Assembly (NCBI RefSeq): GCF_020745735.1
Contig: NC_083409.1
Span: forward strand, 88,246,048-88,310,047
Source: Hemiscyllium ocellatum
Taxonomy: Eukaryota
Length of the DNA stretch: 64,000 bases
Direction: 5' to 3'
Shown here: one piece after another, positions 1-64,000 of the stretch
How positions within the stretch are numbered: the first letter of the stretch is position 1
Layout: each line of letters starts with the position of its first letter
The notes under the pieces: generated by a model
What the model saw: the letters and a program-made list of their open reading frames with translations, nothing else
Databases searched by the model: none
What the model was told of the DNA's origin: nothing
Translations under genes and position numbers: made by a program

Positions 1-1487
1 GCTGAGATATTTGTATCATCGATAGTTACAGGTGAGGTGCCGGAAGACTGGAGGTTGGCAAACGTGGTGCCACTGTTTAAGAAGGGCGCTAAAGACAAGC
101 CAGGGAACTATAGACCAGTGAGCCTGACCTCAGTGGTGGGCAGGTTGTTGGAGGGAATCCTGAGGGACAGGATGTACATGTATTTGGAAATGCAAGGACT
201 AATTCGGGATAGTCAACATGGCTTTGTGAATGGGAAATCATGTCTCACAAAATTCATTGAGTTTTTTGAAGAAGCAACAATGAAGATTGATGAGGGCAGA
301 ACAGTAGATGTGATCTATATGGACTTCATTAAGGCATTCGACAAGGTTCCCCATGGGAGACTGATTAGCAAGGTTAGATCTCACGGAATACAGGGAGAAT
401 TAGCCATTTGGATACAGAACTGGCTCAAAGGTAGAAGACAGAGGGTGGTGGTGGTGGAGGGTTGTTTTTCCGACTGGAGGCCTATAACCAGTGGAGTGCC
501 ACAAGGATTGGTGTTGGGCCCTCTACTTTTTGTCATTTACATAAATGATTTGGATGCGAGCATAAGAGGTACAGTTAGTAAGTTTGCAGATGACACCAAA
601 ATTGGAGGTGTAGTGACAGCGAAGAGGGTTACCTTAGATTACAACAGGGCCTGGATCAGATGGGCCAATGGGCTGAGAAATGACAGATGGAGTTTAATTC
701 CGATAAATGCAAGGTGCTGCATTTTGGAAAAGCAAATCTTAGCAGGACTTATACACTTAATGGTAAGGTCCTCAGGAGTGTTGCAGAACAAAGAGACGTT
801 GGAGTGCAGGTTCATAGCTCTTTGAAAGTGGAGTCACAGGTAGATAGGATAGTGAAGAAGGCGTGTCATATGGTCAGAGTATTGAGTACAGGAGTTGGGA
901 GGTCATGTTGCGGCTGTACAGGACATTGGTTAGGCCACTGTTGGAATATTGCATGCAATTCTGGTCTCCTTCCTATTGGAAGGATGTTGTGAAACTTGAA
1001 AGGGTTCAGAAAAGCTTTACAAGGATGTTGCCAGGTTTGGAGGATCTGACTACAGGGAGAGGCTGAACAGGCTGGGGCTGTTTTCCCTGGAGCATTGGAG
1101 CCTGAGGGGTGACCTTATAGAGGTTTACAAAATTATGAGGAGCATGGGTAGGACAAAGTCTTTTCCCTGGGGTTGGGGAGTCCAGAACTCGAAGGCATAG
1201 ATTTTGGGTGAGAGGGGAGAGATATAAAAGAGGCTTAAGGGGCAACTTTTTCATGCAGAGGGTGGTATGGAATGAGCTGCCAGAGGATGTGGTGGAGGCT
1301 GATACAATTGCAAAATTTAAGAGGGATTTGGGTGGGTATATGAATAGGAAGGGTTTGGAGGGATATGGGCCATATGCTGGCAAGTGGGACTAGATAGGGT
1401 TGGGATATCTGGTCGGCATGGAAGAGTTGGACCGAAGGGTCTGTTCCATGCTGTACATCTCTATGACTCTATGACTCTATGACTCAT
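1..1487 (+). mobile_element. CR1 LINE, decayed 3' part of ORF2 (RT) plus 3' UTR
   Basis: Frameshifted ORFs with [26 protein letters not shown] and EYCMQFWSP; ends in a (CTATGACT)n tail at about 1461-1485. Confidence 0.95.
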
Positions 1488-1564
1488 AGCATTGTCATAA
1501 TCAGCCTAGCCCAAATTAAACTAGGTTGGTTACCTTCATCCTTACTCTGTTTTGATCACCGCCA

Positions 1565-1765
1565 CATCTTGCTCCTCTTCCTTTTCTTCCTTCCTCTCCT
1601 CTTCTTATTTATTGTCCTGTTCCTCATCCTCCTCTGCTTATTCTTACTATTCCTCCTCTTTCTTCTTCATTTCTTTCTCATCCTCCTCTGCTTATTCTTC
1701 ATCTTCTTCCTATTTGTCCTCTTTCTCTTCTTCCTACTTCCTTCTCTTCCTCCTTCCTGTCTTCC
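1565..1765. repeat. (CTT/CCT)n low-complexity tract, Glu-rich on the minus strand
   Basis: Pyrimidine triplet run; lies directly downstream of the Harbinger catalytic region on the minus strand. Confidence 0.85.
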
Positions 1766-2404
1766 ACAAACCCCCCACCCCCATATAACTGACTACTGTG
1801 ACCTCATGGTAATGAAGTCATATGGCATGCAGCAAACCAAGATGAATCTTGATATGCTCCTTGAAAAATACTGTAGGACTCTGAAAGAGTGATCCTGGCA
1901 CCAGGAGCATTATTTAAGAATTCCCTATTCTCTGTTCTATCTTCTCCTGTGTAACATTATACTATTTGTTATATGCATGCTGCCTAAGTGTATGTGAGTT
2001 GCACAATGTTGCCAGGGGTCATGATATCCTTTGTTGCTCAGTTTGTTATGTTGGAAATCTATAGTCCTCTCAAAGCTGTATGCTCATTTCACTGCTTCTC
2101 TCTGGCAAGTGACAATGTAATATATTCAGGCCTCTTGGAATACAAAGCCTTAGAGGCCTCCTTTATCCAAACATAACTTGTAGACTGGAGGACATTATAA
2201 ATATCACTCCCTCGAGTCTGGAAGGAGTCAAGATGCGTAAAGCTGCATTGTCACAGTTACCCCCCACAGCCAATAGACAATGCTGACCTTGCCCTGCTTT
2301 AAAGTTGCATGTGTAATTACAGAAATAGTAGATTTCAGTGAGGTCCTCACTAATGAGGCAGAGATGGCTGATACAGGTTGAAGAATTCTTCCCTGAACAC
2401 ATGT

Positions 2405-2688
2405 AATGTCAAACAGTGCTATTGCATGGCCACAGGCCCTTTGCCCCAATATGTCCATGCTGACCAGGTTTCCTAAATTGAACTATTCCCATTTGTTTAC
2501 ATTTGGCCCATATTCATCTAAACCTTTCCTATCCATATGTTTTTTAAATGTTGTAGTTTTACTAGCCTCTACCACTTCCTGTTACAGCTCATTCCATATA
2601 CTCACCACCCTCTGTTAAGAAAATCGTTGCCCCTCAGGTCCATTTTAAATCTTTTTCCTCTCATCTTGAACCTATGTGTTCTAGTTTC
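2405..2688 (-). mobile_element. CR1 3' fragment nested in the Harbinger relic
   Basis: Reverse complement of the CR1 ORF2 end and 3' UTR seen at 1200-1460. Confidence 0.8.
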
Positions 2689-4356
2689 TTAGTGAATATG
2701 GCCTGCTGCTAATAGCCAATCTACCCTCTCCATTTCCCTTCCCCATTCTTTAAGCAGCTTGTCCTGCTCAGTGCCACTTCGGTTTATCCTCCCACAGTGT
2801 TGGATATTGAAGATGCAACATGGAATATCCACGTTTGGGAGCAGATGCTGAATCCTTGAAGTTACGGCAAAATTGTTCATCATCTGCCATACCATTCCTG
2901 TTGACATGAGCAAGTGTAACCTATTCTGAAACAATCAAACAACCTCTACAATTACCGGCTGAACCACTAGACATGATGCAATATTGAACCTGAAAGGAAG
3001 TGATGGTTGCTTTTCACAGGGTTGATAGGGCCTGTACTGCTGTTGAATGTGTGTTCAGCTGTATTTGCTGCAAAATTGTGCTCCAATGTCACAAAGCTGG
3101 TGATATGTTATCAGTACTTCTGTGCTCATGCCCACAATACACTGGCAACTGGTGCCAAAGTGTGTGCACACTTTCAAAGAATGTAATAGTCACACTGCCA
3201 AAATGTTGGTGATGTGGACCTGTATATTGCACCAAACGTCAAAAGGCAATTATTGTACTAACTTATATCACATCAGATAGATTTTAATAGCTATAAATGG
3301 GTGTGTTAATATCGGAAATTTTCATTTGATATCGGAAACCCAAACTCGAGCTGCCTCCTGACTTGTTCACTTCTGTTTTTAATGGGATTCGACAAAGGGT
3401 GAACAGCAAACCCACTCCCAGGAGGTGCTGTCACTTTAAATTTTATTTCAAGACAGGCAGCCTCTGATCTTACCTGTTGAACATTTTAAACCCTAGCCAA
3501 TTGTGTTTCCCAGGCTTTGGGAATTCCAGCAGCTGGATTGTAACCATATGAGTTCCAGGAAAAAGGTGAATTAGTAGTGGTGTCACTAAGTAGGGCAAGG
3601 TCATGGAAGCTGAAGATGAGGAAAGAGGAGGGGAGAATGACTCTCAGCAAGAGGCAATTGCAACACTGCCTGTGGATCTGGATGAACAAATAATCTTCCC
3701 CATTAATCCTTCTGTCCTACCACCACTTCATCAGTAATTCCTGATGTTGAGCTTTGAGCACCAGACCATGAAAGTCCTGCCTCCCTCAGGATATCTCCTG
3801 GATCAGGGATTCGTCTCTGTGATCTGATCACTCCCCTGACCAGTACGTGCTTTATCAAGGATTGAATCTCCCCGTCCCTCCATTGCAATCAATCTTCCAC
3901 CTTGGGTCAGAAGTCCATTTCTTGGTGATTAGATGAAACCCTTCTCATGTTAATCTTTCTCATGCTCCAACTCAATCTATCTGGTCTCAGACTGGTTTGG
4001 CTATGAGTTTGTGTTCTGAGATTTCCCACGTGACAGGGGAGCCAGCCTTCTAGACAGAGTGGCCATGGGTGGGAAATGTAAAACAAAATTACAATGTTGT
4101 GCTATTATTAATTGGTACGTTTGGGAAACTTGCACTTTTAGATATCCTGACCTCAAAAGAGAAACCCCTCTCTTGTTCCATCCTCATCTTCCAGCTATTA
4201 TTCAGCTCTGTGTGAATAGCTTGACTTTTACTCTCTCGATATTAGAAAACTCAAACATGTACACTGAGTCCGCTATCGAAAGAAGATGAAAGTTTGATGG
4301 TGGCATATGTCTCAGGAACTGTGGTCCTCAAAAACACCAAATAGAGAAGCAATTGT

Positions 4357-4675
4357 GGGCGGCACGGTGGCACAGTGGTTAGCACTGCTGTCTCACAGTG
4401 CCTGAGACCCGGGTTCAATTCCCGACTCAGGCGACTGACTGTGTGGAGTTTGCACGTTCTCCCCGTGTCTGCGTGGGTTTCCTCCGGGTGCTCCGGTTTC
4501 CTCCCACAGTCCAAAGATGTGCGGGTCAGGTGAACTGGCCATGCTAAATTGCCTGTAGTGTTAGGTAAGGGGTAAATGTAGGGGTATGGGTGGGTTGCGC
4601 TTTGGCGGGTCGGTGTGGACTTGTTGGGCCAAAGAGCCTGTTTCCACACTGTAAGTAATCTAATCTAAAAAAAAA
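4357..4675 (+). mobile_element. HE1-type V-SINE, full length
   Basis: tRNA-like head (TGGCACAGTGG A box, GGTTCAATTCC B box), V-domain GTGTGGAGTTTGCAC...GGTTTCCTCC, CR1-like 3' end and TAATC/A tail. Confidence 0.9.
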
Positions 4676-7600
4676 TGCATCAGGGGTACTCTGTTAAATC
4701 AATCTGAATATCTGATACTAGGATCCTCTCAATGCATTCACATCTGAATTGAAGATTGGTAAATGGTTTTTGGTGGTCGGTTGAAAGATTATAAAGATTG
4801 CCAAAAGATGTATCTAAAAATAATGTGACATCTCAACTAACACTAGGAGAATGACATTTTCGACAGGGAGACGTGTCAAAATATGATTCAGAATGGCACA
4901 AGACAGCTTGAAGCAAGTCATATCAAGGTAACTGAACATGAGAGGCAAAGGAAACCAAGAAAGGAACAGCTTTTAGGTTAGTTTAACGTCAGTGTCCGAT
5001 GTATGGGATGTTGGTTCATTCTGAAGTCCTTGGATAAGTAGGAAACTACACATCAATTTTTCATTTAATATGATATATTACTGAATGCATTATTATAAAT
5101 ATCTGCTGTCACCCTAGACAAAGCCTGGAGTCCCACAATCTCTCTTTATAACTATTTTGAGAAGTAATGGGGAATAAATTTTTAAAAAAAAATTTTTTAA
5201 ATGTTTCATTTTAATGAAACCAAACTAGTCAAAAGAAACTTTCCAATTAAATAAAGATTATGGGGATAATAATCCTTTATAGGTGCTCAACATACTTGAT
5301 CAATTAATGTCCTCCATTCTGTCTATCCTTAATTTTTGACAATGCAGTGAACTTGGGAAAACATTCCTTATTAAAATATAATCGGACTTCACGGACCTGT
5401 GAGAACCATAACTTGTATTAATTCAAGATTGATTATATCAATTGTGCAGAAACTGTCATTATTAGATCAAGAAATGAGGACAACAGCACGAGTGGTCCAA
5501 ATATCAATACATCAGGAATTTCTGGAACCAAAATATCTTAAGTGCCTTCCAGTTTTACATATCCACATTGATTAAAAATCTCAAGGTTGCATCAATTGGC
5601 TAGATGATAGAGTGAGATGCAGAATAAACAGTACAGGTTGGGTTCTTGTGCCAGTTATGGTAGTTCTTGAAAATTCTTATCCTGCGCCATGCTTGTTGTG
5701 TTGTTACCCTGAAGCCAAATCTTCAATTGTCTCTCTCCAATGAAGAGAAATGTCTATGGTCCTTTGTAGACAGTGACTCTACTTAATGGATAACTGTAAT
5801 TCTTCTCAAGAGTTGCATTCAGGACAAGTATGATCCCACCAGTGGCAAGAGAAACACCTCAATGGTGCTTGCAGTTTCAGTGAGAGTGGATCTGAAAGTG
5901 GCAGAAATACCAAGAGATCAGGGTATCTGTTCCACTGAAGGTTTCAGCTATGACTAAGGAGTTCTAAGTGGTGGTACCTGGATTAGAAAAGAGAATAGTT
6001 TGCTACTCAGGTATCCATTCTGAGAGAGGGGGTGGAGGTGGGGGCGGGGAGGACTTCCAGACTATTACTCCAACTTTCCTTTACTATCACCTTGTCATGC
6101 CAATTATGAGAACCAGTAGTTCCAAATGTGGATGGGAAAGAAATCCTCTCAGAATCCAGGCCTGGTTATTTGCTGTTAGGCCATGAAGGAGATGTGAATG
6201 ATAGCTTTGATATAAACAGGTGGTGGATAATATTGTCCAGGTGATGAAAAACCAACAGGCCTCACTATTTGCATTTTCTTCATTCTGTGTTCCACGTGAC
6301 CCTATGTTCTGAGTGTTCCATAGTTTTATGTCTTCCAGAAGCATGACCTAAGTTCTAATCTCTCTTTGTCCCACACAGAATGTTGATGTTCTTGATTGAA
6401 GCTTTGCCAATATTTCCCAGGCAATTGCAAAGAGCCAGGAATGAACCTCCCAACATAATTTCAATGATAGCTTGCCAAGATAACAAAGAGGGCATAAAGA
6501 TATGAGCAAGAGAACCAAACAAAATGCACTTTTTTTTTGCACTGTTGACTGGCACGGCCAATAGTTTTGAAATTGTGTCTAAGGCTAAATGGTGTTTTGG
6601 AGCAAAAAGGTTTGTCTCTTACCCTGAACTTTAACCAAGATGTTCTGAAATGTTTCGAAATCAGTTATGCAATCTGCTGACTTCAGACATAAATTGACTT
6701 ACTCATTGAACAGCTGCTGAATACTTCATCAGATTACTTCTCTGAAAGGCAATTTGAATCAGATCCAAATATTATATGTGACTAATTCAGTGACTTCAGC
6801 TCATTTGACCTGCATATTCCCTTCAGAACATTAGTCTGTATTGCTCAAGTGCAGTTTTCCCTAAATAAAATATGTGTAAGTATTACCTTGTTGCATCTGA
6901 TACACTGCACTGGTGACTCCAACATGTGGACGTAACTTCCACTTACAATAGGCTGATTATTCACTTCAGGGTGAGAAACTGTTTCTGGGTTCTGAACCCA
7001 CTGTGAGATTTTGAGTGTCGCTTATTTTTCTTTTATCAGTAACTCTCTATATATTGAAATAGATTCATAAGTCAGACCTGCTGTTAACCAAGACATATCA
7101 GCTCTCGCCTGTCAGCTCCAAATGCTCAATCACTCTGTCCTTCATTGTAGATTCTAGTATCTTCTTGACAACTGATGTTGGTCTGTCCTACCAGGAAATG
7201 TTAATATCATTCTGCACTTCGCAATATTCATATGAACTTACTTGTGATCATCTGAGTTCAAAAGTTATCATTTGACATTAATGATCAAATTATGTTATTG
7301 GTGATCAACTGACATGAAATTACACAAAGCTCAATTGCATTTTTCTCATGTATCTTGTATAATATAAGGGCTGAGAAGGAATTAAAACAGCATATAAAGT
7401 GGCCAACTAGCTTGTTCTTAAGGAAAAATTTCAAGTTCAAATGATCATGGCAAAAATGACTAAGTTTCAAACATTGAACTTTCAGTTCCAATTATTGTGA
7501 TATATGGATTCAGTGAGTCGATTTGTTAACATAGCATCATTGAACAAATCATTGCAGTGATTATTACATTGGGGCTGCAAGGATATGGGGGAACGGGCAC

Positions 7601-7699
7601 TTAAACAATTTTGAGGAAAGCTTCCAAACACAATTTCAGATGGTTCGTTAAAGTATGCACAGTGGTGTTAATTATAATTTAAATTTGTACTGTACATCT

Positions 7700-8187
7700 T
7701 ACTATAGGAAGGATGTGGAAGCTTTAGAACGAGTGCAGAGGAGGTTTACCAGGATGTTGCCTGGAATGGTAGGAAAATCTTATGAGGAAAGGCTGAGGCA
7801 CTTGGGGCTGTTCTCATTGGAGAAGAGAAGGTTTAGGGGAGATCTGATAGAAGTGTATAAGATGATTAGGGGTTTAGATAGGGTAGATACTAAGAACCTT
7901 TTACCGCTAATGGAGTCAGGTGTTACTAGGGGACATAGCTTTAAATTAAGGGGTGGTAGGTATAGGACAGATGTTAGGGGTAGATTCTTCACACAGCGGG
8001 TTGTGAGTTCATGGAATGCCCTGCCCGTATCAGTGGTGAACTCTCCTTCTTTATGGTCATTTAAGCGGGCATTGGATAGGCATTTGGAAGTTATTGGGCT
8101 AGTATAGGTTAGGTAGGATTCGGTCGGCGCAACATCGAGGGCCGAAGGGCCTGTACTGCGCTGTATCCTTCTATGTTCTATGTTCTA
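7700..8187 (+). mobile_element. Young 5'-truncated CR1 copy
   Basis: Nearly identical to 63214-63706; (TATGTTC)n tail; ATCTTAC direct repeat at 7696-7702 and 8187-8193. Confidence 0.95.
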
Positions 8188-8413
8188 TCTTACCATTATC
8201 AGTTTACTTTCGTTCCAATGTTCCACCCTTTCCTAGTCTTGCATCCCTGATCTCTATGTCATTAATGTGCACATTCTCTTGGTAAAAATCCGTTTGGGGA
8301 AAGTGTTCACAGCTTCATTATTTTGACTTATTTTGCAGCAGAAAATTGCAACCAATAGATAATTGACAATGTCAATGAAAATTTGCACATGTTGAAATGT
8401 ATTGATTGTTTGA

Positions 8414-8549
8414 TGGTTCCTGCTTCCAGCAAGATATATTACAATCCGTATCAAAGAAAAATCAAAGAAATTTGAGGTTTTTTTCTTTATTCTTCCATGG
8501 AATGTGGGCATCATGGCCAATAAATACTGATTTTGCTGATCCCTAATTG
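8414..8549 (+). repeat. Local 136-bp duplication, copy 1 (copy 2 at 10213-10348)
   Basis: Both copies read TGGTTCCTGCTTCCAGCAAG...TCAAAGAAAAATCAAAGAAATTTGAG...TTATTCTTCCATGGAATGT...TAATTG. Confidence 0.85.
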
Positions 8550-8764
8550 ACAGATTGCATTGACTGTTGAGAATAGACTTGGTATTGAAGTGAACCAACA
8601 CATTTGCAATATTCCACATCACAAAAACAATGAGATTGTTATTTCATGATCTCAATCCTGATCTTTATTTTCTTATTATTTCATTATCGTTTAACAGGAT
8701 TTGATCTGCCTTGTACTCTCAACTGCTTTGCATGTTTCTTTGGGTTTTATGGCCTATTGTTTCC

Positions 8765-9150
8765 AATGGAGTTTAGAAGAGTGAAGGGTAATTTGATTGT
8801 AAAGTATAAGATCCTGGATGGTCTTGACAAAGAGCACATGGAAAGGATGTTTTCTCTCGAGGGTCACTTCAGAACCAGGGCTCACTGTTTTAAGATCTGG
8901 GGTCACCCTTTCAAAATGGAAATTAGAATGCTTCCGTCTCAGGAGACTTTGGAATGCTATGGCTCCAAAGGCAGTGGAAGTGGAGTAAACAAATATTTTT
9001 AAGACCAAGGTGGATATTTTTGTATTAGGCAAGGGATCTAAAGTAACTGGGGGATATGGGGTTATGGAAGTCAGAACACAAACAGATCACATGTGATTTT
9101 ATCAAATGAAAGAGCTGGATTGAGGGTCCAAATGGTCCATTTCAGCTCTC
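8765..9150 (+). mobile_element. Old CR1 3' fragment
   Basis: Translation EFRRVKGNLIVKYKILDGLDK...RTRAHCFKI resembles the CR1 ORF2 C-terminus. Confidence 0.75.
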
Positions 9151-9155
9151 ATTTC

Positions 9156-9422
9156 TTTTTTTTTAGATTACTTACAGCGTGGAAACAGGCCCTTCGGCCC
9201 ACCAAGTCCACACCGACCCGCCGAAGCGCAACCCACCCATACCCCTACATTTACCCCTTTACCTAACACTACGGGCAATTTATCCTGGCCAATTCACCTA
9301 ACCTGCACATCTTTGGACTGTGGGAGGAAACCGGAGCACCCGGAGGAAACCCACGCAGACACGGGGAGAACGTGCAAACTCCACACAGTCAGTTGCCCGA
9401 GTCGGGAATTGAACCCGGGTCT
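9156..9422 (-). mobile_element. HE1-type V-SINE, 5'-truncated
   Basis: Reverse complement of the 4357-4675 element. Confidence 0.9.
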
Positions 9423-10279
9423 TCATATGTTTGTATTGTATATTGCCACCTCAGTAATAGAGTCCTTTTGGGATTTTTCTATTTGCCAACTAATAATGCC
9501 CTTAAATGCTCAATTAATGGCTACTTATGGGTTTCAACCCAATACCTTCTTGATTACCTAACTCCTTACAGAACCATTGAGGTCTGCAGTGGATGAGAAA
9601 AATAGCTCGGAAATCTCAGAGTGACTGTTTCTCCCTCGGAATGGGTTCAGGAACTGTACTGACTCCAGCTTCTCAACCTGAAGTGAAAAATCGGTCTGCA
9701 GAGTTGGCTGTGTCATCCAAGTACCCCAATGTGAGGATAACTGGATGCACAGATAGGGAGCAGTAGGTAGCGCTCTGAAAGCTAGTCCTGTCCTTGCCTC
9801 TTGTACCCTGCCCCTGTGAGTTTCCCCCAAGACGCAAGATAAATATGGTTTACCATCTCAGTGCTGGTTCCCCTCAGATTTAGGCCTTAATTGCAAGTCT
9901 TTAGGGCCCAGATGCTGCCAGTGTCTTGTTGGCCAAAAACTTCTGATAGCATAAGTTCATCATGAGCTGATTGGTGGCTGATCAAAAAGATCTTGGTTGC
10001 AGTGGTAATCCCCACCTAACATGCTGGCCCCACACTTAGAGAGAAAATATTGGGCAACTGTACCATCTTTTACAGTTGTGTTAGAGTAGAGTTGCTCGTT
10101 TTGCATTTAAAATCTTTTAAGAAGGAGTTTTTTAAAAAAAAAGTTTCCTTGAAAGGCCTGGAAAGGAGGGAAAACAATAAAAATACCCTCTTGGCTTTGT
10201 CAGATTTGTAGGTGGTTCCTGCTTCCAGCAAGGTACATTCCAATCAGTTTCAAAGAAAAATCAAAGAAATTTGAGTTTT

Positions 10280-10612
10280 TTTTCTTTATTCTTCCATGGA
10301 ATGTAAGTATCATGGTTAATAAATACTGGCTTTGCTAATCCTTAATTGCCCTTGAGCTGAGAATCTTGGTTAGTCATTTCAGGGACAATTAAGAGTAACC
10401 ATATTGTTGTATTTCTTGAGTCACATGTAGGCCAGACTAGGTAAGGATAGTAGATTTCCTTTGCTAAATTACATTAGTGAATGAAATGGGTTCTTACAAC
10501 AATGATAGGTGCCATGGTCTTCATTACTAAAACTAGCTTTATATTCCTGATTTATGAATTAAATTCTATTAGCTGCAGTGGTGGGATTTAAACCCATGCC
10601 TTTCAGAGACAG
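10280..10612 (-). mobile_element. tRNA-derived SINE, same family as 26885-27208
   Basis: Shared blocks (TAATTGCCC, TTAAGAGT, GTCACATGTAGGCCAGAC, GGGATTTAAACCC). Confidence 0.65.
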
Positions 10613-11032
10613 AGTCAAAAGTCACACGACACCAGGTTATAGTCCAACAGGTTGATTTGAAATCACAAGCTTAGAAAGCACAGCTCCTTTGTCAGGTGAA
10701 ATGGAGGGAAGCGCACAAGCACAGATTTTATAGATGGAGAGATCTTTGCAGGATAATTCCAGGTAATTAAGAGTGTCAAAAGATAGTACAAATGCTGTGA
10801 GTGGAGCGTCGACTGGCTGAACAATAAGTCTGTGGTGGTGATCAGAAGTGTCAAACAGCTGAATAACAAGTGTGAGTTAAACGTCAACAGCTGAATAACA
10901 AGTGAAAGAATGGCTTATGATCTGAGTAATTAAGTCAGGGAAGTAATTATAAAATATTAAGAATAAGACGGTGCTAGAGACAAACCAAATGGCTGGAATA
11001 AAATGATAGGTGTAAGAGTCACATGACAAGAG
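10613..11032 (-). mobile_element. Penelope-like terminal segment (family B variant)
   Basis: CACCAGGTTATAGTCCAACAGG signature, degenerate hammerhead at about 10662-10698, imperfect flanking repeat TCAGAGACAG/TCAGAAACAG. Confidence 0.7.
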
Positions 11033-12279
11033 TCAGAAACAGGCGCTTATCAATGTAATTGATAATGATTCTATCTCCATGCCACATAGCTGACTCTTAA
11101 TACCCAGGCGGATAAGCTATGTTATTTTAACAGTGGTTCACATATTCCAAGTACTTTCAAACTAAATTCTGAGAATGATCACAAATTTACTTTGCAGCCA
11201 AAAGGATTTGAAGGTAATTTATGTTGAAAACCAGCAGGAAATTATATTGCTACTCTTACTTCATAGCCCACAACAATGAACATATGATTTATTCTTTTGT
11301 TTCTGAGAGCATGTATTGCCTTTTTATTGGTATTATAGGAAGTTTTAAAAAATTATATACTCTCATATTACTCATTCACAAGTAGCAAACACCTTCTCAG
11401 GCAACACCTACTCTCAATTGTTCTTTTCATGCAGAATCTTTCCCAAAAAGACTCAAGAAATTAAACAAATGTTACCACAATTTTGAGTTGCCATTTTTAA
11501 TTTAAGAAAGACATCTGAACCCATATTAGATATGGATCATGATGGTTCTTTGCAAAAATGTGTAAAGCATACATATCACAGTGATACCACTTAGTGGCTT
11601 GCCATGAGGTGAAACCTGCACTACAATCTATATTCATTTAAATGAAATTGTGTGCTTAATGTATACTTCTTGTTGGCAGGACTCCAAACTGCAAGTGTGA
11701 ACTTGAAAAACTTATCCTCAGCAACATAATTCAGCATTCTAGTGTTCCTATCTTTGCAGATGAGTCATCCAAATCCCAAATAATAGTTGACTTTTCAAAG
11801 AACCCATCGTCATGTCTGAGGGGGAGGAGGAATGTGACTCAGATGTTACACAGGAAAAGAAGTGGATAGAATTGCCAGTGTTAGAAATCCAACATCAAAG
11901 TGGCATACGGAAGAAAGGATTTGCAGTTTTTAAAAAAAATTTCAAAAATATTTCAAGAAATTAAACATTGCAGGATAAACTGTCAGACCAGTTCCACTCA
12001 CTTTCTTAAAACTAAAATGGCTGCTTTGACTAAGTGTTGATTTGTGGCAAATTTTGGGGTGGATTTCTCTCTGCTGTCTTTCCAAATTCATTTAATTCCT
12101 ATGTCCAGCACCCCTTTGTTACCCTCTTGTGTATTCTACCACTTGTTATATCTGAAAATACTGAACAGTGCTAGATATCCTGGGATCCCTGATGCTGGTG
12201 TTATATTTAAAAGGCTATTGTGCACCTGGTCAAATATAAGTCATCCAGAACCGGCCAACACTGCTTGTATTATTTGCTC

Positions 12280-12900
12280 TAGACAAGGGAAAACTGCTGC
12301 CCCACTTTGTGGACAGAGACCTGGACTTCTTGGAGGATGCAGTGGTGGAAAGGAGGGCAATCCTCTTTCAGCAGTGAAGACCATACTTCACTGTCACCAT
12401 ACCCTGTCAGTCTTGTCCATGGTTGTCAACTGAATCTGTGTAGTGTTGAGGATTTAGAGAAAAGCTCAGTAATGCATGATGCAGGTCAAGCGTTTTCTCC
12501 ACTCTGTCAGGAGATGGGTCACCATTTGTCTCTGGGTATACCACTCTCATTGTCTGTAACTACTTCCCTAATTTTGCTCTCACTCGTCCAATCCCCTCTG
12601 CAGCCCGCTGTGCTGTCTACTCACTCACTCAGGTGGGACTCATCATCACCTTTCCCTCACTCGCACTGGCAGCTGTGCCAGAAATTTGTGCCTTAGTCAA
12701 TCTCTCCCTTATTCCATTTCAGGAGAAAATGGCCCACCATAAGATGGAGAAAGCCATGATGGCTGTTAGGGTGGCCTCTTTTAGCTCCTCATCACCCTCC
12801 CCAACCCTCAACTATGATGGGAGGATCTTGGCTCTGGCCGGTGAGGACCAAGACTGCTCATGTGGTGAGGCCAAAGTGTCCATGTCCTATCAACAAGTAA
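12280..12900 (+). pseudogene. Decayed Harbinger Myb/SANT-like accessory gene
   Basis: DKGKLLPHFVDRDLDFLEDAVVERRAILF and QEKMAHHKMEK...ILALAGEDQDCSCGEAKV resemble Harbinger ORF2 segments; the element probably spans about 12055-14612. Confidence 0.55.
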
Positions 12901-13574
12901 GAATCATTGATCATTGTGTTGCTGCTCTCCCATTACTCTCACTGCGAACATACTCTTGACATGCCTGAACCCCTACTCTTTGCTTGGGACCCTTTCTCTC
13001 TTTTGTTTCTTGCAAGTACAAGTGGAATATGCACAGTCCTGACAATCAAGAGGATAGCCTTGTAACACATTTCTCATCCCCCACCTCTGGGAATTCTCAA
13101 ATCTCTCAGAGGAAGCACCAGCAGGACTGTCTCCTCCATTGTCGTTCCTCGGTGGGTGTTTCAGCCAGATTAGAGTCAGGAGCACCTGATGCTAAGCATA
13201 TCCCCGCCATAACTCTGTAACTTATCAAGGGTGCAACACTGCAGACTGCTGACACTGGGAGGACTGTTTGAGACTCAGGCAGGAGAGAACCCCCATGGTG
13301 TTGACAGTTAAGACCCTCACAGGAATGCACAAGCGGATTTTGAGAGCAGTGGGCAGGTTTGTTGGAGGCACAGGGCAGACTGACACCAATGCTGTTTGCA
13401 CCATGCTGCCTTTGGCATGCTAACATCAGAGCTTCCACCATAGATGTGTTGGCATCCAGCACATCCCAAATCATTGGATCAGCTGCAGCGCCATGTGCAA
13501 GCCGTGACAACTTGGAAGGTGTTTGCTACTTTGGCACCGAGGATGTTACAATCTGAGTTGATTGTTATTATTGG

Positions 13575-13680
13575 GCAAATCAGATTCCAAATGAACACAG
13601 GGAATGTTGTGGAATGTCTGGCAGCATCTGTTGAGAGAGAAACAAAGTTAATGATTTGAGTCTGTTATGAATCTTCAGAA
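13575..13680 (-). mobile_element. Decayed Penelope-like terminal repeat (family C)
   Basis: GTCTGGCAGCATCTGTTGAGAGAGAAACAAAGTTAA...TCTTCAGAAC. Confidence 0.6.
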
Positions 13681-14881
13681 CGGATCCCAGGCTGAAATTT
13701 GGCCTAATAGATCATGTTTCATTTGGTTTTAAAGAAATGGTCTTTCACTGAAACGAAAATGCATTGTTGCAGACTTTGTTTTGACAGATCATTAAGCAAA
13801 TGAAGTTAAAACAGAATGACCCAATCTATTTACTTACAATATAAAGTCAGAGAGATTTAAACACACAGTATAAGTATAACCTGGCAACCATGGCAATCTG
13901 CCTGGCTTTATGTCGGTGCTAAAAGGCAAGGCAAGGTAAAACAGAAGTATTGTGAGTCTTTAAGCTCTGGCTGATGGGGTTCAGTGCAGGACAAGACAAG
14001 GCAGGGGTGCTGTGTACATCAAAGTAAACATAAAATGAATGAGTACTGAGAGAGCAAGCGAGCAGCCCGGAGGTGCAGCCTGCTTGGGTCCTTGTCATTG
14101 TGTGCTTGGAGTCCTGGCAGCAGCATTCCACTCAAAGGTGCTTGTCCACCATTCAAGTGTGGAACCATCTTCTTAGCCAATCAGAAATGTGCCTTAAAGG
14201 TTTAAGGCTGATATGTACCTGATACCATTGTCCATGGGTGGGTGTAGATGTGGTGATCACTGCCCATGGAACAGACCCTGAGGTGTTGATGCATTGTGTC
14301 CAAGATGGAATTCCAGAGATAAAGCAGCAAGCTGGAGTTGCCTGGTAACTGTCTGACTTTCATATCAGGAACTGTTACAATCTAGCATCTATCTGACAGG
14401 TGGGAGAATAGGATAATACATATTAATGAGATAATAATGATATGTTAATACATGCAAGTAGTTCTCTCATGCATTAGCAAGAAACTCAACTCAAAGGTTG
14501 GTCAATGGGTCTTTCTAGTATCAACAATCAGAAGCTCCTTCCTGGACTTCATGTGATTTTCCAACGTTCTTGCCAATGCTCATGCCATTTAGAGGCTGGG
14601 AAAGTTCCACCCATTTTATTTGCTTTCGAGGATAAAGGCCACATCTTTTAAAAATTTATTTTTGGAGTGTGAGCTCTAAAATGAACATACAAGTTTAAGC
14701 CAAGGAGATTATGCAATGAAATGCCTGCAGTTTAAAAAATCATGTTTACAGGAACATGTTAAGTACAAATTTTGCATTTTCCTGGAACAGTGAGCAGAAG
14801 CAGACACCGTGGAGTCAATGTAGTCTGGATTAAGGGACAATTACTTAGCTACAATGTTTTGACTGGCTCCTGTCCAAGTGC

Positions 14882-14958
14882 TGAAGAAGGGCTTATACCC
14901 GAAATGTCGATTCTCCTGCTCCTTGGATGCTGCGCTTTTCCAGCAACACATTTTTCAG
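14882..14958 (+). mobile_element. 77-bp Penelope-like hammerhead insertion (family A)
   Basis: Starts at CTGAAGAAGGGC..CCCGAAA; TSD TCCTGTCCA(A/G)GTGC at 14868-14881 and 14959-14972. Confidence 0.85.
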
Positions 14959-15051
14959 TCCTGTCCAGGTGCCCAAGTCTTGTGCTGGGACAGTGCAATA
15001 GACACCCACTCCACTTGCAAAGAGAATGCATGAAAAAAAATCTCTCTCTAG

Positions 15052-15411
15052 GTCTATTTCTCACGTGTGGAGGTACCTGAAAGTCTCCAGTTACAGCTAG
15101 CTTCCTTCAACTTGCTTTCACTGCAAATTCTCATGTTGAAACAAAAAGCAGAAAAACACCTTTGGAGAGTCCGAAAGTGGAGAATTCTCAATAAGTGAGT
15201 AAGAAAAGTCCATTGGAATTCGTCCATCATACAGATCCTTCTTCCACTTTAAGATGCATTTTTCAAAATAGGTCTCAACAGCTGCTGAATGAAGATGTAC
15301 AAACTGCTTTTTGTCAACATCAAAGAATTGAAAGGAAGAGAAAAAACCCAATTTATCAAATTGTTTGGTCCAGATTGATAGACAACTATTTTACCATAAT
15401 TATCACATTAT
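15052..15411 (+). other. Candidate pair of in-phase exons (15052-15194 and 15272-15411), product unknown
   Basis: ctctctag acceptor, gtgagt donor, 77-nt GT-AG intron, gtaaga donor; spliced frame open for about 94 codons. No recognised homology. Confidence 0.25.
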
Positions 15412-15914
15412 GTAAGACTGTTTCTTTCCTGATTATAATTTGCAATTTTAATGTAGTTGCAATCCTCCATTTCAAAACCTCATGCCATGAAAGTTTTATT
15501 GAAACCACCATTTTGTTCTCAAGAAATGTATGTGATCTTGCGTCTTTTTATCTGCAATAATTTTAATTATTAACAAACAATTATAAATAAGAAAAGTTCC
15601 TTATAGAGATCTTTTTTCCATTTTAAGATGCATTTTTCAAATAAAAATGCTTCCACGTCCCTATTTTATGCATTCCATAGAAGTGTTGAATGTGCTTCCC
15701 TTACCATCATCTTTCCAGCAAGATAGTGGACAACGACATTTCAAAAACTACTTGCTCTTATTTAAAACTAGAACCGCAGACAATGAAACTGAAACTTGAC
15801 CTTATGCATAAAATATCTGTGATAACAGGCTACAAGGCAAACAATGAGCTTTTATCCTTTTTAGCATATGGACTGTAAATTGAAGATTCACGACATGACG
15901 GTGATTACATTTCA

Positions 15915-16092
15915 GCAAGAAAAACAATTTGCTTGTGCAACTCAGCAGGTCTGGCAGCATCAGTGGAGAGAAAGCAAAGTTAACATTTTCAGTCTGGTGA
16001 CTCTTCATCTACGCTACCAGACCTGCTGTGTTTCACCAGCAATTTCTGTTTTTGTTTCAAATCTCCAGCACCCACAGTTCTTTGTTTTACTC
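15915..16092. mobile_element. Penelope-like foldback (family C)
   Basis: CAGCAGGTCTGGCAGC faces GCTACCAGACCTGCTG in inverted orientation. Confidence 0.7.
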
Positions 16093-16214
16093 TTCCGAAA
16101 TAATTCATTGGCTCTGAAGCACCCTGTGTCACTCTGCGATAATGAAAGGTCCTATGTGTGTTCTTGCTCTCTTCCCTTCCACAGTGCTGCCACCTATTCC
16201 TGTCCTTTTTGAAG

Positions 16215-16480
16215 CAGTGGGCAACATCACAGTGAACTTTTGAATCAGGAAGGTTGTGTGTTTTCAAACACCACTCCAGAGATTTGAAGGCAGGATTATA
16301 GGTTGAGAGTCCAGTGAAGTACTGAGAGGATGCTAAATTGTTGGCGGTGTCCTTTTTTGAATAAGATATTAAACTGTTCCGACAGACATATGTGAAAAAT
16401 ACCATGCCACTGTTTCAAACAGTAACAGAAATTATTCCTCTTCAATATTAATACCTACAATTAACATCATGAAAACAGCA
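16215..16480 (+). mobile_element. DeuSINE-like relic
   Basis: tRNA-like head, then GTACTGAG..GTGTCCTTTTT..GATATTAAAC Deu-domain-like blocks. Confidence 0.5.
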
Positions 16481-16494
16481 TTTTTATGATATGT

Positions 16495-17760
16495 GATGGC
16501 TGGTTAGGCCAATGCTCAATCTGTAGCATCTACCACATGTTAAGCTGGTGGTCCTTTTGGAGGGTTGGGGGAGATCAGATTATTCAGAGGCTTGTGCGCT
16601 CCCACCATGTTGAGTTCACCTCTGCACGTTCCTAACAAAGTCTTTTGATGTATTTGCTGCCTGTCCTTTGCCATTTTGATTGACCAAAGCAGTGACTCCT
16701 TTCATTCAGTGGTGATGTTTGATCTCTTCAGGGATACTTTGAGGACCTCTTTACATTTTTTCTACTGCCATTCTGGGACCATTTCTGCTGACCACATACT
16801 CAGTAGTGCAGCTACTTGGGGAGTCTGGTGTCAAGCATAGAAATGACAGTTGCCAACAGTGGAACAAGTGTCGAGCACCTCAATGCTGAGCATGTTGGCT
16901 TGGGCAAACATGCTGCTGTTGAGTCATCTCTTGCGAATGGAGATGCAAGACCTTATAAAGGTGTTGCTGGTGGTACTTCTTCAGGGCCTTGAGATGCTGA
17001 CTGTGGGTTATCCACATCTTCAAAGTACTTTGAAGCATGGAGATTGCTGTTGCCCAGTAAGCTTTGACTTTGAGCTCAAGTTTCAATCCTAGTCCTCAAA
17101 TGATGTTTTGCTTGGTGAGGCTAGGCTGGCAAATTGGAAGAAGAAATGAATTTTGTCCATATCTGTCTTTATCAAGAGGAGGCTTCAAAGGTGAAGAAAA
17201 TGATTGACATTTTCCAGCATCTCGTTACTGATCTTAATTCATGGTGATATGTGGTGTACTTTGCAGTTGGCTAAGTTGATCTTCATTTAGTAAAAGGCCT
17301 GTTTTGTCATAGGCTTCAGAATAAGAGATGGCAATGATCCAGAGTTCAGCTCCTTAGTAAATACACACACACAATCATGATCAATATACAGGAGTTCAAT
17401 GACTGATGTTGGTGTGATTTTGGTTTTTGATTGGAGATGGAATAGGTCGAACAGTTTCTCGCTTGTTCTGTAAATTATCCCCGTGCCTGTTAGTAACTTG
17501 CTGAAGTGAAGTTTAGTTTTGCTGTGAGGAAAATGGAGAAGAGGGTGAGTGCAATGTATAATCATCTTTGATCTCAGTCTCCACTGAGATCAGGTCTTTG
17601 ACTGTTCTGGTGATGATGATGGCTTGCATGTCATTGTGGATTAGAAAAGGAGAGTACACATAAACCTACAGAGTCAAAAGCTTTAGTGAGGGCATCAAAG
17701 GTCATGAATGTGGTGCTGTTCCTGGCGGTTTTCTTGAATGTGCCTGGAGTGGTACCCTGC
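16495..17760 (-). mobile_element. RTE-clade LINE relic
   Basis: WITHSQHLKALKKYHQQHLYKVLHLH matches the RTE post-RT motif WTxYxRHLKxLExYHQRCLRKIL. Confidence 0.75.
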
Positions 17761-17811
17761 AGCTATGTATTGAAGTGGGCATGATTGCCCTTCAATAACA
17801 GCAAACATCAC

Positions 17812-19575
17812 AAAATAAAACAAAGAATGGAGATGCTGAAGATCCAAAACAAAAACGGAAATTACTGCAGAAACTCATCAGGTCTGACAGCATCTGTGGA
17901 AAGAAAGCAAACTTAACGTTTTGAATCCTATGATCCTTCTTCTGAACTCAGAGTAGCTGGGATAGAGTGGTACTTATGCTGAAAATAGGGAGGGGAAGGG
18001 GGAGAGAAGGAATAGATGAAGACTGGGTCCATTGAGAAAAAAAAGACAGTTATGCAGACAAAGTCATAGAGTCATAGAATCGGTCCAACCCATCCATGCC
18101 GACCAGATATTCCAACCCAATCTAGTCCCACTGGCAGCACACAGCCCATATCCCTCCAAATCCTTCCTATTCATATACCCATCCAAATGCCTTTTAAATG
18201 TTGCAATTGTACCAGTCTTCACCACTTCCTCTGGCAGCTCAATCCATACACGAACCACCCTCTGTATGGTTATCCCTTAGGTCTGTTTCATATTTTTCCC
18301 CTCTTACCCTAAACCTATGCCCTCTAGTTCTGGACTCACCCACCCCAGGGAAAAGACTTTGTGTATTTACCCTATCCATGACCCTCATAATTTTGTAAAC
18401 CTCTATAAGGTCACCTCGCAGCCTCCGATGCTCCAGCGAAAACAGCCCCAGCCTGTTCAGCCTCTCCCTACAGCTTAAATCCTCCAACCCTGGCAATATC
18501 CTTATAAATCTTTTCTGAATCCTTTCAAGTTTCACAACATCTTTCCGATAGGAAGGAGACCAGAATTGCACGCAATATTCCAACAGTGGTCAAACCATTA
18601 TCCTGTACAGACGCAATATGACCCCCCAACCCTGTTCTCAATACTCTGACCGATAAAGGACAGCATACCAAACGCCTTCTTCACTATCCTATCTATCTGC
18701 GACTCCACTTTCAAGGAGCTATGAACCTGCACTCAAAAGTCTCTTTGTTCAGCAACACTCTCTAGGACCTTACCATTATGTGTTTAAGACCTGCTAAGAT
18801 TTGCTTTCCCAAAATGCAGCACCTCGCATTTATCTGAATTAAACTCCATCTGCCACTTCTCAGCCCATCTGATCATAACCCTGTTGTAACCTGAGGTAAC
18901 CTTCTTCACCGTCCACTACACCTCCAATTTTGGTGTCATCTGTAAACTTATTAACTATACTTCTTGTGCTCACATCCATCATTTATATAAATGACGAAAA
19001 GTAGAGGACCCAGCACCAATCCTTGTGGCACTCCACTGGTTACAGGCCTCTAATCTGAAAAACAACCCTCCACCACCACCCTCTGTCTTCTACCTTTGTG
19101 CCAGTTCTGTATCCAAATGGCTAGTTCTCCTTGTATTCCGTGAGATCTACCTTGCTATACAGTCTCCTATGGAACAATGTCGAAAGCCTTACTGAAGTCC
19201 ATATAGATCACATCTACTGCTCTGTCCTCATCAATCCTCTTTGTTACTTCTTCAAAAAACTCAATCAAGTTTGTGGGACATGATTGCCCACGCAGTGACT
19301 GGAAATCTGTGAAAATGGGCTGGTTAGGCCCATGTCATGACATGGTTTGGGAATGTGTAAGGACATGGAAAGAGGTGTCATTCCCTAAAATTATTGAACT
19401 CGATATTGAATCCTGAAGGCTGCAGGGTCTCCAAATGAAAAATGAGATGCTATTCCTACAGCTTGTGCTGAGCATCACTGGGACTCTGCAGTAGGCTGAG
19501 ACAGAAATGTTGGCCAGGGAACTGTGTGGTGTGTTGATGTAGCAGGCAACTGGTAGCTCAGGGTTATTTTTACAA
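17812..19575 (-). mobile_element. Penelope-like element (family C), GIY-YIG C-terminus plus terminal repeat, split by a CR1
   Basis: PELPVACYINTPHSSLANISVS at about 19400-19565; terminal repeat at 17812-17950. Confidence 0.75.
18062..19292 (-). mobile_element. CR1 LINE, 5'-truncated
   Basis: EYCVQFWSPSYRKD ORF; (GTCATAGA)n tail at 18062. Confidence 0.95.
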
Positions 19576-20074
19576 ATAGCAACAACTATCTTCCATTGCT
19601 CTCGGACTGCATCTTGCAGAGCTCCATTGCACACAAGGTTACCCTTAATCTCATTATAAGTCATGTCAAGTAGTTTTTTTTTGCGCATCTTATACGTAGG
19701 GCTCCTAATTGGCTTTACCACAAAATACACAAAAGTCTTTTTGATCTGAAAACATGCCATCAGAAATGCATGAAAAGAAGAAATTGAGTGCAAAATAAAC
19801 TGAAGGATTACTCACTTATTTCCTGCATCTCATTTGCATATTATTGCTAATCAAACAAGGAAATACATCAGAAAATGCGTGATTTTGTCTTTTTATATTT
19901 GTTTTTGAGCCCTGTTTCAATTTGAAAACAGTGCACTTATCAGCATTGTGACATGCCTTCGTGTGAAGCATGAGACGAAGAATACACAAATACTGAAGTG
20001 CAAATGCCAGATTTAATAGAAGATGATTCACTGTTGTTTATAATGATTGTTTGTAGACAGCTTTCATGTCATAA

Positions 20075-21425
20075 GTGGCTGCTCTCAATTTGAAGGTTGT
20101 GAGTTCCTGCTATGGGTCATCATGTGACTCAATAAGTTGACTCTCAACCCACAACCCTTTGGGCTCATGGGGTAGGATGTCTTACAAGGGGGTGATATCT
20201 GAAATGCAGGATTTATTTCCACCTCTTTTACTCTCTGCCACTGATCTTTCTCATCGTTGAGACATTGTGACTCAGAACATTGATGCAGTTGCCATTTTGA
20301 ATGGTTAATATCAAGCACTTGCTAGGTATTAATGTCAATGTTGTTACTAAAGAACTTTATTTGTCCTCCCCTGGAACATTAGCCGTTTGAGAGTTCGGAA
20401 GTGGGATCCAGTGAAGGGGATGCCTCATGAAGGACATTAGTATTTGATCAAAATAAAAGCAAATTCCTGCAGATGCTGGAATCTGAAACCAAAAGAGAAA
20501 ATGCTGGAAAATCTCAGCAGATCTGGCAGCATCTGTAAGGAGAGAAAAGAGCTGACGTTTTGAGTCGAACTGACCCTTTGTCAAAGTGTTTGATCAATGG
20601 TCTTCTCATCGAGTCTGAATGATGTGTCAGAAGTATTGTAAATGTATTCCCTCTTTCATGTGACTGATACATAATCCAGGTCTTGCTGCAGTGTATGAAT
20701 GTGTGGTGATAAGAACTGTTCTCTACACTAGGATATCTGTGGATTTGCAGAGGAGTTTTTTGTCAAAACATTCCTACTATAGTTTTCAGTGGGTTGGGCT
20801 GGTACAGCTGCTCCAGGATTGGATCTCCAAGCCCAATGGTAGCTTTTTGAAAGTGTTGGCTGCCAATGCATGGGAAGCACATATTCCAGAGTTTCTCCTT
20901 CAACATAAAAGGGATACAATATATGACTCTGCGGATGTCAGTTGTAGGTGAGTTTTGTTTGGGCAATGATCAAGAACAGGTACATTTCTTGTGTGCAGAA
21001 TTGAAGAGGTGGAAAATGGCTCTTAGATCTGAATATAAAGTGGACAATGGCACTGCAGATATCCACAAACTCTAGATTGTGTATGTCTATGGTGGTGAGT
21101 TTAGTTTAGGCACCACCAACTCTCTCCCTACACCCAGGTGGGCCAAGGAGAAATTTGTTTCATCTTTTTGTATGAGGTTTGAAGCAGAACTTTCATGAAA
21201 TGATGCAAAGTATGGGTCAGAATTTTAAATAACAGAGATTTTGACGATGCTCTAAATGAAGTACAGCTTAAAAAAATAGGGCAACGGGTATTCATGATAA
21301 CACCTGAAATCTGAACTGAAGCATTGGGTACCATTTGAGGGAGTGATGCTGGCCTGGTGTGAGGATGGAACAGAGTGCATCAGGGATTGCTGTCAGATCC
21401 CCCTTGTTATCCTTCATTGGATTCA
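20075..21425 (-). mobile_element. RTE-clade LINE relic
   Basis: VEGETLEYV/FPCIGSQHFQKATI resembles the RTE motif LEnVxxFPYLGSxLSxKA. Confidence 0.65.
20452..20584 (-). mobile_element. Penelope-like terminal repeat nested in the RTE relic
   Basis: TSD AGT(A/G)TTTGATCAA at 20439-20451 and 20585-20597; degenerate hammerhead at the right end. Confidence 0.8.
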
Positions 21426-22024
21426 GAAATATATTAGGATGTAAGATTCACTGACAATACTGATTTTATGCAGTTCACACTAGCTTAATTTATCAATTCT
21501 TTCATGTTCTGAGAGTGCAGCAATGCAACTGGTATGAGGGGTGGGAGGCTTATCAAATCTGTCAAATGAAGCAAAAATCATCAGAAGGATTTGGAGAATG
21601 TTTGCAAATAGGCAGGACCAAACGTCTAATTGAGAATGGTGTGCTTTGTTGACATAGCTATGCACTGTGTGCTCCTAAATCTGATTAGCAGGCCTAAGCA
21701 TCCAATTCACTATATTCATCCACAGAGTTTTCTGGGAACCTTGCAGCTAATTTGTGAGAGCCTCATTAGATTAGCTCATTTAATTCAATGTCAGGTAAAG
21801 TGGCTTCACACCAAAATCATGGATTGCTTTTCACCTACTCATATTCCAATAATGCTGATTACCAATATAAAACAGACGCTGCAGGCATTTGCTATTCTGT
21901 TTTTATGTAGTTGCAAGTAATGTTTAATAATACATTTATATTTCTGGACCCTGAATTACCTAAGGGTTCTCCTGGTCTCTTACTCTAGCTTTGACAGTAG
22001 TTTATACAATCCATTGAGAAAGTT

Positions 22025-22330
22025 GTTAGCGCTGCTGCCTGGGTTCAATTCCCGCCTCAGACGGCTGTCTGTGTGGAGTTTGCACATTCTCCCCATGACT
22101 GCGTGGGTTTCCTCCAGGTGCTCTGGTTTCCTCCCACTGTCCAAAAGGTTTGCAGGTTAGGTGAATTGGCCATGCTAAGTTGCTCACAGTGTTCGGGGAT
22201 GTGTAAGTTAGGTGCATTAGTTAGGGGTAAATATAGGATTATAGGGTAGGTGAATGGGTTTGGGTGGGTTAGTCTTCTGAGGGTTGGTGTGGACTTGTTC
22301 GGCCGTAGGTCCTGTTGCCACACTGTATGG
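22025..22330 (+). mobile_element. HE1-type V-SINE
   Basis: B box, V-domain and CR1-like tail. Confidence 0.85.
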
Positions 22331-22598
22331 ACTCAGTAATTAAAACAAAATAATTCTATGATAAAAAAGAACATTAAATGATGTGTTCAATTTCCATGCC
22401 ATTTCTCTGGTGTGGTCTGCTGATAAAGCTATCCCCTGGAGATCCCAGATGCTGTTTTTGTTTGGCTTTTTCACACATTTGCTCCTGTATGCAATAATGC
22501 TTTTATTTTAGTATTGAAAAATATTTCACCCTTAATTATTAATCCCACGACGGTCTCACAATAGCTGCTGTTTCTCTTGCAGTTGACACATTTTTCAA

Positions 22599-23621
22599 AA
22601 TAGAAACATAGAACATAGAATATAGAACATTACAACGCAGTACAGGCCCCTTGGCCCTCGATGTTGCGCTGCCCTGTCATACTAATCTGAAGCCCATCCC
22701 ACCTACACTATTCTATGTACGTCCATATGCCTGTCCAATGACGACTAAATGCACTTAAAGTTGGCGAATCTACTACCGTTGCAGGCAAAGCATTCCATAC
22801 CTTTACTACTCTCTGAGTAAAGAAACTACCTCTGACATCTGTCTGATATTTATCACCCTCAATTTAAAGCTATGCTCCCTCGTGCTCGCCATCACCATTC
22901 TTGGAAAAAGGCTCTCCCTGTCCACCCTATCTAACTAGTGCCCCTCCACCAAATTCCCTCCCCTCTACCTTTTAGCTCAGCCCGCTTGGCACACCAGCCT
23001 CATTCCTGAAGAAGGGCTTATGCCCGAAACATCGATTCTCCTGCTCCTCAGATGCTGCCTGGCCTGCTGTGTTTTTCCAGCACCACATTTTTCAACTCTG
23101 GTACTCCAGCATCTGCAGTCCTCACCTTCTCCTATTTCTACCCTATCTAACCCTCTGATTATCTTGTATGTCGCAATTAAGTCACCTCTCAACCTTCTTC
23201 TCTCTAATGAGAGCAGCCTCAAGGTCCTCAGCCTTTCCTCATAAGACATTCCTTCCATATCAGGCAACGTCCTAGTAAATCTCCTCTGCACCCTTTCCAA
23301 AACTTCCACATCCTTCTTATAATGCGGTGACCAGAACTGTACACAATACTCCGAGCATGGCCGTACCAGAGCTTTGTACAGCTGCAGCATAATCTCCTGG
23401 TTCCGGAACTCAATCCCTCTATTAATAAAGGCCAAAACATTGTGTGCCTTCTTAACAACTCTGTCAATCTGGGTGGCAACTTTCAGGGATCTGTGTACAT
23501 GGACACCAAGATCTTTCTGCTCACCTGCACTCCCAAGAATCTTACCATTAGCCCAGCACTTTGCATTCCGATTACTCTGTCCAAAGTGTATCACTTCACA
23601 CTTGTCCACATTAAACTCCAT
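22599..23621 (-). mobile_element. CR1 LINE with (TATGTTC)n tail, 5'-truncated
   Basis: MEFNVDKCEVIHFG...LERVQRRFTR ORF; (ATAGAAC)n at about 22600-22629. Confidence 0.95.
22936..23136 (+). mobile_element. Penelope-like hammerhead insertion (family A) inside CR1
   Basis: TSD TC(C/T)ACCCTATCTAAC at 22921-22935 and 23137-23151; hammerhead at 23002-23037. Confidence 0.9.
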
Positions 23622-23807
23622 TAAACTTCTGTGGATGTTCCCTAAGTCTGGGAAAAAAAAGCTGAGAAAAGGGAGGTGGTTATAAAAAGAGCATTTGGGT
23701 TGAGGTGTTTGATTGAGTTGTATAAATTTTTAAAATGCAAAACGGGGAGCTGGAGCATCTAATATAGTAGGCAAGGGTGATACGTTCATTCTGAATAACC
23801 TGCTCTT

Positions 23808-23958
23808 GGATGGGTGTATGAATAGAAAGAGTTTAGAAGGAGATGGGCCAAGTGCTGGCAAATAGGACTAGATTAATTTAGAATAGCTGGTTGGCATGGA
23901 TGACTTGGACCGAAGGGTCTGCTTCCGTGCAGTACATCTCTATGTCTCCGTGACTATG
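23808..23958 (+). mobile_element. CR1 3' end fragment
   Basis: TTGGATGGGTGTATGAATAG...GGACCGAAGGGTCTG...CTCTATG. Confidence 0.8.
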
Positions 23959-24399
23959 TTCTGACGTTTATGAAACCTCTCTGAGGCCCTCTTTCCAAAC
24001 TCTGGCTCAATTCACCCCTGGAAATGTGACTTGAATTTTTTTTAATCTTTCCTCAAGAGATCACGTGAGTGTGGATATTATAATGTGCCACAAATTACCT
24101 GGAAATGACTGGATAAACCTTTCTTCTTAAGTCATTTCTCTGGATGTTGCATGTTCATACGGAGCAAGGAAAGAAGTTTGCATAGGCGAGAGAGAGCTGT
24201 GTCAGAGATAACTAGCCTGTATCTGAAGGAGTAGCAACATCAGAAGTGATCTGCTGCTCGGAGAGATGGTGAGAAAAGTGACTTTGAATGCAGGTTCAAC
24301 ATCGCACCATATACCAATAATCTCATGTACATGTATTTGCATTTCATTAATCACACAACTTGCTGCAATTAGTTTTGCCTTTCCAATTAGCTTCATCCT

Positions 24400-25760
24400 C
24401 ATTGAGACACTATGCCTCAGGCGCTAGACTGCAGGAGGCAAGGACTGTACATTCTGTCTAGCTCTTTTGTCTCCAGCCTTCTGCAGCATTTCAGCTGCTC
24501 CTGCACAGTCTTCACTGGAAGACGGAGCAGTCCATGAACTAACAGTTCAAAAAAGAGATCTTGTAGGAAATATGATCGACAGGCTTCAATGCAGCTATCT
24601 CCAGATGAGTGACAGACAGTATCCTGTGCCTCACATCTCATACTCATTGCTGGATGGAGATTCGCAGTCATATGGGCTGGGCGATATTCCCATCCTGATA
24701 ATCTTAAAAGTAACAGACACTCTTCATTTCTATGCCAGTGGATCATTTCGTTCCTGCGGCATTGCACAGGCGTCAACTCATAACGGCATCTGAGACGTTA
24801 CTGATACTCTCTTCTTAACTGCCCACCAATACACCTCAATTCTCATGAGGTGTGGAGTCAGACACTGAGGGTTTAAGGAGACCTGACCATTCCTGGTTAC
24901 TGTCGGATACAAAGTACAATCAACGCCTTGAAAGTGGAGTCGCAGGTAGATAGGATAGTGAAGAAGGCTTTTGGTATGTTTTCCTTTATTGGTCAGAGTA
25001 TTGAGTACAGGAGTTGGGAAGTCATGTTCTGGCTCTACTGGACATTGGTTAGGCCACTTTTGGAATATTGTGTGCAGTTCTGGTCTCCTTCCTATCGAAA
25101 AGATGTTGTGAAACTTGAAAGGATTCAGAAAAGATTTACAATGATGTTGCCAGGGTTGGAGGATTTGAGCTATAGGGAGAGATTGAATAGGCTGGGGCTG
25201 TTTTCCCTGGAGCGTCACAGGCTGAGGGGTGACCTTACAGAAGTTTATAAAATCGTGAAGGCATGGATAGGATAAACAGACAAAGTCTCTTATCTGGAGT
25301 GGGGGAGTCCAGAACTAGAGGGCATAGGTTTAGGGTGAGAGGGGAAAGATATTAAAAAGACCTAAGGGGCAACTTTTTCACGCAGAGGGTGGTACATGTA
25401 TGAAATGACCTGTCAGAGGATGTGGTGGAGGCTGGTACAATTGCAGCATTTCAAAGGCATTTCGATGGGTATATGAATAAGAAGGGTTTGGATGGATATG
25501 TGCCGGGTGCTGGCAGGTGGAACTAGATTGGGTTGGGATATTTGGTTGGCATGGACGGGTTGGACCAAAGAATCTGTTCCCGTTCTGTACATCGCTGTGA
25601 CTCTATGACTCTAATTGCACCCACATAGCCATCAGAATATCCCATACTATCAATCAGCAGGCTTTGTGAGTGGATAAAGGGTTCCACTCTCATCATGTGG
25701 GAGCAATAGTCAGTTATTGTAGATCAGTGCTAGATATCCAGGGAACTGCCTGGACCACTC
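24400..25760 (+). pseudogene. Decayed Harbinger transposase, split by a CR1
   Basis: SYLQMSDRQ, LKVTDTLHFYASGSF, CGIAQASTH before the CR1; CTHIAIR, KGFHS and ISARYPGNC after it. Confidence 0.75.
24928..25612 (+). mobile_element. CR1 LINE, 5'-truncated
   Basis: KVESQVDRIVKKAFG ORF; TGACTCTA tail. Confidence 0.95.
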
Positions 25761-26884
25761 AGAGCTAGAAATCTGTTGTCATCACTTGCTTTGAGAGCGG
25801 TACCAAGGAGTAACAATGGAAATGTAATTCATGCTTTATGTAGTGGATGATTGTTCACATCTTTTCCTTTCAAAAGAACTTCTCAGATTCTCAACTTTCT
25901 CAACCTTTCTCAATTATGGTTAGAGCAGTGCAAGTAAATATTTTTTGCATTAGTGCAGCCTTTTATCCAACGATTGAATACCACTGTCCGTGATATCAAC
26001 TTAGAGAGCATTCCATGTTTCCCTCTCTCAATATGTCCAGGTGCAGGCTGGTTGCTATGCCCTGGTGATTTTGGTGGCTCTGATTTTCCTGGTATCAGAG
26101 GGTTTTGGCCTGGTGAGAGTGCCCTACACAGGTATGGGAACACCCCTCTCAAACTCAGCTGCTCGAGGCACTGAGCTCATTGGCAAAAAGGAGATGGAGG
26201 GAAGGGTACCACTGGAGTGTCTTATGAAGGGGTTGCTCTTTCTCCTTGCACGTCTTGATCCACCTCTCTCCTTGCTATTGATGCTCAGCACTCATGGCTA
26301 GGACAATTAAGTACAGGTGTAAGCAGTAATTTAGCAGTTAGTGAGTGTTCTGCTGGACTGGGACTCTGAGCCATCATTCCTTTGAGACAGATGCATGGCA
26401 TGTCACTACTAATATAGCACATCGACGGACTCTTCCATATGTCACTCCAGTCTACTGACGGCCTCCTACCTCATCATCCCACGTCTCTCTCTGCAGGCTG
26501 GCCACATCACACATGGCTGAGGACAGACATCTGTTTTCTGCAATAAGCTGAGCAGGTGCTTGCTCTCTGTTATTCCTCTAAGTGTCAGAGACCTCTTCCT
26601 TCACTGGCTGCAAAGCTGTGTGAATGAGATGCTCACCAGATTGTGCCCCTGAGTCTAATCTGGCTTGAGTACTTCCCAAGGTAATTGTCTCAATCTCAAT
26701 GCTGGTGGAGGGTGCAGGCGAATACCTTCCTGGTGGGTCCTCTGAAGGTTCACAGGCTCCATTCTCTGAGCTCGAGCTAGTGCAGGTGATCTCAGGCTCT
26801 AGCCTCTCTCACTGCTACATCCTGGGTGCCCCTGGTACCTGAAGAAGAGAACAAGTTAGTTGCTGAATAGGCAGTATATGGTGT

Positions 26885-27208
26885 TTTTATTCATAGAATG
26901 TGGGGATCACTGGCTGAACTAATATTTATTGCCCTAATTGCCTAGAGGGCAGTTAAGAGTCAGCCACATTACTGTTGGTCTGCAGTCACATGTACGCTAG
27001 ACCACGTGAGGATTGTCGTTTCCTTCCCAAAAGGACTTTAGTGAACCAGATGGGGTTTCCAACAATTGTTTTATGGTCATTAATTCCAGATTTTTATTGA
27101 ATTCAAATTCCATCATCTACAATGGCCAGATTTGAACCTGGATCCCAGAACATTACCTGGGAGTCCAGATTAATTGTCTCATGATAATATTACTGGGCCA
27201 TCACCTCC
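26885..27208 (-). mobile_element. tRNA-derived SINE with a LINE-like tail
   Basis: Reverse B box ATTTGAACC and A-box-like head near 27190-27208; tail matches the end of the LINE at 46698. Confidence 0.7.
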
Positions 27209-27366
27209 TCGGGTTAAGCAGATCAATGTGTTTCCCCCAATGCACATCTGAGGAGAACCAAGGTTTCCTGGTTTCCTGGTTTCCTGGACCATCCCTGCCT
27301 CCCTATTGCCACAGGAATGATCTGGGTCATCCCAGGCCAGCTCTATTGCATGCTCCTCAAAAAGGG

Positions 27367-27529
27367 TCACATGACACCAGGTTATAGTCCAAAAGATTTA
27401 TTTGAAATCACAAGCTTCACAAATCCCCTGATGAAGGGGCAGTGCTCTGTGATTTCAAGTAAACCAGATGGACTCTAACTTGGTGTGACTTCAGACTTTG
27501 TGCACCTCAGTCCAACACTGGTACCTCCA
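27367..27529. mobile_element. Penelope-like foldback (family B)
   Basis: Inverted arms; CTGATGAAGGGGCAGTGCTC core; TSD CCTCAAAA(A/G)GGG at 27355-27366 and 27530-27541. Confidence 0.8.
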
Positions 27530-30257
27530 CCTCAAAAGGGGTGAGGATCTTTCTGCTTGGTATCCCTCCGCCAGACGTGAGAAGAGTGCCCTGCAAAAAC
27601 ATAAAGAGGAGGACTGAGTGCAAGCTACTTTATGCATGTGGACAAATGTGTGAGCTGGTGAAACATCCCCAGAAAGTGAGTAGGAATTGCAGTGCTTAGG
27701 AAGGGTTAGTTGTTTGTTTGAGAGGATGATGTGGGTGTGAGATTTTGAGTACACATCATGAACACAATGCTAAGGCTTGCAGATTACTAATCTTTTGTGA
27801 GATGCCTATTGCAGTGACAGAGTTAGTCTGAGTAATGCCCTCATACATATGAGTGATCAGAGAGAAAAAAGTGTCACTTAGCCTTATGGCACTGCAGCTA
27901 AGTGCCTGCTCTCTCAGTCCAGGCTTGACAGGTTTGATGGGATCATCCCCTGGTGCCATCTCCAGAAAGAGGACCTTCCTTCTCTTTCTTATTCTACCGA
28001 GTCACATGTGTATTGATGCATCACTAAACCAAAGTCTTTGGGGGCACCATCAATGAGGATGGGAGCAATCAACACAGACTCCTTGAAAATCCTTGTTTGC
28101 AGCTTCCTGCTTACTTACCCCTTGCAATTTACTGAGAAACATGTGGAGCATCTTCTTTGCATAGATAATGAGTTGAGAATCACGCTAAGACCTGAGCCAA
28201 ACTGGCCTATGTCATGACAGAAGTGACAATCTTTAACTTGCTTGTCATTGTCGCTTATCTCCAAAATGGAAATTCCTGACCACGATGTGCACCCATGTGT
28301 AACAGGAAAGGGGAGAGGAATTGAATCAAAGGAGTCAATTGGAAGACTGAGTAGTTCTGTGAAACAGAATCTAACAAACTGGAATTGTCAGGGGGGAAGA
28401 GACTTGCTTGGACTGATGGAGCTTTGTGAGGGGAAAGGTGTCCTGGAGGGAAAATGGGTTGAAGGAGATGGACGAGGAATCATATATTTGAATGTTGTGT
28501 GAAGGTCAGAGAAATAGATTACATGGACTAATTCACGGTCAAGCATGTAAATATCCACAAGGTAATATATAACATTTAAAATGTAAATACCAATTGTCAT
28601 ACTTACTTTGGGTTTTTAAAACAAAATCAATTTGTAAGGATTCTTTCCATTGTAGATAACAATAAACACAATAGAAACACTGAACAAGCCATGTTCTGCT
28701 TGATGCTGTATTGTGGTGAAAATGTCTTAAACTCTACATTATTGCCTTCAAATCCATGAAGAACTCCCTTTTTAACAATTATAAAAATTGAACCAACAGA
28801 CATTTTTTAAAAAAAGTTAGTCTCCTTCAATTTAAATGTCTGCATAACCTGTCTTATCAACAAATAATGAGGAGTAAAACAGGGGGGCATACATATAAAT
28901 GGTGTGAAATTGATTCAATGTCTATTCTCCTGATACCATTGTCATTTTCTTAGATGTTGTACAGATAAATCTCTGGACTATTTCAGGGGAGTTTGATTTA
29001 TTTGAGTAACATTCCAGTTTGTATGTGATTTTACAGTTGTTACATACAGCCCATGGGCCTGACAGGAGACATGCAGCCTTTTTAATCCTGTTTTATGAAG
29101 AGACTGTAAAAGTGCTGACCTTGTGGGATGCAGTGATGCGATTCTCAAAGGCCTCCTTTGGCCCCCAGGGAATAAACAGCTATGCGTAAACTGACAAATT
29201 ATCATGTCAGCGCATTCATCCCATCTCCATTGTACCCTGCCATTTCCCCTAAGAACAACCATCTGGAAATACATAAACCTTTTTAATAATGGTTTGCTTC
29301 TAGTTTCTCAATGGTATCAATGCTGAATGGAAAGGACACATTTAAACCATCCAATTTCTCCAGAAATTTGATAGAAATTTACATCAGCATCATAAAGACT
29401 ACTTTAAGGATAATGTCGCTTCTCATAGGAAGGGACAGGATTGGGACATGATATGATTATGCTAAAAGCATAGAACAATATAAGCTGTCACTGGGAAATA
29501 CGAGTTAAGTGTTAAATCGAAGATGAAAAGGAATGGCAATAACCTGCAGCAAAGTTTGAATTGAATTTTTCACTTAAATTGTGGTCTATAAATTCAACCA
29601 TGTGATACTGTCTTTCAGGATGCTAACTGGTCTAGTACATCCTTCACATGGTGGGCAGGAAGCATTCATATATTTGCACCCTATCCCTTCCTACTTGGCC
29701 CTCAGCACCTCTCCCACTGTCTTTTGTGGTTTGACCATTTCTCCTGATTCTTATGCTTCAATCATACTCTTCAACCTCCATGTTTTGTCTTTATCAATCC
29801 TGGTCTCTGACTCCCTGCTCTTTCTTATTCTAAAGCACTCTGCCCTTTGATCCCAACTTCTTAGTTACACTTACTCAAGAACCAGTACCACACTAAAAGG
29901 GCCTGATATTCTTCTATGTCAATTGGTTGCTTTTGTCACATTAGCTCCATTGTCATAGAGCCAAAGAACAATGTTAGAGAATTTGCAGATCTTAGCATGC
30001 TAGGGCAGGAAACAGACTCTATACATTGTGACCCCAAATATTACAGGATGATACAAATCCACTTTATGTGTCCTTTACTTTACTGGACATATTTTTGGAA
30101 TGAGTTGTAACATAATATAATTTTAGTTCACCTTCTCTGGATTTTTTTACAAGGGGTGTATTTCTGATGTACTTGGTCTGGCCATATTGAGTCAGGAACC
30201 CAGTTCCTGATAGCTTCCATATTCTAATCTGACAATGCTGCTGTGTTGCTCACTCAA

Positions 30258-30608
30258 CAAAAACAGAAATTACTGGAAAAATACAGCAGATTTGGAATTG
30301 GCTGTAGAGAGAAAGCAGAATTAGCCTTTTGGGTCCAGCGAAAAACGGTTGTGCAGACAAAGGAATGCGTGGGCAGACTGACCTTTACCAAATTCTTTGT
30401 CTGCCCAACTGTTTTCCTTTTTGTCTGGGCTCCATCTTCAACTATTGTTTACTTCTTCCCCTTCCCCTCACCCCATCTTCAGTGTACATATCAACCTTTT
30501 CCCAGTTATCATCAGTTCTGATGAAGAGTCTCTGGACCTGAAACATTAACTGCTTTTTCTCCACAGATGCTGCCAGACCTGCTGAATATCTCCAGCAATT
30601 TAAGTTTT
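30258..30608. mobile_element. Penelope-like foldback (family C)
   Basis: Inverted termini; exact repeat TGTTGCTCACTCAA at 30244-30257 and 30609-30622. Confidence 0.85.
30513..30552 (+). ncRNA. Minimal type I hammerhead ribozyme motif (family C)
   Basis: CAGTT-CTGATGA-A-GAGTC..GACCT-GAAA-CA-TT-AACTG; stem I is CAGTT/AACTG. Confidence 0.65.
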
Positions 30609-31051
30609 TGTTGCTCACTCAATACTATTGTATCTTGAAACATAGGTTCAGGATAGATGCTACCTTGGCATCTAATTATTGGCATCAAGCATTAACAGGA
30701 GGTGGAAACTGCCTTTAGAGTTCAAGCAGCAAATCCAGATGGCAGCCATGATGGGTCTGCATTTCCTTGCAGAACACAGCAGACAGAACATTGGAAGCTC
30801 AGCAGTCTCAGCAAGCACAGCAATGGCCAAATGGAAGGTAAAGTTCTAGTGCAAGCTTCGAACATATTTTTGTATTTTAAAAGCTTTCACTTTTCCCCAA
30901 ATCAGGTCTGACAGCTGGGCAACAATGTGCTTTTCACCTTTGAAAATTGCAGTTCTGCAAGCACTGCCCCTTTAACAAACTCCTGAAGGAAACTGGACCA
31001 ATAATTAAAGGTCAGGCCTCTTTGGCTTTTGCTGCCACCTCACCTCAATAG

Positions 31052-31522
31052 CTGAAAATGTGTTGCTGGAAAAGCACAGCAGGTCAGGCAGCATCCAAGG
31101 AGCAGGAGAATCGACATTTCGGGCATGAGCCCTTCTTCAGGAATGAGCTTTCTTTCTTTGTCTTTTTGAGGGACTCACTGAAATCCTTGTAGAGGGAGGA
31201 AGAGAGCTTCTTCAAGGAAGGCATCCTTGCAAGAGGATTCGCAGGAGATTAAAATCTTCGAGGAGAAAGTGAGGACTGCAGATGCTGGAGATCAGAGCTG
31301 AAACTGTGTTGTTGGAAAAGCGCAGCAGATCAGGCAGTATCCAAGGCGCAGGAGAATTGACGTTTCGGGCATGAGCCCTTCTTCAGGAATGAGCCTCATT
31401 CCTGAAGAAGGGGTCATGCCCGAAACGTCGATTCTCCTGCTCCTTGGATGCTGCCTGACCTGCTGCACTTTTCCAGCAACACATTTTCAGCTCTGATCTC
31501 CAGCACCTGCAGTCCTCACTTG
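31052..31522. mobile_element. Penelope-like element with three terminal-repeat copies (family A)
   Basis: Two minus-strand repeats and one plus-strand repeat; TSD CACCTCA(C/T)CTCAATAG at 31036-31051 and 31523-31538. Confidence 0.9.
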
Positions 31523-31769
31523 CACCTCATCTCAATAGTGCAGTTTTCAAATTACAGCCACACCATTCCCAAACAGATTCAATCGAAGGCCTATTGCAGG
31601 AGTTTTGTGTGAACAAATGGAGGCTTTCTCTAAAATATGGCTGATTCATGGTCCTCTGTACCCAGATTCTCGGCCAGTTTCTTGCTGTACAGGTGGTTGT
31701 CCATCAAAATTATGGCTGACATTGGTGGCTATTCATTCTTGCCCATATGCCAGATTCTTGTGAGTAAAA

Positions 31770-32175
31770 GTTTCACTCAAAAACTTGAGCACATTGTCTA
31801 AACTGACAGCTAAGTGCAACACTGAGAGACTGCTATGAATTTGCAGGGACCGTCCATCAGCTAAGATGTGAAATCGAGGCCTGATCTATGCATAAGGGAA
31901 TTCTTCTAATGTCCTGGCTTCCAAATGAAACAGGTTATCTCATACTTTATTTAATTGCTGTCTCCAGATTCAATGCCATTTCCTACATTACAACAATCAT
32001 TATACTTCAAAAGGGTTTTGGTACATCCAGAGGTCATCAGATGATTCCTGATGAAGGGCTTTTGCCCAAAACGTCAATTTCGCTGTTCCTTGGATGCTGC
32101 CTGAACTGCTGTGCTCTTCCAGAATCTGGTTTCCAGTATCTGCGGTCATTGTTTTTACCTAGATGAAAGGCTGAC
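31770..32175 (+). mobile_element. DeuSINE-like relic with a nested Penelope-like repeat at 32044-32160
   Basis: CCTACATTACAAC..TACTTCAAAAG blocks; nested ATTCCTGATGAAGGGCTTTTGCCC. Confidence 0.6.
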
Positions 32176-33014
32176 TAGTCATTTCTTTTGGGTCAACTGG
32201 TATTGCTATCTCTATCTGGGACCTGAATGTTCATTATATACCTTCGAATATTTTTCCTATTTTCCACAAAGTGAGCAGATAGATATCACTAAAACTATGA
32301 TATCTGATGCCCTATTGTTAATTGTTTATATACATGAAGTATTGTTGAATTATGTGTGAGTTTCATTATCAAGATGCCAGTAGACATATTTATTTAACAC
32401 ACAAAAGGGTAAAAGCAGGGGAGTTTGAAACAGTGTGGGAGCTTATTTTGAGAGACATTGAACTGAATTTGAGCTCGAAGAGAAGTGAACTTGTGCTTGG
32501 GGGAAAGTGAAGATGGAAGTAAGGATCGAAATCAGCTGAATTTATTGATGAGTTGAGAACTTTGTTCATTATTTAACAGTGACTTTTGAACAGAATCAAA
32601 AGCTAGTCTTATGAAATGTAATTGATCCATTGCAGACTCGCTCATTGTCTGCATGTTGATGGAAGTTGTTCTATTATCAGACCTTGCAAAAATGCTTGAT
32701 GTACAATTAATTACTTTGAAGAGCACTGATGTATTATGTTGGCAAATATATCACAGCTATTTTTCACATAGCAAAGTTCCATACACAAGAAGATAAATGA
32801 GCAGGTAACTTTTGTTTGGTCATGTTGACCTAAGGAAAGCAGGCAAATTCCTTGGCATTAGTTATTAAAGGCCAACTGGTACAGGAATATGAGTATCCAG
32901 ACTAACACCACATTGAAAAGAAACCCCTCTGACAGATCAGTATTGATCGTATGCATACTGCATTGAAATGTTCCTGCAGATTGAGAACACAATAGTCTGG
33001 AATAGTCAAAATAA

Positions 33015-33350
33015 AATAATCCCAATCTAAACTAATCCCACATGCCTGTGCTTAGCCCATATCCCTCCCCCCAAACATTTCTTATTCAAGTACTTAACCA
33101 AATGCCTTTTAAATGTTGTAACTGTACCCACATCCATCACTTGCCTTGGAAGTTCATTCCACACATGAACCACGCACTGTGTTAAAAAGTTGCCCCTCAT
33201 GTCTTTTTAAAATCTTTCTCCTCTCAACTTAAAAATAGGTCCTTAGTTTTGAAATCTCCAACTCAATGAAAAGACACTTGCCATTCACCGTATCAATATC
33301 GCTCATGATTTTATAAGTATCTATAAGGTCACCCCTCAACCTCCTATGCT
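33015..33350 (-). mobile_element. CR1 3' fragment
   Basis: Reverse complement of the CR1 ORF2 end. Confidence 0.8.
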
Positions 33351-33963
33351 TCATTAATTCACCTCCATCTACATCAAAGTCAACACTGCTAGCAACTGAC
33401 ATTAAATATCCAAAAGCATTGGCTCAGATATCAATGAAGGGAAGGGTTAGGGGAGGAAACATTGTGGCACAGATACACAGACCTCCTGCTAAATTTGGAA
33501 GCATTACAACATTTTTCTTTCATGCTTTACTTGGCAAATGGTCAAATAGATGGGCTAACTTGGTGCCTAATGTGAAAACTAACTCCAGGAAACCATAGGT
33601 AGAAACTTTTGAGGAATGCCCAGAAGAGATGAGGGAGTAATAAATTAGAGATTGGTTGGTGAGAGATTGGCAATTGTGGGAGTGAGAGGTCAGGATGAGG
33701 GTGGGTGAGGTGTAGGAGATGATTGCTGGGTCTTTGATGCCTAAGTAAGTTTTAAAAGCAAATTTGGTTCCCCATTGCACTGACAACTTGATTTAAATAT
33801 GTTAATGAACTGTTCCATCTCTTCAAAATAAAACACTTTCACAACACGAAATGCTCTATCTTAACAACAATCGTATGTATTTGATAGGTTATAGGTTTTA
33901 CCATTCTTAATCTGCCTTCGAACCTGTCTGTCCTTTCATACATGAGGTTACTATCAAGATCAT

Positions 33964-34777
33964 GATGTGGAGGATCCAGTGTTGGACTGGGGTGGACAAA
34001 GTTAAAAATCACACAAAACCAGGTTATAGTCCAACAGGTTTATTTAGAAGCACTAGCTTTCGAAGCACTGCTCCTTCATCAGGCGGTTGTGGAGAATAAG
34101 ACCATAAGACACAGAATTTATAGCAATAAGTGTTCTCTGACTGGGAGGAACATCCGGTCTGGTGATTGTTGTACGGTGTCCAATGTACCAAGCCTCGGAG
34201 CATCCTTGCCTACAGAATATGAGATAGACAATGTTGGTTGAGTCACATGAGTACTTGCATGTACACAATGGATGATGTCCCCATGGGTAATGGTGGTATC
34301 CGTATCGACACACTGACACATCTTGCAGTGGTTGACATGACAGGGTTGTACAGAGTTGTTCATTGATGTTGTCCTGAAGGCTGGGTGGTTTGCTGGGAAC
34401 AATCACCTATTTAAGGTTTGGCGGTTGTTTAAAAGCGAGAAGTGGAGGTGTAGGGAAGGTCTTGGTGAGATGTGCATTATCATTGATAATCTGTTGCAGG
34501 CTGTGAAGAACATGGGCATAAATTTTCAGCTCCCGGAAAGTACTGGACAAAGTTTTAGGATTTACATAGCAATGAAACAAAACCTGCCACCCATTCTAAT
34601 AGATGAAAGACTTAACAACAATCCAGACCTGTTCAATATATAATTTCAGTTGCATGACACTGTAATCTTTTGCTATAAATTCTGTGTCTTATGGTTTTAT
34701 TCTCCAAAACCACCTGATGAAGGAGCAGTGCTCTGAAAGCTAGTGCTTCCAAATAGCCTGGTGTTGTGTGATTTTTA
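33964..34777. mobile_element. Penelope-like foldback (family B) with a GIY-YIG endonuclease relic
   Basis: Minus ORF CQPLQ..YSCDSTNIVYLIFCRQGCSEAWYIG; inverted terminal repeats; exact TSD ACTATCAAGATCAT at 33950-33963 and 34778-34791. Confidence 0.9.
34711..34746 (+). ncRNA. Minimal type I hammerhead ribozyme motif (family B)
   Basis: CAC-CTGATGA-A-GGAGC-AGT-GCTCT-GAAA-GC-TA-GTG; second copy on the minus strand at about 34051-34085. Confidence 0.75.
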
Positions 34778-36084
34778 ACTATCAAGATCATTTAGTATGT
34801 AAATGTCAGGGTTATGATGTGTAGGGCTCTGTTAAGTTTTTAGTAAACATCTGATTACAAGTGGGTAATTAGTGGCCATCAGTTGCTGCCCTCTGCTAGT
34901 TCACAGAATAGAGAACACAGCCTGGGGCTGTCTGAATCAGTTTTGTTTGTTTCACAGAATAAAGGAAAAGACCATCTTATCAAAACCATTGTCAGATGTG
35001 TGGGAAAGAACTGCATATTCCCCCAACCTCATCCAAAAACTACAAAAATAAGTCTGTTATTAGTTGATCCATTGGAATAATTTAAACAAACATTGGGTGT
35101 TTGCAGTAGCCATAAAATGTTTAGTATAAAGATCATTACATTTCGCTTTATTGGTCTAATCAGCCATTCAATTACAAATGCAAAAAGCCTTTCAAACACT
35201 GTTTCCTTTTATCAGCAGTTTCTCTTCTCAATTCAGACATTCTAAATCAGCCAACCATGGCTGAGCATGTATTATAGGCCGATTCTGTTCTAGGAGACAG
35301 TAAACGGATTACCATGGCAAGGCTTTAATAACATTTATTTGTTTTATTGTTGATCCTATATTCTCCTCATTTGTCTATGTGATGAGCACACACCCAAAAC
35401 AAATGAGGCAGTTTAGGTGATCTGCAGCTCAGTACAGCCCCATTTTTAGTGAGACCATTTTTCATTTAAATTACCGCTGTCTTCTTACCCAAGCTTCACC
35501 TGATGGTGAATTTTAAGCAGGTATTGAAAACTCTTGCCTGAAACTGAGCTTAGGACCATGAGATAATTCTAATGCTCTACTGGTTGTCGTTCAGACCCTA
35601 CCCAAAGATACCAAATGGTAAACTAGCCAGAATAGCTATTCTTAAAACACCCTTGCAAGCTGTTATATGTTTGTGGCTTTTTATATGTTAGTCCACAGAA
35701 TAAAGTTTGGTCTTTGTTGAGATAGGTATCTTGACGTTTGTTTATTAAGACTAACAACTTTCATGGCTACAACATCACAGACCGACACACAGTCTGGGTT
35801 CTGTGCTTACTGATGTCACCCACACATTTCATACACATAGATGACTGACTGAACACACTACATTTACTCTATTACACTGAGACCATAGGCAAGGTAGGAA
35901 ACTGTATATAGGACTATAATATGTTGCAAAGTCACAGAATGGCCTTAAAGGTACAGGCTGGCCTGATCTGGCATCTATGCCATAAAACTATGTTCCCACT
36001 TCCTTTTTAAGAATGGGAACCCTTTTCCCAAAAAAAATGTGCAAGGATGCCTCTAGATACATTAAATCTGTACATTCAAATAAC

Positions 36085-37046
36085 ATAGAGTCATAGAGTC
36101 ACAGAGATGTATAGCAGGGAAACAGACCCTTCGGTCCAACTCGTCCATGCCAACCAGATATCCCAACCCAATCTAGTTCCACCTGCCAGCACCTGGCCCA
36201 TATCCCTCCAAAACCTTCCTATTCATATACCCATCCTTCTTAAATGTTGCCTATTAAATGTTGCAACCATACTAGACTCCACCATTTCTACTGGCAGCTC
36301 ATTCCATATAAGCACCACATAGCTTATAAGCATGAAAAGGTTGCCTCTTAGGTGTCTTTTATATCTTTCCTCTCTCACCCTTGTAAATCTTTACATCCTT
36401 GTAAATCTTTTCTGAACCCTTTCAAGTTTCACAACATTCTTCTGATAGGAAGGAGACCAGAATTGCATGCAACATTCCAACAGGGGCCTAACCAATGTCT
36501 TATACTGCCGCAACATGACCTCCTGACTCCTGTACTCAATACTCTGATAAAGGAAAGCATTCAAATGCCTTTTTCACTATCCTATCTGCCTGTGACTCCA
36601 CCTTCAAGGAGCTATGAACTTGCACCCCAAGGTCTCTTTGTTCAACAACACTCCCTGGGACCTTACCATTAAGTGTATAAGTCCTGCTAAGATTTGTTTT
36701 CCCAAAATGCATCATCTCACATTTATCTAAATTCAACTCCATCTGCCACTCCTTAGCCCAGTGGCCCATCTGATCAAGATCCCATTGTAATCTGAGGTAA
36801 TCTTCTTTGCTGTCCTCTAGAACTCCAATTTTGGTGTCATCTGCAAACTTACTAAATTTACCTTTTATGCTCATATCCACATCATTTATATAAGTGATGG
36901 AAAGTAGTGGACTCAGCACCAGTCCTTGTGGCACTCCACTGGTCACAGGCCTCCAGTCTGAAAAAAAACCCTCCACCATCACCCTCTGTCTTCTACGGGC
37001 CAGTTCTGTATCCAAATGGCTAGTTCTCCCTGTATTCCATGGGATC
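36085..37046 (-). mobile_element. CR1 LINE, truncated, with an internal deletion near 36380
   Basis: GVPQG and KFADDTK in ORF 36536-37144; (CATAGAGT)n tail. Confidence 0.95.
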
Positions 37047-37049
37047 GAA

Positions 37050-39330
37050 CATCTCGCTGGACTTTTGATATGATTAGGTCTTGTCCTTGCATGTTGATCA
37101 TGACTTGACAATGTAGCTTCACTCAGTAGTGGCTGTATTATCACAGATGGATGTGAATCATTTGAGGTGTGTGGTCATTGTCAAGCATGATATCTTCAGT
37201 ATTTGAGTCTTCATCCTCTGTAGCAGATGATTGATGATATGCAGTCTTGATATAAGCCCTTCTTTGCAGGGTTTGACTATGGGTCATTACATCATTATAT
37301 GACATAGGCTGGACACTATGACATAGTAGTTTGCCATGAACCCATTGCAGTTGTATGAAAATTTTTACCATTTCAAATTGTCATTGATCAACGTGGAATA
37401 ACTGTCTGCATGCTCATTGATCATGCTTGTAAACCATTTTCTCCCTTCTTCCCAAATATACACCATGTACACCTGGTTGAGTGGTGAGACTGTGAATGGG
37501 ATGGACCGTGGTGACCTGTCTTCCAAACATGAAAGCTGCCAGTGAGGGAAACCATGGCCTTGAGGTACAGCATGTATATCTAATATAGTTATCCAGAAAT
37601 CTTGGGAAGTTGTTTTCCATTTGATGATTTGCTTTCGATTTTAGTGTAGAATGTGTTATGTGAAGCTATTTGACTGAGGGCGAGGAGAAGAAGTGATTTG
37701 TGGATCACCTGCACATCTTGGAAAGGTGCTTTCATATACTGCACATCATTGTCAGGAGCAATTTATTGAGGTACACCAAACCTACTGAGTATCGCCTTCA
37801 ATGTGTCAACTGCTGTTGCACTAGTCATGGCTTCAGTTGTATAAAAAGGGATTTGATGAAATGGAGTGAAAATGTATGTTGCTGCAAACGTACAGCAGCT
37901 CAGGCAGCACCTGAAGAACAGGTACATCGACTCTCCTGCTCCTCAGATGCTGCCTGACCTGCTGTGCTTTTCCAGCACCACACATTTTGACTCTGATCTC
38001 CAGCATCTGCAGTCCTCACTTTATCCAATCTGGTGAATTAGTCAGTCCCCAATATATAATTGGGTTTATGGACATGGAATATATTAGTTGCAATCTTGCA
38101 CTACTGCAGATCCATGCATACTGGTTGACCAGAAGTAGACAATTTGATTCAAAAATATAAAACTTTGCAGATGCCTATTCTGAGGATCCGTATTCACATT
38201 TAAGATGGTGCCAATGCGTGGGATGTTGGACACATTGTAAGCAGTTAGCATTTTTTGTATGGGTTGCAAAATGTTTTGCCAGTTTTCTGAGTATATTTTG
38301 TGTCGGATGCATAAAGGGTTTTGTGCTAGTATCATGTGGAGTTTAGCATATCGTACCTGTTGATCATTCCTTTTCGGATATATCCCTTTGATAGAGGTAA
38401 AAGCGTTAGCTTTACTGATGGCAACGATGGTGTCAGGTTTACCATATATAGTGTCTAACAGGAGTCTGTAAGCTGTAACATTGCATTTACTTCTTGGACT
38501 GTATTGACATGTTTTTGTGTTATGACCAGTTCATTAAGGCTTCTTTGGTATTGTTCCTTGGTTGGTTCTTCAATTGTTGCTGTGGAGCAATGTGTTGTAC
38601 CTTGGATTTCTCTGAATCTTTGGACATCCTACACATTTTAGCTTACTGCCCTTTTTGGTAGAGCATAGCTTTCATATTTCATGAAATGCTGGAGACTGTC
38701 TTGATGGCTGAGGCAAGACACACCTCAAACAAGGTTTGCATTTTCCTTAGAAAGTGTTGGGAGCCCTTGCAGATGCTGCTGGCCTGCCACAATTGCTTTG
38801 AATTTGTGTCCTTCTAGCTGAGCATCGTTGGCATATTCTTTGAGTTCATCCAACAGTGCTTTTGTGGAGAATTTGAAAGGTGTTTAGGCAATAAACAGTT
38901 TCATAAGACATACAGCTAATTTAGTTCAAGTTAAATCACATTCTCTACTTTTGTGTTAACATCTGCTGTTGAATTAGTCAATCATTTCATCTGGCTGTTG
39001 TCAGGATGACATGAACTCAAAGAATGTGATTGTGAACTTATGTTGACCTTTGAGGTTATTAAAATACATTGGCAGGAACTTTATGGTCATTGTCAGAAAT
39101 ACCAAAAGCTTTTTTTCCTTTTTAACTCTTCAATGACAAAGTGAAAAGTTTGACTGCTTGTAGTTCTTTGGCAACTGTCTGATAAACTATAAAGATTGGC
39201 ACTTTCTTTAACAACTGATGTTCTGGTTCAAATATCAATGGATGACCAGTCCATGGTGAGATGTGTGCTTTCCATGTTTCTTTGGTGTAGTTTCATGCTC
39301 TTCAAAATTGCAATGGAAGTCTATAATACT
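37050..39330 (-). mobile_element. Heavily decayed Gypsy-like pol relic
   Basis: FPSLAAFMFGRQVTTVHP resembles the integrase motif SPAELMFGRxxRT; other motifs weak. Confidence 0.4.
37870..38025. mobile_element. Penelope-like foldback (family A), decayed
   Basis: CAGGCAGCA faces TGCTGCCTG; ends CTCCAGCATCTGCAGTCCTCACTTT. Confidence 0.7.
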
Positions 39331-41914
39331 GTGTGTTGCTTTTCCTGTTTTCTCTTTCCATTTGCTGGATTTTTTCTTTATCTTTTATTAAATATTATGC
39401 TTATTTAAAAGTTGCAGGCCTGTGCCTACAGGTGGTGTACCCTTCAAAAGTGAAGCATTTCTGATGTCAAGTGCACTTGTAAAAGAAATTTTAGATAACT
39501 TTGGAAAATGGCAGAATAACTAATGTCCGGATGCAGGTAAGGCTTTTTAGTTCAGACTGTTTTTAAGCTGTATTGTGTTCTTGGAAAATTTTCGTAAGTT
39601 GGAGCTGTCCTTTCAGCATCTTAAGCTGTGGTTTAATTTAAAGGAGTGTGAGAGGTTTTTGCTGTGGTTTAGCCCATATTAAAAACTTTAGTTTTGGTTA
39701 TAGCACTGTGGGATTGTTATCAAATAATGACTCAATGCGGAGAGTAGCAAAAATAACCTCTTTAGTCACAAATTGCAAGTAGCACAAGTTTGAGGCAGCA
39801 ATAGAATCCTGAAATACCGTTCTTATAATAGCCCCTTTATATCCAGTTGTTGCATATATTAAAATTCTATTACTATGGTGTTACATTGTTTTACGTATAG
39901 TATACAAAGGTTTGAGGGTCTTCAGTCCTGGGAGACAGGAGATGGGTTAAAACCATATGCTAAGTGCTGCTGTTACTTCTGATGGAATTAAGAGTGTCTG
40001 CCCAGTTGCATAATTAAGAGGTGTTAGTCCTTTTGCCTTTTAAGTTAGTAAATGTTTGTAAAAGTAGTAGACCTATATGCTTTAAATAGGTTAGAAATTG
40101 TACCTGTACTTAATGAAAGAATAAAATATATTATTGCAGCTGATTATTGCAGCTGGGTTGTGAGATTTGTTTACTATTTGCTGGGGTGAGTTTCATTCAT
40201 TCATGCAATATCACTAAAGCGCTGTTTTGACAGTTTCTTAAAGGGATAATGACCCAGTTAAAAGGTATTTAACAAGTATATACTAATTCAGGAAACTGTT
40301 TGGTGTGTTGTAATCTCTTCAGGTCCAGGAGATGATTGGTGAGGCCTGATTAATATTGTAATGTTTTGTGGAGATCTGATGACAGGGATGGCATGGTTCT
40401 GTACGCTACACTTATTCAGAGGTAAACACTGTTTGTAGCAAGGGCTGTTCAGGTGTGAAAATGCAGTAATGGGTTTGAAAGGATTGTTTTGATTAGAAAG
40501 GGGTTGTTTTAAATTTGGTCTTTCTTATGATCATAAAATATACTAAAACCATAGTTTTATGAATGCATGAATGAAATTGAGCTATAGAAGGGAGTTATGA
40601 ATGAATGAAGTGGGAAAGCAGTATTCACTTGTCAGTGGGTTGGTAAAGGAGTTATGACTGAGTAGACATAAAGCGCTTGTGAGTGGGTTAGTGAAAGGAC
40701 TTAGAATACAATATCTCATAGCACTTTAGTTTTGGTTGCAGTTGTAACTTCAACTCTGAACTCTGACAGATTGATAAATGACAATTAGGGAAAAAGATTT
40801 TTCACAGCTGCCACACTGCGATTATGTTTTCAGTCTTTAGCATTCAGTTACTGGCACTAAATAGCTGTCACGATGAGCTTTTAGTGCCTGTTTCATATTG
40901 CCATCTCCGCCAACATTTTTTACATGTTACTTTGCAAACGTAAATGACAGAGAATCAAATTTTTTGTTCAGACAGATGCCTTGAGGTTGATTAACAATTC
41001 TGATATTCATGGTTATAATATCACAGACTTACATATTTAGTTTGGATTATTTCCCTACTGGTGCACATTACATACATATAGCTGACTAGCTGTTGACAAT
41101 ACACTGACTCCATTACACATAAAGAACTTTTTGTACTGGAACATTGCATGTTGTGATGCCATGTAACTGTCTTAAAGGCACAGGCCTATCTGTTCTGACA
41201 TCTATGTCATGATGCAACAAGCTGCATTGGAAACATTCTGAATTCACCTTGCCAATGACATTCTTCCTGCTAATCTGCTCTTCCTCACCCCTTGAATTTC
41301 CATGAAATTGATTTCTCCCAGTTGCTCCCATCATCTTTAATGACTCACTTCCATCGTAGCCCTGCAGAGAAACAACTGAAATGTTTCATGCTGTCCAATT
41401 GATGATCTGCTGGCAAATACTGTTGGTTCACTAATATTATTCTAATAAGGCTTGGGTCATTAAGTTTTTTCAAACCTTAGCAACGTTCTGCAGCTGTACC
41501 ATCATGTGGCCAGTGATCCTTCTGATGCACCCTGGAACATGATAATTAGTCCTATCACTCACAGTTGCAAAAATTTCCATTAAGCAAGCTCACAAAGTTA
41601 CCTCTGAACTGACTTAGGAGTTCATAATGACTACCTGCTGTTTGTGACTGCATATTAATGTTCTTGATTAATTTTATTCTATCATAAGTGTTTTGTGAAA
41701 CATTTCCAGTTTGATTTGGTGTGGAAATGATTTCAAAATAAAAGAAACAAACAAAGTGGACAAAAAGCACAGTTTCCCCACTGTGAGCTGTCTGAACCAT
41801 TTACCAAAAAGACTGATGGAGAGTAGAAGTGCAAGGAAAATCAATATTTACATGAGAGCTTATTGAGAAGTTTTTTGCATGAAGATTGTTTTGCACCCTG
41901 TCAATTCTAATGAA

Positions 41915-42957
41915 GTTAAAAATTACACAACACCAGGTTATAATTGTTGGGCTGAAGGGCCTATTTCCATACTGTAGGATTCTAAAAAAAAAGTCCGACT
42001 GGTTTATTCGGAAGGAGCACTTCATCAGATAGCCAGTGGGGCAGGATCATAGCACACAGAATTTGCACCAAGATCATATAACTGATACAATATATTGAAC
42101 AAACCTAGATTGCTGTTAAGTCTTTCATCTTTTAGAATGAGTTGCAGGTTTCGATTCATTAATATGTAAATCCCAGAGCTTCTTAGTCACATTCCTGAGA
42201 TAACTTAAGGTTTATTAAGAAAGTGGCATCTTAGCTCAAACAATGCGTTAAAGTGTGAGATTAGAGCATATCTGTATTCTAATCTTGAGTCAGACTAATT
42301 CTATTTCCAAAGCAGGAATTTATAAATGGTCACACGGATTGGTGTCTGCAGATTGTGTGCTTTTTGAGTAAAATAGTATAGATCTGCATATACAATTCTG
42401 CAAATGCAAATTCATCCCATGAACTTATTTGTGTGTGCGGGTGCATGGAAGGGAGGGAGAGAGAGAGAGATTGTGTGAGAGAGTGCATGTGGATGTGTGT
42501 GTGTGTATGCTTGGTAGTGTATGCATTTTATATGTAACATGTGATATTTTATAAATTTCTTCTTTGGAAATAGAACCAGTCTGACTCAAGATTGGAATAC
42601 AGACAGACTCTAGCCTCACACCTTTAATACGTTGTCTGAGCTGAGATGTCACCTTATTTTATAAAACCTTAAGTTATCCCAGGAATGTGACTTGAAAGAA
42701 GTTCTGGGATTTACATATTAATGAATCGAAACCTGCAACTCATTCTAAAAGATGAAAGACTTAACAGCAATCTGGATTTGTTCAATATATCGTATTAGTT
42801 GCATGACACTATGATCTTGTGTTATAAATTGTGTCCTATGATCCTGCCCACTAGCTACCTGGCAAAGTAGCAGCGCTCTAAAAGCTAGTGCTTCCGAATA
42901 AACCTGTTGTGTGATTTTTAACTTTGTCTAACCCTGTCCAGCACCAGAACCTCCTCA
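41915..42957. mobile_element. 1-kb Penelope-like foldback (family B) with long inverted arms
   Basis: About 41915-42330 is the reverse complement of about 42555-42925; flanks TCAATTCTAATGAA/TCAATTACAATGAA; a 50-bp SINE/CR1 tail is inserted at 41943-41992. Confidence 0.85.
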
Positions 42958-43897
42958 TCAATTACAATGAATACAAAACTTCATAACCAAGGCTTAATTC
43001 ATATTTCTAATTATATTCCTTATGTCTGTTATGAGCATTGAATCTATTGTCCACATATGTTACCAATCCCTTTCTCTTTTAGTTATTTCCTTTTGCTCTT
43101 CACCAAATCATGTGACTCAAACCCTTTCCCAACTTATTTGCTGCCATGACAGTTTGGGTTAAAATGTGCTAAATGATCACCTTCTGAACTGCAAAACTTT
43201 TGTTTCTGTAAATTTAGTTAAAAGGAAGAGCAAAACTGCTGTTTTATGTAATCCCTTAACATTAATAATATGCATTTGTTGGGCACCTTGAACGTGACAA
43301 AACATTCACAGGAGTATTACAAAGAAAAAAAAGATCAAATCAAAGAAGTAGTTATTAGGGTAGATGGCCAACATTGCAGTCTAAGAGTAAGGTTTGAAGG
43401 GATTATATAAATGAAAAAAGAGAGGTAGGCAAACAATGAGTTATGTTTTCATAAGGCAAATAACTTGAATCAGGAAATTTTCCAATTTTCACTTGAAGTG
43501 GATATACGCTTGTAAAAACAAACTAAAAAGCTTTTGTGATGCAGTAGTGTTATCCTTTGTACCAGGGGGCTTACGTTCAAGGGTTTCACCAGCTCCAATG
43601 CATAATGTCTCCGTCGAGGTTGATTAGAAAATACTTAAAAGTACATTGATTAATATTCAGACCATACATCAGCAATATCTAATCCTTTAATAGCCACATC
43701 AAACTTTCAATCTGACTGTGAACTCAACACATCCGGCTGTAATGATTATAGGTTTGCTTTGGGCTGATGTTCATCATGGCAAAATAATAGCTCTTGGGAA
43801 ATGTCAACAAAAACCTCTATTGAAATAATGAAAATATGGTATTTTTCATTCAATTATACCAGATATCCTGTTAATCAAATAAATCTGTAAGATTATG

Positions 43898-44260
43898 AGA
43901 AATAGGACTAGGAATACCCAAAGCAGCCCATCAAGACTGCAACACCACTCAATATGATCATGGCTGATATTATTATGGCCTTAATTCCACTTTCTTTCCT
44001 GTCCTCCATAATCCTTAACTCCCTTATTGATCAAAATTCCAACTCTGCTTTGAATATTATCCATGACCTAGCCTCCATACCTGACTGAAGAAGATAATTG
44101 CCAAGACTTATCTGAGAGAAGGAATTCCTTCTCTTCACTTTAAATGAGAAGACTGTTACTTCCAAACTGTGATGCCAATTTTAGGTTCCCAATGAAACGT
44201 AAACTCCTCCCAGCATTGATCTTGTCTCATCCTCTCACAGAATCTTCAATGTTTCAATGA
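43898..44260 (-). mobile_element. Old CR1 3' fragment
   Basis: AGAAATAGGA...GATCATGGCTGAT reversed 3' UTR, similar to 57212-57380. Confidence 0.6.
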
Positions 44261-45339
44261 CAGATTTTTTTTCTCTAAAAACAGAAGCTTACTTCATTGT
44301 GCAGAGTGGGGCTTTTAAAAACCTTGAGATGGCGATAGTTAAATAGAACTTCAACAGCACTTATATCTACTCCATCAATTCGCAACTTAAATGCAATGTT
44401 AACTGAGTTCAGATTACTTTCTTGAGTGGAGTTGCTGAAAATGAGGGTCAGGCTTCTGCATCTGGGTCCCACCTGACTCCGTGAAACAATGGCCCATTGA
44501 ATGAATTCTAGAGATTTGAGCCCAAGCAACTAAAGGTACAGCTACCAAAGATGGAGCTTCTCAAGAGGCCAATATTAGAAGAGTCTTTATATCTCAAAGT
44601 TATGGACCTGAAGTAGCTTCCAGAACTGGTGAGGAATAAGGCTCTAAGGAGGGATCTAAAAACGAAGAAATTAATTTTATAACTCGGGTGTTATTTAACA
44701 AGGAGTCAATGTTGATGAGCAAATGGTGATTTGAAGTTGGTGCAAATGAGGACACGAACAGAGAGCTTTGGATGAGCTGACCTTTTAGGAGAATAGAATG
44801 TAGGAGGATGAGGGGAAGTGCAAATTGATCTGGAGGCTACAAGAACATCAATGGGAGTTTCAGCAGCAAAATGAAATGGGATGGGACGGAGTATGACAAT
44901 ATTATGGAGCTGAAAATAGGCTGTTACAATATGATGTGAATGTGGATTGCTTCCTTGTAGGCAGGTTAGGCAAAAATGACCTCTGACCCCTGAATATGAA
45001 CATGCAAATCAGGAAAACTCTCCTGTACTGAAACAGAAGAAACCTAGGATAAATTCACACACTTTTGATATTGCTCAGTCGTTTCTGTTTCCAAATAGTT
45101 AGATTTAAAATGGAGGCTGTTACATAATTACTAAAAAGCAGATGGATAACCAGTCTGATGGAAATTTATATTTAATAAAGCAATTCCCTTTGATCGAGAG
45201 GAATTCACTGGGTAGTGATGCATGAGTAAAATCTTTTGTAAATTCTAAGTTCTGGTCTTGGGAGAATAATACAAATGTAATTACAATTTGTAGCCATTAG
45301 CACCATATTTAGTAAGTTTTCAAAATTGTTAACAGTTTA

Positions 45340-45750
45340 GCTTTAAAACCAAGATTTCTTGGCTTATGATCCCAGAACTACACCATGATTGGTGATTGCT
45401 TCACGTCAGTTCTGAAAGCATGTTGCACAGTCTGTAGTGCTGTCCTTCAGATGGGATATTAAACCAAGGACCTGTCTTCTCTTTCTGTTTGGTCAGTAAG
45501 ATCCAATGGTACTGTTTATATAAAGGACAGGTGAGTTATCTCAAGGGTCCTGAGAAATATTTCTCCTGAAAACAACAACATGAAAATCAATTACCTGGTC
45601 ACTATCATTTTGCTGTTTGTAACATCATGCTGTGTACAAGTCGGCAATATTACAACAGTGACACTATTTGAAAGACACGGTTGGCTTAAAAAGTGTTTGG
45701 AATGTTGTAAGGTTGAGAAAAGCACTTCTTAAATACAAGTCTTCCTTTTC
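45340..45750 (+). mobile_element. DeuSINE (SacSINE1/AmnSINE1-like) relic
   Basis: TCAGATGGGATATTAAACC, TTGCTGTTTGT, ATTACAACAGTGAC and terminal TAAATACAAGTCTT. Confidence 0.7.
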
Positions 45751-46199
45751 ACTTTTCTGAGTGCCCTCCACAACTGTTCCCAGTGGAGTTTTAGAATGGC
45801 ACTGATCTGGATGATTTATTTACATTCTTCAGCATATACAGGTAATTTATCTACATCTATAATCGTGGAGGTACTGTGCCTCATCCACTCATTTTACCCA
45901 GCTGCAATGTAAACACAAAAATTCATTTGTAGATTGGAAGTGTGAACCATTAGCTTAGAGTTTCCATGCCCTTGTAGGCCAGACAAGTTAAGATTATCAG
46001 ATGGGTTACATGGTCACCATCCAGTTTTTATGGATTCAAATCCCACCATTCCATAGAATGAAATTGAAATTCATGCCCCAGAACATTTACCTGTCACTTT
46101 TCCAATGACATTGCTACCACGCCACCACATTAAATAGATATTTTGAGATGAGGTGTCTGGCCAATTCTGCAGTGCAGTGGGTAGACAGTACAAAATGAA

Positions 46200-46690
46200 C
46201 TCCACTTCTTTCTCATGCTCCAAGCTGTCATCTTAAATCCTTTTCCTTTTACCTTCAATTACAATCATGAGGAGCTCTTAGGCTTCTTTGTCACTAAGAC
46301 TGAGACTAATCTATCAGCTGGCTCTCCCCATTCCTTTTTTCCATTAGCCCTCTGGGCTTCAGATGACCCCTTCACTTTAAGTCTGAACTTGTATCTTTCT
46401 CTAGTTTGATTCCCAATTCACATTGTGCTCTCTCAGAACTCATCGTATTCGTAAGATCCATTTTGTTTTCTGGATGCTATTCCATCTAAACTGCTGATCA
46501 ACCAACTTCTGTTCTTCATCGCCATGCTAGATGATATTGTTAATGGCTCTCTCCTTACTCTTCTCTCTCCTTCAAATCTGTTGTCATCATGTTTGCCCTC
46601 AAAATCAACCCTCAACCTCCTTGTCTTTGCAAACTCTTGCCTCATCTCCAACCTCTCTTCCCCGATTTTAAGTGTGTTGTCACCTGCAAG
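46200..46690 (+). mobile_element. L2-like LINE relic (similar relics at about 3500-4010, 44630-44930, 48130-48590 and 57800-57980)
   Basis: DAIPSKLL, DIVNGSL and RLISNL-like RT N-terminal remnants. Confidence 0.5.
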
Positions 46691-46697
46691 ATATTTT

Positions 46698-47285
46698 TCC
46701 TTATTCACTCATGAGATGTGGGCATTGCTGGGTAGCTAGCATTTATTGCTCATCCCTAATTGCCCTTGGGAATGTGATGGCAAGCTCCCATCTTGAACTG
46801 CTGTAAGCCACATGGTGTAGGTAAAGTCACAATGACATTTGGGAGGGAATTCCAGGATTTTGACATACTGCCAGTAAAGGAACAGTGATATATTTACAAG
46901 TCAGGAGGGTGAGTGACTTGGAAGGAATTGCAGCTGGTGGTGTACCCATATGTCTGTTGCCCTTGTCATTTTAGATGGAAATGGTCAAGGGTTTGCAAAG
47001 TGCTGTCTCAGGATTCTTGACAAATTTCTGCAATGTGCCCTGTAAATAGCATACACTGCTATTGATTTGGGAGCGACGCTCCGAAAGCTAGTTAAACCTG
47101 TTGGACTATAACCTGGTGTTGTGTGATTTTTAACTTTGCTGCTACTGAGCATTGGTGATGGAGGGAATGAATGTTTGTGGATGTGGTGCCAATCAAACAG
47201 GCAGATTTAACCTGGATAATGTCAATTTCCTGAGTTGCATTTATTCAGGTAAGGGGGCAGTATTTCATCACATTCCTGATCTGGG
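46698..47285 (-). mobile_element. LINE 3' end (CR1/L2 group) with a nested Penelope-like repeat at 47066-47138
   Basis: ATTTATTGCTCATCCCTAATTGCCCTTG tail; nested insert flanked by CTGCTA(T/C)TGA at 47056-47065 and 47139-47148. Confidence 0.7.
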
Positions 47286-47922
47286 CTGCAAATATTTCCC
47301 AGGCTGGCTGGGGCTAGTGGCCATTGGTGTTGGTCAGCAATTAAAAAGTACTCCCCTTGTCTTTGCCATCTCATCCACAAATACCTTGGGTCCCTGTTTA
47401 CAAACCAAGAATGAACTTTCCTCTTCCCTGGGCCATGTCCTTAAGGGAGAGGCTTGACCACCATCGAGAGTACAGGGGTAATTTCTGACTTGCAGCATCT
47501 GAAATGATTTGCATCATTTTTTAAATATGCTGACAATGGTGTGAATGCCAGAAGGTACTGGCAGTAACAAACTCTACCTCCTCTCCACGTGATTCCCTGA
47601 GAGAGGCATTCACCAAGCCAGTGAGGCGAGGATATGAAAGTTGCAAGAGAAATATGACTTTGAGTTATACCAGGCTCGATGCCATGAGTCTCACTTGACA
47701 AAACTATTTAACTGAAAATGGGTAAGTTCTGCTCACTATGTTAATGTCAATACTCAGCTCTATCACTTGAACATCTCTCTGGCCCCTCCACTGTCTTTAA
47801 ATGATCAGACATTAATACTGAGTACTGTATGAAAAGAAGTTTCCTCCCATGAAACTTTTGGAGGACTGATACCATTTGTTACAAAGTCCTGTCCCTTGTC
47901 ACTGACTCCATTCCTTCCATGG

Positions 47923-48065
47923 GGTAAAAACAATGACTGCAGATGCTGGAAACCAGATTCTGGATTAGTGGTGCTGGAAGAGCACAGCAGTTCAGGCAAC
48001 ATCCAAAGTGCAGCGAAATGATGCTGCCTGAACTGCTGTGCTCTTCCAGCACCACTAATCCAGAA
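47923..48065. mobile_element. Compact Penelope-like hairpin element
   Basis: 48-bp inverted repeat; exact TSD TCCATTCCTTCCATGG at 47907-47922 and 48066-48081. Confidence 0.9.
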
Positions 48066-49389
48066 TCCATTCCTTCCATGGCAACTATTTGAGGCTAAGC
48101 CAGACTGTTGGTAAACTTGGTCATTTCTGACCACCAGATGAAATGCTGTCACATCACCAGGGCCATCAATAAACCATTTATTTACAGCTCCATAATGTCT
48201 CCCACATCTCTCCTGCCTCAGCTCATCAGTTGCTGAAAACTGAATTCATACTTTGACCATCTCTAAACATGATCTTTACAATATACTTCCGGCTGGATTC
48301 CCTTGTCCTTACTTTGGCCAGATCCTGACCCCCCCCCCCCTCCCTATACTTACTGACCTGTGTTGTCTCCTTAGCATGCAACAATCAATTTTAAATTCTC
48401 ACCCTTTTGTTTTCAAATCCTTCCCTCCTCTCTGTCATCACCCTGAGCTCCACAATCTTCAGGTATCTTTACTCATTTCAATCTTAAGCATCCCTCATGT
48501 CAATCACTCCACCATTGGTGACCATTTCTTCACCTACTCTGGAATGCCGTCCCTTAACATTTTTGTCTATTTCTATTTCTCTTCTCTTCTTTGACTCAGT
48601 CAGAACAGTTTTCAACATAAAGATCCAATAAGGCAATTTGGAAATGTTATTATGCTAACATTTGAGATATGGAAATTGTTATTAAATTGCAAATTTCATG
48701 GAGTAAATTCAGCCTTTATGCACTGATTGGTTAATATACAATATTCTGACTCCAGAAATGAATCAAACATTTGGCACACATCACAATTATTCTCTAATTC
48801 ATGGCTTGCCAAATACAGGGTGCCAAACAAAATCAAGATGAAAGCCAACAAGGCATATGTCTGTTTATGGAAACTACTATCTAACTGTGAACGTATGAGA
48901 AGTGTTAGATCAAACTTGGGATATTTAATTCTGATGCAGCTTACTCAATTATGACGGCACAATATTGCCTAAAAGATGGCCCTGATCTTAGGGGTGGTGA
49001 GTGGCCAGGTTGAATGTGTATGAATGAGGGTGAGTAGGAGAGGGTTGGGGTGGGATGTGGTGAGGGAGACCCTGGTGCCTGGAGTTGTGATTTCTTTCAA
49101 CAAGCTCCAAAGTGTATACTGTATTTCCCATTTGAGACCTAAAGTGGCAACTGAGTTGTTATTAATGTCACAAGAATCTCTTGGGGTGCTGCTGTTTCAG
49201 GAGGTGGGAGCGCTGGCACAAATAAACTCATGTTTGTGAATAGAGTGCATCTATTTAAAGCTGCTGTCACTACCTGCAGTTTGGGGGCTTCAAGTTAAAA
49301 ATCTACAAAGTTCATTGGCAACGCATCACTTCTGCAAATGTGTTGCTGGTCAAAGCACAGCAGGTTAGGCAGCATCTCAGGAATAGAGA

Positions 49390-49425
49390 ATTCGACGTTT
49401 CGAGCATAAGCCCTTCATCAGGAAT
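49390..49425 (-). ncRNA. Minimal type I hammerhead ribozyme motif (family A)
   Basis: ATTC-CTGATGA-A-GGGC-TTAT-GCTC-GAAA-CG-TC-GAAT on the minus strand. Confidence 0.75.
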
Positions 49426-49584
49426 AAGCTTAAACTTGAAAGCCTTTTACTGAGGCAATATCTGTTAGCTAGAAACAAATTGATCCTAAAACCCTTCAAC
49501 CCCGAGACTTTTTGAACTCTGTGTCATTCACACCTCTCTGCAAAAAAAGCCAAGGACTCCATCACCTTGTTAAAGGGGCAGCTT

Positions 49585-49585
<1 letters not shown>

Positions 49586-49631
<46 letters not shown>

Positions 49632-50100
49632 TCCTTGTTCAATGTGTTGTCACGCTGCCTGTATCTCTATTCCCATTTCAATGTTTTGTCACTCTCTCTC
49701 TATTTGTACGGTGTATCTCTGTCTCTCTCTCTACCTGTTTAGTGTCTTGTCACCCTGACTCTCCATACTTAGTTCAATGTGTTGTTGCTATGTTTCTCTC
49801 TATCCCTATTTCAGTGTGTTCTCACTGTATCTCTGTCTCTCTAAACCGAGTTCAGGTTGCTGTTTCTCTGTATCTCTGTGTTCACGGTTCAGAGTGCTGG
49901 CTGCCCTGGTCTCTCTCTCTCTTGTTCCAACTCTGTGTGTTATCTGTCTGTCCTTCTCCTTACCCAATTCACTGTGTTGCTATTCTATCTCTTTCTATTC
50001 TCAAAATACAGTGTGTTGGTTCTCTGTCAGTCTCCAGTACCAGTTAAAGAGTGTTGTCACACACTCTGTCCCTCTACCAGTTAAAGAGTGTTGTCACACA
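49586..50100. repeat. (CT)n microsatellite plus degenerate minisatellite (GTGTTGTCAC...CTCTCT...GTTCAGT units)
   Basis: Pure CT run at 49586-49628; recurring 35-40 bp units; final TACCAGTTAAAGAGTGTTGTCACAC duplicated exactly. Confidence 0.8.
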
Positions 50101-50275
50101 CCGAAACGTCGAATTCTCTATTCCTGAGATGCTGCCTAACCTGCTGTGCTTTGACCAGCAACACATTTGCAGCTGTGATCTCCAGCATCTGCAGACCTCA
50201 TTTTTTACTCAACGCATCACTTCTGCCAGCTATGATACTCCCCACACCCTGAAGTTTCATTCCTCTCAAGTGACT

Positions 50276-51470
50276 TAGAGTCATAGAGTCATAGAGTGTA
50301 CAGCATGGAAACACACCCTTCGGTCCAACTTGTCCATGCTAACCAGATATCCCAACCCAATCTAGTCCCACCTGCCAGCACCCGGTCCATATCCCGCCAA
50401 ACCCCTCCTATTCATATATCCATCCAAATGCCTTTTAAATGTTTCAACTGTACCAGCCTCCACCACTTCCTCTGGCAGCTCATTCCATACATGTATCACC
50501 CTCTGCGTGAAAAAGTTGTCCCTTAGGTCTCTTTTATATCTTTCCCCTCTCACCATAAACCTATGCCCTCTAGTTCTGGACTCCCCCAACCGAGGGAAAA
50601 GACTTTGTCTATTTATCCTCTCCATGCCCCTCATAATTTTATAAACCTCTATAAGGTCACCCCTTAGCCTCCAACACTCCAGGGAAAACAGCCTTAACCT
50701 ATTCACCCTCTCCCTATAGCTCAAATCCTTCAACCCTGGCAACATCCTTGGAAATCTTTTCTGAACCCTTTCAAGGTTCACAACATCTTTCCGATTAGAA
50801 GGAGACCAGAATTGCACGTGATATTCCAACAGTGGCCTAAACAATGTCCTGTACAGCTGCAACATGACATTCCAACTCCTGTACTCAATACTCTGACCAA
50901 TAAAGGAAAGCATACCAAATGCCTTCTTCGCTATCCTATCTACCTGTGACTCCATTTTCAAGGAGCTATGAACCTGCACTCCAAGGTCTTTTTGTTCAGC
51001 AACAGTCCCGTGGATGTTACCATTAAGTGTATAAGTCCTGCTAAGATTTGCTTTCCCAAAATTCAGCATCTCAGATTTATCTAAACTAAACTCCTCAGCC
51101 CATTGGCCCAACTGATCTAGAGCCCATTGTAATCTGAGATCACCTTCTTTGCTATCCACTACACCTTCAATTTTGATATCATCTGAAAACTTACTAACTA
51201 ACCTGTTACTAACTTACCTGTTATGCTCACATCCAAATAATTTATATAAATGATGAAAAGTAGAGGACCCAGCCCTGATCCTTGTGGGACTTCACTGGTC
51301 ACAGGCCTCCAGTCTGAAAAACAACCCTCCACCACCACCCTCTGTTTTCTACCTTAGAACCAGCTCTGTATCCAAATGGCTAGTTTTCCCTGTATTCCAT
51401 GAGATCTAATCTTGCTCATCAGTCTCCCATGGGGAACTTTGTTGAATGCCTTACTGAAGTCCCACAGATC
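50276..51470 (-). mobile_element. CR1 LINE, 5'-truncated
   Basis: 265-aa ORF2 C-terminal ORF; (AGAGTCAT)n tail. Confidence 0.95.
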
Positions 51471-51480
51471 ACTAACTGAA

Positions 51481-52486
51481 TGTGGCAAACAAATGGCTTG
51501 AAATCTAGGCCACAATGGTCAAGGCACCTGTGGAGGTGCAACAGGCAATGGTGGATCATCCGTAAAGACCATTTTTTTAACCTTATTTTTGAACCATCTT
51601 TATTTTGGAATGAATTGTGGAAAAGACCACAATACAACAAAAGAACTGCAAAAAAGCATGTCAATAAAGCTCATTGTGTGTTGTGTTTATGCTATTGCTT
51701 TGTTCAGTCAGTTAGGGGAAGATATTTGTAGATGGCCTGTTTCTGGGGAATCTGTGCAAAGTAAAATTTAGCTGACAACAGATTGCTGGTTAGTTTGTGG
51801 AGTTATGACCAGTTGTGGATGCTAAAGGTTGTTAGCCTGTTGATAACTATCTGATTGGTTCCTGGGTCACCGAACAGTTTGGGGATGTGAATGATACTGA
51901 CAGAAACCTTTGGACTGCTGAAGGAGTAGATGGTGTGCGTGTGTCTGTGTGTCTCTTTCTCTCTCCCTCTCTCTCTAATAAATACCTAAAGCCTGAAGAA
52001 AGCTAGTTTATTTTCTATAAGCTGTTGTTTATAATGGTTAAATCAGAAATGTTATCATTCATGAATGACTCACATTGTACCTAATGTGAAGAAATAAGAG
52101 AACCTGAAGGAATTAGGAAACAAAAGCATCACTCCAGCAAACCCTAAGGATTGCGGGTATCAAACTGCATCCCAGAATATTTTTTCCCCTTCAACCATAA
52201 TAACATTTTTTTGTTTGTGTGTGTGGGGGTTGCGGGGGGCGGGGGGGGGGGGGGGGGGGGTGGTGTGTGGGGGCAGTTAGAAAGGATTTAGAATTATACA
52301 TCAGCAGTTCATAGTTATTCTCCTGTGGGTACAGTCTGTTTATTTGTAATAAATTATTGTTCTTGTTAAATACAGAAAGCTGTTTTTTTTTATTTGTTAG
52401 CCTGGTACTATCGTACTGAGTAAATTGGAGTCTTTGCATACTCTGATAATATTTTGAATTTTTATCAAGCTGCCGGAATTTGCAAC
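51481..52486 (+). mobile_element. Possible solo LTR
   Basis: Starts TGT, has internal AATAAA signals and a CT-rich block; 3' terminus and TSD not confirmed. Confidence 0.25.
52225..52273 (+). repeat. Poly-G tract, G-quadruplex capable
   Basis: G5, G6, G20 and G5 runs. Confidence 0.85.
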
Positions 52487-54807
52487 TTGATTCTCAGTGA
52501 AATGGGATGCAACTAAATTATTTAAATCAGTGAGAGTTCTAAATTTTTTCCCAAAATTATATTTTATTCAGAAAACTGTTAAAGTACATTGCAAAATGTA
52601 TCAACTTGAATTTTGTTGCACTGCTGCACTTTTCAACTTATCTCCATAAAGCCGTTTCACTCTACTATTTCTCTACAATTGTAATAGTCGTAAAATTTAC
52701 AATAGATACTTCATGTTAGGCTCACAGCTTGAGGAAAATGTTTCAAATTGAAAACTCCTGAAAATGCAATAGAACTAAACTTTCCTTCCTGCACCCTGTT
52801 TCTATCTAAGATAATGCAATAAGTTTCCATTGCAATTAATGTTCACAATGTACATTCCTTGTTGGGCGTACAAATTCCCACTGCTCAGGTGGAACTCAGC
52901 TATCTCAGTGACATACTGTGAGCACAGTGCTTATTCACTGATTCTGACTGTATGTCCTAACAGATTGGATATGTGATTCCTACTTTTTAGACAATATCTT
53001 ATCAATTTTCATATTTCACCTTAAATTTGTGAAGCTGTAAGCTTAAATACAACCTTGCAATCAAATCTTTTCATTAATTTTTAGAAATACATTTTACATA
53101 TGATGTTGTGAGGCATTCTATTGCCCACTTACCTCATGCTACTTGCCGATTATTCTGAGCAAGATCAATCAGACATGACTTTGTTAATAAGGTTAAAACA
53201 GAAAATAATTATCACTGAAATATGATCAATCTTCCAAGGCCTTCCAAGTCATGAGCAAATGGCTCATGGTCATTGTTTGACACTAAAGTACAGATCAATC
53301 TGAAAGGTAGTTGCTGCATTGAAATGCTGTGGCTTCCACCCTTGCCATTTATAATATTCCTGCTCATTTCTAAAAGCTACCGACATTTGCTGAATGCCAC
53401 TAAGCATACTCTATTACCATAGGATACAATTACAACACCACCACCGATAATCTATAAAATGCAGTTCAATAAGATTTTCGCACCTCGTTAGTTTCCTATA
53501 TTTACTCATTTAAATAGCTCCATTATCTTGTGGTGAAGTAGGATCTCCAATCAGTTTCAATCAACTGTTTGCACCTCGTTAAAGACTGATTATCTTAGTG
53601 ATAAGAATCTGAGCGTTGGTATTGATTTGTAAGTATTAAGGGAGGGAGTTGGAAAGTGGAGAGAGACATCAGGCCTCTAACTTGAGAAAAAGAATTGCGT
53701 GTCAACGTTTACCACCTCATGCAGAAAAATATCCCACTGACCAGATGATGCGTTTGACAAGAATGGGCTGTTGGCTAGATTCAAACATGATATGCTATGT
53801 CATTGTTCCGCCCATTGTGATTTTGCCATTCATTATGTACTATGGTTAAACTCCTATTTAAGTAGTTGTGTCTGCATTTCCAAATTAATATCGCTCTTTG
53901 GTTTGTCAAGATGGTTTTCTGCCAGACAAGGAGGTGTCCAACAGTCATTACATTATATTCCCATCTGTGCAGAAAGTGAAAAAGTGCAATAATCCAAAAT
54001 TTGGAAGACTGTTAGGGTGAAGTGAGCCAGCAGTGAACAGGTTGTAATGCTCAAACACATAGTTAATGCATAATCTACAATGGTGAAAGGAGTGTCACTA
54101 TACAGATTGTAATTGAGAAACAGTCCAGTAATGCATATGGACTGTATTATTGAAGTGGAAATGGACCATTGGTGTACAAGTTATACACTGGAAAAGGTCA
54201 CGAATGTTCATTTATTCCCAAGAATGAATTTTTAAAAAAGATTTAAGCTGCTGGCAATGCTTATCTTTAATTGTACTTGAAGAGATAGTGGTGGTATCTA
54301 TCTTAATGATCAAAACTTCAGTTCAAGCATTAGAATGTCGAGTGTTAATGACATGCTGCTATTTGAGGTACAATGTCAAGAAACTGAATCTCTGTTTGCA
54401 ATCGTGAAGACTTATTATAACAGACTGATTATCTTAGTCTCTAACATGTGCATGCTGCAGTACTAATGTTGATGTTAACAAATGTTTATTTGCATTTTCT
54501 ACATTTATTTGAACTCAGAGTAACTGGAAGAAGGCGTGAATATGTACACAACATCAGTTTGACATTCAGCATAATGACACTTTCTGGTCTTATTGAGTGG
54601 AACTTATTAAAATAGTATAAACCTTTAAGTATTATTATAAGGTTTTACAAATTATAGATGTCTATTGCATGAGTGATGTGATTCTTTTAAACTGAAATAA
54701 TTAGATTTTAAATGGACATATATTAGAGTATAATATGATAATATAGTGCATATGATTCTATAATAGTAAAATTGTATCTAATCTTTTGACCCTGGCAGCA
54801 TTTGTTA

Positions 54808-55140
54808 TAAGAACCATGGAATCCGTACACTGTAGAAGCAGGCCATTTGACCCACTGAGTCCACACTGACCCTCTGAAGAGCATGACACCCAGACCTACA
54901 CCTTCTCTCCCTCAAACCCTGCATTTCCTATTGCCAATCCATCTAACCTATGCGTCCCTGGATACTCTGAGCAATTTAGCACAGCCAATCTACCTAACCT
55001 CCACATCTTGGACTGTGTGACTAAACTGGAGCATCTGGGGGAAACTCACACAGACACGGGGAGAACATGAAAACTCCACAGAGACAGTTACCCAGGTCCC
55101 TGGTGCTGTGAAGCAGAAGTGCTAACCACTGAACCACCAT
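54808..55140 (-). mobile_element. HE1-like V-SINE, decayed
   Basis: CAGACACGGGGAGAAC..AAACTCCACA and GTGCTAACCACTG. Confidence 0.8.
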
Positions 55141-55195
55141 TCCACCACTATTATTATTGTTTCTGCCAATTAAATCAGGGACTATAGATTTATGT

Positions 55196-55401
55196 CGAGA
55201 GTGTGGTGCTGGCAAAGCACAGCAGGTCAGGCAGTATCCGAGGAGCAGGAAAATCAACATTTTGGGCAAAAGCCATCCTGACGAAGGGCTTTTGCCCGAA
55301 ACATTGATTCTCCTGCTCCTCGGATGCTGCCTGACCTGCTGTGCTTTTCCAGCACCACACTCTCGACTCTAATCTCCAGCAGTCCTCACTTTCATCTAGT
55401 T
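55196..55401. mobile_element. Penelope-like foldback (family A)
   Basis: Inverted arms around CTGACGAAGGGCTTTTGCCCGAAAC; TSD GACTATAGAT(T/G)TATGT at 55180-55195 and 55402-55417. Confidence 0.9.
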
Positions 55402-57395
55402 GACTATAGATGTATGTTCAGTATTACTTGTAGTCTACTTTGTTTCCATATTGCTTGTTGGATGCAACTATTTATCTCTGAAATGTTCAGTGATGATGGT
55501 GAGAAATATTAAAGATGTTATAATATGAGTAATATAACAGATTTGCTGAAATCTTTACTGATATTGGTTTTTCTCCAATGACTTCATTCTACTATGTCAA
55601 TTTGGATGGAATGTATTTTCTACTTCATGTTGAAAGCCAAGTGACTTTTGGTGAAAGAGTAAAGTGGACAATATTCAGTTAATCACCTACTATTCATTGC
55701 ACCCAGTGGAGGGTAAACTGGGAAAGGTGTATAACATGTGGTTAATTTTGTACTGAATTAGACCAAAGTTAGTGAAAGTGAGCCCACCTACGCATTGGAT
55801 AAACCATTTAACAATCAGATATAGACACAACTCAGTTCTTTAGCATAGTATAAACTTCCACTGGTATTCAATTTCTTTCATTAGCAGGTGTACTCTTAAC
55901 TCTGGAAGTTTATATTTTTCCACATCACTTTTTCCCCCTCCATCTTTGAGTCTTTAACTCTCAGACCAAACTTTTGGTGAGTTGTCTTAATATCTCTTCA
56001 TGTGATGCAGATTTAAATTTTGGCTGATCATGTCCTGTTAATCATCTTGGGGGACATTTAACTATTTAAAGGCATGATATGACTGCACATTGTTATTGTT
56101 CATGGAAACTTAGTGATAGATGTGTGTTTGGGCACCTCGATTCGGGGAGGTGATGTTCAACTAGCTGACATGACAGAAAGCAGACCAAACTGGGAAAAGA
56201 TAATGCTAACCTTCCCAATCTAAATGTGAAGCTGTGGGACATACCTGGAGACTGAATTGAGCTTCCTTGGAGCTACACTCCAAACCAATGTTGGCTGATT
56301 TGAAAATGATAGGTTAAGGAGGAAGGGGTAGTAGGTGAATGGCTTATGTCTCCCCATTGACTTTATCACTAAAAAAAAGACATATCGACATTTTTATTAC
56401 TATTGAAAATTTAATGCTAGATTTATGTTGTGATGCATTTTACCATGCTATTTTTCCATTATAAATAATTGTGATATATAGATGATTCACACATGATAGC
56501 ATCCAAAAAATTATATAGTTAATCTTCCCAGTACAATTACATTACTACATTATTGTAATTTTAAAAAAATGTCCATGTGGTTATTAATGTGTGTGCAGGA
56601 ACAATTTATATTTGCAACCTGGTTCAATACAAACAAACTGCTTAATATTCTATTTATTAGTTTGATTAAGTCTAGACAAACCGTATTAAAAAAAAAGTCA
56701 ACTATTCTCTGGGTGCTATAATAAACAGCCCTTTAACGTCTGAATTTCAACCAGTCCAGAGTTGGCTAAGTCTTATCAGTTGTATGAAGTGGCATTAGTG
56801 TTGGTGAAGTCCTGCTGAAGGACAGCTGCTGTTCTCTCCAGTACTTGATGGCAGTGGATATGGTGGTCATTCCTCCTCACAGTCAACTCAGATCCCCTTT
56901 TTAAGCAGAACGTGAGCCACTCACCAAACGCAGAAGGTTATGGCCAACTCCAATACTCCCGTCCCCCAAAATCAACAACTAGGTATCCAAAGCTTTGTCA
57001 GAGTGGTTTTATCCTGAGCTGGAAAAGGATCTTAACTTCACCTCATGCAGGTGAACTTACAGAAGCATTTACCACTGGCATCCAAAGGTATTATACCATC
57101 CTATCACATTCCTCAAGGGCATGTCTAAAGTGTGTTACAAATTACAAAATCCATGTGGTAATCCCTTAACACTTTACGCAAACAGTTGAGTCAAGACAGA
57201 GCAGAGGAATGTAAGAAATAGGATCAAGAATAGACCATATAACTTGTTCAACTTGTTCTGCTATTCAGTAGGATCACAGCTGATCTTTGACCTCAACTCC
57301 AGTTTCCCATGATCTGGATATCTCTTAATTCCCTCAGATTTCAAATTATCTCAGTCTTGTAGGTTGGTGAACTTGATAGATTGATAATTATTTGT

Positions 57396-57718
57396 GGGGC
57401 AACACAGTGGCTCAGTGATTGGCGCCAGAGACCCAGGTTCAATTCCAGCCTTGGCCGACTGTCTGTGTGGAGTTTGCACATTCTCCCTGCATCTGCATGG
57501 GTTTCCTCCAGTGTTCTGGTTTCCTTCCACAGTCCAAAGATGTGTAGGTTAGGTGGATTGGACATGCTAAATTGCCCATAGTGTCCCGGGCTGGGTGGAT
57601 TACTCATGGGAAATGCAGAGTTACAGGGATAGGATAGAGTAGAGGGTGTGGGTCTGGGTGGGATACTCTTCTGAGGGACCTGATGGGCTAAATGGCATGC
57701 TTCCCCCATGTAGGGATT
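57396..57718 (+). mobile_element. HE1-like V-SINE inserted into an old CR1 fragment (57212-57800, minus)
   Basis: B box GGTTCAATTCC and V-domain. Confidence 0.8.
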
Positions 57719-58050
57719 GTATTTGATAGAAATAAAATTATCCTCACTGCAGTCTGGAATGGCCATCCCTTCATCTTGAAACAGTGTTTCCTAGTTATGG
57801 ATGCCAGGTTTGGATAATGTTGAATCTATGGAAGTTTGAAGATGAGAAACTGGTCAGCAGTGCATTGGAATAGTTGTGCCCAGAGGGATAAAGACATGGA
57901 TGAGGGTCTCAGCAGCTGCTAAACTGAGAGAGTCTGGAGATGGATGATGGTATGGAGTTGGTAATAAGTGGTCTTAGTGTAGATACATGGACAGTAACTC
58001 AATGAAGAGCAGACAGTGGTTGCTAGAATAATTAGTAGAAGCGAAATAAA

Positions 58051-58278
58051 GCTGAAAATGTGTTGCTGGAAAAGCGCAGCAGGTCAGGCAGCATCCAAGG
58101 AGCAGGAGAATCGATGTTTCGGGCATGAGCCCTTCTTCAGGAATCATTTCGGGCATGAGCCCTTCTTCAAGAGAGCCTGCTGTTGTTCTCTCCAGTACTC
58201 CTCATTTGAACAACTTCTTTTTCCAATCCTCCCACTTTCAGCTCTGATCTCCAGCATCTGCAGTCCTCACTTCCTCCG
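58051..58278. mobile_element. Penelope-like foldback (family A)
   Basis: TSD AGAAGC(G/T)AAATAAA at 58037-58050 and 58279-58292; TTTCGGGCATGAGCCCTTCTTCA duplicated in tandem. Confidence 0.85.
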
Positions 58279-60172
58279 AGAAGCTAAATAAATGCTTGTA
58301 AGAAAACAAAAGTGTGGAATTAGCAATCTGGGAGTTGGAAACAATCCTGGTAATTCATAAAGAAAGAAATTCTGTGATCCAGTAAAACACAGCTGTGCTC
58401 ATTCATTTATACAGCATCAGGAGCCCTCAGCACCAATCCTGTTTGGTTTTACTGGTTAATCTGAGACTGGGCAGGGCACTTGTGTTAAAATGTGACAGGG
58501 GTGTGATAATGATGTACAGGGAGTGCCTGGACTATATACCTGATATGTAACCCCAACAGCTAAGTTAAAGTGGTAGGATGTGGGAAATGTGTGTGAGTGG
58601 TGCTTCCTGGCCATAGATGTGACTTAAACTACATTATTGCTGGGCATTAGAAGTGAGGTTCAAATCAATCAAGTTTTAATTGCTTCATCTGCGGTTTTTA
58701 AACAATCTGATTTTAATGCCATAGACTGACCCAAAGGAAGGAATCTCACACTGCTTTGAAGTCAGTTCAGGTCTTCATTTACAATTTACATGCTAGATTT
58801 AGTGTGGCATGAATAATTTTCACCTTACCCCCACAGGGGAGCTTTTCCTTGTTCCTGTTCCTGCGTGGCAAAAAAGAAAAATTGGATGGTGCAGACTGCA
58901 TCCAAATGGATGGAAAATCATAGGAATTTTCAAATGATTCTCCTTGTCTAAATTTTCACTATTTGCAGCATTCGGGTAATCCTGTATCAGTCAGAATATG
59001 ACCACGAAAACCTATCCCATAGAGTGGCAGGCTCAGAAAGGTGTTTAATGTAGAACGTATCTTTTGGGGAAGCTGTAACCCAGCTTCTAACCTTTGAGCG
59101 AGAAATGCTGGATTCTGAAATTTGTTTCTGATGTGCTTCACTGCAAGAAGCACCAAATGCATTAAAAACAAAGTGAGATACATCAACTGAAGCATTGATG
59201 CTTTAATCAGTCAGTGTTTTAAGAGGGTGCCATTGCAGCAGAACGTTATTCCCTGGAAATAAGATCCATTGAACCAATACATTCACTTGCATTTTGGTGT
59301 AAGGGTTGATTTACTGCTCTGTGATTACATAGTTAATGGGTTTCTTTCAACTGAAGTAAAGTTCTAAGTGTGTCATTATGTCTGTAATTGATTTATTGAA
59401 TAATTTATGCTGTGTTTATGCCAATCTAAGGTCAAACCAAGATATCCAGATTGGATTATGCATTTTAAAGCTGAAGGGAATTTAGTAAACATTACAGTTC
59501 TGATTTTAACCAGCACTGGGAATCGGGTGACAAAGCAAGCATCAAACTCAACCTGACCCTTGTGGTGTGGGGTTTCAGGCAATTTTAAGTCATCCACCAG
59601 TCAGCTGCTGTCCCTGGTTCCTCAAAGAGATTAAAATTGCATTTGTGGCTTGATTACATCAGAGGAGCATGATCTGCCCATTTTAGGAATGACCAAACGA
59701 ATTGCAGACCGGCATCCATCCTCAATGCCCAGATGAGTGGGTTAAATTCAAAGATGACGGGATCAGCATTGGACATCAGCAAATCCGGTTTCCGATAAAT
59801 TTCCTGGCAAGCAGGGAAGGGTTAACATCCGTGTGTAAGTTGGACAGGATAATCAATGGGCAAAAAGAAATGAAGATCAAGGTCAATAGGAAGAACATAT
59901 CAATGTGAGGGCATGATACTATACTTGTGCCCAAGAGGAAGTATAGGATTGTATGCGAGCTTTGCTGAGTAACTGACAAAGCGGATTTATTTACAAGGAA
60001 GTCTGCCCTGTTTTGGAATCCACTGAACCCTGTCTAAAGGATAAATAATGCACCATGCCCCTGCCAGCAATAGCAGTGGAACATGTTCCTCAGCAATACA
60101 TTTCCATAATTTCAATCTTTGACGACTTACCTGATGTATGTTACTGATGCTACCATGTAAGTTCCCATAAAG

Positions 60173-60736
60173 GCCTCTGGCATGGAGCCTGGCCCCGTTG
60201 CTCAGAAGGGTAGGGTGGAGAAAGGTAGAGCAATAGTTCTTGGGGACTCGATAGTGAGGGGTACAGACAGACGGTTTTGTGGGGGCGACAGGGACTCACG
60301 TTTGGTATGTTGCCTCCCAGGTGCAAGGGTACGTGATGTCACTGATCGTGTTTTCCGGGTCCTTAAGGGGGAGGGGGAGCAGCCCCAGATCGTGGTCCAC
60401 GTTGGCACCAACGATATAGGTAGGAAGAAGGGTGAGGATGTCAGACAGGCTTTCAGGGAGCTAGGTTGGAAGCTCAGAGTTAGAACAAACAGAGTTGTAG
60501 TCTCTGGTTTGCTACCCGTGCCACGTGATAGAGAGTCGAGGAATAGGGAGAGAGAGCAGTTAAATGCATGGCTACAGGGATGGTGCAGGAGGGAGGGATT
60601 CCAGTTTCTGGACAACTGGGGTCCTTTCTGAGGAAGGTGGGACCTCTATAAAAAGGATGGGCTACACCTGAACCTGAGGGGCACCAGTATCCTTGGGGGG
60701 AGGTTTGCTAGTGCTCTTTGGGAGGGTTTAAACTAA
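60173..60736 (+). pseudogene. CR1 ORF1 C-terminal SGNH esterase domain with one nonsense codon
   Basis: GDS, PGA, HVGTND motifs; TGA at 60629-60631, after which the frame continues GRWDLYKKDGLHLN...WEGLN to TAA at 60734-60736. Confidence 0.9.
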
Positions 60737-63621
60737 CTCCGCGGGGGCATGGGAACCAGGACTGTAGCTTTAGGGTACAGGACCTTGAGTGTAGGGAGGT
60801 TAGGAATAATGCAGCGATCTCTAAGGAGGGTGCCTGTAACCAGAAGGGTGGATTGAAGTGTGTATACTTCAATGCCAGAAGTATAAGGAATAAGGTAGGT
60901 GAACTTGCAGCGTGGGTTGGTACCTGGGACTTCGATGTTGTGGCCATTACAGAGACGTGGGTAGAACAGGGACAAGAATGGCTGTTGCACGTTCCAGGGT
61001 TCAAATGTTTTAGTAGGATCAGACATGGGGGTAAAAAAGGGGGAGGCGTGGCATTACTTGTCAAAGACAGTATCACAGCAGTGGAATGGACGATGGAAGA
61101 GGACTTGCCATCTGAGGTAGTTTGGGCTGAGGTTAGAAATAGGAAAGGTGAGGTCACCCTGTTAGGTGTTTTCTACAGGCCTCCTAATAGTCCTAGAGAA
61201 GTAGAGGATAATATTGCGAGGATGATTCAGGAAAAGAGTGAAGGTAGCAGGGTGGTTGTTATGGGGGACTTTAACTTCCCAGATATTGACTGGGAGAGCT
61301 ATAGCTCGAGTTCATTAGATGGGTCGGTGTTTGTACAATGTGTGCAGGAGGGTTTCCTGACACAATATGTCGACAGGCCAACAAGAGGGGAGGCTATATT
61401 GGATTTGGTTCTAGGTAATGAACCAGGCCAGGTGTTAGACTTGGAGGTAGGTGAGCACTTCGGGGACAGTGACCACAACTCGGTGACTTTTACTTTAGTG
61501 ATGGAGAGGGATAATCATGAGCCGCAGGGCAAGAGCTATAGCTGGGGGCAGGGAAATTATGATGCAGTGAGGCATGACTTAGGATGTGTGGATTGGAAAA
61601 ACAGGCTTCAAGAGAAGAACACTAATGAGATGTGGGGATTGTTCAAGGAGCAGCTACTGCGTGTCCTCGATAGGTATGTACCAGTCAGGCATGGTGTAAA
61701 GGGCCTTGTGAGGCAGCCGTGGTTTAGTAAGGAATTGGAGTCCCTTGTGAAAGGGAAGAAGGCGGCATATGTAAAGATGAGGCGTGAAGGTTCAGTAGGG
61801 GCGATTGAGAGTTATAAGGTAGCCAGGAAGGAGCTAAAGAGGGAGCTAAGAGAAGCGAGAAGGGGACATGAAAAGTCTTTAGCTGGTAGGATTAGGGAAA
61901 ACCCAAAGGCTTTCTATAGGTATGTCAAGAATAAAAGGATGACTAGGGTAGGTATCGGTCCAGTCAAGGATAGTAGTGGGAAGTTGTATGTGGAGGCGGA
62001 GGAGATTGGAGAGACATTAAATCAGTACTTTTCATCAGTATTCACTCAGGAACAGGACACTGTTGCTGATGTGAATATGGAATCACAAATAATTAGAATG
62101 GATGCCCTGGAAATATGCAGGGAAGAGGTTTTGGGAATATTGGAAAGGATGAATATAGATAAGTCTCCTGGGCCTGATGGCATTTACCCCAGGATCCTAT
62201 GGGAAGCTAGGGAGGAGATAGCAGAGCCATTGGCCTGGATTTTTCTGTCGTCATTGTCAATGGGAATAGTACCAGAGGACTGGAGGATAGCGAATGTGGT
62301 CCCATTGTTCAAGAAAGGGAGTAGGGATAGCCCTAGTAACTATAGGCCAGTGAGTCTGACTTCAGTGGTGGGCAAAGTCTTAGAGAGAATGGTAAGGGAT
62401 AAGATTTATGAACATCTGGGTAGGAATAACGTGATCAGGGATAGCCAGCATGGTTTTGTGAAGGGCAGGTCGTGCCTCACAAACCTTATTGAGTTCTTTG
62501 AGAAGGTGACTAAGGAAGTGGACGAGGGTAAAGCAGTAGATGTTGTGTATATGGATTTTAGTAAGGCGTTCGATAAGGTTCCCCATGGTAGGCTAATGCT
62601 AAAACTTCGGAGGTATGGCATTGAGGATACATTAGAGGTTTGGATTAGGAATTGGCTGGCTGGAAGGAGACAGAGGGTAGTAGTTGATGGATTATGTTCA
62701 TCTTGGAGCGCAGTTACTAGCGGTGTACCACAAGGATCTGTTTTGGGACCATTGCTTTTTGTTATCTTTATAAATGATCTAGAGGAAGGACTTGAAGGCT
62801 GGGTAAGCAAGTTTGCGGATGACACAAAAGTCGGTGGAGTTGTGGATAGTGAGGAAGGAAGTGGTAGGTTACAGAGGGATATAGATAAGTTGCAGAGCTG
62901 GGCGGAAATGTGGCAAATGGAATTCAATGTAGCTAAGTGCGAAGTCGTTCACTTTGGTAGGAATAACAAGATGATGGATTACTGGGCTAATGGTAGGCTA
63001 CTTGGTAGTGTGGATGAGCAGAGGGATCTTGGTGTCCATGTACACAGATCTCTGAAAGTTGCCACCCAGGTAAATAGTGCTGTGAGGAAGGCATATGGTG
63101 TACTGGGCTTTATTGGCAGAGGAATTGAGTTCCGGAGTCCTGAGGTCATGTTGCAGTTGTATAAGACTCTGGTGAGGCCTCATCTGGAGTATTGTGTGCA
63201 GTTTTGGTCGCCATACTATAGGAAGGATGTGGAAGCTTTAGAACGAGTGCAGAGGAGGTTTACCAGGATGTTGCCTGGAATGGTAGGAAAATCTTATGAG
63301 GAAAGGCTGAGGCACTTGGGGCTGTTCTCATTGGAGAAGAGAAGGTTTAGGGGAGATCTGATAGAAGTGTATAAGATGATTAGGGGTTTAGATAGGGTAG
63401 ATACTAAGAACCTTTTACCGCTAATGGAGTCAGGTGTTACTAGGGGACATAGCTTTAAATTAAGGGGAGGTAGGTATAGGACAGATGTTAGGGGTAGATT
63501 CTTCACACAGCGGGTTGTGAGTTCATGGAATGTCCTGCCCGTATCAGTGGTGAACTCTCCTTCTTTATGGTCATTTAAGCGGGCATTGGATAGGCATTTG
63601 GAAGTTATTGGGCTAGTATAG
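60718..63621 (+). CDS. CR1 ORF2: APE endonuclease plus reverse transcriptase
   Basis: 967 open codons: YFNARSI, AITETW, YRPP, GDFN, SDH; KSPGPDG, GVPQGSVLGP, FADD. The annotated start is TTG, not ATG. Confidence 0.95.
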   Translation: MGGFKLTPRGHGNQDCSFRVQDLECREVRNNAAISKEGACNQKGGLKCVYFNARSIRNKVGELAAWVGTWDFDVVAITETWVEQGQEWLLHVPGFKCFSRIRHGGKKGGGVALLVKDSITAVEWTMEEDLPSEVVWAEVRNRKGEVTLLGVFYRPPNSPREVEDNIARMIQEKSEGSRVVVMGDFNFPDIDWESYSSSSLDGSVFVQCVQEGFLTQYVDRPTRGEAILDLVLGNEPGQVLDLEVGEHFGDSDHNSVTFTLVMERDNHEPQGKSYSWGQGNYDAVRHDLGCVDWKNRLQEKNTNEMWGLFKEQLLRVLDRYVPVRHGVKGLVRQPWFSKELESLVKGKKAAYVKMRREGSVGAIESYKVARKELKRELREARRGHEKSLAGRIRENPKAFYRYVKNKRMTRVGIGPVKDSSGKLYVEAEEIGETLNQYFSSVFTQEQDTVADVNMESQIIRMDALEICREEVLGILERMNIDKSPGPDGIYPRILWEAREEIAEPLAWIFLSSLSMGIVPEDWRIANVVPLFKKGSRDSPSNYRPVSLTSVVGKVLERMVRDKIYEHLGRNNVIRDSQHGFVKGRSCLTNLIEFFEKVTKEVDEGKAVDVVYMDFSKAFDKVPHGRLMLKLRRYGIEDTLEVWIRNWLAGRRQRVVVDGLCSSWSAVTSGVPQGSVLGPLLFVIFINDLEEGLEGWVSKFADDTKVGGVVDSEEGSGRLQRDIDKLQSWAEMWQMEFNVAKCEVVHFGRNNKMMDYWANGRLLGSVDEQRDLGVHVHRSLKVATQVNSAVRKAYGVLGFIGRGIEFRSPEVMLQLYKTLVRPHLEYCVQFWSPYYRKDVEALERVQRRFTRMLPGMVGKSYEERLRHLGLFSLEKRRFRGDLIEVYKMIRGLDRVDTKNLLPLMESGVTRGHSFKLRGGRYRTDVRGRFFTQRVVSSWNVLPVSVVNSPSLWSFKRALDRHLEVIGLV

Positions 63622-64000
63622 GTTAGGTAGGATTCGGTCGGCGCAACATCGAGGGCCGAAGGGCCTGTACTGCGCTGTATCCTTCTATGTTCTATGTTCT
63701 ATGTTCTAAAGTGAACCACTCTTTCATGTGTCCTTTTGACCTGCAGGCACTGTGAACTTGGAAGTTTTACCAACCAGCATTGCTCGTGATACAGGACAAA
63801 GGAGCATCCTCAGGTTATCTCCAAAGTATTTCCAGCATCATTGTGGCTATATGTGTTCTGGGGAATGATATTACCGAGGTTGAAGAGAAACTAGTTAAAG
63901 TAGAGTGCATAGGAAAGGAAGTGACAGAGCAAAAGCCAAACCTATTTGTTGGTTGGTCATATTGTTGGCATCTTATGGTGCTTTATAGACCTTGGAACTC

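What the first reader, a model, noticed from the sequence alone, without database searches (positions are those of the whole stretch)
14868..58292. Foldback insertions with 10-17 bp TSDs and junction microhomology suggest priming from both target ends
Seen: at least 13 Penelope-like inserts have long flanking direct repeats, starting at 14868, 20439, 22921, 27355, 30244, 31036, 33950, 41901, 47056, 47907, 49319, 55180 and 58037. Most consist of two inverted arms covering the same terminal segment, one arm shorter. The shorter arm typically ends where the TSD matches element sequence (CTGC at 49332-49335, ACT at 34778, ATC at 48065-48067, TGTT at 30609). Inference: both 3' ends of a staggered cut prime reverse transcription on overlapping RNA segments, giving MITE-like structures by a retro route. 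This differs from L1 twin priming, where the inverted parts do not overlap.
Basis: partly seen in the sequence, partly recalled or inferred. Interest (0 to 1): 0.75.

Follow-up and report, generated by a model that had tools for sequence, protein, structure and literature searches.

The report
Penelope retrotransposon stubs inserted as foldbacks
These are short, hammerhead-ribozyme-bearing end pieces of Penelope-like retrotransposons in a shark-like genome, inserted as back-to-back pairs with one 30-40-base "tail"; this is the published insertion signature of that element class, and its details fit cDNA priming from both cut DNA ends.

Summary
Eleven of the 13 listed inserts have flanking direct repeats of 13-17 nt that chance does not give. 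Site 41901 is borderline and 47056 is at chance level. One insert (22921) has a paralogous empty site with a single copy of the repeat.

All inserts are 3'-terminal modules of at least five subfamilies of minimal-hammerhead Penelope-like elements (PLEs). There are eleven foldbacks in the window.

Arm outer ends are bimodal. They fall at a distal site (S1) or at a site 26-43 nt upstream (S2). The "shorter arm" is therefore the arm without the published PLE "tail", not a random truncation.

Ten of the 11 foldbacks pair one S1 end with one S2 end (P <= 0.006). Microhomology between the target duplication and the element at S2 ends is real: 23 nt summed over 12 junctions, against 4.4 for random sequence and 7.1 for permuted flanks.

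The architecture (inverted 5'-truncated copy, one-sided tail, variable duplications) is already published. So is the in vitro finding that a PLE protein cuts and extends both strands from two internal start sites that bound the tail. Earlier follow-ups in this scan reached the same "ordinary PLE" verdict on other pieces of this genome.

Read-based empty-site tests could not be run.

The parts
14868..14972 (+). Single-arm PLE stub (family A). Insert 14882-14958, ends at S2. Duplication 14868-14881 / 14959-14972 (13/14).
20439..20597 (-). Single-arm stub (family C) with tail (S1 end at left). Insert 20452-20584. Duplication 12/13.
22921..23151 (+). Single-arm stub (family A) with tail. Insert 22936-23136. 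Duplication 14/15. Paralogous empty site in LINE copies at 7753-8004 and 63267-63518.
27355..27542 (.). Foldback (family E). Insert 27368-27529. Left arm short, right arm with tail. Duplication 12/13.
30244..30622 (.). Foldback (family D). Insert 30258-30608, arms 30260-30341(-) and 30512-30608(+), both ending at S2. Arms only 72% alike. Duplication 14/14. Microhomology 2 and 4 nt.
31036..31538 (.). Composite insert 31052-31522 with one duplication (15/16). It holds a short inverted arm 31052-31147 (S2), a 112-nt spacer, an inverted arm with tail 31260-31393, and a forward arm 31395-31522 (S1). The last two arms meet in a palindrome with 1 nt between them.
33950..34791 (.). Foldback (family E). 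Insert 33964-34777. Left arm with tail (S1), right arm ends at S2 with ACT microhomology. About 400 nt of unique DNA lies between the arms. Duplication 14/14.
41901..42971 (.). Long foldback (family E). Insert 41915-42957, arms about 320 nt at 84% identity, (CT)n near the centre. Left end S2, right end S1. Duplication 12/14 (borderline).
47056..47148 (+). Single-arm family E fragment 47066-47138 ending at S2. The 9/10 flanking repeat is not distinguishable from chance.
47907..48081 (.). Young foldback (family B). Insert 47923-48065. Left arm with tail (S1), right arm 48020-48065 ends at S2. Arms 98% alike, 16-nt centre. Duplication 16/16. TC microhomology.
49319..50226 (.). Young foldback (family A). 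Inverted arm 49336-49428 (S2, CTGC microhomology), 672 nt of unrelated filler with (CT)n and about 100-nt tandem repeats, then forward arm 50101-50209 (S1). Arms 100% alike over 67 nt. Duplication 17/17.
55180..55417 (.). Foldback (family A). Insert 55196-55401. Left end S2, right end S1. 12-nt centre. Arms 90-92% alike, with differences at CpG sites. Duplication 15/16.
58037..58292 (.). Insert 58051-58278: inverted arm 58051-58147 (S2), about 90 nt of filler, then a forward tail segment to S1. Duplication 13/14.
37861..38029 (.). Arms 37861-37938(-) ending at S2 and 37924-38025(+) ending at S1. No duplication detectable.
15919..16089 (.). Arms 15919-16011(-) ending at S2 and 16011-16089(+) ending at S1. 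No duplication detectable.

Best explanation
The inserts are 5'-truncated, non-autonomous end pieces of Penelope-like retrotransposons. Each runs from the 5' edge of the minimal hammerhead to the reverse-transcription start region. They were inserted by the element's RT-endonuclease at staggered cuts that leave 13-17-nt duplications.

Reverse transcription starts inside the template RNA at one of two discrete sites: S1 (distal) and S2 (26-43 nt upstream). The stretch between them is the published PLE 'tail'.

In a foldback, both 3' ends of the staggered break are used as primers, one at S1 and the other at S2. Each makes a cDNA of the same terminal segment, and the two cDNAs are joined head to head. 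Often both have run to the same 5' boundary of the module. Sometimes unrelated filler DNA lies between them.

At S2 the last 1-4 bases of the target overhang usually pair with the template.

Shown here: element identity, single-event insertion, the two discrete end sites, the one-S1-plus-one-S2 rule, and the microhomology.

Inferred: that the second arm is RNA-templated from the second target end, and not copied back from the first cDNA.

The confidence given (0.6) is for the dual-priming mechanism. Identity as PLE stubs with the known architecture is about 0.95.
For: Identity:
- The hammerhead core box (CTGAWGAAG, 6-18 nt, GAAA) occurs 10 times against 0.15 expected.
- Helix II shows compensatory changes across subfamilies.
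- The architecture matches the published PLE hallmarks.

Single event:
- One duplication flanks both arms in 9 foldbacks.
- Insert 22921, a single-arm stub, has a paralogous empty site with a single copy of the repeat.

Two start sites:
- A profile search puts 10 arm ends at positions 93-104 and 11 at positions 130-133, with none between.
- Tail length is 26-43 nt.

Asymmetry:
- Ten of 11 foldbacks have one S1 end and one S2 end. The binomial P is at most 0.006.

Composite 31036:
- The forward arm stops at S1, although its mirror arm continues past S1 through 112 nt and a further unit.
- So the outer end is a start site, not the run-off end of a copied strand.

Microhomology at 12 S2 junctions:
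- Values are 2, 4, 2, 1, 2, 4, 2, 3, 2, 1, 0, 0 (sum 23).
- Random genomic 10-mers give a mean sum of 4.4 (0 of 200,000 trials reach 23).
- Permuted flanks give 7.1 (P = 6.5e-5).
- Shifted registers give 4-6.

Same source for both arms:
- Own arms are 92-100% alike in 49319, 47907 and 55180, against 83-87% to any other copy.

In vitro precedent:
- The anole PLE protein cleaves and extends both strands.
- It starts at two internal sites that bound the tail (PMC11167929).
Against: - The sample is one 64-kb window: 11 foldbacks and 12 junctions.
- Inner ends of the two arms are often close to each other (1, about 10, 12 and 16 nt apart in 31036, 37867, 55180 and 47907). A copy-back hairpin would also give that.
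- Frangieh et al. (2024, PMC11167929) report that initiation needs no homology to the cleaved DNA. The microhomology could therefore arise at a joining step, not at priming.
- They also saw no difference in start-site use between strands. That does not by itself explain the one-S1-one-S2 rule.
- No PLE open reading frame lies in the window. The only reverse transcriptases there are APE-type LINEs.
Confidence: 0.6

Rival explanations
1. Copy-back (self-priming) route. Only one target end primes. At the template's 5' end the cDNA turns back and copies itself. The returning strand is then joined to the other target end by microhomology-mediated annealing.
For: Near-symmetric centres: 1 nt at 31393/31395, 12 nt in 55180, and 16 nt in 47907. 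Arkhipova et al. (2013) inferred self-priming from palindromes at inverted junctions. Own arms are nearly identical in young copies.
Against: A copied-back strand should end where the first cDNA began, or run on into the flank. That would give equal ends, yet 10 of 11 foldbacks have unequal ends at two specific sites. In 31036 the returning arm would have had to stop at S1 although its template continues for more than 200 nt. A 1-nt centre is too small for a hairpin loop. The arms of 30244 are only 72% alike beside a perfect 14-nt duplication, which fits two templates better.
Confidence: 0.22
2. The foldback already exists in a transcribed master copy and is retrotransposed as one unit by ordinary single-end priming. 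The short arm is then just 5' truncation with end-joining microhomology.
For: Microhomology at 5' junctions is usual for truncated LINE insertions. Own arms share private variants in 49319 and 55180.
Against: All five family-A foldbacks have different inner junctions and centre contents. Short-arm ends cluster within about 12 profile positions in five subfamilies, instead of spreading as truncation points do.
Confidence: 0.06
3. Two separate insertions. A second copy homes into the end of an earlier one, or the endonuclease later cuts within the tail of one arm.
For: PLE endonuclease is reported to recognise the element's own tail region. PLEs also insert into their own copies.
Against: One duplication flanks the whole foldback, and there is no inner duplication. 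The arms of young foldbacks are equally young.
Confidence: 0.05
4. True MITEs moved by a DNA transposase.
For: Inverted arms and flanking direct repeats.
Against: Duplications vary from 13 to 17 nt. The two ends are unequal. Single-arm copies with the same ends exist. The arms carry a retroelement ribozyme.
Confidence: 0.01

Closest known systems
Canonical EN+ Penelope-like element insertions (Penelope/Poseidon/Neptune type), as described by Evgen'ev & Arkhipova, Arkhipova 2013 (PMC3846280) and Craig 2021 (PMC8557442)
   Same: Minimal hammerhead in the terminal repeat. An inverted 5'-truncated copy at the 5' side. A 30-40-bp tail at only one end. Variable target duplications. Occasional partial tandems and captured unrelated DNA.
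   Different: The copies here are only 75-1040 nt long, with no reading frame. They belong to shark-specific subfamilies. Duplications (13-17 nt) are longer than the 8-10 nt reported for rotifer copies.
Anole Poseidon PLE (PAc) in vitro reaction (Frangieh 2024, PMC11167929)
   Same: Two discrete internal RT start sites that bound the tail. Both DNA strands are usable as primers. The distance from the hammerhead cut site to the start sites is of the same order, about 65 and 97 nt here.
   Different: That study reported no homology between the cleaved DNA and the start site, and no strand difference in site use. Here, S2 junctions show 1-4 nt of microhomology, and foldbacks pair one S1 end with one S2 end.
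L1 twin priming
   Same: The second target 3' end primes on the same RNA by short microhomology and gives an inverted 5' part.
   Different: In L1 the inverted parts cover different, non-overlapping segments, and the 3' end is a poly(A) tail. Here both arms cover the same terminal segment and start at two fixed internal sites.
Metazoan non-LTR retrozymes (hammerhead tandem repeats; bioRxiv 10.64898/2026.07.22.740005)
   Same: Short non-autonomous hammerhead units related to PLE terminal repeats.
   Different: Retrozymes are defined by tandem arrays. Here only one 246-nt partial tandem (in 31036) is seen, and the rest are solo or inverted copies.

Membership tests
Penelope-like element (EN+), truncated or non-autonomous copies | Minimal type-I hammerhead motif in the terminal repeat | tested here: met
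   The core box occurs 10 times against 0.15 expected. Helix II has compensatory pairs. Rfam hammerhead models give no hit, as expected for motifs that lack helix III.
Penelope-like element (EN+), truncated or non-autonomous copies | Inverted 5'-truncated copy joined head to head | tested here: met
   Eleven foldbacks in 64 kb.
Penelope-like element (EN+), truncated or non-autonomous copies | Optional 30-40-bp tail at one end only | tested here: met
   Tail of 26-43 nt. Ten of 11 foldbacks have it on one side only.
Penelope-like element (EN+), truncated or non-autonomous copies | Target duplications of variable length | tested here: met
   13-17 nt at 11 sites. Empty paralogue for 22921.
Penelope-like element (EN+), truncated or non-autonomous copies | Telomerase-like RT plus GIY-YIG endonuclease reading frame linked to these terminal sequences | tested here: inconclusive
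   No such frame lies in the window. The reverse transcriptases present are APE-type LINEs. The autonomous partner elsewhere in the genome could not be searched with these tools.
MITE (DNA transposon derivative) | Identical terminal inverted repeats and a fixed-length duplication | tested here: not met
   Unequal ends, duplications of 13-17 nt, and variable inner junctions.
L1-type twin priming | Poly(A) 3' end and non-overlapping inverted segments | tested here: not met
   No poly(A). The arms overlap fully.
Non-LTR retrozyme | Head-to-tail tandem array of hammerhead units | tested here: inconclusive
   Only one partial tandem, of 246-nt period, inside 31036.

The most novel reading that the evidence does not exclude
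Each foldback records a concerted, asymmetric double priming by one PLE particle. The two 3' overhangs of a single staggered break start cDNA at two different adjacent template sites, one at S1 and one at S2, never both at the same site. A few bases of primer-template pairing set the exact S2 start. If so, these genomic footprints would be in vivo evidence for a dimeric, two-ended form of target-primed reverse transcription. That would explain the long-unexplained inverted repeats and one-sided tail of PLEs.
Probability: 0.4. Interest if true: 0.55.

Novelty: new member of a known kind. Interest (0 to 1): 0.3.

Why it matters
The insertion mechanism of Penelope-like elements is still called undefined in the literature.

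These shark stubs are abundant, short and cleanly bounded. A genome-wide count of end pairing (S1/S2), junction microhomology and centre structure could therefore test, in vivo, the two-strand and two-start-site behaviour so far seen only in vitro.

For annotation, the stubs are ordinary PLE debris. They should not be read as MITEs, as microRNA hairpins or as a new ribozyme element.

Tried and rejected
No reads were laid, and I did not try another route.
- Rfam at gathering thresholds found nothing in the window. At permissive thresholds only microRNA hairpin models matched the palindromes, all below their cut-offs. Hammerhead models miss these minimal motifs.
- I looked for duplications around six further copies (10608, 13616, 15921, 17828, 32030, 37867) and found none.
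- I looked for paralogous empty sites for all 13 inserts. Only 22921 has one.
- No target motif was evident at the 24 inferred nick sites.
- Microhomology at S1 ends could not be scored, because the template beyond S1 differs between copies.
- Pyatkov et al. (2004, PMC522041) is not held in the library.
- I considered and rejected three other readings: mobilisation as LINE-dependent SINEs (no shared 3' end with the LINEs in the window), DNA-transposon MITEs, and a fixed master foldback.
- A long-range stem (CAGATGCTG / CAGCATCTG) that encloses S2 is predicted, but it shows no covariation, so it remains unproven.
Full report
**What is there**

The window is vertebrate-like DNA rich in interspersed repeats.

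I scored each repeat as matches minus twice the mismatches. Eleven sites score 10-17. In 300 random position pairs searched the same way, a score of 10 or more occurred in about 1%. Site 41901 (12/14; right copy at 42958-42971) is borderline. Site 47056 (9/10) cannot be told from chance.

For insert 22921 I rebuilt the empty site and compared it with the rest of the window. It aligns across the junction to two copies of the host LINE, at 7753-8004 and 63267-63518, and each carries the 15-nt repeat once. That duplication therefore arose on insertion.

**Identity**

The inserts fall into at least five related subfamilies. All carry the hammerhead core box followed by a helix II hairpin and GAAA.

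- The box occurs 10 times in 64 kb against 0.15 expected.
- Helix II keeps pairing through changes on both sides across subfamilies.
- Rfam's hammerhead models do not match. That is expected, because these are the 'minimal' hammerheads without helix III described for Penelope-like elements (PMC4209133).
- That paper also notes pairs of such motifs 100-700 bp apart on opposite strands.
- No PLE reading frame lies in the window. The reverse transcriptases present are APE-type LINEs.

The inserts are therefore truncated or non-autonomous PLE end pieces.

**Anatomy**

A profile built from the arms finds 24 matches from families A-D in the window: 22 well-supported arms plus a partial duplicate and a weakly matching right arm, both inside 58037. 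Family E adds several more arms.

The 3' (outer) ends of the A-D arms are bimodal:

- 10 arms end at profile positions 93-104 (S2);
- 11 arms end at positions 130-133 (S1);
- none end in between.

The difference between partners is 26-43 nt. The tail is a 30-40-bp extension described as present at only one end of PLE insertions (PMC8557442 and PMC3846280).

Eleven inserts are foldbacks. Ten of them have one S1 end and one S2 end. One (30244) has two S2 ends, and none has two S1 ends. If the two ends chose a site independently, unequal pairs could make up at most half of foldbacks, so this ratio has P <= 0.006.

Single arms use either site:

- S2: 14868 and 47056.
- S1: 20439, 22921, 17828 and 32030.

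**Microhomology**

At 12 S2 ends, the element sequence beyond the arm end is known from the partner arm or a close relative. For each, I counted the consecutive bases of the duplication that match that continuation.

| Test | Sum over 12 junctions |
|---|---|
| Observed (2, 4, 2, 1, 2, 4, 2, 3, 2, 1, 0, 0) | 23 |
| Random genomic 10-mers | mean 4.4 (0 of 200,000 trials reach 23) |
| Flanks permuted among junctions | mean 7.1 (P = 6.5e-5) |
| Flank shifted by 1-5 nt | 4-6 |

The microhomology is real. The end positions still lie within a few bases of one site in every subfamily, so pairing adjusts the junction but does not choose it.

**One event, not a master copy**

Own arms are 92-100% alike in 49319, 47907 and 55180, but only 83-87% like any other copy. 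The two arms of an insert therefore come from one source.

The five family-A foldbacks all have different centres:

- 31036: 1 nt between the arms;
- 37867: about 10 nt;
- 55180: 12 nt;
- 49319: 672 nt of unrelated DNA with (CT)n;
- 58037: about 90 nt of filler.

A fixed, transcribed foldback master is therefore excluded, and so are true MITEs.

Many arms stop at the same inner boundary, the 5' edge of the hammerhead (CTCATTCCTGAAGA). Where both arms reach it, the junction is an almost perfect palindrome.

**Which mechanism**

Frangieh et al. (2024, PMC11167929) showed in vitro that an anole PLE protein:

- cuts and extends both DNA strands;
- starts reverse transcription at two internal RNA sites;
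- and that the sequence between those two sites is the tail.

The genomic pattern here is what that behaviour would leave if both 3' overhangs of one staggered break primed cDNA.

Composite 31036 is the most telling case. Its forward arm ends at S1. Its mirror arm runs on through S1, a 112-nt spacer and a second unit that ends at S2. The outer ends are therefore start sites, not the run-off ends of a strand copied back from the other arm.

A copy-back route was proposed from junction palindromes by Arkhipova et al. (2013). It would need a sequence-specific stop 26-43 nt short of the template end in 10 of 11 cases.

The arms of 30244 are only 72% alike beside a perfect 14-nt duplication. That hints at two templates, but it is a single case (about P = 0.06).

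Copy-back is still not excluded. Several centres are nearly symmetric, and the sample is small. I put dual-end priming at about 0.6.

**Comparison and novelty**

Every structural feature is published for PLEs, and dual-strand extension is published in vitro. Earlier follow-ups of this scan on other pieces of the same genome reached the same verdict for like structures.

What this window adds is quantitative:

- discrete S1 and S2 ends in five shark subfamilies;
- a one-S1-plus-one-S2 rule in foldbacks;
- significant 1-4-nt microhomology at S2, which the in vitro study did not see.

It follows from both primers starting near the same end of the template.

**Limits**

No read-based or cross-species empty-site test was possible, and I did not try to obtain it by another route. 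No sequence in this work was taken to be human. The only human-related item is a match of a PLE palindrome to an Rfam microRNA model, and I did not follow that up with any sequence search.

Noticed in passing
window 31349-31439: The PLE palindrome (two facing hammerhead halves) matches the Rfam model mir-3179 over its full length with sequence-level similarity (58.5 bits, E = 4e-10). The score is below the family cut-off of 90. Some annotated microRNA hairpin families may descend from, or be confused with, PLE foldbacks.
   Followed up: no
window 60718-63621 and 7700-8188: An intact 967-aa LINE reading frame (APE endonuclease plus RT) sits at 60718-63621. A 489-nt 5'-truncated copy of its 3' end, 99.6% identical, lies at 7700-8188. 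Both end in a (TTCTATG)n-like tail. This looks like a recently active CR1-like LINE.
   Followed up: partly
window 49585-49630 and 42444-42483: Two long foldbacks (49319 and 41901) each have a (CT)n microsatellite in the unrelated DNA between their arms. PLEs are reported to favour microsatellites, so this filler may be captured or template-switched sequence.
   Followed up: partly
window 31052-31393: Two units in direct order 246 nt apart (D3 copies at 31050 and 31296), joined by a 112-nt spacer found nowhere else in the window. This shows that the template RNA continued beyond S1, as in a tandem (retrozyme-like) source.
   Followed up: partly
window 23000-23136, 31396-31528 and relatives: The predicted long-range stem CAGATGCTG / CAGCATCTG encloses S2 and forms the first part of the tail. 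It is conserved in families A-D but shows no covariation.
   Followed up: partly
window 30260-30341 vs 30529-30608: The arms of foldback 30244 are only 72% alike, although its 14-nt duplication is perfect. The two arms may have been copied from different subfamily RNAs.
   Followed up: partly

Follow-up and report, generated by a model that had tools for sequence, protein, structure and literature searches.

Results

A truncated CR1-type LINE retains the ORF1/ORF2 junction of its family

The window, by which we mean the whole 64,000-nucleotide stretch of Hemiscyllium ocellatum DNA that was analysed, contains a 5'-truncated copy of a young and abundant CR1-type LINE (Table 1). CR1-clade elements end in short tandem repeats instead of poly(A), and the window copy terminates in (TTCTATG)n at 63683-63708; the bird-type element L071 ends in (GATTCTAT)n. 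Pfam identified Exo_endo_phos and RVT_1, the endonuclease and reverse transcriptase expected of a CR1 ORF2, together with Lipase_GDSL_2 in ORF1, which in sibling copies is a 308-aa protein with an N-terminal Cys-pair finger. An esterase-type ORF1 is also described for canonical vertebrate CR1 (PMC13343379). No protease domain was seen by Pfam in ORF2. In a pairwise comparison, the window ORF2 is 46% identical to that of L071 over 929 aa, and the window ORF1 matches a protein whose name refers to Rissa tridactyla. The viral and prokaryote collections searched contained nothing related to the main ORF1. Searches with P0012 and P0047 apparently returned just the two families already found, as judged by shared coordinates and ORF lengths.

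The window copy itself could not be translated through to the junction, because it is truncated near 60171 and carries an in-frame TGA at 60629-60631. This stop is private to the copy, the corresponding codon in 29 other loci being TGG (28/29) or GGG (1/29). A search of the genome with 60640-60860 gave 1,399 candidate matches, and all 40 that were scored were 100% identical. The window copy is thus a dead element, yet its ORF1/ORF2 junction is a trait of the family.

Table 1. Features of the CR1-type element and its ORF1/ORF2 junction (window coordinates).
Feature	Position	Strand	Evidence
CR1-type LINE copy, 5'-truncated, from a young and abundant family	60171..63708	+	5' match to sibling L013 stops near 60171; 3' end (TTCTATG)n
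ORF1, 3' part, SGNH/GDSL esterase domain	60171..60736	+	Pfam Lipase_GDSL_2, E 7.9e-11
ORF2, APE endonuclease and reverse transcriptase	60712..63621	+	Pfam Exo_endo_phos, E 1e-20; RVT_1, E 3e-35
G_GGU_UUA, upstream overlapping heptamer, lineage-restricted	60724..60730	+	8/23 representatives
U_UUA_AAC, predicted -1 shift site (last base of Gly codon, Leu and Asn codons)	60727..60733	+	TTA 23/23, AAC 23/23, preceding T 22/23
ORF1 stop immediately 3' of the heptamer	60734..60736	+	First base T in 23/23
-1-frame linker from shift site to endonuclease; variable in length and sequence, open, no AUG in the window's subfamily	60733..60864	+	30/32 copies
G-run GGGGG-CAT-GGG, candidate unstructured 3' stimulator	60743..60753	+	Begins 9 nt past the heptamer here, ~10 nt in most lineages
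3' terminal microsatellite, (TTCTATG)3 + TTCTA	63683..63708	+	Sequence

The sequence bore out the junction as given in a preliminary description. ORF1 ends GAG GGT TTA AAC TAA at 60722-60736, which places both G_GGT_TTA and T_TTA_AAC in the ORF1 phase, and ORF2 lies in the -1 frame, opening past the TAG at 60709-60711, so that the two frames overlap by 25 nt and ORF2 stays open for 969 codons. The first in-frame ATG of ORF2 is indeed at 61093, downstream of the motifs YFNARSI (codon 52) and AITETW (codon 78); it is codon 128 and not 126. The tandem arrangement of the two heptamers did not hold up as a feature of the family, G_GGU_UUA occurring in just 8 of 23 lineage representatives, all from one shark group.

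U_UUA_AAC is conserved at the end of ORF1

The preliminary description had proposed that the heptamer be tested for conservation and phase across the family, and U_UUA_AAC passed strongly in lineage representatives, in a set of 90 loci and in copies throughout the genome. The 23 representatives were hand-picked after their junctions had been seen, are related to one another (13-92% identical, some pairs 76-92%), leave out decayed copies, and include shark-type, bird-type and unknown-host lineages. In all 23 the terminal Leu codon was TTA and the Asn codon AAC, and the preceding base was T in 22, under 8 different amino acids. Among 130 aligned columns, the third base was fully invariant solely at these two codons, and the Leu of the DGLHLN motif in the same esterase genes used 5 codons. 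Since TTA and AAC are fixed, the preceding T is kept under 8 residues and the DGLHLN Leu is mixed, the constraint acts on nucleotides rather than amino acids. As at canonical -1 sites, the word has the form X_XXY_YYZ, is phased with the upstream ORF and is conserved beyond what the amino acids need.

The same heptamer dominated larger samples. Among H. ocellatum copies whose ORF1 ends in Leu/Phe-Asn, 10,863 of 12,213 read T-TTA-AAC and just 47 read CTN-AAY. The first 100 copies listed comprised 88 exact matches, 9 with U_UUA_AAU and 3 with G_UUA_AAC. Both recurrent variants are compatible with slippage, because U_UUA_AAU conforms to X_XXY_YYZ and G_UU(A) occurs naturally as an XXX variant in equine arteritis virus (PMC5009743); L062 combines G_UUA_AAC with an open ORF2 of 973 codons. 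When 90 loci were chosen on DGLHLN alone, 69 had the exact heptamer, 7 had one mismatch and 14 had neither, the last being deleted or decayed copies plus a set of 5 near-identical copies with a stop in ORF1 as well. Exact TTTAAAC occurred in only 6 of 3,960 control windows, as against those 69 of 90 at the end of ORF1, and chance yielded 3 in-frame X_XXY_YYZ words in 962 ORF2 codons. From 45 metagenome loci we set aside 18 without a match to the ORF1 C-terminus and 6 that ended before it; the remaining 21 comprised 16 with T-TTA-AAC, 1 with G-TTA-AAC, 1 with T-TTA-AAT, 2 broken junctions and 1 TTA-AAC for which the preceding base was not printed. In one lineage (L031/L148) the ORF1 stop falls one codon later than directly after the heptamer.

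These data bear on the idea that the ORF1 protein requires a Leu-Asn C-terminus, its codons being merely inherited or AT-biased and ORF2 being made in some other way. Leu and Asn are indeed invariant C-terminal residues in an alignment of 24 proteins. Against this, other synonymous sites are well mixed across the same lineages, which largely refutes such a reading, and the T before Leu is kept whatever the amino acid. AT bias fits poorly, as TTA makes up just 7-21% of Leu codons in 5 of 6 ORF2s (13/23 in L061). Moreover, relatives place L-N anywhere from 22 to 39 residues after the D-x-x-H motif, so that L-N tracks the end of the ORF and not the fold. We give almost no credence to a requirement for the dipeptide itself.

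Protein ends pointed the same way. An L-N end, followed by 0 to 4 further residues, was found in 110 of 226 relatives. Among 42 non-redundant tails, the residue before Leu was one whose codons cannot end in T in a single case (P0087, E-L-N); such residues occupied the next two positions in 13/42 and 14/42. Some relatives end in Q-G-N or S-K-N, for which G_GGA_AAC and A_AAA_AAC would be the corresponding heptamers. No DNA encoding these relatives was found among the genome contigs or plasmids searched, viral contigs gave nothing or just 4 weak matches (21-24% identity), and in the H. ocellatum genome the search recovered only L-N-type lineages (8 of 10 loci readable). The putative heptamer swap is read from the protein ends.

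ORF2 keeps the -1 register, with or without a nearby start codon

We measured the register of ORF2 from the heptamer to the N-A-R-S motif, which was possible in 32 copies. In 30 of these the endonuclease lay in the -1 frame, at a distance of 39-70 codons (39, 48, 53, 69, 70), and the intervening linker was free of stops in 29 of the 30; both alternative frames are interrupted by stop codons. On the 5' side of the heptamer, a stop usually ends the -1 frame within a few codons. No AUG for ORF2 is conserved across lineages, the first in-frame ATG being codon 4, 16, 22, 25, 27, 79, 122 or 183 past the heptamer, depending on the lineage.

A different route to ORF2 would be termination at the ORF1 UAR followed by restart at a nearby -1-frame AUG or near-cognate codon, with UUUAAACUAR and the downstream G-run serving as a signal that retains the ribosome. 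Such a reinitiation-type mode has been reported for L1 and SART1 (PMC2881922, PMC5009743). Consistent with it, all 23 representatives have T directly 3' of the heptamer, and in several bird-type lineages an in-frame ATG (L063, L064, L068, L069, L071, L089), GTG (L066, L067, L080) or TTG stands two bases past the ORF1 stop. A start codon near the ORF1 stop is confined to some bird-type lineages and absent from shark-type and unknown-host lineages; the equivalent codon in other lineages is CCG, TGG, CAG, AGG, TCG, AGC or AGT. In the window's subfamily, the nearest AUG past the ORF1 stop, at 60749, begins a 35-codon frame that is not the frame of ORF2. The missing start codon still leaves room for reinitiation, because AUG is reported not to be required for L1 ORF2 translation (PMC5009743). 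Restart would nevertheless leave unexplained why the word has the form X_XXY_YYZ in the ORF1 phase, why its variants are slip-compatible and why the register is -1, and we consider it improbable.

A conserved G-run, rather than a stable structure, follows the heptamer

Canonical -1 sites need a stable 3' stem-loop or pseudoknot. We found no such element 5-9 nt downstream of the heptamer, using single and consensus folds, with pseudoknots assessed by eye and by a duplex scan. Five downstream regions folded no better than shuffled sequences (z -0.37 to +0.99). The CTGTA..TACAG stem noted in the preliminary description does fold (60762-60780) but begins 28 nt past the heptamer, and it is not a conserved stimulator. 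Consensus folding of 10 shark-type and of 9 bird-type junctions yielded nothing stronger than weak helices (-2.8 and -1.6 kcal/mol), which include the heptamer itself and show double changes in 0/11 and 2/6 pairs. A duplex scan that paired the G-run with all other parts of 9 elements revealed no shared position for a long-range partner.

The G-rich stretch pointed out in the same description corresponds to a conserved G-run at +10 to +13 nt. G occupies +11, +12 and +13 in 22/23, 22/23 and 23/23 representatives, and the codon at this position is GGG in 21/23, although in six ORF2s 17-37% of Gly codons are GGG. The run mostly contains 2-3 GGG tracts (range 1-4) and begins 9-10 nt past the heptamer. 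The small number of tracts and a spacing beyond the 6-8 nt optimum reported for quadruplexes (PMC3919603) count against it. A 2016 review knew of no natural use of G-quadruplex stimulators (PMC5009743).

We also considered whether a fusion or a free ORF2 could originate at the RNA level, through polymerase slippage that adds a base in TTTAAA, a splice at the TAG or transcription from an internal TATA-like element. The TTTAAA word is similar to a TATA variant, and CTAG follows the heptamer in many lineages, resembling a splice acceptor. Effects of G-quadruplexes on polymerase realignment have also been raised (PMC5009743). However, the slippery runs are just 3 T and 3 A, and a promoter would need neither the ORF1 phase nor a fixed -1 register. 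No AG acceptor is kept, since the heptamer is followed by TAA in the window family and by TTC TGA in that of L031. Contigs from four sequencing runs guessed to be RNA listed no indel at 60682-60886 and no GT..AG joint among 15 of 30 joints, and one contig (X9 record 27) was gapless over 60665-61073. As rare variants are lost from contigs, this check on splicing and indels is a weak one; most of the sequencing-run contigs are only guessed to be RNA, and they share just 9-14% of words with the element. An origin at the RNA level seems highly improbable.

Discussion

The heptamer, the adjoining stop and the G-run are kept across lineages in which ORF2 often lacks a start codon, and slippage is therefore the likely source of a fusion protein. 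On this sequence evidence, CR1-type LINEs with an esterase ORF1 probably express ORF2 by programmed -1 frameshifting at U_UUA_AAC, a heptamer ranked among the most shift-prone on mammalian ribosomes (PMC5009743). Most ribosomes would terminate at the UAR after Asn, while a fraction, slowed by the next-codon stop and by the G-run 10-13 nt downstream, would let the Leu and Asn tRNAs slip back one base and continue in the -1 frame. The predicted transframe join in the window's subfamily would read ...GLN and then LTPRG..., giving a fusion of ~1,270 aa (308 + 962) that combines esterase, linker, endonuclease and reverse transcriptase. This minority product would accompany an excess of free ORF1 protein, so that slippage would set the ORF1:ORF2 ratio, and it could anchor the enzyme in multimers of ORF1 protein, in the same way that Gag-Pol is held in Gag. 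The fusion may stay uncut, because Pfam showed no protease domain in ORF2. The G-run might bind a protein, form a weak two-tier quadruplex or engage in long-range pairing.

Several known systems resemble parts of this arrangement. The CR1 junction has the same heptamer in the same phase as coronaviruses, where U_UUA_AAC is named as the shift site of IBV (PMC5009743), and like retroviral gag-pol it places a structural or nucleic-acid-binding ORF upstream of a -1-frame ORF with reverse transcriptase. Unlike those viral sites, it belongs to a non-LTR retrotransposon, and we found neither a 3' pseudoknot or stem-loop nor a protease domain. In the PRRSV nsp2 -2/-1 frameshift, nsp1-beta and PCBP act on a C-rich motif (PMC4937337). 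That site likewise has no downstream structure and a short homopolymer-rich motif ~10-11 nt later, which is where the CR1 G-run lies. The likeness is one of spacing only: the CR1 motif is G-rich rather than C-rich, the shift site is U_UUA_AAC rather than G_GUU_UUU, and any trans-acting protein at the CR1 site is hypothetical.

Among non-LTR elements, a -1 frameshift is stated to be required for ORF2 of the Dictyostelium elements TRE5-A and TRE3-A (PMC5911963), which like CR1 are two-ORF, APE-type elements with endonuclease and reverse transcriptase in ORF2. They differ from CR1 in lineage, in ORF1 type and in being targeted to tRNA genes. That passage names no shift site or stimulator, whereas the CR1 site is defined as U_UUA_AAC, stop and G-run in shark-type, bird-type and other lineages. 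Mammalian L1 and silkworm SART1 also have bicistronic RNAs in which translation of ORF2 depends on ORF1 (PMC2881922), but unconventional initiation or reinitiation gives a free ORF2 protein; CR1 instead has a 25-nt overlap, a -1 register and a slippery word. In the literature searched, no paper connected CR1 with ribosomal frameshifting; the original CR1 descriptions lay outside its reach and may hold an earlier mention.

A more far-reaching version of the model, which we regard as rather unlikely, is that CR1 reverse transcriptase is made solely as the ORF1-ORF2 fusion and that the shift is stimulated by a protein bound to the G-run at +10-13 nt, either a host binder or the ORF1 protein in feedback, and not by RNA structure. 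This would be a counterpart, in a cellular genome, of protein-stimulated frameshifting in arteriviruses, and would extend to the Q-G-N and S-K-N lineages through their putative heptamers.

How non-LTR retrotransposons produce ORF2 has long been in question, with answers so far mainly from L1 and SART1, where reinitiation operates, and CR1 is the dominant LINE in birds, reptiles and sharks. CR1-group elements are described as the dominant retrotransposons of most vertebrates and as 22-34% of shark and ray genomes (PMC13343379). If the retrovirus-like frameshift operates, the CR1 enzyme would be a fusion with the esterase ORF1, ORF2 annotations begun at the first AUG would miss part of the endonuclease, and retrotransposition assays with free ORF2 would use the wrong protein. 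The junction would also represent a natural and very widespread frameshift site that works without RNA structure and with a conserved G-run.

The ORF1/ORF2 junction in the window

The element in the window is a CR1-type LINE with an SGNH/GDSL esterase domain in ORF1 and an APE endonuclease and reverse transcriptase in ORF2, and a homolog search placed its nearest named ORF1 relatives in sharks and rays. The preliminary description had proposed a programmed frameshift at tandem slippery heptamers, and the junction is laid out as it reported: ORF1 ends GAG GGT TTA AAC TAA, and ORF2 lies in the -1 frame and overlaps ORF1 by 25 nt. ORF2 is open for 969 codons. Because codons 52 and 78, where its endonuclease motifs lie, precede the first ATG of ORF2, AUG initiation there would be expected to give a crippled enzyme. 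Past the ORF1 stop, the ATG of a short ORF recurs in several shark-type lineages within a GGGG-ATGGGA motif.

Features of the CR1 element in the window
Feature	Position	Strand	Description
CR1-type LINE	60171-63708	+	5'-truncated near 60171; 3' end (TTCTATG)n
In-frame TGA	60629-60631		private to the window copy
ORF2	from 60712		-1 frame
Upstream heptamer	60724-60730		G_GGU_UUA
Heptamer	60727-60733	+	U_UUA_AAC
Short ORF	60749-60856		35 codons; AUG in ORF1 frame, four codons past the stop
First ORF2 ATG	61093		codon 128

The window copy is dead upstream of the putative shift site, and the frameshift question is therefore one for the whole family. Among 29 other loci of the family, 28 read TGG in place of the TGA, 11 have ORF1 open for 314-315 codons and 21 have ORF2 open for as far as the stored stretch reaches. 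All 40 scored junction matches in the 3.98 Gb assembly were 100% identical, so the family is young. One full-length copy (L025) carries a ~180-nt tandem duplication in its 5' UTR, upstream of ORF1. A 73%-identical CR1 ORF1 protein (P0006) bears the NCBI name of a Pseudomonas aeruginosa SGNH hydrolase and comes from a 4-kb contig; the bacterial assembly was probably contaminated with host DNA.

The heptamer is conserved across CR1 lineages

Three pattern searches on the esterase motif DGLHLN, made without a heptamer condition, gave 90 loci from many lineages. TTTAAAC lay within -12 to +18 nt of its expected place in 69 of them, with a one-base mismatch in 7 and neither in 14, compared to 6 of 3,960 control windows. 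The 14 comprise deleted or decayed copies and five near-identical copies (L130, L131, L132, L135 and L184; first 1.2 Mb of contig C1 of G000) in all of which ORF1 stops prematurely and the heptamer is destroyed. Since many further loci near that contig end likewise occur in repeated sets, segmental duplication is suggested as their origin in preference to an active variant. Another family of this genome, ~40% identical in ORF1 (judged from query P0049), ends ACT TTA AAC TTC TGA, so that the heptamer is kept and the stop follows after one further codon.

Genome-wide, 12,213 copies had Leu/Phe-Asn at the terminal position, with T-TTA-AAC in 10,863 and CTN-AAY in 47; these are non-independent counts, made up mostly of large families. 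The first 100 listed all had TTA (88 exact, 9 TTTAAAT, mostly from one lineage, and 3 GTTAAAC). In the L137/L140 lineage, which ends E-D-L-N, a natural variant at the Z position, U_UUA_AAU, is common, and the two codons after it are both stops (TAG TAA). Metagenome contigs added 45 loci; 21 reach the ORF1 end, among them bird-type elements and unknown-host lineages just 31-44% identical to the shark-type, and these read T-TTA-AAC in 16, T-TTA-AAT in one, G-TTA-AAC in one (L062, with ORF2 open over 973 codons) and TTA-AAC with the preceding base unprinted in one, while two were broken.

We compared codons in 23 natural copies (13 from this genome, 10 metagenomic; pairwise identity 13-92%), hand-picked after their junctions had been seen at about one per lineage, an unbroken frame at the ORF1 end being required. 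Leu was TTA and Asn AAC in all 23, and T preceded TTA in 22, under Gly, Thr, Arg, Asn, Ala, Tyr, Ser and Cys, whereas the DGLHLN Leu of the same genes used five codons (CTG 13, CTA 5, CTT 3, TTG 1, TTA 1). Only the terminal Leu and Asn columns, of 130, had an invariant third base. Because this word is invariant or nearly so while the DGLHLN Leu codon varies, the constraint acts at the RNA level, on a word of X_XXY_YYZ form in ORF1 phase. Selection on the protein end itself is scarcely credible given the invariant third bases and a T kept under eight amino acids. Conservation of heptamer and phase across family members, the check put forward in the preliminary description, was thus borne out; the tandem arrangement was not a family feature, as G_GGU_UUA occurs in just 8 of the 23 and is incidental. 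A chance word in one copy is ruled out by the conservation across CR1 LINEs.

ORF1 protein ends

A homolog search returned 86 proteins, a bird protein among them, with mostly L-N C-termini at identities from 89% down to ~30%; an alignment of 24 sequences, chosen for ending that way, showed no variation at L and N. With the best 150 matches of a profile search over 1.84 billion representatives included, 110 of 226 proteins had the esterase motif close to a C-terminal L-N (+0 to 4 residues). When these were collapsed to 42 tails, a residue without a T-ending codon (E, K, Q, M, W) preceded L in one; the next two positions gave 13 and 14 such cases and the fourth gave 3 (background 0.16). The exception, P0087, ends E-L-N and could be compatible with G_UUA_AAC.

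Ten more distant esterase-ORF1 proteins (P0141, P0144, P0151, P0153, P0165, P0173, P0184, P0186, P0203 and P0208) end Q-G-N or S-G-N, which would fit G_GGA_AAC; S-K-N at the end of P0168 and T/S/R-K-N just before the end of P0188, P0192 and P0207 would fit A_AAA_AAC. Judged from proteins alone, a swap between classic slippery heptamers is possible in these relatives.

Entry into ORF2

The endonuclease motif N-A-R-S, located in 32 copies, was in the -1 frame from the heptamer in 30, where the linker spanned 39 to 70 codons; all but one of these 30 linkers had no stop in that frame, with 1-9 stops in the other frames. Upstream of the heptamer the -1 frame mostly closes within 1-17 codons, or 37 for two bird-type copies, and downstream its first ATG is codon 4, 16, 22, 25, 27, 79, 122 or 183, depending on lineage. 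Together these features bracket ORF2 entry near the heptamer, without a conserved AUG.

Reinitiation after the ORF1 stop gains some support from bird-type lineages with ATG (L063, L064, L068, L069, L071, L089) or GTG (L066, L067, L080) two bases past the stop in the ORF2 frame, which might combine it with frameshifting. Other lineages have TCG or TGG there, and with no conserved AUG we regard it as an unlikely general explanation. Recoding at the RNA level is more doubtful still, and weak evidence against it comes from four presumed RNA runs, whose contigs showed no indel or GT..AG joint at the junction among the rows listed. Frameshifting explains more than reinitiation, RNA-level recoding or protein-level constraint.

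The 3' flank

The junction departs from canonical -1 frameshift sites in its 3' flank, where single folds, consensus folds and a long-range duplex scan revealed no stimulatory RNA structure. Counting the first base after the heptamer as +0, this base was T in all 23 representatives, and G occupied +10 in 20, +11 in 22, +12 in 22 and +13 in 23; about 16 had another GGG at +17 to +19. Read in the ORF2 frame, the codon at +11 to +13 was GGG in 21 of 23, whereas GGG made up 17-37% of the Gly codons of six ORF2s. For 19 of 23, a G4Hunter-like measure placed the G-run region in roughly the top 5% within 500 nt, and the region holds just 1-4 GGG tracts.

Passages of earlier reports describe quadruplex stimulation of UUUAAAC shifting at ~7% efficiency, for which a spacer of 6-8 nt was best (PMC3919603), and a PRRSV site where PCBP and nsp1-beta bind a C-rich motif that is unstructured and lies 10-11 nt downstream (PMC4937337). 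The CR1 G-run resembles the PRRSV motif in spacing, although not in base composition, and by this analogy would fit a protein-bound model better.

Precedents and proposed mechanism

Our literature search found no report of a CR1 frameshift, and an earlier suggestion in the original CR1 papers is possible. CR1 as a whole word is absent from the first 300,000 of 449,034 characters of a 2016 frameshifting review (PMC5009743); by keyword, the main text of a 2026 vertebrate CR1 survey (PMC13343379) lacks frameshift, overlap and translation, and that of an esterase structure paper (PMC3905857) lacks frameshift. The consulted part of a chicken CR1 paper describes two ORFs and nothing on translation (PMC2734521). 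Unconventional initiation is described for L1 and SART1 in part of PMC2881922. Frameshifting in a LINE has a precedent, since a review states that ORF2 of Dictyostelium TRE5-A and TRE3-A depends on a -1 frameshift (PMC5911963).

Taken together, CR1 LINEs carry a real, strongly conserved recoding-type signal, which from its sequence context probably works like a -1 frameshift site. Slippage at U_UUA_AAC would carry ribosomes from ORF1 into ORF2; the stop after the heptamer and the downstream G-run may contribute, a nearby stop being described as important at the pea enation mosaic virus site in part of PMC5009743. The likely outcome of such programmed shifting would be a minority ORF1-ORF2 fusion of ~1,270 aa made alongside free ORF1p.
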